In this document: positions 1 to 64,000 of the stretch, piece by piece
Layout: each line of letters starts with the position of its first letter
Position numbering within the stretch: position 1 is the first letter of the stretch
NCBI GenBank assembly: GCA_037200545.1
Contig: JBBCGE010000003.1
Location: forward strand, 355,948 to 419,947
Direction of reading: 5' to 3'
Origin: Limisphaerales bacterium
GTDB lineage: Bacteria > Verrucomicrobiota > Verrucomicrobiia > Limisphaerales > UBA11358
DNA length: 64,000 nucleotides
Notes under the pieces: model-generated
Told to the model about the DNA's origin: nothing
Seen by the model: the letters and a program-made list of their open reading frames with translations, nothing else
Databases searched by the model: none
Program-made: the position numbers and the translations under genes

Positions 1-1
1 T

Positions 2-742
2 CTTGCCGGCCAGACCGCGCTCATTACCGGCGGCGGCACGGGCCTTGGTCTGGGCATCGCAAAATGTTTTATTGAGTCCGGCGCGAACGTCGTTCTTGTG
101 GGCCGGCGCATGGACGAATTGCAAAAAGCCCTCACTGCGCTTGGCGCAAATGCCTTTGTGCTGGCTGGCGACGTCACGAAGCTGGAAACGATTCCCGCGC
201 TCGTCCAGCAAGCCGAATCAACCGCCGGACCAATTTCCATTCTCGTCAACAATGCCGGCATACACCTCAAAAAATCCGCGCTGGAAACCTCCGACGCTGA
301 ATTTGCCGCCGTGATGCAGACACACGTGTTCGGTTCATTTGCATTGTCGCGCGAAATTGGACGCAGAATGGTTGAGCGCAAGTCAGGCAGCATTTTGTTC
401 ACCGCCTCGATGGCGTCACTGTTTGGGATTCCGCTGGTCGTCGCTTATTCCGCCGCCAAGTCCGCCCATTCCGGCATGGTGAGGACGCTGGCGGTCGAAC
501 TCGGCGCGCATGGAATTCGCGTGAACGCCATCGCGCCGGGCTGGATTGAATCCGATATGATGAACAAGGCCTTGAGCGGCGATCCGGCGCGCAAGGCAAA
601 AATTCTTGGCCGCACGCCATTGAATCAATTCGGCCAGGCGGAAGACATCGGTTGGACGGCGGTTTACTTGTGCAGTCCGGCCGCGAAATTTGTCACCGGC
701 GTCATATTGCCGGTGGACGGCGGTGTCTCCATTGGATTTTGA
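2..742 (+). CDS. SDR-family oxidoreductase (KduD / gluconate-5-dehydrogenase-like), 5' end cut by the window edge
   Basis: Frame 2 is open from nt 2. It reads [21 protein letters not shown] (TGxxxGxG Rossmann motif), then NNAG and YSAAK (YxxxK catalytic motif). Stop at 740-742. Confidence 0.85.
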
Positions 743-791
743 TTCAAACAACGACAACATTAACAACCGCAATTTTATTTTACCATTAAAC

Positions 792-2105
792 ATGAAGCCT
801 GCATTTCCGGAAATCTCGAAGATTGATTACGAAGGTCCGCGTTCGAAGAATGCGCTGGCGTTCAAGCATTACCATGCTGACGAGGTGGTTGCCGGCAGGA
901 CGATGCGGGAGCATCTGCGGTTTGCGGTGGTGTACTGGCACACGTTCCGAGGCACCGGCAGCGACCCGTTTGGTGCGGGCACGATGCAGCGACCGTGGGA
1001 TGATGGCACCAACTCCGTCAGCAATGCGCAGAAACGCGTGCATGCCGCCTTCGAGTTCATCGAGAAGCTGGGCGCGCCCTACTATTGCTGGCATGACCGT
1101 GATGTGGCGCCGGAAGGCAAAACTCTTTCAGAATCAAACAAGAACTTTGATGCCGTCGCCAAGGTCTTGAAAGCCGAGCAGAAACGCACGGGCATCAAGC
1201 TGCTCTGGGGCACGGCCAACCTGTTTTCCAATCCGCGCTTCGTCCATGGTGCCGGCACGAGCTGCAATGCCGACGTGTTCGCCTATGCCGCCGCCCAGAT
1301 CAAGAAGGCGATGGAAGTGACGCATGAACTCGGCGGCGAAGGTTATACGTTCTGGGGCGGGCGCGAAGGCTACATGACGCTGCTCAACACCGACATGAAG
1401 CGGGAGCTGGAACATCTCGCGAAACTGCTGCATATGGCCGTCGCCTACAAGAAACAGATCGGCTTCAAAGGCCAGTTCTACATCGAGCCCAAACCCAAGG
1501 AACCGACCAAGCATCAATATGACTCGGACGCCGCCGCGTGCCTGAACTTTTTGCGTGAATACGACCTGTTGCCGCACTTCAAACTGAACATCGAGACGAA
1601 CCACGCCACGCTGGCGGGCCACACGATGCAGCATGAACTGGAAGTGGCCGGTGCGGCCGATGCGCTGGGCTCCATTGATGCGAACACGGGCGACGAACTG
1701 CTGGGCTGGGACACGGACCAGTTTCCGACGAACCTTTATCTGACGACCTACACGATGCTGGCCATTCTAAAATATGGCGGTTTGAAGACGGGCGGGGTGA
1801 ATTTTGATGCGAAGGTGCGGCGGGAGAGCTTTGAGCCGGTGGACCTGTTCCATGCGCACATCGGAGGGATGGACGCGTTTGCGCGGGGATTGAAGATCGC
1901 GGCGGCGATCCGCCAGGACGGGCGGCTGGCGGAGTTCATCAAAGCGCGTTATGCGTCGTGGGACACGGGCATCGGGGCGAAGATCGAATCGGGCAAAGCC
2001 GGCTTGAAGGAACTCGAAACCTACAGCCTCAAGCAGGGCGAAGCCTCCCCCAACGCCAGCGGCCGCCAGGAATTCTTAGAAAACTTAATCAACGAGTTCA
2101 TATGA
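792..2105 (+). CDS. xylA: xylose isomerase
   Basis: 437 codons from the ATG at 792. Contains class II xylose isomerase signatures FWGGREGY and [15 protein letters not shown], plus [12 protein letters not shown]. The upstream part of the listed ORF (690-791) looks non-coding. Confidence 0.95.
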
Positions 2106-4078
2106 AATTTAGATTGCTTGGTATTTTGGTTTTTGGCGTTTTGTTGTTGGGTGCAAATGCTGCTGATAACACTCCTTTGCCATTTGTCAGTCCCATGTTC
2201 GGCGACAATATGGTTTTGCAGCGGGGAAAGCCCATCCGCTTTTGGGGCTGGGCCAAACCAGGAGAAGATGTTCGCGTCGAGTTGGACGGTCAGACGGCCA
2301 CGGCCACAACAGATACGACTGGTCGCTGGCAGGCAGAAATCGAAGCTCCGGCGCCGGGCGGGCCTTACACGGTGAAAATCAGCGGCGCGGATCGAATCGT
2401 CACGCTGCACGAGGTTCTTGTCGGCGATGTCTGGCTGTGCGGCGGGCAGTCCAACATGGAGATGGGCATTGGCCAGGTCCGAAACGCGGAACAAGAAATC
2501 AAATTAGCGGAGCATCCCGAAATCCGGTTATTCATTGTTCAACACCAAGTCGCATACTCTCCAGCGGCGGTTCTTCAAGGCTCTTGGAAAATCTGTTCGC
2601 CGCAAACCATCGGCGCGGACGGCTGGGGTGGCTTCTCGGCCGTGGCATATTTTTTTGCACGCAGATTGCAAGAAGACATCCATGTGCCGATCGGGCTGGT
2701 GCAGGATTGCTGGGGCGGCACGCCGGCGGAATCGTGGGCGGGCGCCGAAGCGCTCCATCCGCTCAAGGACTTCGATGCCACACTCGATGAGGTGGCCCGG
2801 CTTCAGGCCCGGGGCGGCCCGCAATACGGCAATTTCATCGCACACTGGTATGACGAGTTCGACGCCGGCCAGAAGGACAACGCCTGGTTCGCGCCCGTCC
2901 TCGATGAAAGCGATTGGAAACCGGTGACGATTCCCGGTGGCTTCCGCGAACTCGGCGTTCCCGAGACGCCCGCCGTTTGCTATTTCCGCAAAACTGTCGT
3001 CCTGCCCGATCCGCTTCCGGCGGGGGGCGCACAAATTCTTCTGGGCGTCATCGAACGGATGGACACCACGCAAATCAACGGTCGCTGGGTCGGTGCCAGC
3101 GCATGGGTGGAGAACCCGCGCGCCTACAACATTGGCGATGGCATCCTCAAGCCCGGCACCAACATCATCACCATCCGCGTGTTGAAGACCAAGCCCGACG
3201 GCGGTTTCAAATCAAAGCCTGAGCAATTCAAACTGGTGCTCGGCGACAAGACCGAAATCCCGCTCGCGGGCGAATGGAAAGGCAAGCTCAGCGTGGACGC
3301 GCGTCCGCCGCATTCGCTGCCGGCCGGGTTCGAGAACTGGCCGACCATGCCCGCCGTCCTTTACAACGGCATGATTGCACCCGTCGCGTCTTTGGCCATC
3401 AGCGGCGTCATCTGGTATCAGGGCGAATCCAACGCGGGCCGCGCTGCGCAGTATCGCACGCTGCTGCCGGCGATGATCGCTGATTGGCGGAAGACTTTCG
3501 GGCAGGGCGATTTCCCGTTTTACATTGTGAGCCTCGCCGCGTTCATGCCGCACAAGGATGCGCCCGGCGACGATGCGTGGGCGGAATTGCGCGAGGCGCA
3601 AGATTTCATCGCGCGTACTGTGCCGAACTCAGGGCTGGCTGTGACCATTGATGTCGGCGATGCCAATGACATCCATCCGAAGGACAAAAAAGAAGTCGGG
3701 GAGCGGCTCGCGCTGCTGGCGCTGGCAAAGGATTACGGCGAAAAGATTCCGTACTCCGGCCCGGAGTTTGTTTCGGCGGAGCAAATCCCCGGCGCGTTGA
3801 AGCTCCGCTTCGACCACACCGCCGGTGGTTTGGTGATCAAGGGCGGCAAGCTTGAGGAATTCGCCATCGCCGGACAAGACGGGAAATGGCATTGGGCGGA
3901 AGCCAGGATTGAAGGCGACACAATCGTGGTTTCGTCGCCGGAAGTGCCCAGGCCAATCACGGCGCGCTATGCCTGGCAGGCCAATCCGCGCGCGACGCTT
4001 TTCAACGGCGCTGGTCTGCCTGCGATACCGTTTCGCTCGGACGCCCCGCCGGAAATCATGGGAAAACGCACGCCGTGA
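2102..4078 (+). CDS. SASA/DUF303-type sialate O-acetylesterase-like carbohydrate esterase (probable acetyl-xylan esterase), secreted
   Basis: The ATG at 2102 overlaps the xylA stop (ATGA). Signal peptide [24 protein letters not shown]-like nucleophile motif CGGQSNM, and WYQGESN further on. Confidence 0.8.
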
Positions 4079-4135
4079 CGGGGTCTGTCTGATTCGTGAT
4101 TGTCGGCAGGTGGTTCATTCAACTAAAATTGGTTT

Positions 4136-7100
4136 GTGCCCCACCATGGTAAAAACATCACGCCCGGACGAAAATTGTTTTTTCTGGCTGCCGTGATGTT
4201 CCTGTTGATGGCGGCGGCTTTTTCCGCCCGCGCGCAGCCGGTTACCAATCTTCTACAGTTGACCCAGGTGATGAATCTCCAGCCGCGGGTGAATCGCGAT
4301 GTCCGGCTGGAAGTGACTGTTTGCGCCGCGAGCCGGCCCGAAATTGGGGTCTTGATTGTGCAGGACGATTCGGGAGTTGAATTGCTGGAAATGGGGAATT
4401 TGGGACAGGAGGTTCATCCGGGAGACATGATTCGCATCCAAGGCTTTTATTGTTTGTTACGCAAACGCGACATGGGGGTTGAGATTTTCGCAACACCGGT
4501 TGTGGACAATGACGGCATCCACCTCCGGCGAACATGGGGCGGCAGTCTTGTTACCCTGAAGGCTGGTCAGAACCCGGTGCGGCTGGATTGGTTTAACCAT
4601 CTGCGCGAATTCAACCTGGAGGTGTTGTGTTCGGTTTCAAACGCGCCGTTGCCAAGTTTTGGACCGTCAAATTTTTCGCACGCAGTCGTGAATGAATCTG
4701 GCAGGACCAATTTTCTGCCCGGTCTGCTGGCAGAGGATTATGAAGGGTATTGGGAGACGATCCCGGACTTCAATTTGCTTCAGCCCGCAAAAATCGGAAT
4801 TGTGACCAATTTTGATCTGGGATTTCGAACCCATGACGAAATGGTCGGCATCCGTTTCACCGGCTTCTTCAAGGCGCCTTATGACGGCCAATATCTGTTT
4901 CGAACACGATCAGATGACGGCAGCCTGCTTTTTTTTGGCAAGCCGGAATTGCCAGTCATCAGCACGGGCCTTACGAATGTTCCTGTCGCAACGCAGGGGT
5001 TTTACGGAGATGCCATGGGCAGTCTGTCGGAGCGGCGCTGGGTGACTATCGGGGGACGGGTGGGTTTCATCTCAAAGCAGGGACGGGGGCTCGAATTTGA
5101 ACTGCGCTCGGATCAAGATGTGATTTTGGTTAAAGTGGCGGATGCGGCTGATTTGGATCCGTCGCGTTTGCGGAACTCCCAAATCAAAGTGACGGGTGTC
5201 GGGCGAGGGGTGCTGACGGCGGGCCAGCATGTTATTTTGGAAAAAGTGATGGTCGCCAGTTCAAGGGACATTGAATTGGTTGAAAAGGGATTTAGCAGCC
5301 AACCGCCGCTTGCTGTCGTTTCCATCAGACAAGTCCAAAGTCTGCCCCTTGAGGAGGCGCGTCGCGCTTTGCCGGTGCGTGTTCGAGGACTGGTCACCGA
5401 CGCCAGAAATTCAGCCTTCGATCGCCGAATGTCCATTCAGGACGACACCCGGGGAATTTTTGTGAATCTGGATTCCATAACCAACACGCATTTGATGTTC
5501 GCAGAGTACGTGGAAGTCGAAGGGCATAGTAGCGCGGGCGATTTTGCGCCGGTCATCATTGCCGACAAGGTGACCATTCTTGGTGATGGGCGGTTGCCTG
5601 AACCAGCACGCCCGACGTGGACCGAATTGCTCAATGGCAGCATGGATGTTCAGTGGGCCGAACTGCAAGGTTTGGTCACCGACGTGCAAAGCAATAAAGT
5701 CTCATTGCTTTTGCCGGAAGGCCGGCTGGAAGTTCTGATGGACGGTTGTCACGAATCACAACTGAGACCGTTTGAGAAAAACGTTGCCCGCATCCGCGGC
5801 GTGCTTTATGCCATGTGGAACGCGGAAACCCGCGAAGTACGCGTGGGCAGCGTGATGATGCGCAACGCCACGATCAGCGTGGATGCTCCTGCTCCCAGCG
5901 ATTCATTCAATGCCGTCGTCAAAACGCCGCGCGAACTGCGCCTGTTTGATGCCCAGGCCACCGCTTTCCGGCGCGTAAAGGTGCGCGGGCAGATTGTTTA
6001 CGCTGATGCAATGCAGATTTTTCTGGAGGATAACGGCGCTGGACTCCGGTTGCTGCCTTCGGAAAAAACAGATTTACATCCCGGTGATCTGGTCGAGGCG
6101 GTCGGGTATCCGGACATCGGCAGGACGATGTTGCTGCTGCGCGAGGTCATTCTCCGAAAGACCGGCGAAGCCGCGTTGCCGGCGGCAAAGATGACCAAGG
6201 AATCTGAATTGACGGAAAAGAATCTGGATTCCACCCGCATCAGCGTCGAAGGGAAACTGCTCGGCTGGCACTTGGAACAGGGCGTACCGGTGTTGGAAAT
6301 TCAATCAGGCCAGCATTTGTACCTTGCGCGGCTCGCGCCCGGATCCTCGGGACAAGTTTCTTTGCGCGTGGGCAGCCGCCTTGCGCTGAATGGTGTTTAC
6401 GTCGAACGCGGGCGCAATCAAGGTCCGAACCCCGGCGCTGAATCCTTCGACCTGTTGGTGAATTCGCCTGCGGACATTGCCGTCCTCTCGCAGCCATCCA
6501 GATGGACCTTGCAGCGTTTGTTGATTGTCGTGGGAATATTGCTGGTGGTCCTGGCTTTCACGGCGATCTGGATCACGCAATTGAGGCGTTTGGTCGAACA
6601 GCGCACCATCCAGCTTCAGCGGGAAATCCACGAGCGCGAGCGCATCGAACGCCAGCATGCGCTTGAAGCGGAGCGCTCGCGCATCGCACGCGATTTGCAT
6701 GACGACCTCGGTTCCAGTCTCACGGAAATCAGTGTGCTCGCCAGCACGGGCCAGCGTCCGGGGCCGGGCGAAACCAGCCACCCCAAACTGTTTCACTCGA
6801 TTGCCGGCAAGGCGCGCAGTCTTATCGCCGCGCTGGATGTCATTGTCTGGGCCGTTGATCCGGAAGACAACTCGCTGCAATCGCTTGGTGATTATCTGAC
6901 CGGCTATGCGGAGGAATTCTTTTCCCAGACGAACATCTCCTGCCGGTTCAAAGTTCCCGTTGCTTTTCCCAACATCAATCTGGACGGACGTGTGCGGCAC
7001 GACCTGCTGATGGCTGTGAAAGAAACATTGAACAACGTTGTCCGTCATGCGGAAGCGACCGAGGTGGAGTTTTGCATGGCGGTCGCTGGTGGTGATTTGG

Positions 7101-7300
7101 AAATCGGAATTGCCGACAACGGAAAGGGCTTTAAAAGTGCAGGGAGCGGACATGGACTGAAAAATCTTTCAGCCCGTTTGCTGAAATTAGGCGGGGCTTG
7201 CGTGATAGAATCATCCCTTGGCGGAGGCACGAGGGTGAAAATCCGTTTGCCCCTGGCCGCATCCATTGTAACAACCATGACCACTCCCGGAAAAAGCTGA
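4136..7300 (+). CDS. sensor histidine kinase (NarL-type HisKA_3) with a large periplasmic region containing a PA14-like carbohydrate-binding domain
   Basis: N-terminal TM/signal LFFLAAVMFLLMAAAFSARA. PA14-like stretch YEGYWETIPDFN...FTGFFKAPYDGQYLFRTRSDDGSLLFFG. Second TM LLIVVGILLVVLAFTAIWI, a coiled coil, an H-box RIARDLHDDLGSSL, and ATPase motifs NNVVRHA, DNGKGF, GHGLKN. Confidence 0.8.
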   Translation: MPHHGKNITPGRKLFFLAAVMFLLMAAAFSARAQPVTNLLQLTQVMNLQPRVNRDVRLEVTVCAASRPEIGVLIVQDDSGVELLEMGNLGQEVHPGDMIRIQGFYCLLRKRDMGVEIFATPVVDNDGIHLRRTWGGSLVTLKAGQNPVRLDWFNHLREFNLEVLCSVSNAPLPSFGPSNFSHAVVNESGRTNFLPGLLAEDYEGYWETIPDFNLLQPAKIGIVTNFDLGFRTHDEMVGIRFTGFFKAPYDGQYLFRTRSDDGSLLFFGKPELPVISTGLTNVPVATQGFYGDAMGSLSERRWVTIGGRVGFISKQGRGLEFELRSDQDVILVKVADAADLDPSRLRNSQIKVTGVGRGVLTAGQHVILEKVMVASSRDIELVEKGFSSQPPLAVVSIRQVQSLPLEEARRALPVRVRGLVTDARNSAFDRRMSIQDDTRGIFVNLDSITNTHLMFAEYVEVEGHSSAGDFAPVIIADKVTILGDGRLPEPARPTWTELLNGSMDVQWAELQGLVTDVQSNKVSLLLPEGRLEVLMDGCHESQLRPFEKNVARIRGVLYAMWNAETREVRVGSVMMRNATISVDAPAPSDSFNAVVKTPRELRLFDAQATAFRRVKVRGQIVYADAMQIFLEDNGAGLRLLPSEKTDLHPGDLVEAVGYPDIGRTMLLLREVILRKTGEAALPAAKMTKESELTEKNLDSTRISVEGKLLGWHLEQGVPVLEIQSGQHLYLARLAPGSSGQVSLRVGSRLALNGVYVERGRNQGPNPGAESFDLLVNSPADIAVLSQPSRWTLQRLLIVVGILLVVLAFTAIWITQLRRLVEQRTIQLQREIHERERIERQHALEAERSRIARDLHDDLGSSLTEISVLASTGQRPGPGETSHPKLFHSIAGKARSLIAALDVIVWAVDPEDNSLQSLGDYLTGYAEEFFSQTNISCRFKVPVAFPNINLDGRVRHDLLMAVKETLNNVVRHAEATEVEFCMAVAGGDLEIGIADNGKGFKSAGSGHGLKNLSARLLKLGGACVIESSLGGGTRVKIRLPLAASIVTTMTTPGKS

Positions 7301-7317
7301 TACGACATTTGACCGAT
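7300..7317 (+). promoter_or_regulatory. conserved 18-nt intergenic motif ATACGACATTTGAC(C/G)GAT, copy 1 (copy 2 at 8126-8143)
   Basis: 17 of 18 nt are identical between the two copies. Each lies just after a stop codon and ~50-65 nt upstream of the next gene in the kinase / regulator / malectin series. Contains a TTGAC -35-like core. Confidence 0.25.
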
Positions 7318-7364
7318 TTCACCGGGCCGGACTTGAGCTAGAATAGTCATCAAACATTGATGAC

Positions 7365-8072
7365 ATGCCGGCACAATTGGCACATAGTATCGGCCTTGAT
7401 TTGATAACGAAAGTCGCCATCGTTGAAGACAATGCCACGCTGCGGAAATACCTCGCGGAGGTGATCAGCGATACGCCAGGCCATCGCTGCGTCTGCGCGT
7501 GTGCTTCCGCCGAGGAGGCCCTGATTGAGATTCCCGTGCACAAACCAAACGTCGTGCTGATGGATATCCACCTGCCGGGCGAATCGGGCATTGCCTGCAC
7601 AGCGCGGTTGCGCGAAAAATTACCAAACCTGCAGGTCATCATGTTGACGGTCTATAAGGACATCAAAATGATTTTTCAGGCGCTGAAGGCCGGCGCATGC
7701 GGTTACGTTTTGAAGCGGTCGGATGACCGGGAAATTCTGGAGGCCATCGCGGAAGTCCGTGCCGGCGGGGCGCCGATGACCAGTGAAATCGCCCGCATGG
7801 TGGTTCGTTCCTTCATGGAATCAGCCAAGATCTCCGATGCGAACGGCACGGATCAGTTGTCGTCGCGGGAACTGGAAATCCTCGCGCTCGTGGCCGAGGG
7901 CTGTCCAAACAAGGAGATTGCATCGCGCCTGTCCATCAGCAACGGCACGGTGCGCACCCACCTGATGCACATTTATGAAAAACTTCACGTCCGTTGCCGT
8001 ACGGAAGCTGCCGCCAAATATCTTCGTTCCAAGCCTTCTGAAGCCGGCAGCATGTCAGCCATGCAGGCGTAG
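7365..8072 (+). CDS. response regulator, NarL/LuxR family (REC + HTH)
   Basis: VAIVEDN, VVLMDIHLPGESG (phospho-acceptor Asp region), and the C-terminal LuxR HTH LSSRELEILALVAEGCPNKEIASRLSISNGTVRTHLMHIYEKL. Confidence 0.85.
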   Translation: MPAQLAHSIGLDLITKVAIVEDNATLRKYLAEVISDTPGHRCVCACASAEEALIEIPVHKPNVVLMDIHLPGESGIACTARLREKLPNLQVIMLTVYKDIKMIFQALKAGACGYVLKRSDDREILEAIAEVRAGGAPMTSEIARMVVRSFMESAKISDANGTDQLSSRELEILALVAEGCPNKEIASRLSISNGTVRTHLMHIYEKLHVRCRTEAAAKYLRSKPSEAGSMSAMQA

Positions 8073-8194
8073 GACGCCTTGCGCATTCCGTTGCACCCGG
8101 AACAAAAACGCCGGGCGCCTTCAACATACGACATTTGACGGATGGCATCGTGTCTCATGTAAAAGCTAAGATTCTGCTGAAACCACAAATTTTT

Positions 8195-8821
8195 ATGCCT
8201 ATGAAATTCTGGCTGCAGCAGCCCTGCTTGTTTAGTCTTTTAATGCTCATGCTGCTTTTGCCGGCGGGCTGCGAGTCAAACCAAGTTTCACCGGCAGCAC
8301 AGGCAGTGAAGACGACTTCTTCTTCCGCCGTAACCACCGCAGCACCGGTCACCACGACCAAAGTTGCGCCCAAGGCGGTGCGCATCAAAGCAGGGAGTTC
8401 CGCCCCGTTCACCGATTCGCAAGGCAATGTCTGGCTGGCGGATCAAGGTTTCAATGGCGGCGATGTCATCGAACGACCGGACTTGGTCATCACCAACACG
8501 GCGGAGCCTGAAATTGATCGTTCGGAACATTACTCCATGGATTCGTTTTCCTGGCCGTTGCCGAATGGAAATTATCTGACGAAGCTGCATTTTTGCGAAA
8601 CCTTCGAGGGAATAACCGGACCGGGGCAGCGGATTTTTACTTTCAACGTGCAGGGTCATGACTTCAAGGATTTTGATGTTTGGACCAAAGCCGGTGGGCC
8701 GCTGACCGCATACGTCGAAACAGTTCCGGTGGAAATCAAGGACGGCAGGTTGCTGATCACCTTCACCGGGAACGTTGAAAATCCGCAGATCAATGGAATC
8801 GAAATCATTCCGCAACCCTGA
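8195..8821 (+). CDS. malectin-domain lipoprotein (carbohydrate-binding)
   Basis: Lipobox LLLPAGC. Malectin-like motifs FTDSQGNVWLADQGFNGG and YLTKLHFCETFEG..GQRIFTFNVQG. The start was chosen at the internal Met that precedes the signal peptide. Confidence 0.65.
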   Translation: MPMKFWLQQPCLFSLLMLMLLLPAGCESNQVSPAAQAVKTTSSSAVTTAAPVTTTKVAPKAVRIKAGSSAPFTDSQGNVWLADQGFNGGDVIERPDLVITNTAEPEIDRSEHYSMDSFSWPLPNGNYLTKLHFCETFEGITGPGQRIFTFNVQGHDFKDFDVWTKAGGPLTAYVETVPVEIKDGRLLITFTGNVENPQINGIEIIPQP

Positions 8822-8888
8822 ACATGAGGCCGAACGCATGGTGAGCTGTGATGAATTCCGGCTCATGCAATTTTGAACAAAGTGATTT

Positions 8889-9860
8889 ATGAAATCATCG
8901 AGATACTTGGTTCCTGAGGGCACTTACATGGCCGACCCGGCGGCGCACGTTTTTAATGGCAGGCTCTACATCTACCCCTCGCACGACATTGAATCGGGCA
9001 TTCTCGAGAACGACAACGGTGACCATTTTGACATGCGGGATTACCACGTGCTTTCAATGGATTCGATTGACGGCGAAGTGACCGATCACGGCGTGATCTT
9101 GGATTTGAAGGATATTCCCTGGGCCGGCCGCCAGCTTTGGGATTCCGACTGTGCCTGCAAAAACGGGAGATACTTCATCTATTTTTCGCTTAAGGACAAA
9201 AATGACGTCTTCCACATCGGCGTGGCCATAAGCGACAGGCCGGAAGGTCCATTCATTCCGCAGGAGAATCCCATCAAAGGCAGCTATTCCATCGACCCCT
9301 GCGCCTTTCAGAATGACGACGGCTCTCATCATCTGATTTTTGGCGGGCTGTGGGGTGGACAATTACAACGCTATCGCAACAACAAGGCCATTGAGTGTGG
9401 AAAAGAACCAGCCGACCATGAGCCGGCACTGTGTCCCAAGATTGTCCGTTTGAACGACAACATGCTGGAGTTCACAGAAGCGCCGCGCGACCTCGTCATT
9501 CTCGATCAAAACGGCCAGCCTCTCACAGCCGGAGATCATGACCGCCGTTTTTTTGAGGCGTCATGGATGCACAAATACAACGGCAAATATTATTTCTCTT
9601 ACTCAACCGGCGACACCCACTTCCTGTGCTACGCCACGAGTGACAATCTTTACGGGCCATTCACGTATCAAGGGGTCATCCTCACACCCGTGGTCGGCTG
9701 GACCACACATCACAGCATCTGTGAATTCAAGGGCAAGTGGTATCTGTTCCACCATGATTCCCGGCCATCCGGTGGAAAGACCTGGCTGCGCAGCCTGAAG
9801 GTGATTGAACTTGAATATCTCCCCGACGGACTGATCAAGACCGTCCAAGGCCAGCAATGA
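8889..9860 (+). CDS. glycoside hydrolase family 43 (beta-xylosidase / alpha-L-arabinofuranosidase)
   Basis: ADPAAHVFNGRLYIYPSHD, SIDPCAF, FEASWMHKYNGKYYFSYS. These are typical GH43 five-bladed propeller signatures. Confidence 0.85.
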   Translation: MKSSRYLVPEGTYMADPAAHVFNGRLYIYPSHDIESGILENDNGDHFDMRDYHVLSMDSIDGEVTDHGVILDLKDIPWAGRQLWDSDCACKNGRYFIYFSLKDKNDVFHIGVAISDRPEGPFIPQENPIKGSYSIDPCAFQNDDGSHHLIFGGLWGGQLQRYRNNKAIECGKEPADHEPALCPKIVRLNDNMLEFTEAPRDLVILDQNGQPLTAGDHDRRFFEASWMHKYNGKYYFSYSTGDTHFLCYATSDNLYGPFTYQGVILTPVVGWTTHHSICEFKGKWYLFHHDSRPSGGKTWLRSLKVIELEYLPDGLIKTVQGQQ

Positions 9861-9928
9861 AGCAGACGGATTCCTCCCAAGACAAGACGTTGATTTGCAC
9901 AAAACCATTTTGACCGCCACCAAATAAA

Positions 9929-11473
9929 ATGAGCGCCAGCACCCAAAAACTTTCGTTCCTCGAAAAGTCCGGTTACAGCTGCGCCGACGCCGCAGCAAAT
10001 TTCGTCTTCATGACGATGATCCTGTTTCAGGCGAATTTTTACACGGACGTTTTCGGGCTGACCGCGAGCGCCGCCGCCGCGATTCTTTTGTGGCCGCGAT
10101 TGTGGGACGCGGTTGCCGATCCGATCGTGGGAATTCTCGCCGACCGTACCGACACACGCTGGGGGAAATTCCGCCCGTGGATTTTGTTCACGTCCATTCC
10201 TTGGTTTGTCGTCATGATCCTGGCCTACACGACGCCGCACGGTTGGAGCATGGGCGCAATGATTGCCTACGCGGCGATCACCAACACGATGTTGATGACG
10301 ATTTATTCGATGAACAACATGCCTTACGCCGCGCTCGGCGGCGTGATGACCGGCGATGTCAATGAACGCGCCCGGCTGAATTCATTTCGCTTCATCGCGG
10401 TGAACGCGGCGCAGTTTATCGTGGGCGGATTCACGCTGACGCTGGTCGCCAAATTCGCCGCCAAACATGCGTCCGGCGCAACCGTCGGCGTCGCGGATAA
10501 ACAATACGGCTGGCAGATGACCATGACCATCTGGGCGGTTTTGTGTCTCGTCCTTTTTCTTATCACGTTTGCCACCACCAGGGAACGCATCAAGCCCATC
10601 AACAAAATAAAATCTTCGCCAAAGCAGGATTTTGTGGACCTGTTGAAAAACAATCCGTGGAAGGTTATGTGGTGCTGGACGTTGGTGCATTTTGCGATTC
10701 TCTCTTTTCGCGGCGGCGCGCTTTACAATTATTATCATCACTACGCTAACAAGGCGGCGATGTTTGACTGGGTGCAAAAGCTTGGTCTTGTCGTTCCGGC
10801 CGGCACGCCCAGTTCCGGTGTTTTGGAAACCCTTGGTCTAATTGTACACGGCGACACAGCCAACCTGGCCAACTCAAATGTCGCCGATGTTTTTAACAGC
10901 ATCATCAACATGCTGGGAACCGGCCTCACCATCGTCGTCATTCTGCTTTCGCCGCCACTCGCCAAAAAATTTGGCAAGAAAGCGGTGGCTGCTACCGGCT
11001 TTGCATTGGCGACCATTGGCTCACTGTCGTTTTATCTTTTGAGTCCGTCGAATGTCTGGGGAATGCTGGCAATCACCGCATTTGTCTCGATTGTTTACGC
11101 GCCGACGATTCCGTTGACTTGGGCAATTTTTGCGGATGTCGCCGATTACTCCGAATTGAAAACGGGGCGGCGCTTCACCGGCATGGTTTTTGCCAGCATC
11201 GGTTTTGCGTTGAAATCCGGCCTGGCTTTGGGTTCAGCCTCGTTCCTTTGGATCATGATGGGCTTTTTCCATTACGACACCAAGCTGCCGGACGCAGCGG
11301 ATGCTGTTCAAGGCTATCGCGCGTGCAGCGGCATCGTGGTCGGAATTCTTTTCGGCATTTGCACGGTGCTATTGGCCGGTTATCAGCTCAACAAACGCAC
11401 CACCATCCAGATGGCCGACGAACTGGCGGAGCGCCGGAGAAAATATGCAGCGGAAAACCCGGCCACAAGCTGA
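9929..11473 (+). CDS. glycoside-pentoside-hexuronide (GPH):cation symporter, MFS superfamily (xyloside transporter-like)
   Basis: About 12 predicted TM helices, plus the GPH signature WDAVADPIVGILADRTDTRWGKFRPW. Confidence 0.85.
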   Translation: MSASTQKLSFLEKSGYSCADAAANFVFMTMILFQANFYTDVFGLTASAAAAILLWPRLWDAVADPIVGILADRTDTRWGKFRPWILFTSIPWFVVMILAYTTPHGWSMGAMIAYAAITNTMLMTIYSMNNMPYAALGGVMTGDVNERARLNSFRFIAVNAAQFIVGGFTLTLVAKFAAKHASGATVGVADKQYGWQMTMTIWAVLCLVLFLITFATTRERIKPINKIKSSPKQDFVDLLKNNPWKVMWCWTLVHFAILSFRGGALYNYYHHYANKAAMFDWVQKLGLVVPAGTPSSGVLETLGLIVHGDTANLANSNVADVFNSIINMLGTGLTIVVILLSPPLAKKFGKKAVAATGFALATIGSLSFYLLSPSNVWGMLAITAFVSIVYAPTIPLTWAIFADVADYSELKTGRRFTGMVFASIGFALKSGLALGSASFLWIMMGFFHYDTKLPDAADAVQGYRACSGIVVGILFGICTVLLAGYQLNKRTTIQMADELAERRRKYAAENPATS

Positions 11474-11479
11474 AGCATC

Positions 11480-12628
11480 ATGAAAAAACATTTTGTTCGG
11501 ACATCCCTTATCTGCATCATTTTGACGGCGGGCATGCTTGCAAGCTGTGCGACGGGCAATTCCACTGCCGAGCATCCGCCGACGCTCAAGGACGCTTTTA
11601 AAGATGATTTTTCGGTTGGCGTGGCGGTCAATCAGAAGCAGTTCACCGGTCAGGACACAAATGGCGTGGCGCTTATCACGTCGCAGTTCAATTCCATCTC
11701 CCCGGAAAATGTTTTGAAATGGGAAGTGGTGCATCCGCAACCGGGAACGAACGGTTACAATTTTGCGCCGGGAGATGACTATGTGGCGTTCGGTGAACAG
11801 CATCACATGCTGATTGTCGGCCATGCGCTCGTCTGGCATGAGCAGATCCCGCGCTGGGTTTTTCAGGATGAAAGTGGCCGGTCGTTGAGCGGAACCAATG
11901 CCGCGGACCGGGCTTTGTTATTGCAACGGATGCAAGACCATATCCAGTCGGTTGTTGGTCGTTATAAAGGCCGCATCAAAATCTGGGATGTCGTCAACGA
12001 GGCGTTGAATGACAGTCCCAGGCTCAATGACACCAACGTGCTGCGGCAATCGTCGCCCTGGGTGCGCGTCTTGGGCATGGATTTCATCGTCAAGGCTTTT
12101 GAATATGCCCACCAAGCCGACCCCGATGTCATCCTCCGTTACAACGATTATTCAGTTGAAAATCCCGCCAAACGTCAGCGCCTCATTATGCTCATAAAAT
12201 ATCTCCAATCGCAGAACGTGCCGGTCATGGCCATCGGGTCGCAGACGCACGCGAATCTCATCTGGCCTGAGCCTGGTTTGGAGGACAACTTTCTGACCGA
12301 AGTTGGCCGCCTGGGTTTGCCGGTTCACATCACCGAATTGGATGTCAACGGCTCGCAAGCCGGTCAACGAAGCCAGAGTGCTGATATCACGCAAAACGCG
12401 CAGGCCAGCGACGACGGACAACCAGTGGTGTCCGATCAGGAAAAACTGGCGCGACAATACGAAAATCTTTTTAAAATTTTTCTTAAGCATCGTGACACCG
12501 TGAAGCTGGTGACGTTTTGGGGCGTCACCGATGCTGATTCCTGGCGCAGGAATGGTCATCCACTTTTATTTGACGGCAACTGGCAGCCTAAGCCCGCATT
12601 TCACACAGTCATAAAAACGGCGGAATAG
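11480..12628 (+). CDS. endo-1,4-beta-xylanase, glycoside hydrolase family 10, lipoprotein
   Basis: Signal/lipobox LTAGMLASC. GH10 catalytic motifs WDVVNEA (acid/base) and ITELDV (nucleophile). Confidence 0.9.
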   Translation: MKKHFVRTSLICIILTAGMLASCATGNSTAEHPPTLKDAFKDDFSVGVAVNQKQFTGQDTNGVALITSQFNSISPENVLKWEVVHPQPGTNGYNFAPGDDYVAFGEQHHMLIVGHALVWHEQIPRWVFQDESGRSLSGTNAADRALLLQRMQDHIQSVVGRYKGRIKIWDVVNEALNDSPRLNDTNVLRQSSPWVRVLGMDFIVKAFEYAHQADPDVILRYNDYSVENPAKRQRLIMLIKYLQSQNVPVMAIGSQTHANLIWPEPGLEDNFLTEVGRLGLPVHITELDVNGSQAGQRSQSADITQNAQASDDGQPVVSDQEKLARQYENLFKIFLKHRDTVKLVTFWGVTDADSWRRNGHPLLFDGNWQPKPAFHTVIKTAE

Positions 12629-12793
12629 ATTGTTTTGCCCCCAGTTTGGTGACAGGGGTATAATTTGGTTTAACTTCCGACGCGACTTTTGACGGGAATT
12701 TTCCTTTGGCAATAAATGGTGAACGTTTGCCAAAACCGGCAAAGTCATTCCGTCAATTCGGTGTCAAGTTTGTCTCAGAAACTAAAGACAAAT

Positions 12794-15547
12794 ATGACAA
12801 CTCTCCTTGCTCCTTCTGAAAAGCTCGATTTAACTCATGACATCCTGCACCAGTCCCGTCGGCGTCCGCTGGATTCAATTCTGTCACCAAAGTCCATTGC
12901 CGTCATCGGCGCGACCGAACGCAAACGCAGCGTCGGGCGCACGGTGATGGTAAATCTGATGGAGGGCGGTTTTCCCGGAAAAATTTATCCGGTCAATCCG
13001 ATTCAAGAAACGATTCTCGGCATGCATGCCTTTCCGAATGTCGCCGCCTTGCCGGAAAAGCCTGACCTTGCCGTCATCATCACGCCACCAAAAACGGTTC
13101 CGGGCATCATCCGGGAATGTGCCGCCGCCGGCATTCAAGGCGTGATCATCATTTCCGCCGGCTTCAAAGAGATTGGTGCGGAAGGTGCCGCGCTGGAACA
13201 GCAGGTTTTGACGGAGGCCAAACGTGGCAACATCCGTATCATCGGCCCGAATTGCCTGGGGGTGATGGTGCCAAGATTGAAATTCAACGCTACTTTCGCC
13301 GCCACCATGGCGCGTTCCGGCAGCGTCGCTTTTCTCAGCCAGAGCGGTGCGTTGTGTACGGCGATTCTTGATTGGAGTTTGAAGGAAAATGTCGGATTCA
13401 GCGCCTTCGTTTCGCTGGGCTCCATGCTTGATGTGGGCTGGGGTGATTTGATTTATCATCTTGGGGACGATCCGCAGACGAAGAGCATCGTGATTTATAT
13501 GGAATCCATCGGCGATGCGGGCGCGTTTCTTTCCGCCGCTCGCGAAGTGGCTTTAGCCAAGCCGATCATCATCATCAAGCCCGGACGCACTGAGGCGGCG
13601 GCGAAGGCGGCGGCATCTCACACCGGTTCACTCACCGGCAGCGACGAAGTGTTGCAGGCGGCTTTCCTGCGGGCGGGCGTTCTGCGCGTGGACACCATTC
13701 CCGAATTGTTCGACATGGCGGAAGTGCTCGCCAAACAACCGCGCCCCAAGGGACCGCGTCTGACCATTGTCACCAATGCCGGCGGTCCCGGCGTGCTCGC
13801 CACGGATATTCTCATCGGCAGCGGCGCGCAACTCGCGAGTTTGACGCCGGAAACGATGGCTTCGCTGAACCAGATCCTGCCGCCGACATGGAGCCATAAT
13901 AATCCGGTGGATGTGATCGGCGATGCCGGCCCGGAAATTTACGCCAAGGCCGTTGACATCATCGCCAAGGATGCCAATACCGACGGGCTGCTCGTAATTC
14001 TGACGCCGCAGGCGATGACCGATCCGACGGCGACCGCCGAAGAATTAAAGCCATTTGCCCACATTGAAGGCAAGCCGATTATCGCAAGTTGGATGGGTGC
14101 CGGCATGGTGGAAGGCGGCGAAGACATCCTCAACGCTGCGCACATACCGACTTTCAAATATCCAGATCGCGCAGCCAAGGCATTTTATTACATGTGGCGT
14201 TACAGCGAGAATTTGCGTTCGCTTTATGAAACGCCTTCCGTACCCATGCAGAACGGACGGGGCCACGTTGACCGCAGTCTGGCGGAGAAAATCATTTCCG
14301 ATGTCCGCGCAACTGGGCGCACCATTCTCACCGAGTTTGAATCCAAAAATCTTCTCTCGGCTTACGGCATTCCCACGGTGGAAACCCATATTGCACTCAC
14401 CGAGAACGATGCGGTGAAACAAGCCGCCCGCCTTGGTTTTCCGGTTGTGTTGAAATTGCATTCCGAGACCATCACCCACAAGACCGATGTCGGAGGCGTC
14501 CACTTGAATCTGCGCACGGCATCCGCCGTCCGTCAGGCTTGGAAGGCGATTGAAACTTCCTGCACGAAAAAACCCGGCAAAGAAAATTTCCTCGGCGTCA
14601 CCGTCCAGCCGATGATCAAGCTCGAAGGCTATGAACTCATCATCGGCAGCAGCATAGACCCGCAGTTCGGTCCTGTCCTGCTCTTCGGCACGGGCGGCCA
14701 GCTTGTGGAAGTTTACAAAGATCGTGCACTCGGTCTGCCGCCGCTCAACGCCACGCTGGCCCGCCGCATGATGGAGCGGACCAAGATTTTCACCGCGCTC
14801 AAAGGTGTTCGCGGTCGCAAGGCGGCGGACATTGCCGCACTCGAACAATTGCTCGTGCGTTTCAGCCAGCTTGTCGTTGAACAGCCGTGGATCGCGGAGA
14901 TTGACATCAATCCGCTGCTCGTCACGTTGGAACGGATTTTTGCGCTCGACGCCCGCGTCTTATTGCATGATCCGAAGACGCCGGAAGACAAACTGCCCAA
15001 ACCGGTGATCCGTCCCTATCCGGTGCAATATGTCACGCCGTGGCGGTTGAAGAACAAGGCGCCGGTCAGCATCCGTCCCATCCGTCCCGAAGATGAACCG
15101 CTCATGGTGAAGTTTCATGAAACCTTGTCAGAAGAGAGCGTCTATCATCGGTATTTTGGCGCGCTGCATCTGGAAAAGCGCATCGAGCACGAACGGCTGA
15201 CCCGGATTTGCTTCAATGATTACAACCGGGAGATTGCACTCGTCGCCGAGCTGAAATCCGAGAAGCAAGATGAAAGGCAGATTCTTGGCGTCGGACGTTT
15301 GAGCAAGCTGCACAGCATGAACGAAGCGGAATTTGCCATTGTCGTGAATGATGAATGGCAAAGCCTCGGACTCGGCCACGAACTGCTCAAACAACTCATT
15401 GCAGTCGGGCGCGCTGAAAAACTGGATCATCTCAGCGGCCAGATTCTTGCCGGCAACCATGCCATGCAACACATTTGTCAAAAGCTCGGATTCAAGATGA
15501 CGTTGGATGACGACAAACGCACTTACGCGGCCCAGTTTACTTATTGA
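12794..15547 (+). CDS. Pat-like bifunctional protein: ADP-forming acyl-CoA synthetase-like domains fused to a C-terminal GNAT acetyltransferase
   Basis: CoA-binding [18 protein letters not shown], a succinyl-CoA-synthetase-like flavodoxin domain, an ATP-grasp ([11 protein letters not shown]...[19 protein letters not shown]), and the GNAT tail [17 protein letters not shown]...[14 protein letters not shown]. Start set at the ATG at 12794. Confidence 0.8.
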
Positions 15548-15675
15548 GAAGAGTATTTGCGCCGGCAAAAAATGATGGTCATCCGGCAAAAAACGTGGAG
15601 TGAGATTTCTGGTCCTCATCGATTATTACTTCGACCAGTTCGATGAGTGTTTCATCGGGTGGCGTTATAAAAATT

Positions 15676-16023
15676 ATGACAAAATTAACCAAAATTCTCC
15701 TTGTCATTTCACTAACCGCGTCGGTCACAGGTGGCATTCTTGATTTCGGTAGATTCAAAATCAATCCGTCGCTGACGGTGATGCTGCCACTGGGTGCGGT
15801 ATTTTTCGGGATGTTCCTGATCTCATTTATGATGCAAAAGGAAATGGCCAGGTTTGATGAGGAGAACGCCATAAAGCTTGAAGAGATTCGGCACAAGGAT
15901 GCCGACGATTCCAATTGCAGAAGTTGTAGTAATTGCCAATGCCGGACACGGAAACATCCTAAAACCGGATTTGCCGAAGCATCGGGGCATGAAAAATTAC
16001 GAGAGCTGCGCTTGCAAAGGTGA
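15676..16023 (+). CDS. hypothetical small membrane protein with a Cys-rich C-terminal tail
   Basis: Two hydrophobic helices (ILLVISLTASVTGGIL and MLPLGAVFFGMFLISFMM), then DSNCRSCSNCQCRTRK. No recognisable family, and coding status is uncertain. Confidence 0.35.
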   Translation: MTKLTKILLVISLTASVTGGILDFGRFKINPSLTVMLPLGAVFFGMFLISFMMQKEMARFDEENAIKLEEIRHKDADDSNCRSCSNCQCRTRKHPKTGFAEASGHEKLRELRLQR

Positions 16024-16062
16024 TCGGGAATTTCCCACTGTCCATCATCCAACCGCTCAAGA

Positions 16063-16977
16063 TTGCATCTGGACGCCATGACAACTGAAGCGGAATCCTT
16101 ACCTGCGGGCCGCAAAACCATGCGTGATCCCGATTTGTCCGGGTCAGCGTCCGGATATTTGCGTGAATGGCTGGGCAACCGTTTTGTGTATGTCGTCGTC
16201 TCGCCACGGGCGCGCGGATTGTCCATCGGCATAAACATGAATCCGAACAAGCACTGTAAATTTGAATGTGAATATTGTGAAGTGGACCGGTTGGTGCCGC
16301 CGCTGGAAAGAGAACTGGACGTTGAGGTCATGACCGGAGAACTGCAACGGACGCTGGCCCTGGCGGATTCCGGAGAACTGCGCAAGATTCCCGTCTATCA
16401 AACCATGCCTTCCGAGTTGTTGAATCTTCGACATGTTGCGTTGAGCGGCGACGGGGAGCCGACCCTTTGCCCCAATTTTTTTGAGGCGGTGCGCGCGGTC
16501 ATTCATGTCCGTGCCCGGAGACGATTTCCATTCTTCAAGATGGTTTTGATCACCAACGCCGCCGGTCTCGATCTGCGAAAAGTGCAGGACGGCTTGAAGC
16601 TGTTTACCCAACATGACGAAATCTGGGCCAAACTGGATGCGGGTACGCAGGCATACATGAACAAGGTAAACCGCCCGGCGTGTTCGCTTGAAAAAATCCT
16701 TTCGAACATCCTGGCCACGGCCCGTCAGCGGCCGGTGATCATCCAGAGCCTCTTTCCGTTGCTGAATGATGAAGAACCGCCGGCTGGTGAAATCGAGGAA
16801 TACGCCCGGCGTTTGAACGAATTGAAAATAGCCGGCGCACAAATCCCGCTCGTCCAGATTTATTCCGCCACCCGGCCGACGGCACAATCAAAGTGCGGAC
16901 ATCTGCCGCTTAAAACTTTGTCTTTCATCGCGAAGCGCGTGGGTGAAATCAGCGGATTAAGGGCGGAAGTTTTTTAA
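16063..16977 (+). CDS. radical SAM protein (function unknown)
   Basis: CX3CX2C cluster motif CKFECEYC and the SAM-binding-like LSGDGEPTL. No SPASM-type C-terminal Cys cluster is visible. Confidence 0.75.
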   Translation: MHLDAMTTEAESLPAGRKTMRDPDLSGSASGYLREWLGNRFVYVVVSPRARGLSIGINMNPNKHCKFECEYCEVDRLVPPLERELDVEVMTGELQRTLALADSGELRKIPVYQTMPSELLNLRHVALSGDGEPTLCPNFFEAVRAVIHVRARRRFPFFKMVLITNAAGLDLRKVQDGLKLFTQHDEIWAKLDAGTQAYMNKVNRPACSLEKILSNILATARQRPVIIQSLFPLLNDEEPPAGEIEEYARRLNELKIAGAQIPLVQIYSATRPTAQSKCGHLPLKTLSFIAKRVGEISGLRAEVF

Positions 16978-17172
16978 CCGGTCAAAATAGGGGCGGAGAT
17001 TGGCAATGGAAGGTGAGCGGTTGCGGGCATCAGCCGACATGTTCTTTTCAAGAAATAATCATTTACCGCATTACGAAAGGCATTTTATAAAACCCGACAT
17101 TTCCAATTTAGCAGCTCAGCCGTTCTTGAAGGGCATGACGCGCAAGGTCTCGAACTGCTGGCGAAAGATTCG

Positions 17173-17550
17173 ATGTGGGCTGATTTCAAGGCCAATGAAA
17201 AAATTCTGAGCGAAGGCGGCATAGCCAACCGCTTTTACCTCATCTTGGAAGGGCAGGTCGAATTGGAATCATCCGTTACAAACAATGAGGCCGTCCACAT
17301 TCAAACCTTGGATCCGGGCGATGTGCTCGGCTGGTCATGGCTCTTTCCGCCATACTATTGGAACTTTGACGCGCGGGCGCTGACGCCCGCCAAAGCGATA
17401 TTTTTCTATGGAACGCATTTGCGTGAATTGTGCGAACAGAATCATGATCTCGGTTACGAATTGATGAAACGCGTCTCGGAAGTCGTCATCAAGCGGTTGC
17501 AAGCCGTGCGCCGTGAACTGGTGGAACAGGATAAAACCTGTTCCCTCTGA
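17173..17550 (+). CDS. cyclic-nucleotide-binding domain protein
   Basis: cNMP-binding fold signature FKANEKILSEGGIANRFYLILEGQVELE...LDPGDVLGWSWL...RALTPAKAIFF. The frame is open upstream to 17059 with cNMP-like sequence, so the true start may be a non-ATG codon upstream. Confidence 0.6.
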   Translation: MWADFKANEKILSEGGIANRFYLILEGQVELESSVTNNEAVHIQTLDPGDVLGWSWLFPPYYWNFDARALTPAKAIFFYGTHLRELCEQNHDLGYELMKRVSEVVIKRLQAVRRELVEQDKTCSL

Positions 17551-17700
17551 CTTCATCCACGTAAGGGATTTCCCTAGTCAGCCTAGGTGTTTCACATCGT
17601 AAACAATCAGGCGCGCCCCCAATTGTCCGTTTTGCCGGCTTCTCTTATTTTGCTCTCACCAAGGCAAGTTTAAGTCGGTGTAAAAAGAAAGAAGACGATT

Positions 17701-18577
17701 ATGACCAAACATTTGATTGAACCGCTGGTTGGCTCGAAAATTTACCAGGACTACAAACGTGCGTTCAGCGAAATGACCGGCCTGCCCATGATGTTGCGGC
17801 CGGTGGAATCGTGGCAGCTCCCCCATCATGACGAAAAGTTTGAAAATCCCTTCTGTGCCATGCTGGCGGGGAAAAGCCGCTCCTGTGCCGCATGCCTGCA
17901 AACCCAGCAGCAACTTTCCGAAACCGCCACTCATGTGGCAAAAACCGTCACCTGCCAGGCCGGGTTGTGCGACACCCGTCGTGCCGGTGCGGATGGGCGA
18001 CCAGTTGATCGGCTTTCTCTCGACCGGCCAGGTGTTCTGCAAAAAGCCAACGGAAGGACAATTTAAGCGCACCGCCAGGCTGCTCGCCAAATGGGATGTG
18101 GCGCTGGACGCGAAGGAATTGCGCAAGACCTATTTCGCCACCCGCGTCATGTCGCCGCGTCAGCACGAATCCGCCGTCACGCTGCTGACCATTTTCGCCG
18201 AGCATCTTTCGATGGTGAACAATCAGATTGTCATGCGGGATCAAAACACCGAACCGCCGGTCATCACCCGCGCCAGGCAGTTTATCCTGGAACATCAAAC
18301 CGAGGAGCTTTCGCTCGCCCAGGTCGCCAAGGCGGTGAACACGAGCAAATTTTACTTTTGCAAAATATTCAAAAAGGCGACCGGCATCAATTTCACCGAC
18401 TATCTTTCACGCGTGCGCACGGAGCGTGCGAAAAATCTTTTGCTCAATCCCAATCTGCGCATCAGCGAGATCGCCTACGAAGTCGGCTTCCAATCGTTGA
18501 CGCATTTTAACCGCGTGTTTAAACGCATCCTCGGCCGTTCGCCCACCGACTACCGCGCTCAACTGGCGCGGGCCTGA
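17701..18577 (+). CDS. AraC-family transcriptional regulator with a PocR-like Cys-containing sensor domain; one frameshift as sequenced
   Basis: ORF 17701-18066 (..CAACLQTQ..TVTCQAGLCDT) and ORF 17828-18577 (VVPVRMGDQLIGFLSTGQV...AraC HTH KFYFCKIFKKATGINFTDY..FQSLTHFNRVFKR) join across the CCC run at 17975-17977 (+1 shift). Confidence 0.8.
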
Positions 18578-18613
18578 ATCCGCGTTTTCTTTTCGCGTGC
18601 CTCATCATCGTGA

Positions 18614-19747
18614 TTGATTATCATCCGACTGATGAAAGATTACGGCCAGATGACGCGTCCTGAGTTGATCCGGCTTGTCAAGGAACTGCGGCAAACGGCG
18701 GGTGCCAGCGAAGTGCAACAAGTAAAGAATACCGATGCGTTGGGTGACAGCGCCGAGCGGCTGCGCGCGATTTTGGAAACGGCGGTGGAGGGCATCATCA
18801 CCATTGACGAGCGCGGCATCATTGAATCCTTCAATCCGTCGGCCGAGAAAATTTTTGGCCGCACCGCCGGCGAAGTCATCGGGCAGAACGTCAAGCTGCT
18901 CATGCCCGCTTCCTTCCGGCGTGAACACAACGGCTATCTCAAGAATTATCATGAGACCGGCCAGGCGAAGATCATCGGCATCGGGCGCGAAGTCATCGGG
19001 CAGCGCCGGGACGGCACGACGTTTCCGATGGACTTGTCCGTGAGCGAAGTGCGGCTGGTCAACCGCCGGATGTTCACCGGTTTCGTGCGCGACATCACGG
19101 AGCGCAAGCAGCTCGAAAAGGAAATCATTGAAATCAGCAACCGCGAGCAACAGCGCATCGGGCAGGATTTGCATGATGGCCTGTGCCAGGAACTTGTCGG
19201 CATCGAATTGATGTGCCAGGTGCTCGGACAAAAACTGGCGGCGAAACTGGAACCCGAGTCAAAACAGGTCGAAGAAATCGCGCAGCACATCCGCGACGCC
19301 ATCTCCCACACGCGGAAGCTGGCGCGGGGGCTTTCGCCAGTGGAACTGGAGGTCAACGGTTTCATGTCGGCGTTGTACGAACTATCCGCCCACGTCCAAA
19401 AGTTGTTTCACGTGGAATGCCGCTTTGAATGCCCTGAACCGGTTTTGATCCGGAACAACGTTTTTGCAACGCACTTGTATCGCATCGTCCAGGAAGCCAT
19501 CAACAATGCCGTCAAACACGGCCGGGCCGGACGCATCAGCATTTCCCTGAAACCGGCGGATGACCGGATCGCGCTGACGGTGACGGATGACGGCCTGGGC
19601 TTCTCTGAAGAAACAAAAAAAAGCGGCGGCATGGGTCTGCACATCATGAAATATCGTGCCAGCGTCCTGGAAGCGTCGCTCGAAGTGCGCTCCGGCGTTG
19701 ACGGGGCCGGCACGACCGTCCGGTGCATTTTCAAAAAAAATTTATGA
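18614..19747 (+). CDS. PAS-domain sensor histidine kinase (HisKA_3 / NarL-type), cytoplasmic
   Basis: PAS RLRAILETAVEGIITIDERGIIESFNPSAEKIFG, H-box RIGQDLHDGLCQEL, and ATPase motifs NNAVKHG, DDGLGF, GGMGLHIM. Confidence 0.85.
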   Translation: MIIIRLMKDYGQMTRPELIRLVKELRQTAGASEVQQVKNTDALGDSAERLRAILETAVEGIITIDERGIIESFNPSAEKIFGRTAGEVIGQNVKLLMPASFRREHNGYLKNYHETGQAKIIGIGREVIGQRRDGTTFPMDLSVSEVRLVNRRMFTGFVRDITERKQLEKEIIEISNREQQRIGQDLHDGLCQELVGIELMCQVLGQKLAAKLEPESKQVEEIAQHIRDAISHTRKLARGLSPVELEVNGFMSALYELSAHVQKLFHVECRFECPEPVLIRNNVFATHLYRIVQEAINNAVKHGRAGRISISLKPADDRIALTVTDDGLGFSEETKKSGGMGLHIMKYRASVLEASLEVRSGVDGAGTTVRCIFKKNL

Positions 19748-20424
19748 GCAAAAAAGCCGTGGCTCCGGGGAAAAAGCGCATTTTCATCGTGGACGACCAT
19801 CCCATGATGCGCCAGGGTCTCGCCCAGCTCATCGGCGCGGAACCGGATCTGGAGGTGTGCGGTGAGGCGGAAAATGCCGAGTGCGCCCTCGACATCATTG
19901 GCGCTGGCAAGCCCGACCTTGTGCTCGCGGACATTTCATTGCCGGGCAAAAATGGTCTCGAACTTATCAAAGATTTTCAGGCGTTTCAGCCGGGCCTCGC
20001 GGTGCTGGTCATTTCCATGCATGACGAATCACTTTACGCCGAGCGTGTTTTGCGGGCGGGCGGGCGCGGCTACATCATGAAACAGGCGGGTGGCAAAAAA
20101 TTGATGCAGGCCATCCGGCAGGTGCTGGACGGAAAAATTTACGTCAGCGAAAAAATGTCGGCGAACATACTGGAGACGTTCTCGGGCCGCCGCGCCGGAA
20201 GCAGCAGTTCGCCGGTGGAACAACTGACGGACCGGGAATTTGAAGTGTTTCAATTGATCGGCCAAGGCAGGGGCACGCGCGCCACCGCAGAAAAACTTCA
20301 CTTGAGCGTCAAGACCGTTGAAGTCCATCGTGCGAACATCAAGGCAAAGTTAAAATTAAAGACTGCGCCAGAATTGATCCGCTTTGCGGTGCGCTGGGCG
20401 GAAGCGCAGGGTGTCGGAGCTTAA
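19744..20424 (+). CDS. response regulator, NarL/LuxR family
   Basis: The ATG at 19744 overlaps the kinase stop (ATGA). IFIVDDHPMMRQGL, LVLADISLPGKNG, and the HTH LTDREFEVFQLIGQGRGTRATAEKLHLSVKTVEVHRANIKAKL. Confidence 0.85.
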   Translation: MSKKAVAPGKKRIFIVDDHPMMRQGLAQLIGAEPDLEVCGEAENAECALDIIGAGKPDLVLADISLPGKNGLELIKDFQAFQPGLAVLVISMHDESLYAERVLRAGGRGYIMKQAGGKKLMQAIRQVLDGKIYVSEKMSANILETFSGRRAGSSSSPVEQLTDREFEVFQLIGQGRGTRATAEKLHLSVKTVEVHRANIKAKLKLKTAPELIRFAVRWAEAQGVGA

Positions 20425-22415
20425 ACAGCCTGCGCGCGAAAACTTCGCCAGGTCCGCGCCGGCAGAAATGCGAGGATGATGAACAGCAGCTGGCTCACTG
20501 CAAACAGCATCAGCCAGAAGAAGGCCGCCTGGGTGAAGCCGTAGCTGTGCAGGCCGATGCCCAGCATGTTCACGCCGAACCAGGACCACGCGGTGACGAT
20601 GTTGCCGCCGATGGCGCAGGCCACCAGTCCGCGTTCACGGATGATGCCGCCCCAACGCAGATGCAGGATGAGTGCGTTCCACAACACTATGATGAGCGCA
20701 CCATTTTCTTTTGGATCCCAGCCCCAGAAACGGCCCCACGATTGATCCGCCCAGATGCCGCCCAGCACCGTGCCGACAAAACTGAACAGCGTCGCGAAAC
20801 AGACGATGCCATAAATCATGCGCCCGATAGATTTACCAAGTTCGCCTTTCTCTGCCGCTTCTGAGACTTCTTTGGCAGTCCTTAATCTGCTGCCGCCTGT
20901 TTTTACCATTAGCGCGGCGGCTGTTCCGACGACACTTGCTCCAGTTTTTGACATGGATCGTGTCAAGTTTGTCGTAAAAACGCCAAGCACAACGTAAAGG
21001 AGACCAAGAAATCCCGCCACGAACGTGCTGGCGTAGCCCACCGTCACGGCGACGACGTGCGTCGCGAGCCAGAAATTTGTGTCCAGCACCGCCCGCATCA
21101 TCTCCATCGTGTCGCCTTCGAGCGCGAGGTGATGCGCGATGATGAGCGTGATAAAGCCAATGCCCGCCGCCACCACCGCCCCGATGCCGTTCTTGTAGAA
21201 CTTTTCCAGAATAAGGCCAAGGATGACCGCGCCCCAGCCAATGAAAATGGCGGAGGAATAGAGGTTTGTCACCGGCGGTCGGCCTTCCAAAACCATGCGA
21301 TAGATCAAGCCTGTGGTGTGGATGGCAAAGGCCAGGCCGATGAGCCAGACGGATGAACGTCTTAACGTTTCCGACAGGTTGAACCACGAGAAAATGGCCA
21401 GCAATCCGGCGAGCACATAGATGACCATCGCGGCGTAAAACGGCTGCATCTGGTTGAAGAACACTTCCGCGCGTGCTTTCGCCAGCGCCTTGCTTTGCAG
21501 GGGAACGAGCGTGGAAACGTAATCCTTCAATGCGGCGTTAAATTCCTCCGGTTTGTCCGTTGTCAGCGCGCCAGCCATCTTCGCATAGTCGCGCATTGCT
21601 CCGTCCACCGGCACGCCGCGCGGTGCGTCGAGCAGCGCGTCGCCCATGCGCCGCCAATGGATGGAACCGTTGGGCGGCAGGATCAGCGGCGGTTCCAGCT
21701 GGCTCATGAACTGGTAGCGTTCGATGAAGGCGGCGAAGGCGTTGAAGTTGGTCTTGTCATAGGCCTTGCCGGCCTGCTGCGCCTTGATGGCGGCGACGCC
21801 CTCGGGGATCAATTGTTCGTAGGCCGCGAGTTCCGCCGGCCATTCCGGCGCATCGGCGGGTTGGACGGTGTTCCGCAACCGGATGTAAAGGATGAGCCTT
21901 TGCTGCATCTTCATGATGGCATTCTCATAGGCGGAGCGGTCGGGGGGCTCGATTTTTTGAACACGCTGGTTTTCCTTGTCGAAGATCGCGAGCGAAGGCT
22001 GGATCTGGTTCCAGGAGAAATTGATGCCGTCGGATTTTTTTGATGCGTCTTTCTCCGGCAGTTTCAGCAGCGAGACCAAGTCGGGGTTGTCCACACGGAA
22101 TGAAGGCCAATCGTCGGCGGCGGCAGGATTCATCATCATGTTTGCCAGCCATTCGTTTGCCGGAATGATGCGTTGTTTTTCTTTCCAGCTTTTCCACGAC
22201 TCTATATTGAGCGTTTGTTTGTCGTGCAGAGATAAGAGCGAATTTCGCGCGAGCGAATCCATCGGTTGTATGCGGCCGTTGGCGGTGACGGGCAACTGGC
22301 CGAATTCGGTGAACGCGAAATCCCGGGTCTTTGGCGTTCTTAGATTGCCGAAGAACCACAGCGCCATCACCAGCATTAGGAACGGTGGGAACCATCTTTG
22401 AAAAATCTTTTTCAT
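20421..22415 (-). CDS. ccsA: cytochrome c biogenesis protein CcsA/ResC (System II) with a long N-terminal extension
   Basis: The C-terminal half is polytopic and carries the Trp-rich haem-handling motif WGRFWGWDPKENGALI. Its stop overlaps the convergent regulator stop (TTAA at 20421-20424). Confidence 0.85.
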   Translation of the reverse strand: MKKIFQRWFPPFLMLVMALWFFGNLRTPKTRDFAFTEFGQLPVTANGRIQPMDSLARNSLLSLHDKQTLNIESWKSWKEKQRIIPANEWLANMMMNPAAADDWPSFRVDNPDLVSLLKLPEKDASKKSDGINFSWNQIQPSLAIFDKENQRVQKIEPPDRSAYENAIMKMQQRLILYIRLRNTVQPADAPEWPAELAAYEQLIPEGVAAIKAQQAGKAYDKTNFNAFAAFIERYQFMSQLEPPLILPPNGSIHWRRMGDALLDAPRGVPVDGAMRDYAKMAGALTTDKPEEFNAALKDYVSTLVPLQSKALAKARAEVFFNQMQPFYAAMVIYVLAGLLAIFSWFNLSETLRRSSVWLIGLAFAIHTTGLIYRMVLEGRPPVTNLYSSAIFIGWGAVILGLILEKFYKNGIGAVVAAGIGFITLIIAHHLALEGDTMEMMRAVLDTNFWLATHVVAVTVGYASTFVAGFLGLLYVVLGVFTTNLTRSMSKTGASVVGTAAALMVKTGGSRLRTAKEVSEAAEKGELGKSIGRMIYGIVCFATLFSFVGTVLGGIWADQSWGRFWGWDPKENGALIIVLWNALILHLRWGGIIRERGLVACAIGGNIVTAWSWFGVNMLGIGLHSYGFTQAAFFWLMLFAVSQLLFIILAFLPARTWRSFRAQAV

Positions 22416-22436
22416 TTTATCTTGGATTCAAAAAAT

Positions 22437-22556
22437 GGGGGGAGCGCAGCCGCCCCGGCTGCAGTTCGGTGCGCCCCGCGCCGAACTGTGCCTTTTGAAA
22501 CGTTCGTGTCAACGACGAGGGCGTCGCTGGCTGCACCCGGGGCGGGCGCGCTCCCC
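22437..22556. repeat. MITE/REP-like GC-rich palindromic element inserted between ccsB and ccsA, flanked by a 14-bp direct repeat
   Basis: Terminal inverted repeats GGGGAGCGCAGCCGCCCCGG (22439-22458) and CCGGGGCGGGCGCGCTCCCC (22537-22556) match at 18 of 20 positions. Nested hairpins CAGTTCGGTGCG/CGCGCCGAACTG and CGACG-AGGG-CGTCG. The flanking direct repeat ATCTTTTTCATTTT sits at 22405-22418 and 22567-22580. Confidence 0.6.
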
Positions 22557-22573
22557 GAAAAATAATATCTTTT

Positions 22574-23823
22574 TCATTTTGTCTTTCTTTTCGAGATGAA
22601 GCCAACCAGATGAAACATAAATTGAATCACAAGCCCGACACCAACCATCGCACAGCCAATGTAAGGAGTCAGCCAGCCGGGGTTCCGCACGACGGAAAGC
22701 ACCGAGGACGGCGTCTCACCCGCGCGTTCCACTAGGTCGCCCGCGCTCATCTGGTATTGATAAAACGTCAGTCCGGCATAGCGCAACGGATGGTTCATGG
22801 ATATTTCCACTTCACGGTTCTCGCCGGTCTTGGGATTTTTTCAATTGCGCGCGGCTGCGAAAATCCTTGGGAATATCCGTGCCCGGATAAACCGTGTGGG
22901 TCGCCTTGAGGAGCGTCAGCGAAAAGGGCTGATACTCGCGCGCCGGACGCAGGACGAAGGTGAACTGCTTGCCATCCACTTCGACGGATTGGGGTGTCAC
23001 CAGCCGGCTCGCGATGCTGCGTGCCATGTCCGGTCCGAGTTGCTGGGCGTAGTTGTCTTGCACCGAACCGGCCAGGGCCGTGTCGCCCGTCCAGTCTGAA
23101 ATCGCCCAAGTGCCGAGCGAACCTTTCGGCCCGGTCATTTCGATGAGCCCGCTGGGAATGTTTTTTTGCTCCATCGTCTTCACTTCCGGCGCCTGGCGAA
23201 AGTCGAAGTTTAAAGCAACGCCGTTGGTCGTGAGTGGCGCAATGTTCTGCATCATCGGTGCCCGAAAATTCACATCGGAATTTTTCCAGTAGTTCTGAAC
23301 ACGGATGACAAATGGAAGGCTGTCGATTTTCAGTTCATCACCTGGACGCAGCAACCTTGCCGGAATGGCGGTCACCTGGCTGCCGTTCATGAAGATCAAT
23401 TCATAGTCCATCGCGCTTTCGGAATAGGCTTTGGTTTCGCCCTCAAAAAAATGCATCTGCATCTCCCGGGCCAGCATGTCGGTGATGAGCTGGCCGACGA
23501 GGAGCAGGATGACACCGGCGTGCGCGAGCTGGATGCCAATCTTTTTCACCGGACAGTTGAAAACGATAGATGTGCGCCGCGACCAGATTCACCAGCAACA
23601 GCGTCCCGATGAGGTAGCCGCCGGGCAGGATGAAAGGAATCTGCCGGCCGAAGAGATGCAATCCCAGGACAAACCATTGCCGGAAGTAATGCGACTGCGC
23701 CGCGTAAAGCCCTTCATCCACCTGGGCCAGCGTGCCGACGAACACCAGGATGATGGCGAACGCCAGCAGGGTGACGGTCAGCTTGAGCGACGTGAAAACC
23801 GAGACGATTTTTTTAATGAGCAT
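22574..23823 (-). pseudogene. ccsB: cytochrome c biogenesis protein CcsB/ResB (System II), two frameshifts as sequenced
   Basis: Three same-strand ORFs (23443-23823, 22812-23549, 22574-22810) are co-linear with ResB. They join at ~23549-23552 (RFQLS|VKKIGIQLAHAG) and at the T6 run 22836-22841 (QLKNPKTGENREVEISMNHPLRYAGLTFYQ is restored if one base is removed). Confidence 0.8.
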
Positions 23824-24948
23824 CGGGGTATTTGGCCGATTGGATGAACTGGGTGAATGCCTCTTTTTGCTGCGCGACGACGGCTTCGTCGCCCATCAAT
23901 TTGTAGAACCAGGATTGGCCCCCGATGGGTAGCATGACCCCAACGAGGCGCGTCGGCTTGCCGGTCTTCGGATTTGTGCCGGTAAAATCCACCAGCGATG
24001 CCTGGCTGCCGGTCGCTTCGAATGTTGAAACCTGTTTGTCCAGTTCGCCCTGATCAAGGGGATTCAAACCCAGTTGCCCGCGCCAGCGGTTCACATTGGC
24101 CAACATGCCGCCCGCCGTCTCCGGCCAGCGAACTGATGTTGATGTCCGCCTTCGTGTCGCCTGCGCCGGCTACTGTAAATTTCGCGAGCAGAAACTGTGT
24201 CAACGGCGCGTCCTGCCAGCCTGCGGGAATTGTCCACGTCGGTTTGCTGCCCGTCTCGGCAGTTGGAGTTTGAACTGCGGGCGTCATTGCGCCAATCGCC
24301 GGATGCGACGGTGGCAACTGGCTCATATCCATCCCGGCGGGTTCCGCAGCCGGGCCGAACTGGACTGATTTTAACAGCGCGACAAACGCGGGTTTTTGCT
24401 TTTCAACCAGCTCAGCGTTGCCGGTCATTTTGAAGAACCACGCCGTGTCTTCGCGATGCAGAACACTGGCGATGATGCGATCCGAACCGGTGCCGGCGAT
24501 GTCGAACAGATCGGCATCCTGCCCGGCGATCACAACTTTCTCGATCATTTTTTGCACCGCCTCCTCATCAACGGGTGCGAGGCCGACCTGCCCGCGCCAG
24601 CGGTTCACGTTGGCCAGATTACCGCCTGCCAAGCCACCCATCGGAATCACGCTGATGTCAGCGCTTTTGCCATTTTCAGAAACACCAAAACTTGCCACGC
24701 GCATCTGCGAAGCGGGCTTCTCCTGCCAGCCGTCCGGCAAAGCATACTTCAACGGCGGCAGAACCGCTGTTATCCGGCGTCGGCAGCCCGGGAGGCATTG
24801 TCAATGGCATTGCGGCACTCGTGGACTGGGGAGCCGGCGCGGCGGCATCAGTGCCTTCGACATGATAGACTTTGACGCTGTCGCGTCCGCAGCCGGAGGA
24901 CAAAACAGCCAGGGCTGCGGCCATGCCGATTAAAGATATCTTCATCAT
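23813..24948 (-). pseudogene. lipoprotein with an internally duplicated domain (LANVNRWRGQxGL motif twice), two frameshifts as sequenced
   Basis: Lipobox LSSGC at the N-terminus (ORF 24676-24948). ORFs 24054-24752 and 23813-24106 continue it. Each half contains PxGWQ..P..QMR/..F.V...ADI(S/N)...L.G..G..LANVNRWRGQ. The stop overlaps the ccsB start by 11 nt. Confidence 0.55.
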
Positions 24949-25262
24949 TTGAACTTGATTTTAGGGCTGCCGCGTCCCGTGTCGCCTGTCATTTTTTGGC
25001 TTTGACGCGCCATTTCTTGTCATCGGGCAAATCATAACAAGCAGGCTTAAAAAAACACTCAGATATTTTCAAGCGTTTGCCTTTGCCCTTGCATGGCCGA
25101 ATTGTTTTGCGAAGATTAATGCACGGATGAGATCGCAACCAATATTATGCGCCAATATGCGTCAAAAATTTTCAGTCACTGATGTGACCGATTGTCCTCC
25201 TGTTGGAATTAGGGAACACTGGCTGTGGCTAATATAGATGTTAGCCCTCATTCACGCCTTTA

Positions 25263-25724
25263 TGATTCACTGGAATACATGCCGACGAGAGTTCGAGCCA
25301 GATGGGGGTTTGCGCGACATCTACGTTCTCGACACCAGCATCGAGCATTGGCGCAGACTGTTTTGCTGTATTACGTAGCTCTCAGACTTTGGAGTATTCG
25401 GTTGATGGCGAGTCACGCCAAGTTCCTGCTACGGTTGATGAGGTTTTTACCACTCGCATTACGGCTAGTCCTTCACTGCATTTCCGCATTTCTGGGATTA
25501 TTGTCGCGTGTCACTTTTTTGCACCGAGCAGATTGAGATGGATGTTCACCCCGCGCCAAGTCAATTCTGCGGCAGCTTTCGACGGATTGCTTAGCTTGCT
25601 GCGGTTTATTGGCGACACTGTCAGCAAGCGGGTAATTGTGACTTACGAGAGCGACCAGCAACATCCTTTCATCACCTGTGATTCAGAGAGCAGAAAGTTT
25701 GAGTATTACCAAGTTGTGGCCTAA
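25263..25724 (+). pseudogene. hypothetical protein, apparently frameshifted
   Basis: Pieces in different frames read co-linearly: MIHWNTCRREFEPDGGLRDIYVLDTSIEHWRRLF... then ...SSQTLEYSVDGESRQVPATVDEVFTTRITASPSLHFRISGIIVACHFFAP...VIVTYESDQQHPFITCDSE. No family recognised. Confidence 0.3.
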
Positions 25725-25783
25725 CATAGAGCTAGGTCATACAGTTCCCGCCAACCGCACCTTGCTGACATCGCACTTCTGAA

Positions 25784-27258
25784 TTATGGCCCGCCATTGT
25801 GGCATTCGTTGCAGGTGGGATTCGCGTCGAGTTCTCCGCCGGGATGGATGAATTTCTGGCGGCCGTCGCGAGCGTTTCCAATTCTGATCCGGCACCTTGC
25901 GCGAGGATGGTGTGGCAGGTGTTGCAATCATTGGCCTTGATGGTCACCTTGCGATCTTCCGTCTTGTGCTGGTCATCGTGACAACGGAAGCAGCCGGGCC
26001 AGATCATGTGGCCGACATTGTCGGGATACGAACTCCAGTTGGCCTTCATCTCGGGGAAGAAATTTTCCGCATAGATCTCCTGGATGGCCGCGGTGGATTC
26101 TTTGATATGCGCTTCATTCGGATACTTGGCAAGGAGCTTGGCGGCGATGGCGTCTTTCGCCTCCTCTTCGGTCGGGTAAGGCAACGTCAGGACATACATG
26201 GCATTGGTCTTGATCCACGGGATGGCCGGGTCAATTTTTCCGAGCGCCATCGCCTGGTTCACCGCCTTTTCCGGCGAGAGATAACGATGGGACGGACGGT
26301 TGTGGCAATCCATGCAATCCATTTTGCGGATCTCCATTTTGCTGACGTCATTCGTAAAATTCTTGGTCTTAAAAACCGTGACCTTGCCTTGCGCATCGGT
26401 CACGCGCACCCAGGGAATTTTCTGGCGGGCATTGTCGGTGGCGATGTATTCAACATTGTTGCCGGGCAAGTTGTGCCAGTGGATGCCGCCGACTGGCCCG
26501 TGCGCCGGATCGCTCCCGCCGATCTTGAGGAGCAAGCGGATGGAGTAGGGCGAGTTCGACGCATCGCTTTGAAAATATTGAAGGTGCGGTCGAGGTTCCC
26601 GACAAACTGCTGCGGCCAGTGGCATTCCTCGCAGGTGTCACGTGAGGGACGTAAATTTTTAATGGGTGTGGCGATGGTGTGGGATATTTCTTGAAGGCAA
26701 CCGAATAAAGCTGATACGAGCCGGAGATTTTCGACTTCACAAACCAGGAAACACCCTTGCCGACATGACATTCCACGCAGGCCACGCGCGCATGAGGTCC
26801 GTGATCATGAGTGACTTTCTCCGGTTTCATCACCGTGTGGCAGACTTCGCCACAAAAGACCGGCGACTCGGTGAAATTAAAGGCGTGGATAGGAGCCGGC
26901 GGCGGTCAGCAGCATGAAAACGATGCCTGCCGGCAATAAATACCACCAGCGTCCGCCGCTCGCGTGGGTTGTTCAGATCAATCTGCAAAGAAGTTGCCCC
27001 GCCACCTTTCGAACGGCGCCGGCGTTCCCGCCACGCGCCAAAAACAGTTAATAGAATTCCGCCGATCAAAAATGCCGGCACGCCCATGTAAGTGAGGATG
27101 CTGACGTAGGGATTGGAAAATTTTGCGAGGGCATCCAGAATGAAGAGCAGTAAAAAGGAAAAGAGCGCGCCACGCGCCACAACCATGCCGATGAAACTGA
27201 TCCAGTTTCTAAAAGCGGAAGTGTGGTTGCCGGTCAACGGCTTGTTTTCTGGATTCAT
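25784..27258 (-). pseudogene. membrane-anchored multihaem c-type cytochrome (7 CXXCH), about 4 frameshifts as sequenced
   Basis: N-terminal TM helices (ORF 26830-27258). Haem motifs are recovered across frames: CGEVCH, CVECH, CEECH, CMDCH, CFRCH, CNTCH, CNECH. One verified shift lies at the GG of 26887-26888. Reconstructed stop at 25784-25786. Confidence 0.75.
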
Positions 27259-27456
27259 TGGCAGATCGGAGGTAAAGGAGATTGCTGGCCGGCAGTAAAC
27301 GCCCGGCTCACTTATTCATGTTCTCAACCGGAACCAGCCCGGCCAGCAACCGAGTTTTTGGCAGCGACCTAATTTTGGAGCGCGGCATTTATGCCGCTTC
27401 AACCTTCAAAGTAATGGCGGCGTTGAAGCGGGCTAAAGCCCGCGCTCTTTCGCAAA

Positions 27457-27804
27457 TTAGTTTGCTGCCGAGTTTTTTATTTTTTTCAAAGTGCGGACAT
27501 AGGCCACCAGCGCCTTGATGTCATCGTCGGACAACTGTTCAAACGGTTTCATCAGGGTTTTTTCACCGGACTTGAGACCTTCCTTGATGGATTTAAAGGC
27601 GGCGTCATCCGTCAAGTCCGCCTGCACCTTGGCGTCGCTGAAATCTTTGCAGCCAATTTTTGCGCCAATCTTGGTGTCGCCCTTGCCCTCCGCGCCGTGG
27701 CACTTGGCGCAAAGCGTGGTCCAGTTTTCCTTGGCGTCGGCGCCCTTTACGGTGAATGCGGCGGCAAGGCCAAACATCGCCGCCAGCAGGATTATTTTTT
27801 TCAT
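27457..27804 (-). CDS. monohaem class I c-type cytochrome, secreted
   Basis: Signal peptide MKKIILLAAMFGLAAAFTVKGADA, a single CAKCH motif, and a distal Met (LMKPF). Confidence 0.8.
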   Translation of the reverse strand: MKKIILLAAMFGLAAAFTVKGADAKENWTTLCAKCHGAEGKGDTKIGAKIGCKDFSDAKVQADLTDDAAFKSIKEGLKSGEKTLMKPFEQLSDDDIKALVAYVRTLKKIKNSAAN

Positions 27805-28134
27805 CTTCGATATCTCCGGTTGATTTGGTTATGGCGCAGTCGCGCCTGTTTCACCTTCAAGTTTGCCAGTCACCGGAAAGACGACCAACCATCGGTTGCT
27901 TAATGCTGGGCATTTTTTGATGAGTGCAGATCGGTATTCCGGCGGGCGCTTCATCTTTCAAGTTTTGAGAATCATGGAATCAGCCGGAAATCCGGGCGGC
28001 AATTATTGTTTGACCTTACGCAAGGGATGGTGAGCACGCCGGCCGTTGAAAATCTAATCTCAAGACATGAAAACCAGCAACTGGTTGAGAGTTGTCAGCA
28101 TGGTGGCCAATGCAGGTGGCATCAATAAACAATC

Positions 28135-29211
28135 ATGAAAATCTTCGTCGCCGGCCTCAGCTACAAAACAACACCTGTCGAAGTGCGTGAAAAACTCGCC
28201 GTGCATCGCTCCCGGCTGCAATGCAGCGGCTGCCGGCTGAAACTGCGCAGCAATCTTTCCGAACTGGTGCTGCTTTCAACATGCAATCGCGTCGAGATTT
28301 ACGGCGTGTCGCCATGGATTCACGGAACAGTCCAGCAATTGTTCAAGGAATTGACGAATACGGATATTGATTTCACACACTATCTTTATGTCAAAGAAGG
28401 GGCGGCGGCGGCGCAGCATTTATTTTCCGTGGCGGGCGGGCTGGACTCGATGGTGATCGGCGAAACGGAAATCACCGGCCAGGTTAAAAGCGCTTATGAG
28501 ACCGCCAGGGCGGCGGGATTGACCGGCAAAAAAATGAACCGGCTTTTTCAGACGGCCTGCAAGGTGGTGAAAAAAATCCGCACTGAAACGGGCATCGGGC
28601 GCGGCGCCACCTCGGTCGGCAGCGTGGCGGTGGAACTGGCGGAAAAGATTTTCGACCGCGACCTGTCGCAGAAGACCGTGATGATTCTGGGCGCGGGCAA
28701 GATGGGCGAGGCCTGTGTGAAACATCTCACCAAGCGGGGCGCAAAGACAGTGCTGGTTTCCAACCGTTCGTTCGAACGCGCCGAAAAACTTGCGACAGAA
28801 TTCGGCGGACGCGCGGTGCGGTTTGAGAATTCCGCTGCGGCCATGATCGAAGCGGATATTTTGGTCAGTTCCACCGGGAGCCAGGGCATGGTTTTGAGCC
28901 GGGAGGATGTGGCGAAGATTCTGCCCGCGCGTCGGAACCGGCCGCTGGTGCTGGTGGACATCGCGGTGCCCCGGGACATTGATCCTTCGGTGGCGGAACT
29001 CCCCAACGTTTTTCTCTACGACATTGACGACCTGGAATCCGTCGTCCGCGAGAATACCCGAAACCGCACGTTGGAACTCGCCTTTTGCCATCGGATCATC
29101 GCGGAATACTCTGCGGAATTAATGGCCAGATTGAATCCGCCTTTGACGCATCCCGACCGTGAAACCGTGGAAGTTGTGTCGGGTTGGATGCTCGCTGGAG
29201 CAACCGCGTGA
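28135..29211 (+). CDS. hemA: glutamyl-tRNA reductase
   Basis: MKIFVAGLSYKTTPVEVREKLAV, the active-site motif LSTCNRVEIYG, GETEI(T)GQVK, and the NADPH-binding ILGAGKMGE. At 358 aa it is somewhat short at the C-terminus. Confidence 0.9.
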   Translation: MKIFVAGLSYKTTPVEVREKLAVHRSRLQCSGCRLKLRSNLSELVLLSTCNRVEIYGVSPWIHGTVQQLFKELTNTDIDFTHYLYVKEGAAAAQHLFSVAGGLDSMVIGETEITGQVKSAYETARAAGLTGKKMNRLFQTACKVVKKIRTETGIGRGATSVGSVAVELAEKIFDRDLSQKTVMILGAGKMGEACVKHLTKRGAKTVLVSNRSFERAEKLATEFGGRAVRFENSAAAMIEADILVSSTGSQGMVLSREDVAKILPARRNRPLVLVDIAVPRDIDPSVAELPNVFLYDIDDLESVVRENTRNRTLELAFCHRIIAEYSAELMARLNPPLTHPDRETVEVVSGWMLAGATA

Positions 29212-31652
29212 TGAAGAATCTAAGACCGAAAATCAGCAACGATATAACAAATATGAAAGAACTAAATCCATGTTGGAAAACCACCGCCTGTCTCGTGGTG
29301 GCTGGTTTGACTCTGCTCGGCGGCATGTCCGCCGTCCAGGCCCAGGCCTTGAACGGTTTCCTGACGGTTCGGCCGTTGACGCCAACGGAGATAAAAACTT
29401 ACTCTTTGACCGGAGTTCAAGGAGCAAGCGGCCTGAACACGGTCGGCGTCGGCCAGCCGGCTTATCTGGAGGCATTGGTCGGTGCGTCCGTCGCTCCTGC
29501 CAACATCGTCAGCGTTACTTGGACAATCACCAGCAAGCCCATCGGGTCGGCGGCGGTGCTGCTTCCCACTCCGCTGGGAACGAACATTCTAACTTACAAA
29601 ACGGCCGACCGTATCTCCCAGACCGGCACCGCTTACGCCCGGGTGGCCTGGCCGGGCGGAGTGAACACGGGCAATGCCACGAACAATGGCCGGACGTTCC
29701 TGCGGCCGGATGTCACCGGACAATACATCGTCACGGCCACCATCGTCACCGTTGGCAGCGGCACGACCAATTTGACGCAGAGAATCACCGCCGGCACTTA
29801 TGTGGGCGTCGCCACCTGCGCGCTTTGCCATAGCGGCAGCATTGGTGCCGAGGATATTTATCATCCGTGGTCGCAGACAGCGCACGCCACGCTCTTCACG
29901 CTGGGAATTGATGGATTAGGAAATCCCCACTACAGCAAGAACTTCCTCCCCTATACCACAGTTGGTTACGATACCAACCTCAGTTCATTCAACGGTGGAT
30001 TCGACGACTTGGCCACTGACGCAGGCTGGGTTTTTCCGGCGGTTCTGACCAATGGCAACTGGGCGAGCATGTTGACGAATTATTCGCAGTTGGCCGGCTT
30101 GGCGAACGTCCAGTGCGAAAGCTGCCACGGTCCCGGCAGCGAACACGCTTATTCCCTCGGCAATACCAACGTTGCCAACTGGCCGCGGCTTGCCGTCACG
30201 TATGTCGCGGCCGATTGCGCCCAATGCCATGACAATTCACCCAATAATACCAAGAGCACCGAATGGAACGTTTCCCTCCATTCCCACCCGACCCGCACAC
30301 CTTCCGGCGGAGCCAATCGTGCGCAATGCGTCCGCTGTCACACGGCGGCCGGCTTTAGCAGTTGGGCGGAAGCCGGCGGCATGGCGGCGGTGAATGCCAA
30401 TCCTTATGCCATCATTCCTGCCAACCCCATCACCACTTACGAGGCGATCACCTGCCAGACCTGCCATGATCCGCATGACGCTACCAAACCGCACCAGTTG
30501 CGCCTGGGCAATACCATTACGCTCTCTGACGGCACGGCGGTCACGAATGCCGGCAGCGGCGCGTTCTGCATGCAATGCCACAATAGTCGCGGCGGTTCCG
30601 TCACCAATCTGATGGTAAAATATCCTTTGAACCAGCCCAACTGGGCCGGTGGTGTCGGCTTTGGCCCGCATGACAGTCCGCAGGCGGACATGCTCGAAGG
30701 CGTGAACGCCGTGACCTACGGCAAGGTGATTCCCAGCGCGGCCCACGCCAACGTCGTTTCCAACACGTGCGTCGGCTGTCACATGCAGACGGTAGCTTCC
30801 ACCAGTCCGGCCTTCCTCAAGGCGGGCGGCCATACGTTCAACATGGAATATAATATCACCAACAACGGCGTGGTCACCGCCGTTCCGCTCACGGCGGTCT
30901 GTGCCCAGTGCCACGGTAACAAGGCCAACGCCACCTTCGACTTCCCCGTGCAGGATTACAACGGCGACGGCATGATCGAAGGCGTCCAGACCGAGGTCCA
31001 TCATCTGCTCGACAAATTGTCCACCTTCCTGCCGCCTGCCAGTTACAAGGCGAATGCGAACAACTATGTCGCGGACGGCCTCATCAAGACCTCCATCACC
31101 ACTTATACCAACATGCCGGCGAAGTTCCTGAATGCCGCCTACAACTGGCAGTTTGTCGAAACGGACGGGAGCTTTGGCATTCACAATGCACCTTACGCGG
31201 TCGGCCTGCTCAAATCATCCATCGCTGATTTGACCGGCGACGCCAACAACGACGGCATAGCCGATGCGTGGCAGAACAGTTACTTCGGTTCCTACACGAA
31301 CGTGCTGGCCGCGCCCAACGCCAGCCCGGCGGGCGATGGCATCCCGAACTGGCTCAAATATTCCCTCGGACTCAACCCCATGGTGGCCGGAATCGTCCTG
31401 CCCAATGGCGTGGTCTGGGTGAACACCAGCAGCATCGGTGGCGAGACGAACACCGTTCACATCTACACGGCGGCAGAAATCGCGTTCGATACGCAGGTCG
31501 GCACCAGCTACCAGATCCAGTCCATCTCCAACCTGGGCGGTGGTTGGTCGAACGTGGGCCCTGCCATCGCCGGCACCGGAACGACCATCAGTTACCTGAC
31601 CCCGACCCGCAGCGGTGCACAGCAGTTCTTCCGCGTGGTTCACACTCCGTAA
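29211..31652 (+). CDS. secreted octahaem c-type cytochrome with a C-terminal non-haem domain
   Basis: The ATG at 29211 overlaps the hemA stop (TGATG). It has a signal peptide and 8 CXXCH motifs (CALCH, CESCH, CAQCH, CVRCH, CQTCH, CMQCH, CVGCH, CAQCH). A Ca-binding-like DANNDGIADAWQ follows, then a beta-rich tail. The gene is intact. Confidence 0.8.
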   Translation: MKNLRPKISNDITNMKELNPCWKTTACLVVAGLTLLGGMSAVQAQALNGFLTVRPLTPTEIKTYSLTGVQGASGLNTVGVGQPAYLEALVGASVAPANIVSVTWTITSKPIGSAAVLLPTPLGTNILTYKTADRISQTGTAYARVAWPGGVNTGNATNNGRTFLRPDVTGQYIVTATIVTVGSGTTNLTQRITAGTYVGVATCALCHSGSIGAEDIYHPWSQTAHATLFTLGIDGLGNPHYSKNFLPYTTVGYDTNLSSFNGGFDDLATDAGWVFPAVLTNGNWASMLTNYSQLAGLANVQCESCHGPGSEHAYSLGNTNVANWPRLAVTYVAADCAQCHDNSPNNTKSTEWNVSLHSHPTRTPSGGANRAQCVRCHTAAGFSSWAEAGGMAAVNANPYAIIPANPITTYEAITCQTCHDPHDATKPHQLRLGNTITLSDGTAVTNAGSGAFCMQCHNSRGGSVTNLMVKYPLNQPNWAGGVGFGPHDSPQADMLEGVNAVTYGKVIPSAAHANVVSNTCVGCHMQTVASTSPAFLKAGGHTFNMEYNITNNGVVTAVPLTAVCAQCHGNKANATFDFPVQDYNGDGMIEGVQTEVHHLLDKLSTFLPPASYKANANNYVADGLIKTSITTYTNMPAKFLNAAYNWQFVETDGSFGIHNAPYAVGLLKSSIADLTGDANNDGIADAWQNSYFGSYTNVLAAPNASPAGDGIPNWLKYSLGLNPMVAGIVLPNGVVWVNTSSIGGETNTVHIYTAAEIAFDTQVGTSYQIQSISNLGGGWSNVGPAIAGTGTTISYLTPTRSGAQQFFRVVHTP

Positions 31653-31676
31653 TCACGGGCGGATTGGAATCACCGG

Positions 31677-31712
31677 CCCCTTCCCGTGCGAGCGGGGGAG
31701 GGGTTTTTGGTT
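31677..31712 (+). terminator. putative Rho-independent terminator after the octahaem cytochrome gene
   Basis: GC-rich imperfect hairpin CCCCTTCCCG-TGCGAG-CGGGGGAGGGG followed by TTTTTGGTTTTGGG. Confidence 0.5.
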
Positions 31713-31874
31713 TTGGGTCAATGAACAAATTCCCCCTTGATCGAGGAGCGATTTCACGAGCCTGCCAAGGCTGGCGATTCTTCTCCCGAACCGGGAGCGG
31801 AGACCGGCATTCCGGTTCATGGGCTGGGGCAGAGCGGGGTGGCGAAGATTTCCTTTGCTGGTCTCTGCGCCATG

Positions 31875-34800
31875 TCAAAGCGTTACGGTGGCGGCTTTTA
31901 CGGCTTGATAATTCTTGTCCAGTTCCGGCTGGAGCAGAATCAAGGCGGCGATGCGGCGGGCCATGTGCGTGACTTCACGCGCCTCGTCCGGCGTGAGCGC
32001 GCGACCGAGCAAATCAAATTCCCGGTAGCTCAACCACTTCTTGATGACCTGATAACCGCCGATGGTGTAGTCCCAGACCGGTGCGGGAATGTCTTTCCAG
32101 CAGGCGGACTCGTTCAGATAAACATCGTGAAACTCGAACCACGGCAGTTTGTAATCCGGCCCGACATCCAAAATTGCTGTGACGAGTTTGCCTTGGCCGG
32201 GCATTATCGCGCCTTTTCTGTTGGCGTAACCCCAGCCAGCGGTCAGGGAAAGATTCAAAGCATCCTTTGTCACCCGTGTAACTACTGCAATCTTCATCAA
32301 ATCTGGACGAACCTTTCCGACAGTGACGCCATCAACACCATTTTCCGTATCGAGTAGAGCGGAAACTTGTTTACCCAATTCGGTGGATGCGAGCAAAGCG
32401 GCTTTGGAAGCGGGCAAGGGAATTCGCGGCCAATCTTGTCGGATGCCGTCGGCATGATCAGCGAGATAGGCTGGCGAATAGCCGATGGCAAGCGCGTGCA
32501 TCCAAATCAGTCCTGCGGTGTCCGCGTCATCTGGATTCGTGATGCCAAGTTTAGCGAGATAGGCGCGGGTAGCAGGTGAAAGATTAGCGGTAGTTTTCTC
32601 CCCGCCTGCTGTGTAAGCGGGAGCAGCATTCTCGGAGAATGCTACCCAACTCGCCGTTGCCATCATCCTTCTTTGGTTTTTCCTTTGATGATTCCCGAAG
32701 GCGCAGAGGAATTGCAACGGCATGACCGCGCATAGAGTCACGTGCCAGTAAGTTTTTTGTAAAGATGAACGGCACTCCTTCGGGTTCGGCGACACCAGTC
32801 GTGCGACTTAACAAGAATGCGTTTCCTGGCCAGCTTTGCTTCCACAGATCGGGACGCGAGCGCTTCCATACATTTGGCACAGGCGTGTAGTAGCACCAAC
32901 GAACATCACAGGGACGAAAAAGGTAGCGTCGAAGGTTTTTGGTTGTAAAAGCATCTTTGTCTTGTGCAATTTTCCTGATTTTTTCGGGCTTGAAAGCTGC
33001 GCTCTTTCGAGAGAGTCCGGTCTTTAGTGATGCAAACTCCTCCCACTCGACGAGTTCGTCGAAATACTTTTCCATGCGAGAAGCCAATGCACTTTTTCCG
33101 ATCTCAATCAGGCTATTTGCCCGATCTTCATCCATGCCTTGCAACGGTTGGCTTTCACAAAGTTCATTGAGTTTCGGCCATGATAAATACGCTGTTGCTA
33201 CATTCTGCGGACAGAATGTGAAACGGTTGATGTATTCTGGTGCAACTTGCTCATACTGCTTGGGGAAATTCTTTGTTTGGAGACTTGCAAGAATCTCCGC
33301 GCGCTTGTTTGCACCCCAGAATTGTCTGAAGAAAACATTTGGCTTCTTACTGCGCTTGGGCTGCCGAACCATCAACCCGATGGCCGTGCCCACCTTGATG
33401 CCTTCGCGATTGTAATCCGTAGAGAAAACTGACGGGTCGGGTTTTCCTTCCGGCGTAAGTTTTCCGGTTTCACGGCTATCACCGTTTAAGCAATCAAACC
33501 AAAGTGAATCGAACTCTTGCACGAATCGTTGGCGCATTTCGACAAATGATTGCTCGCTTAAATATGAAAAGTTTGAAATATAACAAACGATACCTTTGCC
33601 AGATTTTTCCGCAATGCGTCGCTCGGCAATCCGAAAGAAGCGAACATAAAGCTCATCCAAATTAAATTTTTTTATTCCCCAACCACCTTTATTAACAGGG
33701 TCGGCCAATTTGTAATGGCGTTTCATTACTGGCTGTCCGTCTTCGTCAAATAAATCTTCCCCATCTTTATTTTTCCTCTGTGTCCAATAAACACCTTTAT
33801 AGGCTTCAACCAGACCTTGCTCTTCTTTTGGGCTGATACCTGCAAAAGCGTTATAAGGTGGGTTTCCAAGGATAACAAGAATGGGTTTCTCTTGTTTGAC
33901 CTTGCCCGCACCCCTGCGTTCTATTTCCAATTCCGGCCAGTTTGCGAGATGTGGATTGGCTTTATCCTCATCCCAACCGGTTAGGGCGTTGGTCAGGAAA
34001 ATTCCAGCGCGTTCACCTTTAGTATCATCTAACGGCACAGACAGGTTTTGTAGGAGCAGACCCATTTGCAGATGCGCCACAACAAATGGTGCGGGCAAGA
34101 TTTCAAAGCCGAAGACACGTTTCTGCGCGGCCTCTTTAAGTTCGGCGTTGACCAAAGCATCTTCACCTTTTTCTTCTGTGAGTGTTTTAGAAACTTTTCG
34201 CAACACCTCGACGAGATACGCGCCCGTGCCGCAGCAGGGGTCGAGCACGAACACGCGCGGGTCGGCGAGGCCGTCGGGAATGTCCAGTTCCTCGCGCAAG
34301 GCGGCGTCCACGCGGGCGACCTGATATTGCACAATCTCCGGCGGCGTATACCACACGCCCAGTTGCTTGCGGAGTTCGGGATCGAAAGCTTCAAGGAACG
34401 GTTCGTAGAAATACTGGACGGCGTGGTCTTCCACAAACCGCTCAAAGAAGGCGGCGCGATCCACGCGGTTGAGCGCGGCGGCGGTCCAGTCGAGAACTTC
34501 CACCAATCCGAGCGGGCCAAGTTTCGTCGGCGTGGCGACCTGCTCGAACAAGGCTTTGATCATCGGAACGTGCAACGTCCACGCGGCGGACTTCCAATTG
34601 AAATCATTTTTGCGCTGCGGCTTTTCCTTGTGCCAGAGCACCCACGCGGAAAACACGCCGTAGAAAAGTGTCTGGACGAGCGTGGAACGGAAAAAGTGTT
34701 CGCCCTTCTCCGCCTCAAACTTCATGCCGAGTGCTTCTTCCAACGCACCCCGGACGGCGGCGAGTGCCGGAAGATTGCCCGCACCTTCCACCCGCGCCCG

Positions 34801-35388
34801 CGCATCGCGCGCATACGAGGCGAGAAAGAAAGCCACGTCTTTGGGATTGTTCAGTGGCGCGGCGTGGAGCATCACGCGCTTGAGGTATTCGATGAAACGT
34901 TCGCCGAGTTCGCTGGCGGCCTTGCGCGGCTGGGCGGCGACGATCCAGAAAGATTTTTCGTCGGGTGCGAGTTGAAACGATTCGAGCCGGATGGGTTTGC
35001 CGTTATCACCACGCTTCAGAAGCAGAAAGCTGCAGTAGTTCGTCAGCAAAACCAGGCCGTAATGTTTGAGGTAATCGTTGACCTGTTCCGTTTCGGAGAT
35101 GTCATCAATGTCATCGCGGGTGGATTTGACTTCGATGACACCGCGCGCGGGCTTCTGGTCAATGAAGGATTCTTCCTCGTTCCGGTTTTTCAACTGGTCG
35201 GGCGTGAACAATCCGCCATCAGGAATGCCGGCGCCGCTGTTCTTGGGATGGATGATGCAGCGGACTTTGGGTTTGAGCGTGTGGCCGACGGCGTTCAGAA
35301 GATTGGCGAGCGCCGGATAACCGGAGGTTTCCTTGGTCGCCCCGCGCAACGTGGCGATTTCCGCGAGATAGGTTTCCAGTGGGTGCAT
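31875..35388 (-). CDS. single-polypeptide type IIG / type ISP-like restriction-modification enzyme (N6-adenine methyltransferase with an N-terminal PD-(D/E)XK-like motif and a Type-ISP C-terminal domain); one frameshift as sequenced
   Basis: N-terminus GIPDGGLF...RGVIEVKS (D...EXK). Methylase motifs VLDPCCGTGAY (motif I) and ILGNPPYN (motif IV, NPPY). The C-terminus WDYTIGGYQVIKKWLSYRE is typical of Type-ISP C domains. ORFs 32584-35388 and 31875-32795 overlap and join near 32640-32690. Confidence 0.8.
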
Positions 35389-35472
35389 TGCCAGTGACGT
35401 GCAGAGCTTAGGGCGGTTGCTGGCGATTGGAAAGCCGGAGTTTTAGACTGGCGGCCATTCCGCACCGGAAGA

Positions 35473-36377
35473 TTATTTTATCTCGTTGGTGGCGCTGGCT
35501 TTTATCTGCTCCAGCGCGTTGATCTGGGAGCGGAGTTTGGCGGCGATCTCCTTGAGCTTTTCCGACTGCGCGGACTGCACCTGCTGGAAATGTTTCATGG
35601 CCGCCTGCTGGTCGGTCCAGGAGCCGCTGGCCTGCGCATTGGCCAGACGTTGCCGGGCTTCCTCGACCTGCGTCTCCATCTCCACCGCCGCCGTCTGGTA
35701 ATCGCCCAACGCACCGACGCTGAGAAGCTGGCTGCCTTCAGCCACGGAAAGGGTCGCCAGATCGGGTAACGCTTTCTTGACCGCTTCGATGGTCACGGCA
35801 TCAGGCGCAGGTGCGGCGGGAAACGCCCGAGGAACTTTGCGCCGGGCCGGCTGATTTCAGCCGGGCGATGGCGCGGCTCAGATCCGCTTCCAACGCCGGT
35901 TCCCATTCGGCGGAAAGTTGGGGGAATGATTCCTTCCGTCCGTTGGAGATTAAAGTGATGCCAAAATAACAGGCGTCGCCCTTGTCGAGATTGAAGGCCG
36001 GAGTCCGTCGGCGGAAGCGGCATTGGCATCGGCCGCAGTCTTGAATTGTGTCACGGAAATCTTCCCTTCGCCGTCACGTTGATATTCCGCTAGCAATTGG
36101 TTGATGCGGTCGGCAAAAGCAAACGTATCGGCGGGCACGCTGTTTTGATCGAGCACGGAGTAGAATGAATTTCCACCGGGGAGCTGAGATTTTTTTAGAA
36201 TCGTCCGGTACCGCCGGATAATTCACGGTTGCCGTCGGTGCCTGGATTCTTCAACATGCCATGGCGGGCGTACCAAAAAAGTCCCGCCACCAGGCCGATG
36301 CACGTCAGGCACACGATTAAAATTTTAACTCCGGCACCGGCTTTTTCAGTGATCCGCGCAGGCGATGATTTGCTCAT
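35473..36377 (-). pseudogene. membrane-anchored hypothetical protein with a C-terminal coiled coil, several frameshifts
   Basis: N-terminal TM VKILIVCLTCIGLVAGLFWY (ORF 36195-36434). Middle fragment NSVPADTFAFADRINQLLAEYQRDGEGKISVTQFK (35950-36156). Intact-looking C-terminal ORF 35473-35796 is Ala/Gln-rich coiled coil. Joining them is my inference. Confidence 0.35.
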
Positions 36378-36667
36378 AGGAAAAACCGTGGATGGTTTGT
36401 TGGTCTGGATTTCCAGCGTCGCAGATCCCGGCATTACACGCGAGAAAAAAACCTGTTTTTAGTCCGCCGCCGGCCCGGAAAAGCAGGTGGTTCAAATTGA
36501 CGGATGACAAAAAAAGGCTGGCGTTAGGCAAGATAAGGAAAGCCTCCATATGCCGCTCCTGTAAGATTTCGTTCACGCCTAAAGGCACCAATGTTCAGAT
36601 GGCAAACCAATGGTTGGCCGTTGCAACTGCTGCACTCAGGAATGCCCGGTCGCCGTTGTTGTCCCAA

Positions 36668-38362
36668 ATGAAGAGAAAAACTCAACTGGTAAACAAAACG
36701 CTCGTCGTGTTCTGGACGTTGTTGAGCATCGTTCTCTGCGACTTTTCCACTCAAGGGCAGGGGGTTCAACACCTGTTGGAACCTCAGCCCGGCGGCTGGC
36801 CCGGTTTGCCGGTCATGAACGGCATCCTGAAAGTCACCAACGGCGTGAGTTTGATGTGGACGGGCCCCTCGGGATATTATCAACTGCAAAAAAAATCTTC
36901 GCTGACCGGCTCCTCATGGCAGAACGTCGGCGCTCGGACGTTGAACTGGCAGGCCACCGTGGCGGTGGTTCCGGGCAATGCTTTTTTCCGAGTGTCCGGG
37001 CCGTCGCCGCACTTCATTGGTTCGCAAGCCTGCACCGAATGTCACGGCAACATTCAATCCACGGTGTTGAGGACGGTCCATGCTACCGCGTTCACGGACG
37101 CTGATTTTGTTTCCGCCGGCGGTCAAAACAATCCTTCCTGTCTTTCCTGTCACACGGTGGCTACAAGCTGCCGACCGGATTTGTCAGCAAGTCCCTGACG
37201 CCGAAACTGGCAAACGTGCAGTGCGAAAACTGCCACGGTCCGGCCGCCTATCATGCCCGCCAATCCGGATGATTTCACGGTCGTGCCGCGGTATTGAGAT
37301 TGCCGCCACGCTTTGCGGCGGTTGTCACCCAAGGTCCCATGCAGCCCACTTTCGAAGAATGGAAATCGAGCGGACATTCTGCCATCCCGGCGGCCGTGCT
37401 GAATTCCATGGCTTTCCTCCCCCGCCAATTTAACCGGTTGCGGCCGGTGTCATTCGGGTTCGGTCCGGCTGGCGTTGCTTAACGGACAAAATCCCAGCAC
37501 GGTTGCCAATGATTACAATGTCCCCATCACCTGCGTCGTCTGCCATGATCCGCACCAGACCACGGCGTATCCGGCGCAAGTGCGCAATCCGCTGTCCTCA
37601 ACGAATTATTATTCGCTCACCACGTCCGCGAATTTTGCCACCGCGTACAACCCGAAAATTAACATCTGCGCCCAGTGCCATAACAGCCGCGGAGCCGCGT
37701 GGACGGACACCTCGCGGGGCGCCGCATCATTCGCAGCAGTATAATTTTCTGCTGGGTTCCATCGGCGAACTGCCGGAAGGCTCGGCCACGTTCAATCCCG
37801 GTTCGCACGCCGGGTTGCCGGCTTCCGCCCAGTATTCTCTTTCCGGCACGTTTTACCTGACCAATCAGTGTGTTTCCTGTCACATGCAAAAGGATGCCGC
37901 ACCGGCCAACACTCAGAGCCATGCATTTGCATTCGGCAACTACGCCGCCTGTCTGAACTGTCATCCTACCAACCCGGAAAAGCTGGTGTCGATGTCATGG
38001 TGCCGGCGGTTTCCAACCGGGTTTACAACTTGAAATTTTGCGCTGATTATGGGCCGTCAACAACGCGAACCCCGCGTTGCGTACGAAACGGAGCGGTTGC
38101 CTGGGAATATACGACACCGGGCGGTTTGATCTGGCAGACCAACCAGCTGGAGGAATCACCGGCTGGACGCAGGTGGAATCGGTAAATTTTGGCGGGCCGA
38201 ATACGGCGGCGCAGGTCTTGATTCCGAATGATATCAAACGGGCCCGCTTCAATTTATACTTGGTGCTCAACGACGGCGAGTTTCGGCACCCACAATCCAT
38301 TTTTTGCGCTGGACCTTTTGGACACGGCTGAAGAGTGGGTGCTTGATGAAATTGACAATTAA
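36668..38362 (+). pseudogene. secreted multihaem c-type cytochrome (about 9 CXXCH), paralogue of 29211-31652, many frameshifts as sequenced
   Basis: Signal-like MKRKTQLVNKTLVVFWTLLSIVLC. Motifs across frames: CTECH, CLSCH, CENCH, CGGCH, CGRCH, CVVCH, CAQCH, CVSCH, CLNCH. Blocks are co-linear with the intact paralogue, e.g. VQCENCHGPAAYHA vs VQCESCHGPGSEHA and ITCVVCHDPH vs ITCQTCHDPH. Confidence 0.7.
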
Positions 38363-38366
38363 CAAC

Positions 38367-39231
38367 ATGACAAGGTTTTCATTCATCTGGAATTTTCTGC
38401 CATCCAGCAAAAAAGGGCGCGCCCTGATGGCTGTGGCCGGCCTGAATCATGCTGGTGCTGGCAGCCATCTCCTGCAGCACGGTCAACAATCAGGCAGTCG
38501 CGTTACCGGACGTTTCCCGGAGCGAAATACATCGGCTCCTCGGAATGCGAGCAATGTCCATGATGAAATTTACAAAGACTTCAAGGACTGCGGATCACGC
38601 GCGGCTCATGACCGAAGGTCCCAACGCCAAAGACGTGGGCTGTGAATCCTGCCATGGGCCCGCCAGTCTTCATGCGGACTCTGGTGGCGAAGTCAAAACG
38701 CCCTATGCTTTCACTCCGGACGTCCGTTGCCCGCCGGCCTGGCCGGAACCACGCCCGGCATGTCGCCGGCCCGTTCAAAAGAAACCGTTTGCTACCAATG
38801 TCATGCCGATGTGCGCGGGCAATTTGAACTTCCCAATCATCATCCTGTCCCGGAAGGCCGGATGGATTGCACTATTTGTCATTCGCCGCACAAGGGAAGC
38901 ATCCACGCCGGTGGCGGCACGCCTTGATGTCGCAAAACGATAATTGCATCAAATGCCATCCGGCTCAACGCGGGGCCTTACGTGTTTTGAACACGAAGCG
39001 TTGCGCGAAGGTTGTACTTCCTGTCATACCGCCCACGGCAGTGTAAATGCAAAATTGCTCACCGTGCGGGATTCAAACTCTGCCTCAAGTGTCATTTTCA
39101 CAGATAAGAAACGGCGCCATCCTCATAGGTGGTTCGGATCACACCATCCGTTTGCAGCAGGCACTTGCTGGACGGCTGGCTGCCATGAAGCGGTTCACGG
39201 TTCGCGCGTCAACCCGTCGCTTAGATTTTAG
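38367..39231 (+). pseudogene. small periplasmic multihaem cytochrome (about 8 haem sites, MtrA/DmsE/OmaB-like), several frameshifts as sequenced
   Basis: Motifs across frames: CEQCH (restored by removing one C at 38558-38559), CESCH, CYQCH, CTICH, CIKCH, CTSCH, CLKCH, and the terminal GTCWTAGCHEAVHGS. Haem sites are packed closely, about one per 35 aa. Confidence 0.7.
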
Positions 39232-39247
39232 GTCGTCGAGGAAAACC

Positions 39248-41388
39248 ATGAAAAGGAAACATCCGACAAAAAGGCGAAAGGACCTGGCCTCGCGGCGGGC
39301 ATGGTATCGTCATTGCATACCTCGTCGTCGCGGCGTTTTTGTCCTGGAGCCACGCGGCGCACGCCGCCGGCACCAATGCTCCTGCACCGGTTCTGACGCC
39401 GGAGCAATGGTTCGAGGGTGGCACCAATACTTACAATAACTGGGTTGATCTTTCCGTGGGTGGCCTGATTTTGGATGGCAGCACCGCGCAAGGGCAACAG
39501 CAATATCAGTTGCAAAAAAAATCCCTTCGGTGGCGTCAGCGATCTGCACTTCCAGCAGGATGTCGCCAAGGAAAACCACGCTGACCCTGGACGGCCACGC
39601 GCTGTTCGATCAAAACGACTACAAGATGACGTTCCGTTTGCAACGCGAGGATTTCGGATACATCAAAGTCAACGTCACCGACTTTCGCACCTGGTATAAC
39701 GGTGCGGGCGGTTTTTTCCCGCCCACCGGGATTCAATACCAGCTTCCCAATGATGATTTGTATCTGGATCGCGGCGAATTTTCCATTGAGGCGGGACTCA
39801 CGCCCAAGGATCTGCCGCAAATGTTTTCAAATATGACCACAGCTACCGGGACGGGGCAAAAGAGTTCCACCATCTGGGGGCCGGTGCATCCTGATGCAAC
39901 ATCGGCAGTGCGGGGTGTATATCCATCCATTTATGACATCAACGAAAAGGTGGACAGCTACTCGTTGGATTTGACCCATAACATCAAGAGCACGGATTTG
40001 GGGTGTCGGCGTGCGTTACGAAACCGCCAGCCTGGCTGACAACCGGCAGGAGACATTCTGGCAGGGCGAACCGGGACAACGGAATGTTACGGACAATCAG
40101 GGGACTTCCTATGACATGTTTAACGCCCATGCCTTCACCGAGACCTGGTTTAAGAATGGCATTTTGTTTTCCACCGGCTACATGTTTGCCAATATAAATG
40201 AAACCTTCACCCGGCAGTCGCAATTACGGGGACGATTTCAATGTGGTGTACACCTCGAATCCGTTGAACGGTCTGGGCTATGCCAATCTCAATGGCGGTG
40301 CGCAGGAGCAGGAACACGTGGCGAACCTGAACTTGATGGCGACGCCCGTAAAATACCTGACCATCGTGCCGTCGCTGCGGGTGCAATCAGACACGTGGAA
40401 TGCGAATTCCGCCGGCATCGGGACGCAGGGCACTTTCACCAGCCCCTACACCAGCACCAGTGACGGGGAGACGTTGGATGTGCGGGAGTGTCTGGATATC
40501 CGTTATACCGGCGTAACCAATTGGGTTTATTATGCCAGTGCCGAACTGACCGAAGGCACGGCAATCTCAATCAGTATGGCGGGCTGTCCTCAAGTCAACG
40601 GGATCGGTGTGCCGCCCGTTCTGGAACTCACCGATCAAACCCGCTGGTTGCAGAAATATTCTCTCGCGCGCGCTGGTATCCTGTCCGCCGCACCACGATT
40701 GACTTTGGGGGCTATTACAAGAACAACCAATACAACTACAACAATCCTACTGACAGCACTTACAATGGCGAGGACAGCCCCAATCGTTATCCTGCCTATC
40801 TGGTCATGGAGAGTTTTCAAACCTACGATGGCAATGTGCGCCTGACTTTCCGGCCCGTCGCAACGTCACTCTGGTCAGCCGTTATGAATATCAGCATTCA
40901 ATCATCAACACGACTCCCGATGCGATTTCAGGGCTGGGCGATGCCCAGTCGTCCACCATGAACAGCAGATCATCGCCCAGAACGTGACGTGGACGCCCAT
41001 TTCCCGGCTCTGTTTCCAAGGCGGTTTCAATTATGTCTTAAGCACGACGCAGACGCCCACGTCCGCCTACACCCAGGCCATCCTCAATTCCCAGAACAAC
41101 TACTGGACCATCACCTTGAACTCGATGCTGGTGTTAGATGACAAGACCGATTTCAACGTGGATTTCTTTATTATCATGCGGGTGATTTCAACGACAATGC
41201 CGCTTACGGCGTGCCGCTCGGTGCCGGTGCGGAGGAATACACCGTGACTGCGGTCATCACCCGCGTATCACCCAAAATTTGCGGGTCAATCTCAAATACG
41301 CTTATACCCAATACAACGACTGGGCTTCGGCGGCAACAACAACTACGATGCCCAATTGGTTTATACCACGCTTCAATACCGGTTTTAG
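39248..41388 (+). pseudogene. putative outer-membrane beta-barrel protein (candidate porin partner of the adjacent cytochromes), many frameshifts as sequenced
   Basis: Signal-like segment IVIAYLVVAAFLSWSHAAHAAG. There are long stretches of alternating-polarity, Tyr/Asn/Thr/Gly-rich sequence. The reconstructed C-terminus ...NLKYAYTQYNDW...LVYTTLQYRF ends in an aromatic residue, as OMPs do. Confidence 0.5.
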
Positions 41389-41569
41389 ATGAATTCTCCC
41401 GAAGGCAGGGCGGCAGGTTGATTCAAAAAAAATTGGTCTGCGGGGGCCGTTTATCAACTACATTGGGTCCAGGTTATGACACCGTTCACACATCTCTCTC
41501 CAACCTGGAAAACAAACGCCACACGATTGCCCGGTTAAAAATTTCCAATGAAAAACGCTGAGTATAGAT

Positions 41570-42909
41570 TTGGATCTGGTAAAAAAATATAACGTGGCCG
41601 GGCCGCGTTACACCAGCTATCCGCCGGCGACCAAGTTCAGCGAAGCTGTGACATGGGAGCAGCTTTCTGAGAAGATCGAAGATAATAATCTCAGTCCTCG
41701 CGATCTTTCGGTTTATTTTCACATTCCATTCTGCGAGTCGCTCTGCTGGTTCTGCGGCTGCACCACGGTCATCACCACCAACCACGATAAAGGCAATGAT
41801 TACGTTGCCTATCTTGGCCGCGAGGTTGCCAAGCTCGCGCCGCGATTGAACAAAGATCGCAAAGCCGTCCAACTTCATTTTGGTGGCGGCTCGCCCACGT
41901 TTTTGCGCCCCGATGAAATCCGCCGACTCGGTGAAATCATCCACAAACACTTTACGTTTTCACCGGATATTGAAGCGAGTGTCGAGGTGGACCCGCGCCG
42001 GCTGACACGCGAACACCTGGTCGCCTTGCGGGAGATCGGCTTCAACCGCGCCTCGATGGGCGTGCAGGATTTTAATCCGCAAGTGCAGGAGGCGATCCAT
42101 CGCATCCAGCCGCGCGCGATGACGCAGCAGGCGATTGACTGGATGCGCGAACTCGGCTTTGGCTCCATCAACCTTGATTTGATCTACGGTCTACCTTCAA
42201 CGAAACCCTCGACACCGGTGCGAGATGAAGCCCGACCGGCTCGCCGTGTTCAGCTACGCGCATGTGCCCGTGGATCAAGCCCCGCGCAAAAAATCCTCGA
42301 GGAAAAATCCTGCCGACGCGGAAAGCAAACTCGAGGTGCTGAAGCTCGTCATCGAACGGCTCACGGCCGGATGACCAGTATGTTTACATCGGCATGGATC
42401 ATTTTGCGAAACCGACGGACGAACTCACCATCGCGCAGCGCGGGAAAAAAATTGCAGCGGAATTTCCCAGGGCTACAGCACGCGCGCCGGCTCGGATATT
42501 TATTCGTTCGGCATGAGTGCGATTTCACAGACCCCCCGACGCCTACTGGCAGAACGAAAAGGAGCTGCCGAAATACCAGACGGCGGTGGACGCGGAAAAA
42601 GTGCCACTGCACAAGGCGTATTTCATGACCGGCGAAGACAAGATCCGCCGCGAAACCATCATGCGCGCGATGTGCGACCTCTCACTCGACTTCGCGGCGA
42701 TGAGCGCAAAACTCGACATCAACTTTGAGGAACATTTTGAAACGGAACTTGCCGCGCTCGCGCCTTTCATCGCCGATGGACTGGTGAAAAAAACTCCTGC
42801 CGGACTCGAGATCACGAATTCCGGCCGCCTCTTCATCCGCAACATCGCCATGTGTTTTGACAACACGCTCGGCGCGGCTAATGAGCGCAGACACTCCAAG
42901 ACGATTTAA
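41570..42909 (+). pseudogene. hemN: oxygen-independent coproporphyrinogen III oxidase (radical SAM HemN), at least 3 frameshifts as sequenced
   Basis: N-terminus LVKKYNVAGPRYTSYPPATKF, radical SAM motif IPFCESLCWFCGC, GGGSPT. The C-terminal ORF 42517-42909 (YWQNEKELPKYQTAVD...GRLFIRNIAMCFD) is the HemN C-domain. The middle part is only recovered by switching frames. Confidence 0.85.
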
Positions 42910-43191
42910 TTTTTCGCGGATTCAAAGAAGCGAACCCATCAAACTTCATCGAAAAGCGGCGACCACTTCTGCGATGTAAAATGATGTTCCACCTCCCGGC
43001 GAATCTGGGGTGATAATAATCGAATTAACCTAATTGTCTCCTGTTTCGCTGATCCAAAGCGTGCATCCAGGATTTTCACAGACATCTGCAAACCGGCCAA
43101 GCTTCTTTCTTAATCCGTTGAATTTCGGAAAGGATTCGTTTTTGTTTTGCTTCATGTAAGGCAGAAATTTCCGACATGATTTTTGATTCTT

Positions 43192-43674
43192 CTACGAGAG
43201 CGTTATCCTGTTTCTCTTCTTCTCAAATAGCGGTTTTGGTTTAGCTCCTTTGCAAGCTTTCAAATGACCGGAAAGATGCTGCTTTTCAACTGAACAATTA
43301 CATTTGGGACAAGTCTCCATTGTTTTTGAACTTTGTGACGGACAACGGGATTTTTTGTGGTTCGATTGGTAGGACGAACACGTTGGAGCGTTCTAGGGCA
43401 GCGCTCCTTGTGTTCTTCACGCTCGTCTTCATAAAAAAGATCCGTTACAGCATGGACATTTGGTCTTCAGCTCCGTTTCTCTGCGAATACGATAAGTGGA
43501 TGCCCATTCCTCAAATTCAACATCAGCAGGAGTGAGGATTGTTATTTGGAAATCGCCCATTTTGACGTGTTTAATCAAGCCATCCTCACTCGAAAGAACC
43601 ACAAGTTCGCCAAGTAATTCGCTGAAATCTAGGTCGGGGGTGCCGCGAGCAAAAGCAATGTTCCATCGAGACAT
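43192..43674 (-). pseudogene. hypothetical protein with two C2HC-type zinc-finger-like motifs, frameshifted
   Basis: ORF 43429-43674 ends at ..KCPCCNGSF. Removing one base from the A6/T6 run (~43434-43439) continues it as YEDEREEHKERC. A second motif, CPKCNCSVEKQHLSGHLKAC, follows in another frame. The region is AT-rich. Confidence 0.3.
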
Positions 43675-43767
43675 CCGATTTGTAGTTTCGGCCTTGCGGC
43701 GAACCGAGGCACGATATTTTATTTACCAAAGCAAGATTTGGAGACACGAAGCTACTCTGGCTATTTG

Positions 43768-44072
43768 TCAGTGAGGCGATGCACGCGTAGGAATCACGAT
43801 GAGCAGCTCATCGAAGCAACCGTGTTTTGGCCACGGCCAACCAAGCGGCGGATTAAACCCACACAGAGCCGCCGTTTATGTCGGATAAAATAAACTTCCT
43901 TCCTACATTTAGGACAACATGTCGGATGACAAACATCTTTGAATCGTTCACTGAAAGAGTAGGTGCGTGAGCTAAATCCTGTCCCGCCATAATTTCCACC
44001 GCCCGATCCGATATGGCCGTCACCACCGAATCCGCATGTGCAACAGGGAGAATGATTATTTGCGTTACACAT
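43768..44072 (-). pseudogene. small Gly/Cys-rich zinc-ribbon protein, frameshifted
   Basis: MCNANNHSPCCTCGFGGDGHIGSGGGNYGG..., then CPKCRKEVYFIRH. After frame changes this continues as NGGSVWVNPPLGWPWPKHGCFD. Confidence 0.3.
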
Positions 44073-44219
44073 TGTAATTTCCGTGTTTCATCCGTGTTCA
44101 ATCTGTGACTAAATAATTTCGTTCGCAAATAAATTATTATTCACGAAATCCATCGCAATCATCATTTGCTGGCGATTGCCGCAATTGCCAAACGCCCGGA
44201 TTGGCGGTATAAACACAGC

Positions 44220-44437
44220 ATGAGCGCGCACGACCCTCATCACGATTGACCCGGACATTCTCGGCGGCACGCCGGTGTTCAAAGGGGACGCGCGTGCCCA
44301 TCAAGTCGCTGTTCGAGTATCTGGAGGACGACTATTCGTTGGAGGAATTTCTGGAATGTTTCCCGTCCGTGACACGCGCGCTGGCGTGCCGGGTGTTGGA
44401 ACAGTCAGAAGCGGCGCTCCTTGAGCCGTCCGCATGA
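44220..44437 (+). pseudogene. DUF433-family putative antitoxin, frameshifted
   Basis: ITIDPDILGGTPVFKG|TRVPIKSLFEYLEDDYSLEEFLECFPSVTRA is recovered by removing one G from the GGGG run at 44284-44287. Pairing with the DUF5615 gene downstream is the classic arrangement. Confidence 0.6.
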
Positions 44438-44758
44438 AAATCCTGCTGGACGAGTGTGTGCCATGGCCGATGCACCGGCTGCTCGCCGGCCATGAATTGT
44501 CGCACCGCTCAACAGTGTGGCTGGGGCGGGATCCAAAAAACGGTGATTTGCTGCGACTCGCGGAAAAGGAATTCACCCTGTTCATCACGTCCAGATCAAA
44601 ACTTACGCTACCAGCAAAATCTAGGCAGGTAGGCAAATTGCCATCCTTGAGCTTTCCACGAATAAATTGCGCCGTATCGTGGCGGCGACGGATGCTTTGA
44701 TGGCATCGGTGGAAGCGATCAAAAGCCCGGTGAGTTTCGGCATCTGGCAATTCCATGA
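44434..44758 (+). pseudogene. DUF5615-family (PIN-like) putative toxin, frameshifted
   Basis: MKILLDECVPWPMHRLLAGHE... and GDLLRLAEKEFTLFITS. The start overlaps the DUF433 stop (ATGA at 44434-44437). The reconstructed end overlaps the hemY start (ATGA at 44755-44758). Confidence 0.55.
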
Positions 44759-46164
44759 ATCCAAAATCCATCGCAATTATCGGCGCTGGTATCACGGGGT
44801 TGACCGCTGCGTTTTATCTCAAACGCAAGGGCGTGCCGGTCACGGTGTATGAAGCGGGCGGGCGTGTTGGTGGTGTCATCCAATCCATCCGCAAAGACGG
44901 TTTTCTCGCCGAGTTCGGGCCGAACACGATTCTTGAGACGTCGCCGAAGATCGCGCAACTCGTCGCGACGCAGACCTCGAATCGCACAAACTGAATCATG
45001 ATCCGAAAGCCACGGCGCGTTATGTGGTGCGCGATGGTCGTCCGATCGAGATGCCCGGTTCAGTGCCGGGATTCTTCACGACCAGGTTATTTTCACTAAA
45101 AGCCAAGTTCGCCATGGTGCGCGAGCCGTTCATCAAGCCGCGCCGCGATGGCGTGGAGGAAAGCATCGCGCAATTCGTCCGTGCGCCGCTTCAACCAGGA
45201 ATTTCTCGACCACGCGATTGATGCACTGGTGGCGGGCATCTACGCCGGCGATCCGTATAAGCTGTCGCTGCCGCACGCGTTCCCCAAGCTCAAGGCGCTG
45301 GAGGACAATTACGGTTCCATGATCAAAGGCCAGATTTTCGGCGCGCGCGACCGCAAGAAGTCCGGCGAAGTCGCCAAGGACCGCGCACCAAAATTTTCCT
45401 TTGACGAAGGATTGCAGGTGCTGCCGGATACGCTCGCGGTGCAGCTTGGTGATGCCGTAAAATTGAACACACCGGTCACGAAGCTCACGCAAACGCGTGA
45501 CGGCTGGCGCGTGACGACGGCCAATGGTGAATTTGAGCACAGTGCGGTGGTTTATTGCGGCACGGCACATCGCTTGGCGGAACTGGAATCGTTGATGGTA
45601 GGGGCTGCGCTGCCCCGCAGCCTTGAAATTGTAGCGGCGCAGCAACGCCGCTCTACCGGGGCGTTCTCCGGGAATCAATCATCCGCCCGTTTCGGCGGTG
45701 GTGCTGGGTTTTCGCCGTGAGGATGTGGCGCATCCGTGCAGCGGTTTCGGGATGCTGATCCCAAAAATCGCCGGCTTTAAAATTCTTGGCACAATTTTCT
45801 CATCTGCTTTATTTCCAAACCGCGCCCCCGGCCGGTCATGTCACTCTGACGAGCTATGTCGGCGGCGCGCGTTATCCTGAACTCGCCTCCATGCCGCCGG
45901 AAAAGCTGGTGGAGGTGGTGCTGGCGGATTTGAAGATTCTGCTCGGCGTGAGTGGCCGGCCGGTATTCATGCACACGGCTTTTGGGCCCAAGGCAATTCC
46001 ACAATATAACGTGGGCTATGGCAAATATCGTGATCTGCTGACCGATAATTGAAGCGAACAACCCACACCTGTTCTTCGCCGGCCATTATCGCGATGGAGT
46101 CTCGTTGGGCGATTCAATCGTTTCGGGCGTGAACATTGCCGAACGCGTTGGTAAGCTTTTTTAA
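44755..46164 (+). pseudogene. hemY: protoporphyrinogen oxidase (HemY-type, FAD-dependent), many frameshifts as sequenced
   Basis: FAD dinucleotide motif IAIIGAGITGLTAAFYL..G..VTVYEAGGRVGG. Co-linear fragments follow in changing frames (FLDHAIDALVAGIYAGDPYKLS, VVLGFRREDV, PAGHVTLTSYVGGAR, AIPQYNVGY, FFAGHYRDGVSLGDSI). Confidence 0.8.
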
Positions 46165-46165
46165 G

Positions 46166-47195
46166 ATGAGCAAAGCAATTCTCCTGGTCAATCTCGGGTC
46201 GCCGGACTCGCCGTCTGTGCCGGATGTGCGCCGTTATCTCAACGAGTTTTTAATGGATGGCCGGGTCATTGACGCACCATGGCTGGTGCGACGGTTTGTC
46301 GTCGGGATGATTTTGATCAACCGCCCCGAAAAGAGTCGGGCCATGCCTATGAAAAAGTCTGGGACCAAGGAAGGCTCCGCCACTTGGTCGTCACCAGCCG
46401 TCATGTGCAGGAGCTTTTGCAAAGGCGGGTTCGCGTGCCGGTGGAAACTGGCGATGCGTTATCAAAATCCGTCCATTAAATCCGCCGTAAAAAAACTGGC
46501 GGCGGGCGGCGCGACGGAGGTTTTGCTCATCCCGCTCTTTCCGCATTATGCGATGTCCAGCTACGAAACCGCCGTCGTGCGCGTGCAGGAAGTTGTCACC
46601 CAACTTGCGCCGCAGATGAAACTGGTCGTGCAGCCGCCTTATTACGACCAGCCGGACTATATCGCGGCGCTGGTGGCGAGCGCGCCGAATATTTTAAGGA
46701 GGACTACGATCATTTGCTGTTCAGCTTTCATGGCAATCCCGGAGCGGCACATCAAGAAATCGGACACGACGGGTTGTCATTGCCTGGCCACGCCCAATTG
46801 CTGCGAGACGCCCAGCCCGGCGCACGCGCAATGTTACCGGGCGCAGTGCTACCGGACGGCGGCGTATGTTCATTGAAAAGGCCGGCGTGCCGGCGGGGAA
46901 ATGGTCGGTGTCATTTCAATCACGGCTGGGAAAAGATCCGTGGCTGAAACCCTACACAGATTTCGAACTGCCGCGCTTAGCGACGGAAGGCAAAAAACGA
47001 ATGTTGGTGATTTGCCCGGCCTTTGTATCAGACTGTCTTGAGACGATGAAGAAATTGGGATGCGCGGCTGTGAAGAATTCATGTCCGGTAATGGCCAAGA
47101 GTTCACAACGGATTCCCTGTATGAACGAGCATCCGGCCTGGATTGGCGTCTTGGAAAAAAATGGCTGCACGATTCACGGAGCCCCACCCGGTTAG
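46166..47195 (+). pseudogene. hemH: ferrochelatase, several frameshifts as sequenced
   Basis: MSKAILLVNLGSPDSPSVPDVRRYLNEFLMD, LLIPLFPHYAMSSYET, HLLFSFHG(I)PERH, SFQSRLGKDPWLKPYT, LVICPAFVSDCLET. The 3' end is uncertain. One frame stops at 47193-47195, 3 nt before the att repeat. Confidence 0.8.
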
Positions 47196-47198
47196 AAA

Positions 47199-47217
47199 TG
47201 GAGCCAATGGCCGGGAT
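47199..47217. repeat. att direct repeat, distal copy (duplicate of the tRNA-Thr 3' end)
   Basis: Identical 19-mer to 53727-53745. It is the reverse complement of ATCCCGGCCATTGGCTCCA (T-arm 3' half, acceptor 3' strand, discriminator and CCA). Confidence 0.9.
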
Positions 47218-47315
47218 GGCTGTTATTCTAGCGATTGCGAAGACAATATGCCTGATTTTATTAGTGAATCAACCCTAATCATTGTAACCGATTCATACTC
47301 TTTTCAACTCGTTTA

Positions 47316-47339
47316 GTGTCCATTTTGGTGTCCGTTTTT
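47316..47339 (+). repeat. tandem 12-bp motif GTGTCC(A/G)TTTT(G/T) x2, candidate integrase arm-type binding sites (left end)
   Basis: GTGTCCATTTTG GTGTCCGTTTTT. The same motif occurs as a tandem pair at 53660-53683 near the other end, in the same orientation. Confidence 0.5.
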
Positions 47340-47423
47340 TTGCTGGCTAAATTATTATCATAAAAGACAAACACGTTTTCCGTTAGCAAATTTTAATGCC
47401 ATTTAGGAATTTAGGCCGAGTAT

Positions 47424-47505
47424 TACGCCGGTCGGGAGTGAGTAGCCTAACGTAAGGTTAAATTTATTCTAATGTCCCTTGTGGCTACTCACTCCGACCG
47501 GCGTA
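47424..47505. repeat. long near-perfect inverted repeat (23-bp stem, 35-nt loop) abutting the first CRISPR repeat
   Basis: TACGCCGGTCGGGAGTGAGTAGCC (47424-47447) pairs with GGCTACTCACTCCGACCGGCGTA (47483-47505) with a single 1-nt bulge. It ends 2 nt before the repeat at 47508. Confidence 0.8.
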
Positions 47506-47507
47506 GT

Positions 47508-47674
47508 GCTTTGCCTTGATTCCAAAAACGGGTAGAGCAAACTAACCAAACACCATTTACACAGGTGTAACCAGCTTTGCCTTGATTCCAAAAACGGGTA
47601 GAGCAAACTGGTTCCCAAAACCAATCTTCTTAAATGAAAGCTTTGCCTTGATTCCAAAACGGGTAGAGCAAACT
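47508..47674 (-). CRISPR. CRISPR array, 3 repeats (36 nt) and 2 spacers (30 nt)
   Basis: Repeats lie at 47508-47543, 47574-47609 and 47640-47674. The plus-strand sequence is GCTTTGCCTTGATTCCAAAAACGGGTAGAGCAAACT. The third repeat has A4 instead of A5. Spacers are 47544-47573 (AACCAAACACCATTTACACAGGTGTAACCA) and 47610-47639 (GGTTCCCAAAACCAATCTTCTTAAATGAAA). The minus orientation gives a GTTTGCTCTACCC... 5' end, typical of type II repeats. Confidence 0.85.
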
Positions 47675-47713
47675 CGGTGGGTGCAAGTGGCTGAATTTAC
47701 AGCCCTTGCACCG

Positions 47714-48027
47714 TTACCAGAGTTGGATCTGTTCGGGTAAGTCCTCCGCTTCCGTTTCGGAGCGGGGGAACCCTGAATAACATAAGACCGTTCCCATTGT
47801 GAACGTGTCACAAAAAATAGCCCGGATACTGCCTTCCGGAGGAGATGTTTCTTAACCCGGTCAATGTGGGTTTCCTGCCGGGCAAACGTAACGCACGCAC
47901 GCGCATAGACGCTGAATTGCACCATTTGATAGCCGTCATCTAGCAGGAAATTGCGAAAGTCTGTTGCGGCCTTGCGCTGCTTCTTGGCTATGACCGGCAA
48001 ATCAAATGTTACGACGAGCCAGCCCAT
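47714..48027 (-). pseudogene. cas2: CRISPR-associated endoribonuclease Cas2, about 3 frameshifts as sequenced
   Basis: MGWLVVTFDLPVIAKKQRKAATDFRNFLLDDGYQMVQFSVYARAC.. Frame switches then give HLPPEGSIRAIF / VTRSQWERSYVIQG / ETEAEDLPEQIQLW and a stop at 47714-47716. The listed ORF 47557-48153 reads through into the array only because of these shifts. Confidence 0.75.
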
Positions 48028-48935
48028 TTTATATTTTTCGGTGTCCACGGTTTGTAATGGCGCGGCTGGTTTTCCACCACGGCGCGGCGAAAGCCCGCGC
48101 ACCACGCCTTCAATTACGCCCTGAATTTCTAGCGTCAAATCCAGATAGTCCACCCGCTCTAATGGAAAGCCTGTTTACCCATTTGCGAAACTCCTTGCTG
48201 ACTTCCCATTGGCTTTTGTCGGGATGTTCCTTCACCCATTGAATCACGCGCCAATCCACGCATGGACGAAACTGTTCCATCAAATCATAAGCCAGCGGGG
48301 TGCTGCGTTCGCGGGCGACGTGGCCAATGCCATAGGTAGGATCAAGGCCAACACCAAAAAGTTTTTGCAGAATGGTAGAGAGCAATACCGCGTACCGTAA
48401 TTAAGAAAATTATTCAAACCGCCTTTGGCACGGTCGCGGGTGAAATTCTCATCATTCAAACTGCGGCCAAAAATCTGCCAGAAATTTTTCGCACAGAGGG
48501 CTTCCTTATGCGGCTTTTTGCCAAGCGCGGTTGCCCGCAAACTTTGCAAGGCTGCATTCTTCGGCGCGATGTATTCAGCAAGTGAAAGCTGGTTCTGACA
48601 TTTTGCATCAATCGTTTTTTGCCATAAAATGCAGCCGTGCGCGTGGCGTGAGATTAAGCATGGCGCGGGAAAGAATCGTGTCCTGTGGAACGATTGGCCG
48701 GGATCACAAGGCTGACGGGTTTGAACGCTTCACAAATGATTAGCGCGACGCCATGCTTGGCGGCTTCAAGAAACAAATTGCTGTGAATGGACGCTGAAAA
48801 ACTGGTGATGATAATGGACGCCACATCCTCCAGCGGAAGCTTGCGCTCGCCTTCGGAAGTCTTGCACGTCAACTGCCCATCCCGACAACTTAAAGAGCAA
48901 TTCGCGCTATCTATGCTAACTATGTGATATGACAT
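48028..48935 (-). pseudogene. cas1: CRISPR-associated endonuclease Cas1 (type II), at least 3 frameshifts as sequenced
   Basis: N-terminus MSYHIVSIDSANCSLSCRDGQL..LPLEDVASIIITS..HGVALIICE. Later fragments in other frames: ILWQKTIDAKCQNQ, AKNFWQIFG, GGLNNFLNYG, GLDPTYGIGHV..STPLAYDLMEQFRPCVD. The exact 3' end relative to cas2 is unresolved. Confidence 0.8.
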
Positions 48936-48984
48936 AGAGCTAATTCTGACCTGCCAGAAATAGCCAGTCCTATGCCACTAAAAG

Positions 48985-51900
48985 TTATTCGGAAGGCTTG
49001 ATTTCAAAGGTCGGGATGCCTGCAAGCTGGCTTTTAAGTATTTTCAACCCGCCATTGTAGAGAGCTTGTAGGCGAACGCTCTGGTAACAGTCATTCCTGC
49101 CAGCAACACGGTATTCGATTACATCCGGCGCACTAAAATCTACTGTCAGTCCATCGCGTTGCTTAAATTGCACTCCTCGAATCATCCACAATCCTCGATA
49201 GTCGCTTCGCCCGGCTTTGTTAAGCACTCGAATTAACATTCCGTTTCGTAACAAGCGCGGTTGCTTGCCTGCGTTACGCGCCTTTAATTCTTTGATACGA
49301 CGCCAGACTTTGTGCCAAGGGATGACAACAAACCTTTCCTCGCCTTCGGCTGCGTGGTCTAGGATTGCAACTCCAAAGTTATCGGTTATGACGCGCACGC
49401 CTTTTTGGGGTGAGAGTTTTCCGGGTTCAAGCCCAATGACTTTAGAAACATTTTCTTCAGTGTCTTTTATAGAGAGTTTTCCTGTCTTCGGATCGCGCGA
49501 CTGTTGGTGTAAGGAAATTCGGCCATCTTTAATTCCAGTTATGCCGCGCGTATTTTCTTCAACGTGCATTCCGCTCATGTCCGCTGGAATATGTTGCACA
49601 ACGCGTTTTTCGGCGAGGCGATGGCGGATTTGTTCCTTCAATGCGTCGGGCAGTTCGGTCAAACCAAAGCGGTTTTGGGTGTCAAAGTCGAAATATCCCG
49701 TCGAGCGTAAAAGAGCTTTCTCGGCATCGTTTGGGTTGCGCTTTAACATCAATTCCCACAAGCCGCCGTTATTTGGTAAATAATGAGAGGCTAATCCAAG
49801 CACACACGCATCAAGCGCGTGATGCAAATGTGTCAGATTGCGAATTTCGGTTTTTATTTTTGATGCTGCCGTCCGCATCTTTCACTTGTGGCGCGGCGGT
49901 TGCCAGACAGCCGAGCAAATTCCAACCTTTCCGCACCGTGCCGGTGACGGAACCGGGCAGGGAAACGACCGTTGGCGGTTTGTTATTTCCAGCGAAGGTT
50001 TTTTTGATGATTTGTGCGCCTAAACGGACAAGTTGTGACGTAACGGTGAGATCGCTCGGCACAAAACCTTTTTCTTCGTAGGATTGAAGTAGTAACAACT
50101 CTTTCCGTTTTTTCTTCCGCCGCTTGTCATCATCGTGGCCTTTGAAAGTTTCAAGGCTATCTGCCCATTGCTTGAAACGCGTGAGTGAGACGATGGAAAG
50201 CTGCGGTGATCCTTCTACGACTTTGCCTTGTTCATCACTGACAAATTGCATCGCCGTGCGCTGGCCTTTCATCCGATTCACTTCGGCAAAGGTGACAACC
50301 AGAGAATCTAACGAATCCGAAGGCCGGAGTGAACGCGGGATGACGTGATCTTTGTCCACCTGTCGCGAAACCAGATCAATCGCGTCATAAGTTTGCCCGG
50401 TGTAAGGACACGTCCAGCCGAGGTCTTCTGCGATACGCGCCTTACGGATAAGTCCGGCAGTGATTTGAATGGGTTTGCCGTTGAAAGTTCTTCCGTCCAA
50501 GTTTTCTTCCAGTTTGGCGGCAACGCCGTGATGATTTGATAATCGCCGACCTAAATCTTGTTGGATTTCCTTTGCTGATTTGCCGGACATTTCGCGCAAG
50601 TCGCGATTCACTTCAATAGTCGCAGTGGCGATGCGTGATTTATCGCCGTTGGCATAAGCAGGTTCGGCAATCAAATCTTTGACCAGCCGTTCAAGAATCA
50701 AAAGGCGATGGCGGACAAGGTGATTATTGGTTTGCTGGTCAATCCGCTTTTCTAATTGCGCCTGCCGCATTTCTTCCGTGATACACAAGCTATTGCCGTC
50801 TTCCTTGGGATGTTTTCCGGCCATCACCTCGGCATAGGCGCGGACGAGCAGGGGACGGGCATAAGCGGCACGGCCATCTGACTTTTTAATTGTTAGCGGA
50901 TTTTTTAATAAATCGTCGCGATTGAAAGAACCGGCCTTTTTAGAACGCTTCGTGTTCGCTGCCTCGGCAAGCTTGTTTAACTCCGCCTCAAACTCCGCCA
51001 AAGATTCCCCGCGCTTTTGCACGATTTCACAAATGCGCTCCAACGTGACCGGCTTGCCACGCTGCCAGAGATCGCGCGCCCGCTTTTGCACTGGATAAGA
51101 AAAAGTCGGCCAGAGTGTTTTTAATTTATCACCCCTGACAAGTTTTTGAATGGGATCAAGCAGCAACGCATCTTTGGCGTCTGGGTGCATAAGCATCATT
51201 TCCAGATTATTTCGCTCGCATCCCGGCAGTTCACGGACGGCTTTTTTTAATTCCGTTGGCGTCAGCGCGCCTTCGCTTTCCATGAGCGCATTTATTTTCT
51301 TCCGTTCGTCAGCGGTCAATTGACGTAATTCTTTTTCCTTTGCCCCTGCTACGCGAATGTTTGCCAGCGTCATTGCCCAGCGAAACTTTAGAAACTCTGG
51401 ACAATTCTTTGACGGAACCTTTTCGCCGGTAATCGGGCAGATGGAAATGATGCGGTTATCAAAACGGGGAACAAGCTGGCCGAACAGCAAGCCGCCTTGA
51501 TAACGGGCGGGCAATTTCAAATCAGGAACGCCCGCTGTCTGCCAATCCTCAAAAAGACTTTTAAGAAACCCGTCGGTAATGGCAGGTAATTTCCTCCGAT
51601 GATATTCCAACAAGTGACGCACTTCATTTTCTACGATGGATCGCGGAAATGCGGCATTAAGTCGTTTGAAATTTTCCTTTGAGGACTGCTTATCGCCTAG
51701 CGGTTCAAGACCGAGTGCCTTGCACAAAGTTTCCGCCATCGTATTCGCGCTATATTTTTCCATTAACGTGTGCGCCTGCTTTTCTTTTTCTGTGTCATCA
51801 GCCTGCGCTTCGGCTTCCTGCGCGCTCCAGCGGCGGTTGCCATCGTAACCGCGATTGTGGGCATACCAGCGCAACACGTCCCAAAGTTCCGTCCAGCCAA

Positions 51901-52124
51901 GCAAATGCTTCGCATCGCCATTGCTGGCAAGAACGCGCGCGGCCAAAAACCACGGCGCGGCATGACCACCGGCTTGCTGGTGTTTTTGCTTTAATTGCTC
52001 GACAGACAAAACTTTCAGGTGTGCCAGGAGTTTTTCTATCTGCTCGATGCGGTGGCGGGTAGAGCGGGCAGGGCAGGGGCAAGCGCGGTGAACCGACAGA
52101 TAGAATGCTTTTGCGTTTTAACAT
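48985..52124 (-). CDS. cas9: Cas9 (type II-C, compact, ~1,045 codons as sequenced); one internal frameshift and an anomalous N-terminus
   Basis: Arg-rich bridge-helix-like ARSTRHRIEQIEKLL. RuvC-II ATIEVNRDL. HNH CPYTGQ..DKDHVIPRS...VNRMKGQRT. RuvC-III THLHHALDACVLG. ORFs 49811-52009 and 48985-49878 join at the T5 run 49867-49871 (..DGSIKIKTEIRNLTH..). No canonical RuvC-I DxGxxSxGW motif was found upstream in any frame. The start at 52124 (MLKRKSILSV) is tentative. Confidence 0.85.
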
Positions 52125-52247
52125 CTGTAAAAGTCAACCTACGGGTTTGCGTAGCTACGAAGTCCCGTAGCTTACACAAAATTGCGAAACGTGAAATAAT
52201 CATGCAACGTGAACATTGAACGAAAAGAATTTTTGAGCGTATTTCAA

Positions 52248-52535
52248 ATGCCGCCCGCCCGTGTGGTTGCGGAAGAAGCGGCATGGTATCTGGGTTTTAT
52301 GCCGCATGATATTCCTGTGCTGGTCAGTGCGGGGCTGCTTAAACCGCTAGGGCATCCGCCTGCCAGCGGCACGAAGTTTTTTGCCACGGCCACGCTTCAA
52401 AAACTGCGTGACGATCTCAAATGGCTGTCCCGCGCTTCCGATGCCATCGTAAGGCATTGGCAAACAAAGAACGCCCGCAAGAAGCCTAATGTGTTTAAGC
52501 CACACTTGTTGCCTGTTCTGGCTGAACAATGCTAA
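52248..52535 (+). CDS. small DNA-binding / excisionase-like protein of the integrative element (putative)
   Basis: About 95 aa: MPPARVVAEEAAWYLGFMPHDIPVLVSAGLLKPLGHP...LRDDLKWL. The size, the position next to the integrase and the HTH-like segment suggest an Xis/AlpA-type function. The assignment rests mainly on context. Confidence 0.4.
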   Translation: MPPARVVAEEAAWYLGFMPHDIPVLVSAGLLKPLGHPPASGTKFFATATLQKLRDDLKWLSRASDAIVRHWQTKNARKKPNVFKPHLLPVLAEQC

Positions 52536-53562
52536 TCACGTTCCCCGCCTTTGCCCGTTTTTCGTATTCTTCCAAGGACGGTAACAGAACTTGCGCTTTT
52601 CGCGCATACGCCCGATGCACTGCTTTTGAGCCATGTCCCAAGTTTTCCATCGCAAACCTTTCTGGATAGCCTGCGACTTTAGCCCGTTCTGCCCACGCGT
52701 AACGGTAGCAGTGCAACGAAACGCCGGAAACACCCGCTAAACGACAACGGCGAGAAAATGCGCTTGCGCGGTCTGATTCCTTTCTGCGCGCAACTTGCGG
52801 GAAAATAAAACCGGTTGCTGGACGTTCACGAAGAATTCTGGCGATTTCATCACCAAAGCGAATCATAGCTTGGCTGTCCGTCTTCATGCGGGCAAAGGAG
52901 ATAGTTTTATCTTTCCAGTCAATATTTTCCGCGCGTAACGAGGCAACATCACTTTGTGAACCGCCCAAGTGCCAAAGCATTTCATAATAATTATTCAATT
53001 CAGGATTATATTCGCGCGCTAAAATCCTTTGATGTTCGTCCAAGGTAATCCCGCGTTTCTCTCTGAACTTTATTTTCGGCCATTGTCGTTTTGGAATGAT
53101 GGACTTTAGGAGCCAATCCATATCCAGACAAAAATTGTGGATGCGGCGCAGATAAATGTTGGTTGAAACCGTTCCGTTTCGCAGCACTTTCAAAAGAGTT
53201 TCGCCCTGCGTTTCAATTATGATTTGATCCCGAATGAGATCAAAAGCCTTGTCTTTGGCCGCCGTCAGCCAGCGCGTTTTGTTTTCTTCCTGTTTTGAAG
53301 CAATCATCGCATCAAAAGCGTTTTGCCAAGTGCGAGTGCTAACGCCTGAATCCGTCCCGGCCAGATAAGCTTTGGCAATTTGCAAGTTCAACACTGGCTG
53401 GCGTTCGGATTGGTTTTTTGCGTCAATAATCTGGTGGGCTTCATCTTCATTGTGTTTGCCAAGGCTGGTGCGTTTGCCTGTTTTAGTATCCACGCAATAG
53501 AATGCTCCGCCGCGAATGCCGCGACGAATTAAACGGAAACGTTTCTTCATGTGATCTTTCAC
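52495..53562 (-). CDS. tyrosine-type site-specific integrase
   Basis: 355 aa and intact. C-terminal catalytic region has HCYRYAW (HxxR) and LGHGSKAVHRAYAR (His...Tyr nucleophile). It lies immediately beside the tRNA-Thr attachment site. Confidence 0.85.
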   Translation of the reverse strand: MKDHMKKRFRLIRRGIRGGAFYCVDTKTGKRTSLGKHNEDEAHQIIDAKNQSERQPVLNLQIAKAYLAGTDSGVSTRTWQNAFDAMIASKQEENKTRWLTAAKDKAFDLIRDQIIIETQGETLLKVLRNGTVSTNIYLRRIHNFCLDMDWLLKSIIPKRQWPKIKFREKRGITLDEHQRILAREYNPELNNYYEMLWHLGGSQSDVASLRAENIDWKDKTISFARMKTDSQAMIRFGDEIARILRERPATGFIFPQVARRKESDRASAFSRRCRLAGVSGVSLHCYRYAWAERAKVAGYPERFAMENLGHGSKAVHRAYARKAQVLLPSLEEYEKRAKAGNVISIVQPEQATSVA

Positions 53563-53659
53563 GCAATCACGAAGATAAAAGAAGCCAGTCCCGAAGTGTT
53601 AAGGGGTAACGGATGGTTTATCGTCCGTTACGCCTAATTCCTACCAGACACCGAAATTG

Positions 53660-53683
53660 GTGTCCGTTTTGGTGTCCGTTGCG
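53660..53683 (+). repeat. tandem 12-bp motif GTGTCCGTTTTG GTGTCCGTTGCG, candidate integrase arm-type sites (right end)
   Basis: Same motif and orientation as 47316-47339. The nearby inverted pair GTAACGGA / TCCGTTAC (53615-53640) contains the same CCGTT core. Confidence 0.5.
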
Positions 53684-53726
53684 GACGCCACGACTCCTAA
53701 ACTACTACTGCACCCACAGTTAAGAG

Positions 53727-53745
53727 TGGAGCCAATGGCCGGGAT
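53727..53745. repeat. att direct repeat, tRNA-proximal copy
   Basis: Identical to 47199-47217 and forms the 3' end of tRNA-Thr. Confidence 0.9.
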
Positions 53746-53801
53746 TGAACCGGCGACCGACGGTTTACGAAACCGTTGCTCTACCACTGAGCTACATTGG
53801 C
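53727..53801 (-). tRNA. tRNA-Thr: tRNA-Thr (anticodon CGU), CCA encoded
   Basis: Minus strand: GCCAATG TA GCTC AGTGGTA GAGC A ACGGT TTCGTAA ACCGT CGGTC GCCGG TTCAATC CCGGC CATTGGC T CCA. This gives a clean cloverleaf (7-bp acceptor, 4-bp D, 5-bp anticodon, 5-bp T stems). Anticodon loop is TT-CGT-AA. Confidence 0.9.
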
Positions 53802-53925
53802 AACTGACTTCCAGTCCGCATCAAAGGGCATTTATTCTGGGAGAGTTAAGATTTCAGGCAAGTTAATTCGGCACCTTTGGACAAATGGCGTTCCATAAGC
53901 GGCTGATCTTCCGGGACCACGCGGG

Positions 53926-54561
53926 TCACTTTTGAGCCGGCGGTTTTTCCTCGGCAACAATATCCGCCGCCTTGACCACGACGTCGCCGGTTGCGGTGTG
54001 GATTGTGATCTGATCGCCAATGATGATCAATCTTCTTCCCACCAAGGTTCGTCCATCTTTCAATTTGAACTGGCTGGGGCGGGTTTTAACGGTCGGGTTG
54101 TCCAAGGCTGTCCACGATTCGGGAACAACTTTTTTGCCGCCGCAGACCGGGCAGACCACGTTGCCGGTTCCGTCGCACACCGGACATTTCACCCTGCCGG
54201 TGCCGCCGCAAATGCTGCATTTGCCGATGTTGACCGGAACCCCGTCCCGCATTTCAACAACGTCGCCGACATGGTTTTGGTTCCATGCCTGATAACCACC
54301 GCCGCTTTTATAAAATTTCCGCCAGACATCGGTGGCTGGATGCCCCGCGACATCCATATGTTCCCAGACGCCCTGCGAAAGCTTCAGGCAATTTCCCGGA
54401 CAATCCTTCCATCCACTGGAGCCGTTGGGACAGGAGGTTTTTCCAACGCCCTGACAGGCGAAACAAGTCTTGGTCTTTTCACCACCGAGCCCGCCGGCCT
54501 TGTCGCAACCGGCAATCAAAGCCACCACCAGCCAGCCTAAGAAAACGAATTTGCCCTTCAT
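53926..54561 (-). CDS. lipoprotein with DnaJ-type CxxCxGxG zinc-finger repeats
   Basis: Lipobox LIAGC. CFACQGVGK near the N-terminus and the triple repeat CSICGGTGRVKCPVCDGTGNVVCPVCGGK. Confidence 0.6.
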   Translation of the reverse strand: MKGKFVFLGWLVVALIAGCDKAGGLGGEKTKTCFACQGVGKTSCPNGSSGWKDCPGNCLKLSQGVWEHMDVAGHPATDVWRKFYKSGGGYQAWNQNHVGDVVEMRDGVPVNIGKCSICGGTGRVKCPVCDGTGNVVCPVCGGKKVVPESWTALDNPTVKTRPSQFKLKDGRTLVGRRLIIIGDQITIHTATGDVVVKAADIVAEEKPPAQK

Positions 54562-54668
54562 AGAATATTAGCCGCCCCGAATCACAATCCCGCGAGTCTT
54601 GCGTATGGAAGAAGATGAAGCCACTATTTGCAACATGATTTTGCGGGAAACTAAGTCCCCGCTTCCCG

Positions 54669-55181
54669 ATGCAGCCACGCCACTTTGAAGCCATCATCTT
54701 TTCTGTAAAGGCCGCCCTGGCGACGGTGGTGGCCGCATTGGTCTATCAGTTTGTGCAATTGCCCGGAGCCGCCTGGGTGGCGGCGGTTTCCGCCGTGCTG
54801 GTGACGCAGCCCAGCATTCACTCCTCGTTCAAGGCTTCGTGGATGCGTGTCGTCGCCAATCTGGCGGGTGCATTCGGCGGCGCAGCCCTGGGCATCGCGC
54901 TTGGACAACCGCTCATCGCCATGGCGGTCGGCGTGTTGATCACCGGATTGGTGTGTTATTTGTTGAAGCAGGACGATGCGTTGCGCCCGGCGTTTGTGGC
55001 CGTGATTCTGGTGACGCTGGCCGGACAGAACGATAAATGGCATAGTTCGCTGGAACGCGTCGCCGGCGTTATCATTGGCTGCCTGTGTGCGCTGGCCGTA
55101 GGATTTTTATTCGACAAACTCTCCGGCTTGTTCAAGCTTTGGAAAAAGGCGGAACAAAAAAGTCACGACACTTCAGAATAA
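54669..55181 (+). CDS. FUSC/ArAE-like small integral membrane protein
   Basis: 170 aa with 4-5 hydrophobic helices and an Ala/Val-rich pattern (AAWVAAVSAVLVTQPS...SWMRVVANLAGAFGGAALG) resembling aromatic-acid-exporter family N-domains. Confidence 0.5.
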   Translation: MQPRHFEAIIFSVKAALATVVAALVYQFVQLPGAAWVAAVSAVLVTQPSIHSSFKASWMRVVANLAGAFGGAALGIALGQPLIAMAVGVLITGLVCYLLKQDDALRPAFVAVILVTLAGQNDKWHSSLERVAGVIIGCLCALAVGFLFDKLSGLFKLWKKAEQKSHDTSE

Positions 55182-55189
55182 TTTTTTAC

Positions 55190-55981
55190 ATGAAACTCTC
55201 GCTAAAAAATCAATGGATCCTCATCACCGGCGCTTCAAGTGGTTTTGGCGCGGCGGCGGCGCGGGCGTTCGGTGCGGAAGGTGCCAAAGTTCTGCTGGGC
55301 GCGCGGCGGGTGGATCGTTTGAAACGGGCGGCGATGGAATCGCGCAAGGCCGGCGCGGCGGCGGCGCATTTTCATGAACTGGATGTTTCCAAAACTGAAA
55401 GTGTCGAACGTTTCATTGCCTGGGCGCGCCAAAAAATCGGCGGACAAAAGCTGCATGTGCTCATCAACAATGCCGGCGGCGCACACGGCGTGGACACCGT
55501 GGCCGAGGGCAAGGACGCGGACTGGGAGGCCATGTTTCAAACGAATGTGCTCGGCGTGTTGCGCATGACCCGGGCGGCGATACCGCTTCTGGCCCGCGAT
55601 GCCGGCGCCAGCATCCTGAACATCGGCTCGGTTGCCGGTCATGCGGCTTATGAAGGTGGCGCGGCATATTGCGCGGCCAAGGCGGGCGAGCTCCAGATCA
55701 CCCGTGCGGTGCGCCTGGAATTGCTCGGCACAGGCATCCGCGTCGGCACGGTGGATCCGGGGCTGGCGGAAACGGAATTTTCCATCGTGCGTTCGAAAGG
55801 CGACACCATCAAGGCTAAAAAAGTTTATGAAGGAATGAACCCGCTGATCGCCGCCGACATCGCAGAGATTCTTGTCTGGATCGCCAGCCGGCCGGCACAT
55901 GTCAACATTGACGAACTCATCGTCAAGCCGGTGGACCAGGCAGCGATCGGCAAGGTGTTTCGACGAAACGTCAAATCTTGA
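55190..55981 (+). CDS. SDR-family NAD(P)-dependent oxidoreductase (YdfG-like)
   Basis: ILITGASSGFGAAAARAF (TGxxxGxG), NNAG, and YCAAKAG (YxxxK). Start set at the ATG at 55190. Confidence 0.85.
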   Translation: MKLSLKNQWILITGASSGFGAAAARAFGAEGAKVLLGARRVDRLKRAAMESRKAGAAAAHFHELDVSKTESVERFIAWARQKIGGQKLHVLINNAGGAHGVDTVAEGKDADWEAMFQTNVLGVLRMTRAAIPLLARDAGASILNIGSVAGHAAYEGGAAYCAAKAGELQITRAVRLELLGTGIRVGTVDPGLAETEFSIVRSKGDTIKAKKVYEGMNPLIAADIAEILVWIASRPAHVNIDELIVKPVDQAAIGKVFRRNVKS

Positions 55982-56053
55982 ATCGTTACATGGGAATTGT
56001 CACTGTTGTTAAATTTTCCGATTCAACCATTTAACAATTCACAAATTCACAAA

Positions 56054-57223
56054 TTAAATTCCCCGGTTCGCGCGCCAGAGCAGCACGGCGCCGACGGCCT
56101 GAAAAATAAAATTCGGCAGCCACACGATCAAGTGTGGCGCGAATTCTGGTCGCGCGGACAGTGATTTGGCCGTCAAAACGAACGCGTAATAAATCAGCAC
56201 CAGTCCAAGCGCGATGGCCACACCGATGTTTGTTTCGCGCCGATGCACGCGGATGCCGAGCGGAATCCCCACCAGTGTGAATCCGAAGCAGGCGAACGAA
56301 AAGGCGATCTGCCGGTTCATCTCCACGCGGATGGGTTCGGTCATATCTTTCCGCGCTTGTGCTGCCAATGCCAATTGAATGCGCTGTTCGGCGGAGTTGG
56401 TCGCGATCGTTGCAGGTAAGCCCAGTTTTGATTCCAGATCGGCCAGTTCCGCGCGCAACTGCCAAAAGGTCATGTCGCTGATGCCCGGCCGGAGATATTT
56501 TTCCGGAATGGTGAAAATTGGAAATGTGTAAAGCGTATCTGGCGAGGAGCTGATGGCCACTCGTTCGCCGGTGGTGATGCTGCGCGCATCATACAGATGC
56601 AGAACCAGCTGTTTATTCACTTTGTCCACGTCCATCCGGCCGCGCGGCGCACTGATGGTCGTGGTCGAGTTCGTTTCGTTTTCCAACACAAAGACCATCA
56701 CGTCCTGTAGATCGCCATTGTGGTTTTTGCCAGTGTAAAAAATATACCGAGGATCAATGTCGCGGATAAACTGCCTTTCCGGCAGATGCGAATTTAACAT
56801 CAAATCTGCGCTTAACCGGGCGAACAGTTTGACATAAGCGACACGGCATTGCGGGCCAAGCTCCATGTTAATCCACGCGCTCAAGCCGCAGCACAGCAGG
56901 CTCAAGAGCAGCACTGGCGTGATGAGTGAGAGCAAACTAATGCCGCTGGCGCGCGCGGCGGTCAACTCCTGATCCGCACTGAACCGTCCAAAGACCAGCA
57001 GCATCGCCGTGAGCAGGCCCATTGGCAGGGCAAAAACCCACACAAACGGCACCAGCAGACCGATCGCCGTGAGCATGGTGTCCGCCCGGGCCCGGCCGGT
57101 GACAATCATGGGCAGGACTTCCTTGAGGACATTGCCAATGAGCAGGACAAACGTGAACACCGTTACCGTTAGAATTAGCGAGGCGAGCACCTGGCGGGTC
57201 AGATAGTTGTGCAAAGTTTTCAC
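56054..57223 (-). CDS. LptF/LptG-family (YjgP/YjgQ) permease
   Basis: Six TM helices with a large periplasmic loop. The N-terminus (V)KTLHNYLTRQVLASLILTVTVFTFVLLIGN is typical of this family. The GTG start at 57223 is preferred over the far-upstream start at 57466. Confidence 0.7.
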   Translation of the reverse strand: MKTLHNYLTRQVLASLILTVTVFTFVLLIGNVLKEVLPMIVTGRARADTMLTAIGLLVPFVWVFALPMGLLTAMLLVFGRFSADQELTAARASGISLLSLITPVLLLSLLCCGLSAWINMELGPQCRVAYVKLFARLSADLMLNSHLPERQFIRDIDPRYIFYTGKNHNGDLQDVMVFVLENETNSTTTISAPRGRMDVDKVNKQLVLHLYDARSITTGERVAISSSPDTLYTFPIFTIPEKYLRPGISDMTFWQLRAELADLESKLGLPATIATNSAEQRIQLALAAQARKDMTEPIRVEMNRQIAFSFACFGFTLVGIPLGIRVHRRETNIGVAIALGLVLIYYAFVLTAKSLSARPEFAPHLIVWLPNFIFQAVGAVLLWRANRGI

Positions 57224-57520
57224 GCAGTCATTAAGCGGATTTACGTCGGCCACACGTTTAAAGGAATCCGGCTGCAAAGTCCAACGGGGATTCCAACAGA
57301 CTGACAAATGGAATGAATTATTTTTTGACCTGATTGCCAACAGTGCGGGGGTGGCAAGCCGGTTCGCCTCAAAAAAACTTGTTGCGTCCGCACGCATTTC
57401 CGCGTAGTTAAGAAGCCGTCGAAGGTTTTGAGAGCCTCGTTTGGTGAGGTTGCTTCCCAAGTTCAATCATTCAAAACAGCAGTTTAGGGATAAATTCCGG
57501 CCTTCGTACACACACAAAAT

Positions 57521-58663
57521 ATGAGCAGTCCAGAAACTAACGGGGACAAGGCACCCAATCACGGTTCCGGTCATTTGGAAATTTCCGAGAAGGGCTTCGG
57601 CTTTTTGCGCACGGCGGCCAATCATTTTCATCCCAAGCCCACCGACATTTTTGTCACGCCCGACACCATCCGCCGCAATTTTTTGCGCGAGGGCAGCCAC
57701 GTCGTCGGCACCACGCAGCCGCCGCATCGCGGCACGAGCCCGCAGCTCAAGACCGTGGAGAAGGTTAACGACCTGTCGTTCGAGGATTACACCAAAGTCG
57801 TCCGCTTCGAGAACCTCACGAGCATTGATCCAATTGAAAAATTTCAGCTCGAAACCACGCCAGACTTGATCGAGACGCGCGTGATTGATCTTGTCACTCC
57901 CATCGGCAAAGGCACGCGCGGCATCATCGTCGCTCCGCCGCGCACGGGTAAAACGACCATTCTCAAACAGATCTGCAACGCCATCACCACGAATCATCCG
58001 GAAGTTCACGCGATGGTGCTGTTGATTGATGAGCGCCCCGAGGAAGTCACGGACTTCCAGCGTTCGGTGAAGGCCGAAGTCGTCGCATCGTCGAACGACA
58101 TGGATCTGGAAACGCACGTCCGTCTTTCACGTTTCATGATCGAACGCTGCCGCCGCATCGTGGAAGCGGGCAAGGACGTTTTCGTGCTGCTCGATTCGCT
58201 CACCCGCGTCGCCCGCGCTTACAACAGCGTTCATGGCGGCAGCGGCCGCACGATGACCGGCGGCGTGGATGCGCGCGCCCTGGAAATTCCGCGCAAGATG
58301 TTCGCGTCCGCGCGAAAAATTGAGAACGGCGGATCGCTCACGATTCTTGCCACCGCGCTCGTGGACACCGGTTCAAGAATGGACGAGCTAATTTTCCAGG
58401 AATTCAAAGGCACCGGCAACATGGAATTGATTTTGGATCGCAAACTTTCCGACCGTCGTTTGTATCCCGCGATTGACATCCCGAAGAGCGGCACGCGCAA
58501 GGAAGAAAAACTCTTCGCGGCAAAAAATCTCGAGGCCATCCGCAAGCTGCGCCGCACGATGGTGGATTTGAATCCCATCGAAGCGATGGAAACGCTCACC
58601 GCCGCGCTCAAGAAGCACAAGACCAACGACGAATTGCTGGCGAAGATGTCGGCAGGTTCGTGA
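57521..58663 (+). CDS. rho: transcription termination factor Rho
   Basis: RNA-binding domain GHLEISEKGFGFLR, Walker A APPRTGKTT, then LIDERPEEV and LDSLTRVARAYN. Confidence 0.95.
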   Translation: MSSPETNGDKAPNHGSGHLEISEKGFGFLRTAANHFHPKPTDIFVTPDTIRRNFLREGSHVVGTTQPPHRGTSPQLKTVEKVNDLSFEDYTKVVRFENLTSIDPIEKFQLETTPDLIETRVIDLVTPIGKGTRGIIVAPPRTGKTTILKQICNAITTNHPEVHAMVLLIDERPEEVTDFQRSVKAEVVASSNDMDLETHVRLSRFMIERCRRIVEAGKDVFVLLDSLTRVARAYNSVHGGSGRTMTGGVDARALEIPRKMFASARKIENGGSLTILATALVDTGSRMDELIFQEFKGTGNMELILDRKLSDRRLYPAIDIPKSGTRKEEKLFAAKNLEAIRKLRRTMVDLNPIEAMETLTAALKKHKTNDELLAKMSAGS

Positions 58664-58697
58664 TGGGTTGAACCATAAATCGTTAAATCGGATTCCC

Positions 58698-59687
58698 ATG
58701 CAACGATGCAACGATGCAACGAAGCATGATTTGCATTCGCGTCCGCCGCTGGAGCGGATGTTGCGCATTCATCAGGCATTGCAGGCGGGCGGATTTCCCA
58801 ACGCCACCAAGCTCGCGCGTCAGGTTGAAGTTTCCACCAAGACCATTCATCGCGACATCGAGTTCATGCGCGACCGGCTCAACTTGCCGATTGAATATGA
58901 CGCCGCGAATTTCGGTTATTGCTATACTGGAGAAGTCAGCAGTTTTCCCACGATGCAGATCACCGAGGGCGAAATCTTCGCACTCGTTGTCGCGGAAAAG
59001 GCTTTGCAGCAATATCGCGGCACGAGCTTCGAAAAACCGCTGTTGAGCGCGATCAAGAAAATGGAGCAGTCATTGCCCGACACCATTTCGCTCAACCTTG
59101 CGGACATCGAACAGACCATTTCTTTCCGCACACGTGCCGAGCCGATTCTTAATCTGGAAATTTTTGATGCGCTTGCCAAAGCCGTCGCACAACGGCAGCA
59201 GTTGGAGTTGCACTACCGCAAGCCTGGTCAGTCGGCGGAGAAGCGCATCGTGGACGCGTATCACCTGGCGAACATCAACGGCGAATGGTATCTCTTCGCT
59301 TACGATTATGTGCGCAAAGATCTCCGAACATTCGTTCCGGCGCGTATTCAATCTGTAAAGCCAACGGGAAAAACATTTGAGCGCGCACAAAAGTTCTCGC
59401 TGGAGAAACGTTTGCGCGACAGTTTTGGCGTCCATTCGGGCGAAGGAGAGTTCGAGGTTGTCATCCGTTTCAACGCACGCGCCGCCGATTACATCCGGGA
59501 AAAGAAATGGCATCCGTCGCAGACTTTGCGCGATTTGAAAGGCGGCGGTGCGGAATTAAAAATGAAGCTTTCCAGCCTAGCCGAAGTGCAGCGCTGGGTC
59601 TTGAGTTGGGGCGGCGATGCCGCAGTCCTCAAACCTGGCGAACTTGCCGAATCCGTCCGTGCCGCCGCTCGCAAAATTCTTCAGTGA
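58698..59687 (+). CDS. HTH + WYL-domain transcriptional regulator
   Basis: N-terminal wHTH RMLRIHQALQAGGFPNATKLARQVEVSTKTIHRDIEFMRDRL. WYL-like core VDAYHLANINGEWYLFAYDY. A WCX-like C-terminus. Confidence 0.75.
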   Translation: MQRCNDATKHDLHSRPPLERMLRIHQALQAGGFPNATKLARQVEVSTKTIHRDIEFMRDRLNLPIEYDAANFGYCYTGEVSSFPTMQITEGEIFALVVAEKALQQYRGTSFEKPLLSAIKKMEQSLPDTISLNLADIEQTISFRTRAEPILNLEIFDALAKAVAQRQQLELHYRKPGQSAEKRIVDAYHLANINGEWYLFAYDYVRKDLRTFVPARIQSVKPTGKTFERAQKFSLEKRLRDSFGVHSGEGEFEVVIRFNARAADYIREKKWHPSQTLRDLKGGGAELKMKLSSLAEVQRWVLSWGGDAAVLKPGELAESVRAAARKILQ

Positions 59688-59794
59688 CTGTCCTGATTTT
59701 CAAATTTCTGCCTAAAGCCTGTGAGTAGTGGGGCATAAAAGCTGCTCGGAACCGCCACGTGCCGTTCATTGAGGCCGAATCAGAATAAAATTGT

Positions 59795-62452
59795 ATGAAA
59801 TCAAGACATCATCTAACTGTAATTTGTATCTTGTCATCCTTGTTTTGTCTCAAGACGTATGCTCAAGGCACGGCTTTTACTTATCAAGGGCGGTTGAACA
59901 GCGGTGCCGGCCCTGCGACCGGTCTCTACGACCTGCGCTTTGGTTTGTATGACGCGGCCAGCGCGGGAACACAGCAGGGGATCCTGCTTACAAATTCCGC
60001 CACCGCAGTAAGCAACGGCCTGTTCGCGGTCACGCTGGATTTCGGCAATCAATTCCCTGGCGCCAATCGTTGGCTGGAGATAGGAGTCCGCACCAATGGC
60101 AGCGGTGCTTTCACCACGCTGGCGCCACGCGAAGCCGTGACGCCGACGCCTTATGCAATTTATGCAACGAGCGCCGGAAGTGCGGCAACGGCCAGCACGG
60201 CCACCAGCGCCACGTCTGCGGCAACAGCCACGACCGCCAGTAGTTTTAGCGGATCGCTGGCCGGCAACGTGACAGGCACGCAAGGGGCCACGGTGGTTAC
60301 GACAGTTGGCGGGCAAACTGCCGCGAATGTGGCTGCTGGAGCCAGCGCGGCCAACGCCGCGACCAGTGCGAATACTCCCAATACGATTGTGAAGCGCGAT
60401 GGTTCGGGCGGCTTTCTGGCCGGCGCAATCACGGCGGCCAGCTTCGCCGGCAGCGGCAGCGGGTTGACGAATCTGAATGCCACACAACTGACGGGCGGAA
60501 CGCTGGCGGACGCACGCCTCTCGACAAATGTCGCATTGCTCAATGCAGTGCAAAACTTTACCGGTTCCAATAATTTCTTCGCCGCGCTGGTGGCGACCAA
60601 TGGAAACAGCCGGTTTGCGGGCAACGGCGGCGGGTTGACGAATTTGAACACCACAAATCTCATCGGCACCATCCCGTCGGCGTCGCTGACGGGAACCATA
60701 CCGGTCGCGCAGTTGCCGCCATCTGTGGTTACCAATGGCGCGAGCGGTGTGAGCATCACCGGCACATTTACCGGCAACGGGGCAGGGGTGACCAACGTGA
60801 ATCTCGCGATCAATTCCGGCGGCGCGATCCAGCCGTTGGGCGGCTTTGGACTGGCATCTTCGCCTGGTGTTGGCGGCAATCCTCAAACAGTCATCGCTGT
60901 TGACGTTAATGGTGACGGAAACCCTGATTTGATCAGTGCGAACGCTGGCAGCGGCACCCTGACGGTTTTGACTAATAATGGCAGCGGCGTTTATGTGCTG
61001 GCTTCCGCTCCGGGTGTGGGCAGCGGGCCGGAATCAGTCGTGGCCGCCGATGTCAACGGTGATGGCAAACCCGATTTGATCAGTGCCAATAGCAGTGGTA
61101 ATACGCTTTCGGTTCTCACCAACACTGGCGGTGGCAATTTCTTGCTCTCTTCTTCACCGACTGTTGGCAGCAAGCCTTATTCGGTGACGGCTGCGGATGT
61201 GAACGGCGATGGTAAATTGGACTTGATCAGCGCGAACTTTGGCATCGGCACCGGCAACACGCTGACCGTGTTGACCAATAATGGCATCGGCGGCTTCGTG
61301 TTATCATCCTCACCGGTCGTGGGCAGCGGGGCTGTTTCAGTTGCGGCGGCCGATGTCAACGGTGATGGCAAGGTGGATTTGATCAGTGCGAATTTTAATC
61401 CCGGCACGTTCTCAATTTTAACAAACAACGGCAGCGGCGGTTTCGTGCTATCGTCCTCGCCGTCTGCCGGAAGTCATCCTTATTTCGTCGCGGCGGCTGA
61501 TGTCAATGGTGATGGCAAAGTGGACTTGATCAGCGCGAACAATAATTTTGTTGGGACGCTCACGGTGTTGACGAACATTGGCAGCGGTGGTTTCGTGCTG
61601 GCTTCTTCGCCAAGTGTGGGCAGTGGACCGGTGGCGGTGGCGGTGGCCGATGTGAATGGTGACGGTAAGCCGGATTTGATCAGCGCGAACGCCAATGACA
61701 ACGCGCTCTCGGTTTTGCTCAACGTTGGTGGCGGCAGCTTTGCGCTGTCTTCTTCGCCCGGAGTTGGCTCCAGCCCTTCATCGGTCGCAGCAGCAGACGT
61801 CAACGGTGACGGTAAAATGGATCTGATCAGTGCAAACGCGTTTGATGACACCCTTTCAGTGCTGCTCAACAGTTCAATTTTCAACGGCACGTTCTTTGGA
61901 ATTGGCACCGGGTTGACCTCGTTGAATGCGGCGGAATTGACCGGCATTGTGCCGTCCGCACAAATCAGTGGAAACTATTTCAACAATGTGAACTTCAGCA
62001 GCAGCGGCAACAGTTTCAGCGGCGATGGCTCCGGACTGACCGGGCTAAACGCCAGTGAGTTGACTTTCGGCACAGTGAATGATGTCCGGCTTTCGTCCAA
62101 TGTGGCTTTGCGCAGCGGCGGAAATACTCTCTCCGGCAGTCAAGTCATCTCTGGCAATGTCAGCATCGGTTCAGGGACAGTGTTCACCCGCGTACAGGAT
62201 GGCATCTTTACGGCTGGCACCAACGGCGTGGGCACCAAGGTTTTCACCAATACCTTTCCGGTGGCCTTCAGCAGTGTGCCTACGGTCACGGCCACGCCGG
62301 TGGCGCAATCAGGCACCGACCTTCCTGAGGTTTACAGCATCACCGTGCGACGGGTGACGACGACTAATTTTGTGGTGAACATTTTCCGGGTAGATACCAG
62401 TGGTGCCGCTTGGAGCCAAAGCTTGCGCGTCGCCTACCATGCTTGGGAGTAA
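59795..62452 (+). CDS. large secreted FG-GAP/VCBS-repeat protein with a tail-fibre-like N-terminal region and a lectin-like C-terminal domain
   Basis: Signal peptide. N-terminal GTAFTYQGRLNSG..GLYDLRFGLYDA. Repeated GLTNLNxxxLxG motifs. Seven ~49-aa repeats DVNGDGKxDLISAN...LTVLTNNGSGGFVL. C-terminal beta domain ...VRRVTTTNFVVNIFRVD. Confidence 0.75.
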   Translation: MKSRHHLTVICILSSLFCLKTYAQGTAFTYQGRLNSGAGPATGLYDLRFGLYDAASAGTQQGILLTNSATAVSNGLFAVTLDFGNQFPGANRWLEIGVRTNGSGAFTTLAPREAVTPTPYAIYATSAGSAATASTATSATSAATATTASSFSGSLAGNVTGTQGATVVTTVGGQTAANVAAGASAANAATSANTPNTIVKRDGSGGFLAGAITAASFAGSGSGLTNLNATQLTGGTLADARLSTNVALLNAVQNFTGSNNFFAALVATNGNSRFAGNGGGLTNLNTTNLIGTIPSASLTGTIPVAQLPPSVVTNGASGVSITGTFTGNGAGVTNVNLAINSGGAIQPLGGFGLASSPGVGGNPQTVIAVDVNGDGNPDLISANAGSGTLTVLTNNGSGVYVLASAPGVGSGPESVVAADVNGDGKPDLISANSSGNTLSVLTNTGGGNFLLSSSPTVGSKPYSVTAADVNGDGKLDLISANFGIGTGNTLTVLTNNGIGGFVLSSSPVVGSGAVSVAAADVNGDGKVDLISANFNPGTFSILTNNGSGGFVLSSSPSAGSHPYFVAAADVNGDGKVDLISANNNFVGTLTVLTNIGSGGFVLASSPSVGSGPVAVAVADVNGDGKPDLISANANDNALSVLLNVGGGSFALSSSPGVGSSPSSVAAADVNGDGKMDLISANAFDDTLSVLLNSSIFNGTFFGIGTGLTSLNAAELTGIVPSAQISGNYFNNVNFSSSGNSFSGDGSGLTGLNASELTFGTVNDVRLSSNVALRSGGNTLSGSQVISGNVSIGSGTVFTRVQDGIFTAGTNGVGTKVFTNTFPVAFSSVPTVTATPVAQSGTDLPEVYSITVRRVTTTNFVVNIFRVDTSGAAWSQSLRVAYHAWE
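60895..61900 (+). repeat. intragenic tandem repeat, ~147-156 nt period x7 (FG-GAP/VCBS units)
   Basis: GATGT(C/G)AA(C/T)GG(T/C)GA(T/C)GG... cores recur at about 60903, 61048, 61196, 61352, 61499, 61649 and 61797. Confidence 0.75.
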
Positions 62453-62465
62453 CTAATAACATTTC

Positions 62466-64000
62466 ATGAAGATCAGATTCAAAGTAATTGCCAACGCTCT
62501 TTTATTGACCGCCTTCTGTCTTTCGGCTTACGCCCAGGGCACGGCGTTCATTTATCAAGGCCGCTTGAATAATGGTGCCAGTGCCGCCAACGGTATTTAC
62601 GATTTGCGCTTCGGACTATATGACGCTGCCACCAGCGGAACGCAACAGGGGGCTTTGCTGACCAACTCCGCAGCGGCGTTGACCAACGGATTGTTCACGG
62701 TGACGCTCGATTTTGGCAGCCAATTTTCCGGCGGCAACCGGTGGCTCGAAATCGGCGTGCGCACCAATGGCAGTGGCACATTCACCACGCTCGCGCCGCG
62801 CCAGGCGCTGTCCCCGTCACCCTATTCGATTTATTCGGCTAATGCCGGTATCGCCGTCACGGCGGGAACAGCGACCAGCGCCACTTCCGCTGTGACAGCG
62901 ACCACGGCCGGCGGTTTTTCCGGTTCACTTGCGGGCGATGTAACCGGCACGCAAGCGGCCACGGTCGTTGGCAATGTCGCCGGGCAAACCGCCGTGAATG
63001 TTGCCGCCGGTGCGTTCGCGGCCAACTCCGCCACGGGCCTGAACACGCCGAACACGATTGTAAGGCGGAATGCTTCTGGGGATTTTGCGGCTGGCACGGT
63101 CACAGCCGCAAACTTCGCCGGCAATGGCGATGAATTGACAAATCTCAACACCGCAAATCTCGTTGGCACCATTCCACTGGAGCAATTGCCCGCGTCAGTG
63201 CTGACCAACGGCGCAAATTTTGTGGGTACGTTCATTGGCGATGGTACCGGGGTGACCAACCTCAACATTGCCCTGAGTTCCGGTGGTGCGATTTCATTGC
63301 CGGGCAGTTTTCTGCTGGGCTCTTCGCCGGACGTAGGACTAAGTCCTTATTCTGTCGTGGCGGTGGACGTCAACGGGGATGGCAAACTTGATTTGATCAG
63401 CGCGAACAATGGTAACGCCACCCTTACGGTGTTGACGAACAACGGCAGCGGCGGTTTCGTCTTCAGTGCCACGCTCAATGTGGGCAACGGACCTTATGCT
63501 GTAGCCGCGACGGACGTCAACAATGATGGCGCAATGGATTTGGTCAGTGCGAACTACTATCCGAACACGCTCACGGTGTTGACGAATGACGGTACCGGGA
63601 CGTTTGGCTTTCGTGCCACGCTCAATGTGGGCAGCCGGCCGCAATCCGTCACAACAGCGGACGTCAATGGTGACGGTTGGGTGGATTTGGTCAGCGCAAA
63701 CTTTGTTGGTAACACGCTCACGGTGTTGACGAATAACGGCAGCGGCGGTTTCCTCCTGTCTTCCTCGCCCGGCGTGGGTTTTCATCCTAATTCAGTAGTG
63801 GCGGCGGATGTCAACGGGGACGGCAAGCCGGATTTGATCAGTGCCAATTTTGGTGCCAACACGCTTACGGTGCTCACCAACAATGGCAGCGGTGGTTTTG
63901 TGTTATCTTCCACGCCGGGCGTTGGCAGCGGACCTTATTGTGTCACGGCGGCAGATGTGAATGGCGATGGCGCGGTGGATCTGATCAGCGCCAATTCAGG
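62466..64000 (+). CDS. paralogous FG-GAP/VCBS-repeat secreted protein, 3' end beyond the window
   Basis: ATG at 62466. MKIRFKVIANALLLTAFCLSAYAQGTAFIYQGRLNNG.., the same architecture as 59795-62452. At least 5 repeat units (cores near 63366, 63513, 63660, 63807, 63954). The frame is open to the window end. Confidence 0.75.
   Translation, partial: MKIRFKVIANALLLTAFCLSAYAQGTAFIYQGRLNNGASAANGIYDLRFGLYDAATSGTQQGALLTNSAAALTNGLFTVTLDFGSQFSGGNRWLEIGVRTNGSGTFTTLAPRQALSPSPYSIYSANAGIAVTAGTATSATSAVTATTAGGFSGSLAGDVTGTQAATVVGNVAGQTAVNVAAGAFAANSATGLNTPNTIVRRNASGDFAAGTVTAANFAGNGDELTNLNTANLVGTIPLEQLPASVLTNGANFVGTFIGDGTGVTNLNIALSSGGAISLPGSFLLGSSPDVGLSPYSVVAVDVNGDGKLDLISANNGNATLTVLTNNGSGGFVFSATLNVGNGPYAVAATDVNNDGAMDLVSANYYPNTLTVLTNDGTGTFGFRATLNVGSRPQSVTTADVNGDGWVDLVSANFVGNTLTVLTNNGSGGFLLSSSPGVGFHPNSVVAADVNGDGKPDLISANFGANTLTVLTNNGSGGFVLSSTPGVGSGPYCVTAADVNGDGAVDLISANS

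Follow-up and report, generated by a model that had tools for sequence, protein, structure and literature searches.

In the middle of a 64,000-nucleotide stretch of DNA from a Limisphaerales bacterium (hereafter the window) gene after gene can be followed only by changing reading frame, while the genes on either side read cleanly. The question raised by this locus is whether the frame changes are mutations in decaying genes or faults of the deposited sequence.

Genomes of the same genus show a DNA identity of only 65–85%; a base-by-base sister comparison is therefore impossible, and we relied on protein-level frameshift-aware alignment only, using a protein-to-DNA dynamic programme with explicit one-base shift moves. 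Plain tblastn HSP chaining was tried and dropped, being confounded by long opposite-strand shadow ORFs (for example, 674 aa over the AraC region) and merging dense shifts. The public protein collection held no conspecific sequence, and exact look-ups of window proteins returned this assembly alone. Aligned with intact orthologues from the same-genus genomes the window contains at least 87 single-base frame changes, distributed as follows:

1–17100, left flank, 0 events in 12.0 assessable kb
17101–35400, moderate-error tier, 12 events in 16.4 assessable kb (0.7 per kb)
35401–48950, dense-error core, 74 events in 10.6 assessable kb (7 per kb)
48951–52066, 1 event in 3.1 kb
52118–64000, right flank, 0 frame changes (1.1 kb aligned to orthologues, the remainder assessed by Pfam matches and a frame-switch caller)

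Had the rate been uniform, the assessed flanks should have contained about 26 events, and none was observed; the non-uniform frameshift load of the deposited sequence is real. The first-pass annotation had rightly confined the frame changes to the middle of the window (none in the flanks, 87 in the patch). Its clustered load of at least about 30 was also real, but the count is at least 87 and falls into the two tiers given above. Expressed as indel density these amount to about 0.07% in the moderate tier and about 0.7% in the core, where the median spacing between events is 79 nt.

Long single-frame alignments in the left flank cover 2093–3580, 4169–7288, 7359–8057, 9330–9854, 9944–11440, 11480–12625, 12794–15496 and 16129–16974. 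The right-flank genes (a possible Xis-like ORF, an integrase, tRNA-Thr, an SDR, LptF/G, a Rho-like gene, a WYL regulator and large repeat-protein genes) all lie in single frames and their Pfam domain matches are full-length; the possible Xis-like ORF had no Pfam match. In this flank no same-strand boundary is more than 10 nt from a stop, and suspect frame switches were not seen. The patch had been taken to begin at 17975 and both flanks to be intact. The second statement holds for 1–17100 and for the right flank, but the first event of the patch lies earlier, at about 17141, in a gene that had been counted as intact from an ATG at 17173:

17104–17547, plus strand, cNMP-binding-domain gene, frame change at about 17141 (a missing base outside any run)

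All 3 of 3 queries place this change; the N-terminal “NLAAQPFLKG” is in a different frame from the remainder, and the orthologue has PF00027. Besides this gene the moderate tier breaks a PocR/AraC regulator, a ResB/CcsB-like gene, a duplicated-domain lipoprotein, a NapC/NirT-type cytochrome and a type IIG-like R-M gene. The twelve events are at 17141, 17977, 22841, 23550, 24113, 24762, 25860, 26579, 26674, 26888, 26928 and 32628, and the genes of 18590–22421 and 27481–32255 are unbroken. The dense core holds the following:

35485–36371, membrane gene without assigned function, 3 events
36692–38356, large multihaem cytochrome, 11 events
38361–39228, small multihaem cytochrome, 11 events
39242–41385, outer-membrane protein, 15 events
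41546–42906, hemN, 9–10 events, all in 42191–42534
about 44213–44860, DUF433-like/PIN-like TA pair, shifts seen by eye and outside the 74
44734–46161, hemY-like oxidase, 5 events
46160–47175, ferrochelatase, 11–12 events
47717–48106, cas2, 3–4 events
48018–48938, cas1, 5 events

Every tested shift among those which had been placed earlier was recovered at or near its given position: 17977 (CCC), 22841 (T6), 23550, 26888, 38558 and about 37329–37344, with 47815 (A6) and 47760 (G5) in cas2. The cas9 shift was recovered at 49855, ten bases from the T5 run originally given, and inspection by eye shows the GGGG shift of the antitoxin-like gene at 44284. When the frames are joined, ferrochelatase comes out at full length, with 100% coverage of thousands of homologues.

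Both insertions and deletions had been implied, and both were found, with extra bases prevailing over missing ones by 56 to 31. A bias toward homopolymers, also proposed earlier, is present as a modest, approximately two-fold enrichment: 32% of events lie within 4 nt of a run of at least 4, against 16% of control positions in the window. As an argument for sequencing error this bias is weaker than the first-pass annotation had supposed. Some shifts are in A6, T6 or A8 runs, most in runs of 1–3, and no motif is shared among the shift contexts.

One reading of such a region is genuine pseudogenisation, in which this lineage is losing its haem/cytochrome module and Cas system and the indels are real mutations. 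It would account for damage to many adjacent genes in a block which holds accessory functions (R-M, a TA pair, CRISPR-Cas on an island), and for a cas9 without its N-terminal segment. Among spontaneous mutations substitutions far outnumber indels; real decay should therefore show dozens of nonsense codons and heavy divergence. Nonsense mutations had been suggested as one sign to look for, and one in-frame stop was found within the homologue alignments, in approximately 10,000 aligned codons of the patch:

36195–36197, minus strand, TAA where orthologues have Leu

It adjoins an A7 run (TTC TAA AAA AAT), as would be expected from mis-segmentation of a T/A homopolymer junction. After frame correction, identity to orthologues in the patch is 59–91% (41–45% for the poorly conserved gene at 35485–36371), and the unbroken flank genes show 51–93%; amino-acid identity is thus undiminished. 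Ferrochelatase is 91% identical to the best public protein despite 12 indels. Neither larger deletions nor relaxed constraint were seen alongside the frameshifts, except for the absent cas9 N-terminus.

The remainder of the assembly (3.75 Mb, 7 contigs, metagenome-type) also bears upon this reading. Its distribution of events was followed with an intrinsic dicodon Viterbi caller, used solely for this purpose, which detects about one-fifth of events and labels the densest stretches as non-coding; since 16 of its calls lie in the patch and none in either flank, it is specific in the window. Genome-wide it gave 542 candidates in 39 clusters, present on 7 of 7 contigs, with an index of dispersion of 3.2 (p ~3e-87). 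Candidate-free gaps longer than 30 kb number 30 against 7 expected and hold 39% of the genome. There are thus about 40 patches of approximately 2–50 kb, the long stretches between them being essentially error-free, and the region is not special, its pattern recurring about 39 times. Composition was considered as the cause of the patches and rejected: because GC content (54.7% in dirty and 54.3% in clean DNA) and homopolymer spectra match inside and outside, sequence content fails as an explanation.

The patches elsewhere strike genes several of which a cell could hardly lose. Smc, dxs, ftsH and squalene-hopene cyclase are each split into at least 7 frame segments (seven for dxs), at least 7 were counted across the nuoG-K operon, and all of these give end-to-end matches to family profiles. 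No second copy of ftsH or dxs was found in the genome. FtsH contains six extra bases and no stop and is 89% identical over 687 aa, and each of five relatives has one unbroken ftsH. RpoB and rpoC are unbroken and lie outside the patches; they are uninformative as essential markers. Completeness of the genome is only 80% over 7 contigs, as expected if marker genes are broken.

A further comparison is offered by a 14.9-kb internal repeat (C3:242742–257654 and C6:136746–151520), the two copies of which differ by 144 indels and 2 substitutions. These indels are patchy as well, at about 1 per kb and then 11–22 per kb, and 79% of the indel bases lie in a run of at least 3 (in the longer copy) against a background of 19%, most runs being short. 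Several repeats beyond the clusters are 100% identical.

Taken together, these observations make pseudogenisation very improbable. The patch has 87 indels to one stop codon with conservation retained, the repeat copies differ almost wholly by indels, and lesions of this type also break smc, nuo and the sole copies of ftsH and dxs elsewhere, which a living cell could not tolerate. Decaying genomes such as those of Mycobacterium leprae and of host-restricted symbionts (e.g., Sodalis) accumulate nonsense codons, deletions and divergence, and indispensable genes are spared. Frameshifts in many neighbouring genes are common to those genomes and to the patch, but the patch has a single stop to its 87 indels and no loss of conservation, and such lesions reach the sole copies of ftsH and dxs elsewhere in the genome.

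We conclude, with a probability of roughly 0.93, that the frame changes arose in base calling or in the assembly consensus and are not mutations, which is the explanation the first-pass annotation had favoured. Almost certainly, the cluster is one among some forty patches in which the consensus of this assembly carries single-base errors. The assembly was presumably built from long reads. The events are single-base indels which are confined to patches, almost unaccompanied by substitutions, found in indispensable single-copy genes and different between the two copies of one repeat. The patches may be stretches where few reads support the consensus or where polishing was without effect. They are about as long as a long read, and the error rate of the core approaches that of single modern long reads. 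Indels in long-read consensus sequences are known to produce frameshifted gene calls, low-coverage bins need polishing, and how strongly a metagenome-assembled genome (MAG) is affected varies with local read support and with polishing (PMC9262707; to the same effect PMC8812927 and bioRxiv 10.1101/2021.08.23.457338).

The likeness to indel errors in long-read and hybrid MAGs, as revealed by IDEEL-type tests and treated with proovframe or short-read polishing, extends to genes cut into adjacent out-of-frame ORFs, rare substitutions, lowered marker completeness and, less clearly, some homopolymer enrichment. Unlike the usual case, the errors here are extremely patchy, in three regimes (below about 0.25 per kb, an upper bound, then 0.7 and 7 per kb), and extra bases dominate, mostly in runs of 1–3. 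A surplus of extra over missing bases is not known to be the usual nanopore consensus signature, and this excess, together with a homopolymer enrichment of only two-fold, counts against the consensus-error explanation.

Might the indels be real but polymorphic, the consensus being pieced together from co-existing strains with different indels, or from a sub-population that is hypermutable (mismatch-repair-deficient)? The metagenome-type assembly and the strain-variable gene types in the patch agree with this, and strain-specific segments could yield the patchiness. Differences between strains are mainly substitutions, yet in the duplicated 14.9 kb there are 2 of these to 144 indels; no viable strain could maintain indels that break the frame of conserved genes 7 times per kb, and composition is equal inside and outside the patches. 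We consider the chance that this is correct to be slim.

Recoding, whether by programmed ribosomal frameshifting, transcriptional slippage or an unusual code, draws upon the resemblance of some A6, T6 or A8 shift sites to slippery sites. It would have to operate at about 87 sites of both signs, mostly in runs of 1–3 and with no common motif, and up to 15 times within one gene. Same-genus orthologues have single open frames at the shift positions and, because they are intact, recoding is effectively refuted; we regard its likelihood as negligible. Phase-variable contingency loci are comparable in that a single-base length change in a mononucleotide run switches the frame. Such loci carry a single long tract in each gene, typically close to the 5' end, in surface or R-M genes, whereas here there are as many as 15 sites per gene, mostly in runs of 1–3, and housekeeping genes are involved.

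If consensus error is the correct explanation, the frameshift cluster brings no new biology and its value is practical. Dense indel errors extend over at least about one-seventh of the assembly span, and a rough extrapolation from the 542 candidates at approximately 20% sensitivity gives a few thousand errors genome-wide. Annotation of this assembly will show false pseudogenes, truncated proteins and “lost” pathways, those falsely lost in the window being haem synthesis, cytochrome c maturation, a porin-cytochrome-like module, cas1 and cas2. Findings on broken genes or frame-dependent features in patches should be discounted or re-read through frameshift-aware alignment. The haem synthesis, cytochrome, outer-membrane protein, TA pair, cas1 and cas2 genes of the patch are almost certainly to be treated as intact.

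Cas9 is a different matter:

48988–52117, minus strand, cas9, type II-C-like, HNH domain present

It had been listed among the genes broken by frame changes. One such change exists (about 49855, in a T5 run) and the next 2.2 kb are free of shifts; the defect at the 5' end is not a frameshift. The alignment begins at orthologue residue 81, and the N-terminal RuvC-I segment (about 60–80 codons) was not detectable upstream, scores from a search in all frames with low shift penalties being not above those of shuffled queries. The missing N-terminus is a structural difference which single-base errors do not explain, and is the only lesion other than a single-base indel. A tentative and rather unlikely extension of the consensus-error reading is that the patches are non-random, marking segments present in part of the population or at lower copy, where thin read support led to poor consensus; the truncation of cas9 would then be a real lesion, carried on a mobile Cas island. 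A candidate example would be the block of porin-cytochrome, haem-synthesis and TA genes beside the tRNA-Thr CRISPR-Cas9 island, and the frameshift map would trace, indirectly, how gene content varies within an uncultured Verrucomicrobiota population.

Identity of the error patch with this island was considered and rejected: the island occupies 47.2–53.7 kb and its integrase side is clean. It is a 6.5-kb integrative island at tRNA-Thr (47191–53745), the 3' end of the tRNA gene (53719–53745) recurring at 47191–47217. As cargo it has a CRISPR array (47508–47674), cas2, cas1 and cas9, and it also carries an integrase (52495–53562, PF00589). Just inside both ends lies a 12-nt doublet (47313–47336 and 53657–53680), which could be an arm-type site.

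Based upon loci drawn from up to 76 genomes of the same genus (DNA identity 65-85%), whose open frames were translated and aligned to the window with our own dynamic programme allowing explicit one-base "extra" or "missing" moves, we located 87 single-base frame changes across the 43.2 kb assessable by orthologue alignment.

Frame changes by segment of the window
1-17100: 0 frame changes in 12.0 kb assessable (0 per kb)
17101-35400: 12 frame changes in 16.4 kb assessable (0.7 per kb)
35401-48950: 74 frame changes in 10.6 kb assessable (7.0 per kb), median spacing 79 nt
48951-52066: 1 frame change in 3.1 kb assessable (0.3 per kb)
Right flank: 0 frame changes in 1.1 kb assessable (0 per kb)

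Since a uniform rate would predict approximately 26 events in the assessed flanks, where there are none, the non-uniformity is beyond chance. In the right flank beyond the 1.1 kb checked against orthologues Pfam matches are full-length, and a dicodon frame-Viterbi caller found no suspect frame switches there. The first-pass annotation, made by a model from sequence alone, had likewise confined the load to the middle of the window (hereafter the patch, approximately 17.1-50 kb); the clustering is stronger than it claimed, but its count of about 30 was too low by a factor of about three. The left flank is indeed clean as far as 17100, though the load begins before the start then proposed, at approximately 17141, inside a cNMP-binding gene which had been taken as intact from an internal ATG.

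The shifts which had been placed by hand at 17977 (in CCC), 22841 (in T6), 23550, 26888 and 38558 were recovered by the orthologue alignment, as were two in cas2 (47815 in A6 and 47760 in G5), one in a T5 run (recovered at 49855) and one near 37340 (at about 37329-37344); the GGGG shift at 44284, in an antitoxin-like gene, was seen by eye. Both insertions and deletions occur, as had been implied, with 56 extra bases and 31 missing. The proposed association with homopolymers is present but only about two-fold, 32% of events lying within 4 nt of a run of at least four identical bases versus 16% of control positions. The events also clump below the kilobase scale: in hemN all 9-10 fall within a stretch of 350 nt, preceded by 650 nt and followed by 370 nt that are free of them.

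Four independent lines of evidence, namely the spectrum of the lesions, their genome-wide pattern, the indispensable genes hit and an internal control provided by repeats, point to errors rather than mutations, and back the consensus-error reading preferred in the first pass. The same four lines contradict genuine decay, strain-mosaic polymorphism and recoding, which even taken together are very improbable. Real decay with 87 indels would, we estimate from general knowledge of mutation spectra, be accompanied by several times as many substitutions as indels, by nonsense codons in their dozens and by divergence that could be seen. The patch has one in-frame stop in approximately 10,000 aligned codons, a TAA at 36197 where the orthologues have Leu; it directly abuts an A7 run, which is what mis-segmentation of a T/A junction would produce. 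The gene bearing it (35485-36371) specifies a genus-conserved, membrane-anchored protein of approximately 300 aa and adjoins multihaem cytochrome genes. When the frame is followed, patch proteins are 59-91% identical to their orthologues (41-45% in the case of 35485-36371, which is poorly conserved), and the intact flank genes 51-93%; ferrochelatase, with its 12 indels, still retains 91% identity, and hemN, with 9-10, still retains 89%. The decay alternative, for which nonsense mutations had been proposed as a check, is thus contradicted by one stop versus 87 indels and no loss of identity after frame correction.

Run over all contigs and counting same-strand frame switches at least 30 nt before the stop of the upstream frame, the dicodon caller returned 542 intrinsic candidates. 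Within the window it called 16 in the patch and none in the flanks; it is therefore specific here, yet picks up only some one in five of the events. The candidates group into 39 clusters of at least five, each spanning 2-49 kb and together present on all seven contigs, and 14% of the sequence holds 72% of them (index of dispersion 3.2, p about 3e-87). Candidate-free gaps longer than 30 kb number 30 versus 7 expected and cover 39% of the genome. Among these clusters the patch is unexceptional. Because clusters and clean gaps have the same GC content and the same homopolymer spectra, the cause of the patches lies outside the sequence itself.

Genes in other clusters, indispensable ones among them, match their family profiles over the whole length once the frame segments are stitched together.

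Products reassembled from stitched frame segments, with end-to-end family profile matches
SMC: 12 frame segments
Dxs: 7 segments, profile positions 4-614 of 616
FtsH: 7 segments, profile positions 3-597 of 598
NuoG-K
Alpha-glucan phosphorylase
Squalene-hopene cyclase

No second ftsH or dxs was found in the assembly. Five relatives each possess one intact ftsH (681-700 aa), and relative to the closest of these the present gene (C3:238067-240127) contains six extra bases and no stop, and its product is 89% identical across the full 687 residues. A cell cannot have a broken ftsH as its only copy.

Self-comparison of the assembly revealed a 14.9-kb repeat (C3:242742-257654 and C6:136746-151520, C3 being the contig which holds the window, at 355948-419947), each copy of which lies inside a cluster. 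The copies differ by 144 gaps and only 2 mismatches; in 138 of the gaps it is the C3 copy that has the extra bases, and 79% of the indel bases lengthen a run of identical bases. Here too the gaps are patchy: along 7 kb their density is about 1 per kb, and beyond that it rises to 11-22 per kb. Several repeats outside clusters showed 100% identity and no gap. Indel divergence of 1% at 99.99% substitution identity cannot be explained by biology. The repeat is mid-contig on both contigs with unrelated flanks, and may either be an element truly present twice or reflect redundant or chimeric assembly. A 781-nt duplicate inside two other error clusters (C1:377872-378651 and C4:295407-296175) has the same signature of indels over mismatches, with 13 gaps and 1 mismatch. 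A 1.3-kb segment of the left flank (window 780-2101, C3:356727-358048), which covers ORF 690-2105, has an inverted copy at C2:701228-702548 (99.8% identity, 2 mismatches, 1 gap) and may be an insertion-sequence copy.

What the lesions are and where they lie is shown; as to their origin we infer that the consensus would be reliable where read support or polishing is adequate, and would degrade to approximately 0.07% and then 0.7% indels where support is thin. The patches would be stretches spanned by a single read or very few, or windows skipped by the polisher. The 13.5-kb length of the densest tier (35.4-48.95 kb) and the 2-50 kb of the clusters are on the scale of long reads and consistent with either. 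The error rate in that tier approaches, by our estimate, that of single modern long reads. To our knowledge the usual nanopore signature is not one in which extra bases outnumber missing ones, and we therefore name no platform. The assembly (3.75 Mb, GC 54%) has seven contigs of 302-874 kb, with one exception of 129 kb, and an estimated completeness of only 80% (mostly 90-97% in relatives) with 1.5% contamination; the few long contigs and low marker completeness suggest that it was assembled from long metagenomic reads and that marker genes in it are broken. No conspecific sequence was found in the public protein collection, where the names attached to the nearest ferrochelatases put the genome in Verrucomicrobiota. 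The patch resembles the published case in which indels in the long-read consensus break up gene calls and bins of low coverage require polishing (PMC9262707), a point also made in PMC8812927 and bioRxiv 10.1101/2021.08.23.457338. The evidence thus supports an uneven frameshift load which is real in the record but is a data-quality artefact of low scientific interest, and any other interpretation of the genome needs to take it into account as an important caveat.

The only lesion which single-base error does not explain is in cas9, which is without its N-terminal 60-80 residues. Its alignment to a same-genus orthologue begins at residue 81 of that protein (window 52066-52250), and a search in all frames of the 180 nt between this gene and the next found no RuvC-I N-terminal segment. 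This may be a real 5' deletion or a local misassembly. The gene is part of an integrative island, the left part of which is overlapped by the error patch, though the two do not coincide.

Features of the island
47191-53745: integrative island, 6.5 kb
47191-47217: left copy of the 27-nt repeat of the tRNA-Thr 3' end which bounds the island, matching at 24/27 nt
47313-47336 and 53657-53680: TTGGTGTCCGTT doublet just inside both ends, possibly an arm-type site
47508-47674: CRISPR array
52209-52535: small ORF
52495-53562: tyrosine integrase, adjoining tRNA-Thr
53727-53801, minus strand: tRNA-Thr

The island carries what looks like a complete type II-C-like CRISPR-Cas locus (array, cas2, cas1 and cas9). 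The array consists of just three 36-nt repeats; the third has A4 where the others have A5, which could reflect degeneration of the terminal repeat or one more consensus error. A mobile Cas9-bearing mini-island may merit separate study.

Two large neighbouring genes, one at 59795-62452 and the other running from 62466 to the window end, occupy the right end of the window; each is in a single frame. They contain 147-nt (49-aa) tandem repeat modules, have a 300-nt N-terminal block in common (repeat families D1-D4) and probably specify repetitive surface proteins.

Follow-up and report, generated by a model that had tools for sequence, protein, structure and literature searches.

Does the three-gene run at positions 36668-41388 encode an outer-membrane electron conduit that the organism could use, or the broken remains of one? 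The window (the whole stretch of 64,000 nucleotides analysed, from a Limisphaerales bacterium) carries here three adjacent, tightly packed genes in the order large cytochrome, small cytochrome, barrel, with gaps of 4 nt (large/small) and 16 nt (small/barrel):

36668..38362, plus strand: large secreted nonahaem cytochrome, ~560 aa (nine CXXCH, OcwA profile match)
38367..39231, plus strand: small octahaem MtrA-like cytochrome, predicted lipoprotein, 287 aa (7 CXXCH and one CX4CH, MtrA match)
39248..41388, plus strand: predicted outer-membrane barrel, 713 aa after correction (model of a homologue, MtrB fold match)

This layout agrees with the initial annotation, which had described three consecutive same-strand genes encoding a secreted cytochrome with about nine CXXCH motifs (we count nine, and find a Sec signal peptide), a cytochrome of ~285 aa with about eight haem sites, and a protein of ~710 aa ending in LQYRF, an ending that the corrected barrel has. 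A scan of the locus for promoters and terminators gave nothing informative.

Integrity of the reading frames

The same annotation called all three genes heavily frameshifted and their function uncertain. The first part is borne out: frameshift-aware alignment to intact homologues places 37 single-base shifts in the triad (11 in the large cytochrome, 11 in the small one and 15 in the barrel). No in-frame stop appears in any of the three genes, and the corrected proteins are 75-84% identical in amino acids to intact homologues; the barrel, with 15 frameshifts and 0 stops, shares 81% with its counterpart in a homologous locus, L002. Substitutions relative to homologues fall mostly at the third codon position (in the barrel, 265 vs. 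98 and 60).

An independent Logan contig of the same strain (L084), reached through a protein search, spans the large and small cytochromes and only the start of the barrel (window up to 39329). Over the 3.1 kb shared with the window (36191-39329) not one base is substituted, and the two differ by 29 one-base gaps. Of the 23 frameshifts inferred in the overlap, 22 are gone, and the small cytochrome is present as an intact 287-aa ORF. For the large cytochrome, 10 of the 11 frameshifts called against L002 are absent from L084; the leftover one, near 37985 (TCGGAT read as TCGAT), is common to both assemblies and could truncate the protein in the present strain. The combination of 0 substitutions, 29 gaps and restored frames points to consensus errors rather than decay, and nearly all frameshifts in the window appear to be single-base consensus errors of the assembly, with one possible exception. 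For most of the barrel gene, intactness is judged from homologues only.

Genuine decay would make the module a pseudogene cluster whose frameshifts are real mutations, and 37 of them within 4.7 kb, one found in both available assemblies, could be taken that way. We reject this reading, which we consider extremely improbable in view of the L084 comparison, the lack of in-frame stops and a third-position bias typical of purifying selection. Unrelated neighbours (ResB, HemN, DUF7088 and the NapC-type cytochrome), housekeeping-type genes among them, are also broken in like manner. The indels cluster in two stretches (22.4-27.3 kb and 35.4-49 kb), and genes of 2.5-3 kb elsewhere are whole. Among genome contigs scanned, the nearest reached ~79% nucleotide identity, and such contigs did not settle the matter; L083 (79% nucleotide identity) only hinted at homopolymer-type indels. 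The organism itself probably has an intact small cytochrome and a large one with at most one real frameshift. Correction by homologue alignment, with L084 restoring the small cytochrome and all but one shift of the large one, thus indicates that the pseudogene appearance of the region is an assembly artefact, and the frameshifts, except possibly one, do not leave function doubtful as had been supposed.

The two cytochromes and the barrel

Haem-binding motifs are strongly retained in both cytochromes. In the large one, nine CXXCH (at 37031, 37139, 37222, 37314, 37439, 37532, 37667, 37869 and 37950) are kept in 112/120 homologues; in the small one, a set of seven CXXCH plus a terminal CWTAGCH (CX4CH), whose first motif (CEQC/H) is split in the window by a frameshift at 38558, is kept in 119/120. 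Such retention indicates that the motifs are not due to chance.

The small cytochrome, which the initial annotation found reminiscent of MtrA/DmsE/OmaB-type carriers, is a true homologue of MtrA by sequence comparison (6r2q_A, E 1.5e-20; residues 136-280 against MtrA 178-324, with six consecutive haem motifs aligned), but it stands outside the curated MtrA/DmsE family: the model TIGR03508 gives it 142.7 bits, under the cut-off of 192.2, while the MtrA of a control locus scores 322. That family is decahaem, with ten CXXCH vs. eight haem sites here. A lipobox, LLLA[AV]ISC, is conserved among the homologues. The NrfB-type grouping named beforehand as an alternative was rejected, since the Pfam NrfB-like match reaches only E 0.05. 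We presume that this protein is the wire threaded through the barrel.

The large cytochrome has a Sec signal peptide followed by a conserved N-terminal beta-sandwich domain (~80 aa) and a nine-haem core of the OcwA/c554/NrfA type with C-terminal helices. Its family profile (A2) matches OcwA (6i5b_A) at E 4.3e-19; the alignment runs through six collinear segments (profile 115-562, chain 13-496) that take in the C-terminal DGSxGxHN helix region. An AF2 model, in which the haems are absent, has a pLDDT of 44 and gives only the beta-sandwich and the C-terminal helices with any confidence. The OmcA/MtrC family model (TIGR03507) has no match to it, while the control MtrC scores 392, and no lipobox Cys is conserved across 120 homologues; with nine haems, these results led us to reject an MtrC-type identity. 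By sequence, then, the large cytochrome is OcwA-like and not MtrC-like. OcwA has been shown experimentally to be a terminal reductase at the cell surface (PMC6703420), and the large cytochrome is presumed to be one too. No export route was identified for it beyond the Sec signal.

The corrected barrel sequence is rich in T (9.7%), G (8.3%), N (8.1%) and Y (7.0%), and its C-terminal YRF is the beta-signal of a barrel. Full-length homologues have 710-717 aa, and the AF2 model of one of them (P0001) is a plug-less barrel of 26 long strands over residues 63-710, at moderate confidence (mean pLDDT 73.6). Its best PDB match in Foldseek is MtrB (6r2q_B, TM 0.58/0.62), and the known barrels below it are 22-strand TonB-dependent transporters at TM ~0.4; an identity as a TonB-dependent receptor or ordinary porin was rejected on the strand number, the missing plug and the rank of MtrB. 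A sequence link to MtrB is not detected. The MtrB/PioB models (TIGR03509/PF11854) match neither the corrected barrel, P0001 nor eight distant relatives (control MtrB, 551 bits), and Pfam and NCBIfam return nothing informative for the corrected barrel and the distant relatives. The family profile finds no PDB sequence even at E 10, and hhalign against the control MtrB gives a probability of 5.5%, which is not significant. The N-terminal CXXC that marks the MtrB of metal reducers (CSDC in the control) is also absent from the corrected barrel. The modelling thus suggests that the third gene, far from ceasing to look like a barrel once corrected, encodes a 26-strand outer-membrane barrel with an MtrB-like fold and no detectable sequence relationship to MtrB/PioB: of the Mtr-like barrel that had been proposed, the fold stands and the family membership does not. 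The barrel is presumed to sheathe the small cytochrome. In one relative, P0370, the barrel is fused to a monohaem cytochrome domain.

Gene order and the surrounding island

The triad is syntenic in about 80 Verrucomicrobiota genomes, its three genes are never separated in about 70 loci, and the order large-small-barrel is retained in every related locus with enough flank, in line with the synteny proposed for related genomes. Relatives of the barrel family come from Verrucomicrobiota, among them Limisphaerales, Pedosphaera and Opitutales. This constancy bears on the possibility that the cytochromes work together in the periplasm as an NrfA/NrfB-like or MccA-like reductase of soluble nitrite, hydroxylamine or sulfite, with the barrel a mere neighbouring uptake porin. 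Such a role would suit a large cytochrome of the c554/NrfA/OcwA lineage whose only targeting signal is Sec, the more so as both nitrite and hydroxylamine can serve OcwA as substrates in vitro (PMC6703420). We nevertheless hold it to be very unlikely, because a catalytic CXXCK motif is absent, the small cytochrome fits MtrA and not NrfB, a 26-strand plug-less barrel is unlike the 22-strand transporters, and the triad genes are never apart in about 70 loci.

Neighbouring genes, most of which relate to electron transfer or to haem and cytochrome supply, are:

20421..23823, minus strand: System II cytochrome c maturation pair (TIGR03144 and PF01578, and PF05140)
20421-22415, minus strand: CcsA-like member of that pair, intact
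22577-23823, minus strand: ResB/CcsB-like member of that pair, frameshifted
25735..27258, minus strand: NapC/NirT/NrfH-type multihaem cytochrome, membrane-anchored, frameshifted (partial matches to Pfam Cytochrom_NNT and NCBIfam NrfH)
27457..27804, minus strand: monohaem class-I cytochrome c, 115 aa (Pfam Cytochrom_C and Cytochrome_CBB3)
28135..29211, plus strand: HemA, glutamyl-tRNA reductase, first step of haem synthesis (TIGR01035, 369 bits)
29184..31652, plus strand: second large multihaem cytochrome, intact 822-aa ORF with 8 CXXCH (similarity to large-cytochrome orthologues)
35473..36377, minus strand: DUF7088 membrane-anchored coiled-coil protein (tblastn with L002 and L001 orthologues; PF23357)
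41570..42909, plus strand: HemN-type oxygen-independent coproporphyrinogen oxidase, frameshifted (Radical_SAM and HemN_C on the stitched protein)

Most of these recur around the triad elsewhere. Orthologues of the second large cytochrome lie upstream in 39 related loci and HemA lies upstream in 24; the monohaem cytochrome c is conserved nearby in 22, a NapC-type orthologue follows the barrel by no more than 8 kb in 15, and CcsA orthologues lie downstream of it in 12. The DUF7088 gene, itself indel-broken, is transcribed divergently from the triad and lies upstream of it in most related loci, while hemN adjoins the triad in the present genome only (0 related loci). Sequence comparison thus suggests that the triad is embedded in a conserved island of NapC-type cytochrome, monohaem cytochrome c, CcsBA, HemA and second large cytochrome. 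The last is by sequence distantly paralogous to the large cytochrome of the triad (27-28% identity to orthologues of the latter), with an additional C-terminal domain and a weak match to OcwA (E 3.7e-7). The NapC-type protein, stitched from minus-strand frames, has two predicted N-terminal transmembrane helices and is a candidate inner-membrane menaquinol dehydrogenase supplying the conduit; the monohaem cytochrome is a possible periplasmic shuttle.

Proposed electron path and known systems

Together, our results make it probable that the triad is an outward outer-membrane electron conduit whose frameshifts are consensus errors. This reading draws on the plug-less 26-strand barrel model with MtrB as by far its best PDB match, the homology of the small cytochrome with MtrA across six haem motifs in a row, the collinearity of the large cytochrome with a surface reductase, the gene order held wherever a related locus has enough flank, the fused monohaem domain of P0370, and the island shared with electron-transfer and haem genes. 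Electrons from the menaquinol pool would be taken up by the NapC/NirT-type cytochrome at the inner membrane, would traverse the periplasm, and would pass into the eight-haem MtrA-like lipoprotein inside the barrel, as fold, homology and strict synteny suggest; they would then exit via the OcwA-type nine-haem cytochrome, presumably at the cell surface. The acceptors would be insoluble or macromolecular, such as Fe(III) oxides and humic or particulate organic matter. Several points weigh against this: the large cytochrome has a Sec signal only, and its surface exposure is presumed; the barrel resembles MtrB in fold only, at TM ~0.6 in a model of moderate confidence; and the frameshift near 37985 could truncate the large cytochrome.

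The same complex could instead run inward, drawing electrons from extracellular Fe(II), from reduced humics or from a partner cell into the periplasm, as proposed for MtoAB/PioAB. Porin-cytochrome conduits can in principle work both ways, and sequence fixes neither direction nor acceptor; MtoAB and PioAB are MtrAB homologues serving Fe(II) oxidation (PMC6344600), and the conserved monohaem class-I cytochrome c is a typical oxidase partner. However, PioAB/MtoAB typically lack an extracellular cytochrome (PMC6344600), whereas the OcwA-type protein is always present here. The organism resembles a saccharolytic heterotroph, its triad is linked to a NapC/NirT-type quinol dehydrogenase, the adjoining hemN is of the oxygen-independent type, and cultured Limisphaera reduces ferrihydrite (PMC13608581). 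On balance, inward flow is unlikely, and outward flow is preferred.

Gene order resembles that of the Shewanella Mtr conduit, as the initial annotation had noted: mtrC-mtrA-mtrB is the order in the Photobacterium locus L085, our positive control and the sole MtrA relative from the plasmid collection. MtrCAB (6R2Q) also shares the 26-strand fold and a homologue of the small cytochrome, but its barrel has the N-terminal CXXC and the MtrB sequence that ours lacks, its MtrA has 10 haems rather than 8 with a lipobox, and its surface protein is an OmcA/MtrC decahaem lipoprotein rather than an OcwA-type nonahaem one. None of the three proteins is in an Mtr family by curated models. In MtoAB/PioAB, an MtrA-like cytochrome is likewise paired with a large barrel, but by sequence these are members of the MtrA and MtrB families, typically have no surface cytochrome and have been given a role in Fe(II) oxidation. 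Geobacter Pcc (OmbB-OmaB-OmcB), compared by description, also encodes, within a single operon, a porin-like protein, an outer cytochrome and a periplasmic cytochrome with eight haems, but has the porin first and a dodecahaem lipoprotein outside; the only Pcc-related model, NF041028 (GSU2203-family), scores 159, under its cut-off of 325. OcwA of Thermincola potens (6I5B; related surface cytochrome, 6QVM) shares nine CXXCH and a whole-length collinear profile match with the large cytochrome, but comes from a Gram-positive without a barrel partner, while the present protein sits in a diderm porin-cytochrome operon and adds the N-terminal beta-sandwich domain of ~80 aa.

The closest likeness is to clusters already described in Verrucomicrobia. 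In He et al. 2017 mSphere (PMC5615132), like clusters are proposed as extracellular electron transfer conduits, with a porin predicted to have at least 20 strands beside a periplasmic cytochrome whose eight haem sites are conserved; a further multihaem cytochrome is extracellular. A 2026 preprint (bioRxiv 10.64898/2026.05.27.727921, "EET3/EET4") reports AlphaFold3 multimer models and in-situ transcription, and it describes MtrA-like and OcwA-like models. The 26 strands, 8 haem sites, adjoining large cytochrome and verrucomicrobial host all fit, and the Pedosphaera, Limisphaerales and Opitutales of the barrel family are lineages named in these sources. By published description and taxonomy, we infer that these are the same families as the present triad, which is largely a further carrier of a known type of proposed conduit. 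The earlier interpretation therefore stands for gene order, MtrA homology, barrel fold and synteny, and falls for family membership, doubt over function and the suggestion that such a module would be notable in a PVC organism. The lipobox of the small cytochrome and the linked NapC-type/CcsBA/HemA island go unmentioned in the available text of both sources.

A more specific reading, to which we give only tentative credence, is that the conduit is an Mtr-independent chimera of a converged barrel, an eight-haem lipid-anchored MtrA-derived wire and an OcwA-type reductase in a ~20-kb conserved island. The island would bring a quinol dehydrogenase along with genes for haem and for cytochrome maturation, and the OcwA type is otherwise known from Gram-positive cell surfaces. 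Should the chimera exist and its OcwA-like head retain catalytic haems, soluble oxyanions could also be reduced at the surface, beside minerals and humics.

The idea of such conduits in Verrucomicrobia is already in the literature, and the present locus is mainly one more carrier; details of possible use are the lipobox on an MtrA-like wire, a barrel without a sequence link to MtrB, and the conserved proximity of genes for a NapC-type cytochrome, CcsBA and HemA. If the conduit is functional, abundant polysaccharide-degrading Verrucomicrobiota of soil, peat and lakes could respire insoluble iron or humic matter, and carbon flow would be drawn off from methanogenesis.

Reading frames of the triad and their interruptions

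Three consecutive forward-strand genes occupy window positions 36668-41388, where open frames are short throughout and haem motifs are scattered across all three frames. A motif scan places nine CXXCH motifs of the large cytochrome within 37031-37950 and seven more CXXCH within 38641-39081, plus CWTAGCH at 39166. We rebuilt the proteins by stitching frames by eye, followed by frameshift-aware dynamic-programming alignment to intact homologues.

The triad as rebuilt
36668-38362 (+): nonahaem (large) cytochrome, 560 aa; 11 frameshifts
38367-39231 (+): small cytochrome, 287 aa; 11 frameshifts, one splitting a further motif, CEQC/H
39248-41388 (+): barrel protein, 713 aa, ending LQYRF; 15 frameshifts

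No in-frame stop appears in any of the three rebuilt proteins in the frameshift-aware alignment, and identity to the orthologues at a related locus (L002) is 75.5% for the large cytochrome, 84% for the small cytochrome and 81% for the barrel. Because the rebuilt proteins, the motif scan and these identities agree with it, the initial annotation was correct in its description, haem counts and coordinates, and its "heavily frameshifted" is an apt account of the shifts found against intact homologues.

These interruptions can be compared with independent sequence. A protein search returned a 545-aa sequence that matches the large cytochrome at 99% identity; its gene lies on L084, a 3134-bp contig of the same strain from the Logan assembly of run SRR28211700. 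Against window positions 36191-39329, L084 shows zero substitutions and 29 one-base gaps, many of which change the length of short single-base runs, and 22 of the 23 frameshifts inferred within the overlap coincide with gap positions. L084 encodes the small cytochrome without interruption (287-aa ORF), and its large cytochrome retains one frameshift. Triad differences from homologues fall mostly at third codon positions, and unrelated neighbours (ResB, HemN, DUF7088 and a NapC-type cytochrome) are broken likewise. The frameshifts of the triad are sequencing errors, with a possible exception near 37985, and genuine pseudogenisation is essentially excluded; for the barrel gene, of which L084 covers just the first ~80 nt, we infer integrity from homologues. 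Indel errors are patchy, affecting ~22.4-27.3 kb and 35.4-49 kb, where long ORFs are absent and genes are split across frames, while intact genes of 2.5-3.2 kb lie elsewhere in the window (4136-7300, 12716-15547, 29184-31652 and 32584-35388). This pattern suggests uneven polishing or coverage of the source assembly.

The possible exception is a -1 frameshift common to the window (37980-37990) and L084, just past the ninth haem motif of the large cytochrome. At 37985 both assemblies read TCGATGTC; P0391, the closest intact homologue, has LVSDVMVP (a TCG GAT GTC-type codon series). The shift may be genuine or a systematic error common to both assemblies; if real, it splits off the C-terminal 121 aa of the large cytochrome in this strain.

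Relationships of the two cytochromes and the barrel

The small cytochrome is homologous to MtrA. Its best PDB match is 6R2Q chain A (E 1.5e-20), and its last six haem motifs each align with their counterpart among the final six of MtrA; the alignment of its first two with N-terminal MtrA motifs is weaker. The likeness to MtrA/DmsE-type carriers noted at first therefore holds as homology and not as a score above the family cut-off, since the protein's 142.7 bits on the DmsE/MtrA model fall short of the cut-off of 192.2; on the GSU2203 model it reaches 159 against a cut-off of 325. Exactly seven CXXCH and one CX4CH are present in 119/120 homologues. The small cytochrome is also predicted to be lipid-anchored, because a lipobox-like LLLA[AV]ISC stands at the signal-peptide end in 103 of 111 full-length homologues; to our knowledge MtrA is not lipid-anchored, and the predicted anchor would distinguish the two. 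The PDB table names 6r2q_A "Cystathionine beta-synthase", although its sequence bears MtrA multihaem motifs; judged by these it is MtrA, and its label should be read as a mistake in deposition or annotation rather than a biological lead.

The large cytochrome begins with a Sec signal in which no cysteine is conserved; a conserved domain of ~80 aa, rich in beta structure, follows, and then nine CXXCH, a number found in 112/120 homologues. It does not match the OmcA/MtrC model. Its family profile instead matches Thermincola potens OcwA (6i5b; E 4.3e-19) through six collinear pieces that together span the whole chain; next come 6qvm, a surface cytochrome (2.9e-16), and cytochrome c554 (8e-10). 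OcwA itself acts at the cell surface as a nonahaem terminal reductase and combines a c554-like with an NrfA-like module (PMC6703420). AlphaFold2 modelling of the large cytochrome without haems did not resolve the core (pLDDT 44).

The corrected barrel has 662 relatives, the best of them full length (710-717 aa), with identities reaching 77% and without exception annotated as "hypothetical"; relatives bearing a name come from Verrucomicrobiota MAGs, and an exhaustive profile search with the family recovered 1182 clusters at 50% identity. The third gene had been annotated as a putative outer-membrane barrel, and structure prediction bears this out: in an AlphaFold2 model of the homologue P0001 (36-sequence alignment, mean pLDDT 73.6), residues 63-710 fold into 26 long antiparallel strands, and there is no plug domain. 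The top Foldseek match of this model in the PDB is MtrB (6r2q_B; E 2e-13, TM 0.58/0.62), followed by 22-strand TonB-dependent transporters at about 0.36-0.43. A YRF C-terminus, a typical outer-membrane beta-signal, ends 110/120 homologues. Membership of MtrB/PioB, among the HMM checks first proposed, found no support, as neither the barrel nor its distant relatives matched any Pfam or NCBIfam model (MtrB_PioB included). The family profile likewise had no match among PDB sequences, and the corrected protein has no N-terminal CXXC. As a positive control, the proteins of a canonical mtrC-mtrA-mtrB locus on a Photobacterium replicon (L085) scored 392 bits on the OmcA/MtrC model, 322 on DmsE/MtrA and 551 on MtrB/PioB; hhalign of the barrel profile against this MtrB gave just 5.5% probability. 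These results make the barrel MtrB-like by its modelled fold and place it outside the MtrB/PioB family by the sequence criteria applied.

In P0370 (854 aa, from the representative library), a relative of the barrel, a Planctomycete-type monohaem cytochrome c domain (PSCyt1) precedes the barrel as an N-terminal fusion. This fusion links the barrel family with electron transfer by evidence other than synteny and is reminiscent of a Limisphaera porin with an N-terminal haem motif (PMC13608581). We regard a periplasmic NrfA-like reductase beside an unrelated porin as a very unlikely account of the three genes.

A conserved cytochrome island and probable inserted elements

A scan of the species genomes of GTDB with the alignment of the barrel recovered 176 relatives. 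Nearly all of the best 80 loci carry the label Verrucomicrobiota, Verrucomicrobiae, Limisphaerales or Pedosphaera, and their sources are peat, soil and lakes; through cluster look-ups, Pedosphaera sp. Tous-C6FEB and a cultured organism, Opitutales bacterium ASA1 / Congregicoccus parvus, joined the set. The operon is conserved: the order large cytochrome-small cytochrome-barrel, for which a synteny check had been proposed, is kept in all related loci with sufficient upstream DNA. Some triad contigs carry labels such as Bifidobacteriaceae, Limnocylindrales or Acidiferrales (e.g., L003, L005, L023, L044 and L048). Because they share 50-79% identity and identical synteny with Verrucomicrobiota loci, mislabelling or misbinning of MAG contigs is a likelier explanation than horizontal transfer.

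Features around the triad
20421-23823 (-): CcsA/ResB cytochrome maturation pair
23816-24960 (-): predicted lipoprotein, signal ending LSSGC, between ResB and the NapC-type cytochrome; frameshifted
25735-27258 (-): two-helix membrane-anchored NapC/NirT/NrfH-type multihaem cytochrome
27457-27804 (-): monohaem cytochrome c
28135-29211: hemA
29184-31652: large-cytochrome paralogue, 822 aa, 8 haems, intact
32584-35388 (-): N6-adenine methylase / type ISP/IIG-like restriction-modification protein, 934 aa, with 31875-32795 (-)
35473-36377 (-): DUF7088 protein
41570-42909: hemN
49811-52009 (-): HNH_4-domain protein, 732 aa
52495-53562 (-): tyrosine integrase, directly after the tRNA
53727-53801 (-): tRNA-Thr

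The surrounding island is conserved as well. Upstream of the triad, orthologues of the 822-aa cytochrome occur in 39 related loci and HemA in 24; downstream, a monohaem cytochrome occurs in 22, a NapC-type cytochrome in 15 and CcsA in 12. The DUF7088 gene lies upstream in most related loci, where its transcription diverges from that of the triad; its product, which pairs an N-terminal membrane helix with a C-terminal coiled coil, may therefore work with the conduit as regulator or assembly factor. The lipoprotein at 23816-24960 contains two internal copies of a ~150-aa domain with GG.LANVNRWRGQ.GL and matches nothing in Pfam or NCBIfam. At L002 (470-2899), the 822-aa cytochrome orthologue is called as two genes (545-1531 and 1589-2902), and tblastn gives a single 825-column match across it; the split is possibly an error or a real frameshift.

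The methylase at 32584-35388, flanked by the genes for the 822-aa cytochrome and DUF7088, lies where G+C is lower (0.49 at 32-34 kb), is absent from all 84 related loci and is probably a recent insertion into the island. The lower-G+C region 49811-53801 is probably an integrated mobile element with its far end within the error-rich 43-49 kb.

Published relatives and the proposed electron path

Similar clusters have been described. He et al. (2017) report "novel porin-MHC" clusters in freshwater Verrucomicrobia (PMC5615132; also PMC6344600). These pair a porin with 20 or more strands with a neighbouring periplasmic cytochrome that has eight haem sites, and some include an extracellular cytochrome; Opitutus and further Verrucomicrobia have homologues, and the authors proposed that humic substances receive the electrons (PMC5615132). 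A 2026 preprint distinguishes two conserved Verrucomicrobiota architectures, EET3 (Palsa-1439) and EET4 (Limisphaerales), with AlphaFold3 multimer models described as MtrA-like and OcwA-like and holding 8-13 haems, and reports transcription in deep peat (bioRxiv 10.64898/2026.05.27.727921). The triad fits these clusters in every feature compared, matched by their descriptions rather than by gene sequences, and so belongs to a computationally described kind already known; its novelty is modest. In the portions of the published accounts that describe such clusters, we found no mention of the conserved lipobox of the small cytochrome, of a quantified absence of MtrB sequence signal in the barrel or of the wider island.

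An Mtr-like conduit is the best-supported reading of the triad. The earlier conduit interpretation was mostly right, borne out by fold, MtrA homology and synteny, but not by MtrB/PioB or OmcA/MtrC membership or the DmsE/MtrA cut-off. Cultured Limisphaera respire ferrihydrite and ferric citrate and carry porin-associated cytochrome loci (2026, PMC13608581); that electrons instead flow inward, from oxidation of Fe(II) or humics, is improbable for the present genes. In the Mtr-like conduit, electrons would enter from a NapC-type quinol dehydrogenase, the small cytochrome would insert in the barrel, the large cytochrome would be surface-exposed, and electrons would flow outward to Fe(III) or to humic and particulate organic matter.

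Follow-up and report, generated by a model that had tools for sequence, protein, structure and literature searches.

A 64,000-nucleotide stretch of a Limisphaerales (Verrucomicrobiota) genome, hereafter the window, contains a type II-C CRISPR-Cas9 locus that lies between two identical short repeats, next to an integrase and a tRNA gene, raising the question of whether Cas9 is carried here as the cargo of a very small mobile element and whether the carried system still works. The 19-mer TGGAGCCAATGGCCGGGAT occurs exactly twice in the window, at 47199-47217 and 53727-53745, with no third att copy found in the 19-mer search, and none of 100 shuffled controls reproduced the pair. The right copy (attR core) is the 3'-terminal 19 nt, CCA included, of an intact tRNA-Thr(CGU) gene on the minus strand (53727..53801), identified by both ARAGORN and Rfam (72.7 bits). 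The left copy (attL core, 47199..47217, no strand assigned) exactly duplicates these last 19 nt and starts after a gap of 3 nt from the hemH stop codon (47193-47195). The preliminary description of this DNA was right about the repeat pair, the tRNA and the spacing to the hemH stop, and hemH is the left neighbour by position, but the gene is split in two. Two Logan contigs (L172 and L007) overlap across tRNA-Thr. A flank without the islet was not found through orthologues of the flanking 211-aa protein, as the collections hold no close enough relative: the contig of the closest orthologue (72% identical) ends at the insertion site, and farther relatives have a different gene neighbourhood.

A tyrosine integrase gene on the minus strand (52495..53562), encoding 351 aa if translation begins at the ATG at 53550, is separated from the tRNA by 165 nt and matches Pfam PF00589 (Phage_integrase, 7e-10) and PHROG 1. 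Its homologues, each about 350 aa long, number more than 5800. It has every residue that is at least 95% conserved in its family except for one conservative L-to-I change, which agrees with its earlier description as an intact gene. The HxxR motif (HCYR), the GH and the catalytic Tyr (in RAY) are present and conserved family-wide, and the canonical Arg-I box is missing throughout the family, with GxSQxD in its place. Convergent with the integrase is a partner ORF on the plus strand (52209..52535) of 108 aa, or of 95 aa if it starts at the ATG at 52249; 52 of 80 related loci have a homologue of it immediately behind the integrase. It matched no Pfam or PHROG family, and its single-sequence structure model (pLDDT 47) was unusable. 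The small excisionase-like ORF reported previously is therefore confirmed as a conserved ORF beside the integrase, but not by any family match for that role, and we regard it as a candidate excisionase or directionality factor.

Two conserved arms, to which no strand was assigned, lie just inside the repeats. The attL-side arm (47218..47336) is located directly inside the left repeat and carries the tandem motif GGTGTCCATTTTGGTGTCCGTT at 47313-47336, which is nearly invariant (alignment A4). This arm is 86% identical to positions 11880-11983 of L091 and 82% identical to positions 19791-19885 of L090, both directly inside their own repeats. The attR-side arm (53563..53726), between the integrase and attR, has its tandem motif at 53657-53680; in at least 12 related loci it is 74-87% identical along its entire length of ~160 nt, with partial matches in many more, and CGGACACCAAAACGGACACCAA is invariant across the attR-side arms (alignment A5). 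Overall, ~100 nt on the attL side and ~165 nt on the attR side are 80-87% conserved in sister elements. Each arm contains a tandem GGACACC motif, and we propose that the attL-side arm may hold arm-type binding sites of the integrase.

The same backbone recurs with other cargo in unrelated chromosomal contexts (L089/L090, L091, L003, L005, L118 and L107/L108), forming a family of Verrucomicrobial islets of 5-10 kb with an integrase, a partner ORF and two arms. The same tRNA-Thr core bounds L089/L090 (23 nt, 10.1 kb) and L091 (24 nt, 5.0 kb). Cargo elsewhere in the family includes restriction-modification genes with a SIR2 protein, a NorB-like gene, a relaxase (TrwC, in L005) and an McrA-like HNH nuclease. 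The L003 islet comprises tRNA-Thr(CGU), an integrase (78% identical), the partner ORF, a tracrRNA and a cas9 gene with an intact 5' end, inside which the contig ends; this cas9 and that of the window belong to different lineages. Since both arms flank the cas genes and the sister islets share the backbone, the islet in the window is a member of this family and the cas genes are its cargo. The 6.5-kb integrase-driven islet in the tRNA-Thr gene of this Limisphaerales genome is real, and its earlier description as a tRNA-Thr element with CRISPR-cas cargo holds, given the arms conserved in sister elements and the second cas9 islet, L003.

The cargo itself is incomplete. The cas9 remnant (48985..52069, minus strand) comprises codons 70-1096 of a protein of about 1096 aa; tblastn of P0001 matched aa 70-809 and 806-1096, and a 1-nt insertion at 49855 splits the gene into ORFs of 732 and 297 aa. 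The remnant keeps the HNH (Pfam HNH_4, 6e-15) and RuvC-III (HHALDA) regions and has lost the promoter and codons 1-69, including the RuvC-I motif (DVGHSSIGWA). DNA homology to the loci L001, L008, L009, L010 and L011 ends at 52068/52069, corresponding to cas9 nt 208, in all five. The adjoining junction segment (52070..52208, no strand assigned) occupies the place of the tracrRNA gene, of the promoter of cas9 and of its 5'-terminal 207 nt, and shows no homology to the cas9 upstream regions of the relatives. The stretch 53789-51844, with the deletion junction 52069/52070, is matched at 100% identity by an independent read-based Logan contig, L172. A near-invariant tracrRNA lies ~45 nt upstream of cas9 in all relatives and in L003 (this clade tracrRNA is present in L001, L008-L011, L003, L014, L018 and L022), and it has no match in the window with up to 3 mismatches allowed. 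A weak inverted match at 47402-47420, considered as a tracrRNA candidate, performed no better than shuffled controls in ungapped and duplex scans and was dropped in favour of the conserved upstream tracrRNA of the relatives. The CRISPR repeat and the cas9 breakpoint share 10 identical nt, no more than expected by chance, and a link between the two was rejected.

The CRISPR array (47508..47674, plus strand; family D1) contains three 36-nt repeats, the number reported earlier, and two 30-nt spacers, the third repeat having an A run 1 nt shorter. Its repeat matches the one in L011 at 100% identity and the one in L009 at 97%, and the anti-repeat of the relatives suggests that crRNA is read on the plus strand, opposite to the cas genes. 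A long, near-perfect hairpin (47422..47507, plus strand; minimum free energy -51.6 kcal/mol, z-score -7.0), with no homologue in the relatives' loci, is located between the attL-side arm and the array. The type II-C gene set is represented by cas9, cas1, cas2 and the array, with csn2 and cas4 absent by Pfam and tblastn, but the minimal type II-C locus of the preliminary description does not hold up as a working module. With the tracrRNA, the cas9 promoter and start, and RuvC-I gone, the immunity module would be inactive, and, judged from its sequence, the CRISPR-Cas9 locus in the window is a dead remnant, in contrast to the integration module, which looks intact.

Both remaining cas genes are interrupted as well. 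Single-base indels are located at 48684, 48644, 48395, 48176 and 48096 in cas1 (48018..48935, minus strand; Pfam Cas_Cas1 on two fragments; tblastn frame path -3/-1/-2/-1/-2/-3) and at 47843, 47817 and 47762 in cas2 (47714..48048, minus strand; Pfam CRISPR_Cas2, 1.7e-12). Based on tblastn and alignment to L001, nine 1-nt indels are present in the cas genes (five in cas1, three in cas2 and one in cas9). It is conceivable that the frameshifts in cas1, cas2, cas9, hemH, hemY and hemN are real and that the islet and its neighbourhood have been pseudogenised, as several of the nine fall outside homopolymer runs, the split hemH product is present on two NCBI contigs, and the cas9 truncation means that the locus was already non-functional. 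We consider this unlikely, however, because the indels cluster in a single continuous block, which extends across the islet boundary and also splits the haem-biosynthesis genes hemN, hemY and hemH, whereas none is found in roughly 17 kb of control genes of the same window. Moreover, frame correction leaves no nonsense codons and an unchanged, low dN/dS relative to L001 (0.04 for cas2, with 92% amino acid identity; 0.11 for cas1; 0.07 for cas9). The single-base frameshifts in all three cas genes thus most probably arose as errors of the consensus, where the assembly is poorly polished. In exact-product look-ups for Logan cover of the block, the control genes were likewise found in NCBI only. 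Fragments from 36.4-41.5 kb and 43-45 kb of the window had no Pfam matches.

A functional, minimal and self-mobile type II-C Cas9 cassette that spreads adaptive immunity, the earlier proposal for this locus, is highly improbable. The proposal draws on the presence of cas9-cas1-cas2 and an array within an islet with an intact integrase, on the purifying selection seen in the cas genes relative to L001, and on the existence of the second cas9 islet, L003. The window copy, however, has neither the tracrRNA gene nor the promoter, start codon and RuvC-I of cas9, in agreement with the independent contig, and neither of its two remaining spacers has an exact match in IMG/VR. The linkage between integrase and cas9 is also missing from two surveys of 80 loci each. 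The integrase of the islet family and the partner ORF were found at 0 of 80 cas9 loci from species-representative genomes, by an integrase HMM narrow enough for unrelated recombinases to escape it, and cas genes at 0 of 80 metagenomic integrase loci; among five further integrase contexts checked singly, cas genes were present in L003 only. The closest cas9 relatives (85-86% identical) are in contexts with neither integrase nor tRNA. The integrase-cas9 linkage is therefore rare in the loci surveyed, with one other islet as its example, and such cassettes are not supported as a notable route of Cas9 spread. All ORFs of at least 80 aa in the element overlap the integrase, the partner ORF or the cas genes, which agrees with the earlier statement that nothing but cas genes accompanies the integration module, except that cas9 is incomplete and the tracrRNA missing. 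Among ten ORFs scanned in Pfam, only integrase, Cas9, Cas1 and Cas2 were matched, with no relaxase, oriT or type IV secretion genes in the element; PHROGs matched the integrase alone, with no phage structural, replication or packaging genes, and the integrase family had no match in IMG/VR.

Very little weight can be given to a chromosomal cas locus beside which an integrase module landed, the left 19-mer then being fortuitous or left over from another element. It is true that the nearest relatives of this cas9 are chromosomal and lack an integrase, and that the two islet-borne cas9 genes come from different lineages, but immediately inward of the left 19-mer, beyond the CRISPR array, comes the family arm with its tandem motif, which places the array and the cas genes between the two arms. 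The composition also speaks against this explanation. The GC content is 0.490 in the element and 0.553 in the rest of the window, where the lowest of 177 same-size windows reaches 0.525, and the tetranucleotide distance is 0.0236 for the element and at most 0.013 elsewhere, so the AT-rich interior noted before is borne out by both measures. Within the element, GC is uniform (0.492 in the cas part and 0.485 in the integrase part), unlike the flanks, and the third att copy that might be sought in such a case is absent. An assembly chimera, in which the attL side or the cas9 truncation would be a mis-join, is scarcely credible: the attL junction does fall within the low-quality, indel-rich block and contig L172 stops at 51844, short of attL, but Logan contigs agree at 100% identity with the junction between partner ORF and cas9 and with the attR side, and the attL arm and core match the sister-islet architecture, which a random mis-join would not give.

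In conclusion, the locus is best explained, with a probability of about three in four, as a Verrucomicrobial integrase-only islet whose cas9 cargo was inactivated by an internal deletion and whose single-base frameshifts are probably errors. The islet would have entered by site-specific recombination between an attP core and the 3' end of tRNA-Thr(CGU), which would have rebuilt the tRNA gene and left the 19-bp duplicate beside hemH. The original cargo was a type II-C locus of tracrRNA, cas9, cas1, cas2 and an oppositely read array. The internal deletion took the interval from the partner ORF to cas9 codon 70, and with it the tracrRNA gene, the cas9 promoter, the start codon and RuvC-I; the array has shrunk to three repeats. 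L003 shows the undeleted layout on the same backbone. Tentatively, undeleted relatives like L003 might be islets of ~8-9 kb with a complete type II-C system (tracrRNA, cas9-cas1-cas2 and array) as sole cargo, and the backbone might have taken up or swapped modules from at least two Verrucomicrobial cas9 lineages. If so, L003-like islets would rank with the smallest elements so far described that carry a full adaptive-immunity system by site-specific integration, and they would provide Cas9 with a natural shuttle driven by a single integrase.

If the main reading is right, CRISPR-Cas9 can ride very small integrase-only islets in Verrucomicrobiota, beside sisters with restriction-modification and SIR2 genes; integrase-only defence islands would reach beyond Proteobacteria, and their cargo could be quickly lost through internal deletion while the integration module survives. 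The window copy is not usable as a Cas9 system, and part of its contig should be treated with caution for its many indel errors; its main practical use is to draw attention to the islet family and to a tracrRNA that is well conserved in this Cas9 clade.

The cas cargo resembles the Verrucomicrobia type II-C loci L001 and L008-L011, with 77-86% amino acid identity over cas9-cas1-cas2, the same 36-nt repeat and an array directly after cas2. These loci differ in having an intact cas9 of ~1096 aa, a divergent upstream tracrRNA and arrays of 7 to more than 30 repeats, and in lacking both integrase and tRNA. CRISPR-Cas systems, including Cas9, in integrase islands at tRNA genes have already been published. 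Integrase islands at tRNA loci of Vibrionaceae carry CRISPR-Cas (McDonald et al. 2019, PMC6360697), among them a type II-B (Cas9) 30-kb island at tRNA-Met in V. natriegens and likewise islands in Salinivibrio, and excision was shown experimentally for the type I-E island GI-24 (PMC6360697). As in those islands, CRISPR-Cas lies inside an att-flanked island with the integrase by the tRNA, pointing to site-specific recombination. The window islet, in contrast, is much smaller (6.5 kb, compared with about 30 kb), has just one integrase and no further cargo besides an inactivated type II-C system, and resides in a Verrucomicrobial host. Type II-C Cas9 likewise rides on an integrative mobile element in Campylobacter, again as a reduced system with short arrays: the ICE CampyICE1, of 70-129 kb, carries a type II-C system that is degenerate (van Vliet et al. 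2021, PMC8743540). This ICE is large and conjugative, with a functional Cas9 and without cas1/cas2, whereas the islet has cas1/cas2, a truncated cas9 and no transfer genes. Integrase-only defence islands are also found at E. coli tRNA hotspots (Hochhauser et al. 2023, PMC10121019), and the window islet resembles them in being small and in having an integrase without other mobility genes, with defence cargo (in its sisters, restriction-modification with SIR2 or an McrA-like HNH nuclease). It belongs to another phylum and another integrase family, and what sets its islet family apart is the CRISPR-Cas9 cargo, together with the conserved partner ORF and arm motifs.

The islet (47199-53745) is bounded by an exact 19-bp direct repeat, TGGAGCCAATGGCCGGGAT, which occurs exactly twice in the window (47199-47217 and 53727-53745), while none of the shuffled controls contained a 19-mer repeat match. 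The right copy supplies the 3′ terminus, CCA included, of a minus-strand tRNA-Thr(CGU) (53727-53801), and the left copy begins 3 nt past the stop codon of hemH. The GC content of the element is 0.490 vs 0.553 for the remainder of the window and lies below that of all same-size windows (n = 177, minimum 0.525); its tetranucleotide distance is about twice the highest value elsewhere in the window. The repeat with its tRNA end, the spacing from hemH and the AT-richer interior claimed in the preliminary description were thus all confirmed. The structure is real and the islet is a genuine integrative element, for which the predicted junctions read …GGTTAGAAA + 19-mer + TGAACCGGCGACC… (attB) and …CAGTTAAGAG + 19-mer + GGCTGTTATTCTAGCG… (attP). 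No empty site was found among relatives traced through the 211-aa protein of the flank: its best orthologue (72% identical) lies on a contig that stops at the insertion site, and relatives of 58-62% identity have different neighbors, e.g. tRNA-Ala, and no hemH.

The tyrosine recombinase ORF adjoining the tRNA (52495-53562, minus strand) matches PF00589 and PHROG 1 and has more than 5800 homologues of around 350 aa, mostly Verrucomicrobial. All family-conserved residues are kept except for one conservative L-to-I substitution, with HxxR, GH, and the catalytic Tyr present, in agreement with the integrase proposed beside the tRNA. In the alignment of this integrase with P0121-P0240, GxSQxD replaces the canonical Arg-I box family-wide; IntDOT-type integrases are likewise not known to carry Arg-I. 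A convergent 108-aa partner ORF (52209-52535, plus strand) overlaps the 3′ end of the integrase gene, and its homologues occupy the equivalent position at 52 of 80 related loci. The small ORF described earlier as excisionase-like is therefore conserved, and since neither a Pfam or PHROG family match nor a usable single-sequence structure model was obtained, that label reflects its position only.

An integrase scan of JGI metagenomes yielded 80 loci, which placed the islet within a family. All integrases at least ~70% identical to that of the islet and with a detectable tRNA adjoin tRNA-Thr(CGU), and those of ~60% identity adjoin tRNA-Ser(CGA) or tRNA-Cys(GCA). The arm motif is kept at these latter loci (L118 ~11130-11285, L119-L122, L129-L146). 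Core specificity would thus have shifted inside one integrase family with the arm sites unchanged. Both ends are bounded by the same core in three sister loci: L089 and L090 (10.1 kb, 23-nt repeat; the L090 islet spans 9762-19921 with a tRNA-Thr core) and L091 (6919-12019, 5.0 kb, 24-nt repeat, tRNA-Thr core). Their cargo bears no relation to that found in the window: in L090 it comprises a BglII-like restriction enzyme with an N6/N4 methylase, a SIR2 protein of 1208 aa and an ankyrin protein, and in L091 a NorB-like oxidoreductase gene together with a fragment of a transposase. Among other relatives, L005 holds a TrwC relaxase, L004 holds Tc toxins and a third holds a ScoMcrA-like HNH nuclease.

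The strongest evidence comes from conserved segments, or arms, just inside the repeats. The left arm (47231-47335, the ~100 nt adjoining the left repeat on its inner side) is 82-86% identical to the stretch that directly adjoins the distal repeat on the inner side in L091 and L090. The right arm, the 164 nt from integrase to tRNA, aligns along its entire length at 74-87% identity with at least 12 related loci and partially with many more. An invariant tandem motif, CGGACACCAAAACGGACACCAA, is present in both arms and is interpreted as putative arm-type integrase sites. With one arm on either side of them, the CRISPR-cas genes are cargo of the element, as the preliminary description had proposed.

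The linkage between integrase and cas9 is rare. Among 80 cas9 loci from species-representative genomes, none has an integrase of the islet family, the arms or the partner ORF; within 10 kb of L001, the closest cas9 relative with context, there is neither an integrase nor a tRNA; and none of the 80 metagenomic integrase loci has cas genes. Only L003, a nanopore contig (contig_135317) of ERZ26871208, departs from this pattern. There, tRNA-Thr(CGU) is followed by an integrase and a partner ORF (78% and 84% identical, respectively), then, after ~1.3 kb, by an intact tracrRNA and a cas9 that runs from its N-terminus until the contig stops inside it. Co-occurrence at tRNA-Thr was thus found once and was absent from both surveys. 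The L003 cas9 is nearest to those of the integrase-free loci L022, L018, and L014 (~65-77% over well-aligned segments) and only 43-52% identical to that of the window, so one backbone bears two different cas9 lineages, which implies that cas modules were either captured separately or exchanged. It is conceivable, though rather doubtful, that islets like L003, when complete, are Cas9 shuttles of ~8-9 kb with no other cargo. Separately, a tRNA-Arg(CCU) lies 0.5-3 kb upstream of cas9 in two other Verrucomicrobial loci (L032 9452-9528 and L065 7104-7179).

The window copy of cas9 is truncated. Intact relatives encode ~1096 aa with 80-86% identity, and the window matches residues 70-1096 only (tblastn with P0001: aa 70-809 at 52069-49850, aa 806-1096 at 49860-48988). 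DNA homology ends at 52068/52069 against each of L001, L008, L009, L010, and L011, and the 69 missing codons include the RuvC-I motif LAFDVGHSSIGWAVL. On the strand opposite to cas9 and immediately upstream of it, the same five relatives carry a near-invariant ~130-nt element, the tracrRNA, in which the anti-repeat GGAAUCAAGACAAAGU is followed by a structured tail and then a terminator (L001 9850-9960; L008, L009, and L010 ~9850-9960; L011 ~2300-2393; also L003 12700-12817). In this Verrucomicrobial II-C Cas9 clade the tracrRNA is transcribed divergently from cas9, with the terminator CCGGC…GCCGGUUUU; it also establishes that crRNA comes from the strand opposite to that of the cas genes, the array being read against the direction of the cas operon. 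The 26-nt tracrRNA core has no match in the window at up to 3 mismatches, nor by blastn. The end of homology in cas9 and the absent tracrRNA show that one deletion took the tracrRNA together with the promoter, start codon and RuvC-I of cas9. An assembly artefact at the junction is excluded by Logan contig L172, an independent assembly from SRR28211700, which agrees with window 53789-51844 at 100% identity without gaps and runs from within the tRNA through attR, the integrase and the partner ORF into the first 225 nt of the truncated cas9. At the truncation point, cas9 codons 70-73 share a 10-nt identity with the CRISPR repeat (GCTCTACCCG, cas strand; 52056-52083 vs 47660-47687), which could hint at a microhomology-mediated deletion and is at chance level for the region. 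The CRISPR-Cas9 cargo is thus non-functional, and the notion of a minimal self-mobile Cas9 unit does not hold for the window copy. The array has the 3 repeats originally counted, vs at least 24 in L008 and ~33 in L010, and IMG/VR contains no exact match to either of its two spacers. An 86-nt near-perfect hairpin (47422-47507, −51.6 kcal/mol, z-score −7) separates the attL arm from the first repeat of the array, with no counterpart at the relatives' loci.

Relative to L001, the cas genes also contain nine single-base indels (one in cas9 at 49855, five in cas1, three in cas2), and the neighboring haem genes are in pieces (hemH 2, hemY 3, hemN 2, the last broken at ~42625). Minimum frame switches, counted from stop codons only and baseline-corrected, number ~7 at 44.8-47.2 kb and ~19 at 36.4-42.9 kb, the value for 36.4-41.5 kb being uncertain because fragments there have no Pfam match, vs 0 in seven control genes (17 kb in total) elsewhere in the window. 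A contiguous indel-rich block thus covers 42600-49900, possibly from 36400. Real decay of these genes is improbable: after frame correction, cas1 and cas2 contain zero stop codons, share 84% and 92% of their amino acids with L001, and have dN/dS of 0.11 and 0.04 (cas9 is similar, 0.07). Because the block is contiguous, consists of indels alone, crosses the islet boundary, includes core haem genes and shows no relaxed selection, the frameshifts are probably consensus errors in an unpolished assembly stretch, and gene calls inside it should not be trusted.

Related arrangements have been described. Islands that bear an integrase and lie at tRNA loci can harbor type II-B Cas9 systems, and excision was shown for the type I-E island GI-24 (McDonald et al. 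2019, PMC6360697); a Campylobacter ICE carries a degenerate II-C Cas9 (van Vliet et al. 2021, PMC8743540); and integrase-only defence islands at tRNA hotspots have an unknown transfer route (Hochhauser et al. 2023, PMC10121019). The islet, small and Verrucomicrobial and with its cargo inactivated, is a representative of this already known kind.

Follow-up and report, generated by a model that had tools for sequence, protein, structure and literature searches.

A 6.5-kb island is found at a tRNA-Thr(CGT) gene in a member of the Verrucomicrobiota sampled by deadwood metagenomics, within the 64-kb stretch of DNA that was analysed as a whole (hereafter, the window), and a CRISPR-Cas cassette is its sole cargo (Table 1). 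On the tRNA side, the island opens with an intact integrase and a divergently oriented small ORF, a putative excisionase or regulator gene, which adjoins the integrase in more than 60 related islands; at the far end, the distal att repeat is part of a slightly longer stretch (47191-47217) that is identical at 27 of 27 positions to the native tRNA-Thr 3' end and flank of another locus (L006). An arm-like tandem TTGGTGTCCGTT motif is seen at 47313-47336 and occurs a second time at 53657-53680. Both ends are shared with related islands (L004/L088, L005 and L093), the tRNA-Thr, integrase and small ORF being homologous down to about 52129-52085 and the distal end over 47196-47342, and what lies between them differs: L004/L088 spans 10 kb and has defence-type cargo at the same position, namely, a restriction enzyme resembling BglII, a SIR2 protein and a methylase, and L005 measures about 2.6 kb, each of the two having both of its ends homologous to the window.

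Table 1. Features of the island and its CRISPR-Cas cassette (window coordinates).
Feature	Position	Strand	Remarks
Distal att repeat TGGAGCCAATGGCCGGGAT	47199..47217		19/19 identical to tRNA 3' end
Conserved distal island end	47218..47342		Homologous end in L004/L088, L005, L089, L116
Large hairpin, stem about 23 bp	47424..47505		Outer end of array; analogous hairpin in the same place in L002
CRISPR array, three 36-nt repeats and two 30-nt spacers	47508..47674	plus	crRNA sense strand inferred to be plus, antisense to cas genes; cas2-proximal repeat 1 nt short
cas2	47717..48048	minus	Broken by three 1-bp indels
cas1	48018..48935	minus	Broken by five 1-bp indels; full-length after correction
5'-truncated type II-C cas9	48985..52069	minus	Orthologue codons 70 to end; 1,027 codons once one base is removed
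RuvC-III THLHHALDA	49807..49833	minus	In frame with the rest only after 1-bp correction
Internal cas9 frameshift, +1	49851..49855	minus	A5 versus A4 in L084, L085, L168; probably HiFi homopolymer error
HNH nuclease core VDKDHVIPRS...VNRMKG (DKDH...N)	50264..50359	minus	Pfam HNH_4, E=9e-15
RuvC-II TIEVNRDL, catalytic Glu included	50597..50620	minus	Identical in orthologues
ARSTRHRIEQIEKLLAHL, surviving C-terminal part of Arg-rich bridge helix	52016..52069	minus	
Deletion junction, 15 nt GCTTGCCCCTGCCCT	52070..52084	minus	Origin unassignable; separates cas9 codon 70 from island-derived sequence; holds C4 run 52076-52079
Island-derived intergenic region upstream of small ORF	52085..52208		Homologous to L093, L092, L091; plus-strand promoter-like site and out-of-frame ATG 52124
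Small ORF, 108 aa	52209..52535	plus	Divergent from integrase; no family match
Tyrosine recombinase (integrase), 355 aa, intact	52495..53562	minus	Pfam Phage_integrase; PHROG 1 integrase; 165 related loci
tRNA-Thr(CGT), integration target	53727..53801	minus	3' 19 nt (53727-53745) form one att repeat copy

An integrase next to a tRNA 3' end, a distal direct repeat and conserved ends enclosing variable cargo are the hallmarks of tRNA-integrating tyrosine-recombinase islands, and by its gene content and boundaries the element is classified as an integrative island of predicted mobility. Neither Cas9 nor Cas2 is encoded at any of the other 164 related loci, CRISPR as island cargo being a single case among the 165, and integrase searches of genome and metagenome contigs for closer island relatives returned none above 79% identity. 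A complete cas operon and array placed between a tRNA-side integrase and a distal att repeat have been described for tRNA-integrated islands of, e.g., Vibrio (PMC6360697); the island presented here shares this layout and differs in its very small size, the lack of any other cargo, the type II-C affiliation of the cassette and its Verrucomicrobiota host.

The cassette consists of cas9, cas1 and cas2 beside a CRISPR array, with neither csn2 nor cas4, which is the gene set of type II-C, and it resembles the loci of the Neisseria meningitidis and Campylobacter jejuni type also in its repeat and spacer lengths and in an array antisense to the cas operon. Each of the examined orthologous cassettes sits in a different genomic context, and a search of viral contigs for protospacers of both spacers, which fall within an error-prone stretch of the contig, gave 0 hits. 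For type II-C, both an anti-repeat located upstream of cas9 and transcription of the array against the direction of the cas operon are on record (PMC3737331), and a block fitting this description, a putative tracrRNA gene that lies about 35 bp upstream of cas9 and is read from the other strand, is conserved in six intact loci. Its anti-repeat, GGAATCAAG[A/G]CAAAG, is invariant in all six and complementary to the repeat start GCTTTGCCTTGATTCC; a long stem with compensatory changes at four pairs follows from the comparison, and every locus has its own GC hairpin and T-run terminator. The single-sequence fold of the candidate (z = -0.7) is not significant alone, and it is the conservation, the compensatory pairs and the terminators that support this still putative tracrRNA. 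In the window, the conserved block is absent and the anti-repeat motif is confined to the three array repeats, with no second anti-repeat or tracrRNA to be found; one could be encoded elsewhere in the genome, beyond the 64 kb considered here.

The cas9 gene itself is incomplete, its orthologues being roughly 1,090-1,096 aa in full length. The window protein scores 183 bits against TIGR01865 (cas_Csn1), above the curated cut-off of 100, and aligns with model positions 54-852 only, versus a start at position 3 for an intact orthologue (P0002). The first-pass annotation had considered the HNH, RuvC-II and RuvC-III motifs clear, and all three could indeed be located, the RuvC_III domain being detected once the reading frame was repaired. 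The best PDB match had an E-value of 6e-12 and covered the N-terminus only, at a very low identity to the solved Cas9 structures. As to the internal interruption of the gene, a single frameshift had been correctly recognised and was assigned to a T5 run at 49867-49871, a placement that did not hold: comparison with five orthologous DNAs puts it at 49851-49855, the first of two neighbouring T5 runs on the plus strand (the other being 49857-49861).

What has gone missing at the 5' end is evident from the closest relatives (n=27, 72-86% identical), every one of which reads LELAFDVGHSS[IL]GWAV...RRDYRRQRRHARSTR, with the canonical FDVGHSS[IL]GW about 55 residues ahead of the bridge helix in 27 out of 27. 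Protein homology between these and the window begins at ARSTRHR, which corresponds to orthologue codon 70, and DNA homology to L002/L003 (blastn) starts at 52069 and runs downwards, so that the N-terminal deletion, one of three explanations put forward at first pass, is borne out at both levels. Codons 1-69 are lacking, and with them the whole of RuvC-I, catalytic Asp included, and the N-terminal half of the bridge helix; of the helix, ARSTRHRIEQIEKLL alone is left and KRRDYRRQRRH is gone. The earlier statement that no RuvC-I is recognisable also proved correct, as translation in all frames of 51850-52400 is devoid of a DxGxxSxGW motif and six orthologous N-termini compared with the whole window by tblastn found no match (best E 0.14); a hidden or relocated RuvC-I in the window was ruled out by the three-frame translation together with this tblastn comparison. 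A degenerate RuvC-I in another frame (LTFTDVKTQKHSICRFTAL), proposed at the same time, turned out to lie in a stretch whose homologue in a related island (L093) is found upstream of the small ORF, and is not part of cas9. The RuvC-I question can be regarded as settled because of orthology, and no Cas9 form lacking RuvC-I was seen among the other members of the Cas9 clade or the island family examined.

The remnant frame opens after a TAA at 52118-52120, no ATG, GTG or TTG is present in frame upstream of ARSTRHR, and the first canonical in-frame start is a TTG at 52009, 20 codons downstream of it; of the claim that an Arg-rich segment follows possible starts by 10-20 codons, the segment is real and the starts are not. 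An ATG at 52124 lies one base out of the cas9 frame and its frame is open as far as the junction, meaning that if the C4 run at 52076-52079 contained a 1-bp insertion error, of a kind found elsewhere in the same assembly, an ATG-initiated ORF without RuvC-I would exist. The slippage-prone string GCCCCT GCCCT GCCCG, already pointed out at first pass, is present on the minus strand at ~52064-52080. Expression of the remnant is unlikely because no promoter-like site was found on the cas9 strand and a terminator-like hairpin (52154-52139) lies upstream.

The junction itself is known from one contig only, and an exact search of public metagenome contigs with a junction 27-mer gave 0 hits. Two local resemblances were considered and dismissed, namely, 33 bp at 52097-52129 as a leftover of the cas9 start (island-type sequence, CGGTTC-ACCGC, resumes beyond it), and a 20/28 match of the junction to the array's repeat/leader boundary (family D9), which is attributed to chance given 51 similar families in 10 kb.

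The likely history is that of an ordinary type II-C cas9 from which one recent deletion took the first 69 codons and the promoter, along with the tracrRNA gene, so that a dead remnant now persists on a presumably mobile island. A single recent deletion or illegitimate recombination would have fused the sequence upstream of the small partner ORF with codon 70 of cas9. Removed by it would be the divergent putative tracrRNA gene, the promoter of cas9 and its start codon, RuvC-I with the catalytic Asp, and the N-terminal half of the bridge helix; what is left would be a freshly made pseudogene rather than a nickase variant. No functional Cas9 is expected from the remnant: it has no in-frame start, anti-repeats in the window are confined to the array, and the RuvC (RNase H) fold is short of three of its core strands. 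Of all this, the missing sequence, the place of the junction, the limits of the island, the lack of the tracrRNA block in the window and the pattern of indels are observations, and the loss of function, the recent date and the reading of the indels as errors are deductions. At sites invariant among orthologues, the window protein deviates at 4 of 397 (1-7 in the intact orthologues); the remaining gene shows no signal of relaxed constraint, which is why the deletion appears to be recent, even though the same observation fits continued function equally well.

Whether the cassette could instead be an old, decaying pseudogene cluster, its cas9 frameshift and the eight cas1/cas2 indels all being real, depends on how the indels are read, and we find this unlikely. 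There are, admittedly, nine frame-breaking indels in 4.4 kb (one in cas9, eight in cas1 and cas2), the array is down to three repeats, and type II-C loci that have decayed, cas9 being split, have been described (PMC5174739). The indels are, however, all exactly 1 bp long, with insertions outnumbering deletions (six versus three); after correction, cas1 has zero stop codons and 2 of 169 deviations at invariant sites, with Cas9 likewise free of stop codons and of excess substitutions; and neighbouring housekeeping haem genes are broken in the same way, hemH showing roughly eight frame switches within one tblastn alignment (when the error rate elsewhere in the window was approached through synteny with the related loci, only hemH in L020 matched). 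Maximal ORF length collapses over 36-49 kb, about 13 kb, which is the scale of a single HiFi read, and the poor-quality stretch stops within cas1, near 48.7 kb. The source is a co-assembly made with hifiasm-meta from PacBio HiFi reads with a mean length of 18 kb (PMC11613949), and because of all this the cas9 frameshift and the cas1/cas2 indels are most likely uncorrected read errors and not decay. An assembly or indel artefact, as had been suggested at first pass, is hence the likeliest source of these interruptions, and does not account for the N-terminus, the sequence of which is simply absent. Comparison with orthologous cas9 genes had been set beforehand as the test for error; it did return the normal motif in the orthologues, and the anomaly nonetheless looks like a real structural deletion beside a mobile-element core. 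That the junction itself should be an artefact (a chimeric HiFi read or a low-coverage hifiasm-meta mis-join, the true genome having a tracrRNA and an undamaged cas9, RuvC-I included) is quite unlikely: the contig does include stretches of single-read quality, the metagenome co-assembly is unpolished, no independent contig contains the junction and the remnant is free of decay, but the junction falls in a clean part of the contig (one indel in the 3.1 kb of cas9, integrase and small ORF intact), the two ends of the island are both there and agree with one another and with the relatives, the cassette is enclosed by two independent island-to-cargo junctions where a simple chimera makes only one, and reads of 18 kb on average would span the full island.

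Of the pair of fates named at first pass, an HNH-only nickase or a dead gene, the latter fits better in view of the absent in-frame start, the absent promoter-like site and the lost tracrRNA gene. We judge it very unlikely that the truncated protein is made and works, possibly to the benefit of the island, either as an RNA-guided DNA binder or as an HNH-only nickase. Its HNH, RuvC-II and RuvC-III catalytic motifs are intact, invariant sites show no excess of change, a single-base fix in the C4 run brings ATG 52124 into frame, and the array is short, as arrays are in the nuclease-deficient CRISPR systems co-opted by transposons. Set against this are, besides the missing start as assembled, the absence of a promoter-like site on the cas9 strand, the terminator-like hairpin just upstream, the loss of the conserved tracrRNA gene with no other anti-repeat in the window, the misfolding to be expected of a protein without the RuvC-I strands and half of the bridge helix (in published Cas9 structures, the RNase H fold begins with strands supplied by RuvC-I), and the fact that the form is unmatched in the island family or the Cas9 clade, so nothing suggests selection for it. 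The fuller scenario, in which such a Cas9 is expressed from ATG 52124 (in frame after the C4 fix), uses a tracrRNA from elsewhere in the genome and has been co-opted by the island, would be a loose parallel to the nuclease-deficient effectors of CRISPR-associated transposons and is extremely unlikely. An unusually divergent RuvC-I, or one in another frame, can be given practically no likelihood: a loosely similar peptide (LTFTDVKTQKHSICRF) does exist in another frame, yet the stretch encoding it corresponds, in alignment, to non-coding sequence at the equivalent place in related islands devoid of cas9, relatives as close as 86% identical carry a perfectly canonical motif at normal spacing, and the window offers no counterpart in any frame, the HMM alignment starting only at model position 54 and tblastn being null.

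The recent deletion in a type II-C cas9 that we favour sets the window copy apart from the other loci of this type by the lack of codons 1-69, start, promoter and tracrRNA, the anti-repeat upstream of cas9 being in place in the intact orthologues. Natural loss-of-function states of type II loci, with missing or weak tracrRNA and broken cas9, have been noted before, e.g., six defective loci with weak or in-ORF anti-repeats (Chylinski et al. 2013; PMC3737331) and the split type II-C cas9 of 'Ca. Endomicrobium trichonymphae' (PMC5174739), whereas the case at hand involves one 5' deletion abutting a mobile-element core, with the rest of the cassette looking pristine. The likeness to the engineered Cas9 D10A nickase, in which the RuvC active site is disabled and HNH retained, goes no further than that; D10A is a point mutation that preserves the fold, whereas here the whole RuvC-I segment is deleted and there is no sign of protein production.

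For Cas9 biology as such, the finding is of little import: the missing RuvC-I is a deletion and not a new architecture, and prospecting for natural nickases or compact Cas9 proteins should therefore pass this sequence over. A warning is also to be drawn from the contig, namely, that unpolished HiFi metagenome assemblies can hold 10-kb stretches of single-read quality that mimic pseudogenisation. What the locus would provide is a clean snapshot of the death of a CRISPR-Cas9 system, in which a single deletion took away tracrRNA, promoter and first nuclease motif while everything else was still undecayed. Lastly, a minimal tRNA-Thr island that holds a complete type II-C cassette and no other cargo, and whose relatives carry other defence genes, suggests that islands of this kind are a possible vehicle for moving type II-C cassettes.

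A protein search with the window Cas9 returned more than 1,400 relatives, and the comparison with orthologous genes that the first-pass annotation had called for gave a normal motif with normal spacing in 27/27 of the closest ones (72-86% identical, 1,076-1,117 aa), all of which carry the N-terminal ...LELAFDVGHSS[IL]GWAVLQ...GCGVVTFGADDCLASKRRDYRRQRRHARSTRQRIAQMEKLLAHLKVLS, a canonical motif with its catalytic Asp, ~55 residues ahead of the bridge helix. The window enters this protein alignment exactly at ARSTRHR, i.e., at codon 70, and its DNA homology to the intact loci L002/L003 starts at 52069, running unbroken across all three cas genes (cas9, cas1, cas2) and reaching the first repeat; among the readings proposed for a Cas9 devoid of RuvC-I, an N-terminal deletion is thus the one that both alignments show, as a 5' truncation of cas9 at the sequence level, and an unusually divergent RuvC-I can be rejected, given that the closest 27 orthologues are canonical and the homology opens only at codon 70. 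The absence of RuvC-I itself was borne out, as no such motif is present in any of the three frames translated over 51850-52400, and tblastn with six orthologous N-termini found no match in the 64-kb window. The coding sequence (minus strand, 48985-52069) is split over two frames (ORFs 49811-52009 and 48985-49878) at the T5 run 49851-49855, and not at 49867-49871 as initially placed; taking one A out of AAAAATAAAAAC restores a continuous Cas9 of 1,027 residues, matched by Pfam HNH_4 (9e-15), RuvC_III and the Cas9 alpha-helical lobe, and by NCBIfam TIGR01865 (183 bits, cut-off 100) from model position 54, compared with position 3 for an intact orthologue. The cassette belongs, as an ordinary member, to a Verrucomicrobiota type II-C Cas9 clade.

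Features of the window (plain coordinates) and of related fetched loci (L-numbers)
Feature	Location	Strand or position	Evidence
Small ORF, 108 aa	52209-52535	strand opposite cas9, upstream of remnant	no family match
Tyrosine recombinase, intact	52495-53562	upstream of remnant	Pfam and PHROG integrase
tRNA-Thr(CGT)	53727-53801	upstream of remnant	
108-aa ORF, ATG one base out of cas9 frame	52124-51798	minus	
Putative tracrRNA, ~135 nt	L002:9835-9965; L084:7850-7965; L085:401-515	opposite cas9	conservation
Putative tracrRNA	L166, L167, L168: about 2850-2965	opposite cas9	conservation
Clade repeats compared	L166:7530-8300; L167:7580-9290; L084:12605-12765; L168:7598-7701		

All six intact loci (L002, L084, L085, L166, L167 and L168), whose genomic contexts are unrelated, have in common a strongly conserved block on the strand opposite cas9, beginning some 35 bp ahead of its ATG. 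Read away from cas9, it starts with an invariant 15-nt anti-repeat, GGAAUCAAG(A/G)CAAAG, complementary to the CRISPR repeat start (GCUUUGCCUUGAUUCC) when the array is taken in the direction antisense to the cas genes. A long stem with compensatory changes at four pairs follows, and the block closes with a GC-rich hairpin and T-run of different sequence in every locus (a locus-specific intrinsic terminator). Since anti-repeat, stem and terminator hairpin are the anatomy expected of a tracrRNA, we infer that the block is one, of ~135 nt; type II-C systems are on record with the anti-repeat upstream of cas9 and with the array transcribed against the direction of the cas operon (PMC3737331). The block is absent from the window, where the anti-repeat motif occurs in three array repeats only, and one deletion probably took the cas9 5' end and the tracrRNA together.

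One half of the clade repeats is invariant (TTTGGAATCAAGGCAAAGC in cas9 orientation, the half pairing with the anti-repeat), and the other varies by locus, and so do the tracrRNA candidates in their variable part. In L002 (14720-14880), the "array" is a single half-degenerate repeat without a spacer beside intact cas genes, and directly past the tracrRNA terminator a 21-bp unit (GTCACGGGGCTTCAAAGAAAA; L002:9462-9704) is repeated in tandem about eight times, within a called 204-aa ORF that has no family match. The outer array end, both there and in the window (47424-47543), is followed by a hairpin with a stem of ~23-25 bp, the two sequences being unrelated; it may be a terminator or a leader element.

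An assembly or indel artefact, the remaining reading, probably accounts for the frameshifts but not for the missing 5' end. Compared with three orthologous DNAs, cas1 and cas2 hold eight indels of exactly 1 bp each (five insertions, three deletions), cas9 is thrown out of frame by one extra base in an A4 run, and the indel-corrected Cas1 is full-length, without stop codons and with 2/169 deviations at sites invariant in six orthologues; hemH (46136-47195) switches frame roughly eight times within one tblastn alignment, and splits also affect the hemN-like and hemY-like genes. Decay as the cause of the frameshifts is made unlikely by the indels all being 1 bp, by the stop-free corrected Cas1 and by the haem genes being equally broken. 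Maximal ORF length falls to 250-800 nt at 36000-48900 and again at 23000-28000, and is normal elsewhere, including over cas9 and the integrase; the indel-dense stretches probably each go back to one HiFi read of low quality, left unpolished in the hifiasm-meta contig JBBCBH010011120.1, to which the window was traced. The first of these stretches stops within cas1 (~48.7 kb), and the deletion junction lies 3.4 kb from its end, in clean sequence. Upstream of the small ORF, sequence of island type is traceable to ~52085 (versus L093, L092 and L091) and codon 70 lies at 52069, which therefore places the junction within 15 nt, 52070-52084, the very stretch into which the previously noted repeat string GCCCCTGCCCT falls. 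The cassette is moreover bounded by two island-to-cargo junctions, which argue against a simple chimeric join.

As assembled, the frame of the remnant is closed upstream by a TAA (52118-52120), with no in-frame ATG, GTG or TTG 5' of ARSTRHR, and the "possible starts" suggested earlier are out of frame with it; the cas9 strand shows no promoter-like site, and upstream of the remnant there is a terminator-like hairpin. As the tracrRNA and the first RuvC strands are lost too, the remnant is most likely non-functional. We consider it very improbable that the truncated Cas9 is a functional nickase, even though, with one C fewer in the C4 run 52076-52079, a leader of 19 aa (MLKRKSILSVGSPRLPCP...) would be fused to Cas9 residue 70, so that a 1-bp insertion error there would give an in-frame, ATG-initiated ORF from 52124. 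The window Cas9 deviates at 4/397 positions invariant in the 27 orthologues, within the range of the intact ones under the same test (1-7, save the three most divergent, P0025-P0027, with 11-32), and the deletion is therefore recent, or a minority allele.

The remnant sits in a small integrative island. The last 19 nt of the tRNA-Thr are repeated exactly at 47199-47217, directly past the CRISPR array and adjoining hemH, and a tandem TTGGTGTCCGTT motif lies directly inside both island ends. The integrase and small-ORF module recurs in 165 fetched loci (Verrucomicrobiota MAGs and metagenomes), several integrase-relative records being labelled Bifidobacterium or Nitrospira with content that looks verrucomicrobial. 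Homology to the window extends, in its closest relatives, over the left module as well as the 130-150-bp right end, but the cargo is different, and no relative contains cas genes. L005 has only ~0.95 kb between its two ends, and the 10-kb island of L004/L088 encodes a DNA methylase (N6/N4 type in L004) and a BglII-like restriction enzyme, together with an ankyrin protein and a SIR2 protein of 1,208 aa. This 10-kb element (L004:9762-19922; same element in L088 and L087) is a sister island at tRNA-Thr(CGT), matching in integrase, small ORF and distal end. A related integrase adjoins tRNA-Ser(CGA), beside hemH, in L020:8400-11020, and another adjoins tRNA-Thr(CGT), with tRNA-Ser(CGA) nearby, in L006:6268-8403, so the integrase family has more than one tRNA target.

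CRISPR-Cas systems are known to be inactivated in nature (PMC3737331, PMC5174739), and the truncation adds a further case; CRISPR-Cas carriage on tRNA-integrated islands is already known too (PMC6360697); cassette, truncation and island carriage are all of known kinds. As a Cas9 variant, the remnant is of little interest; a modest side interest lies in the tracrRNA of the clade and in the island context, the island family looking like a carrier of defence genes.
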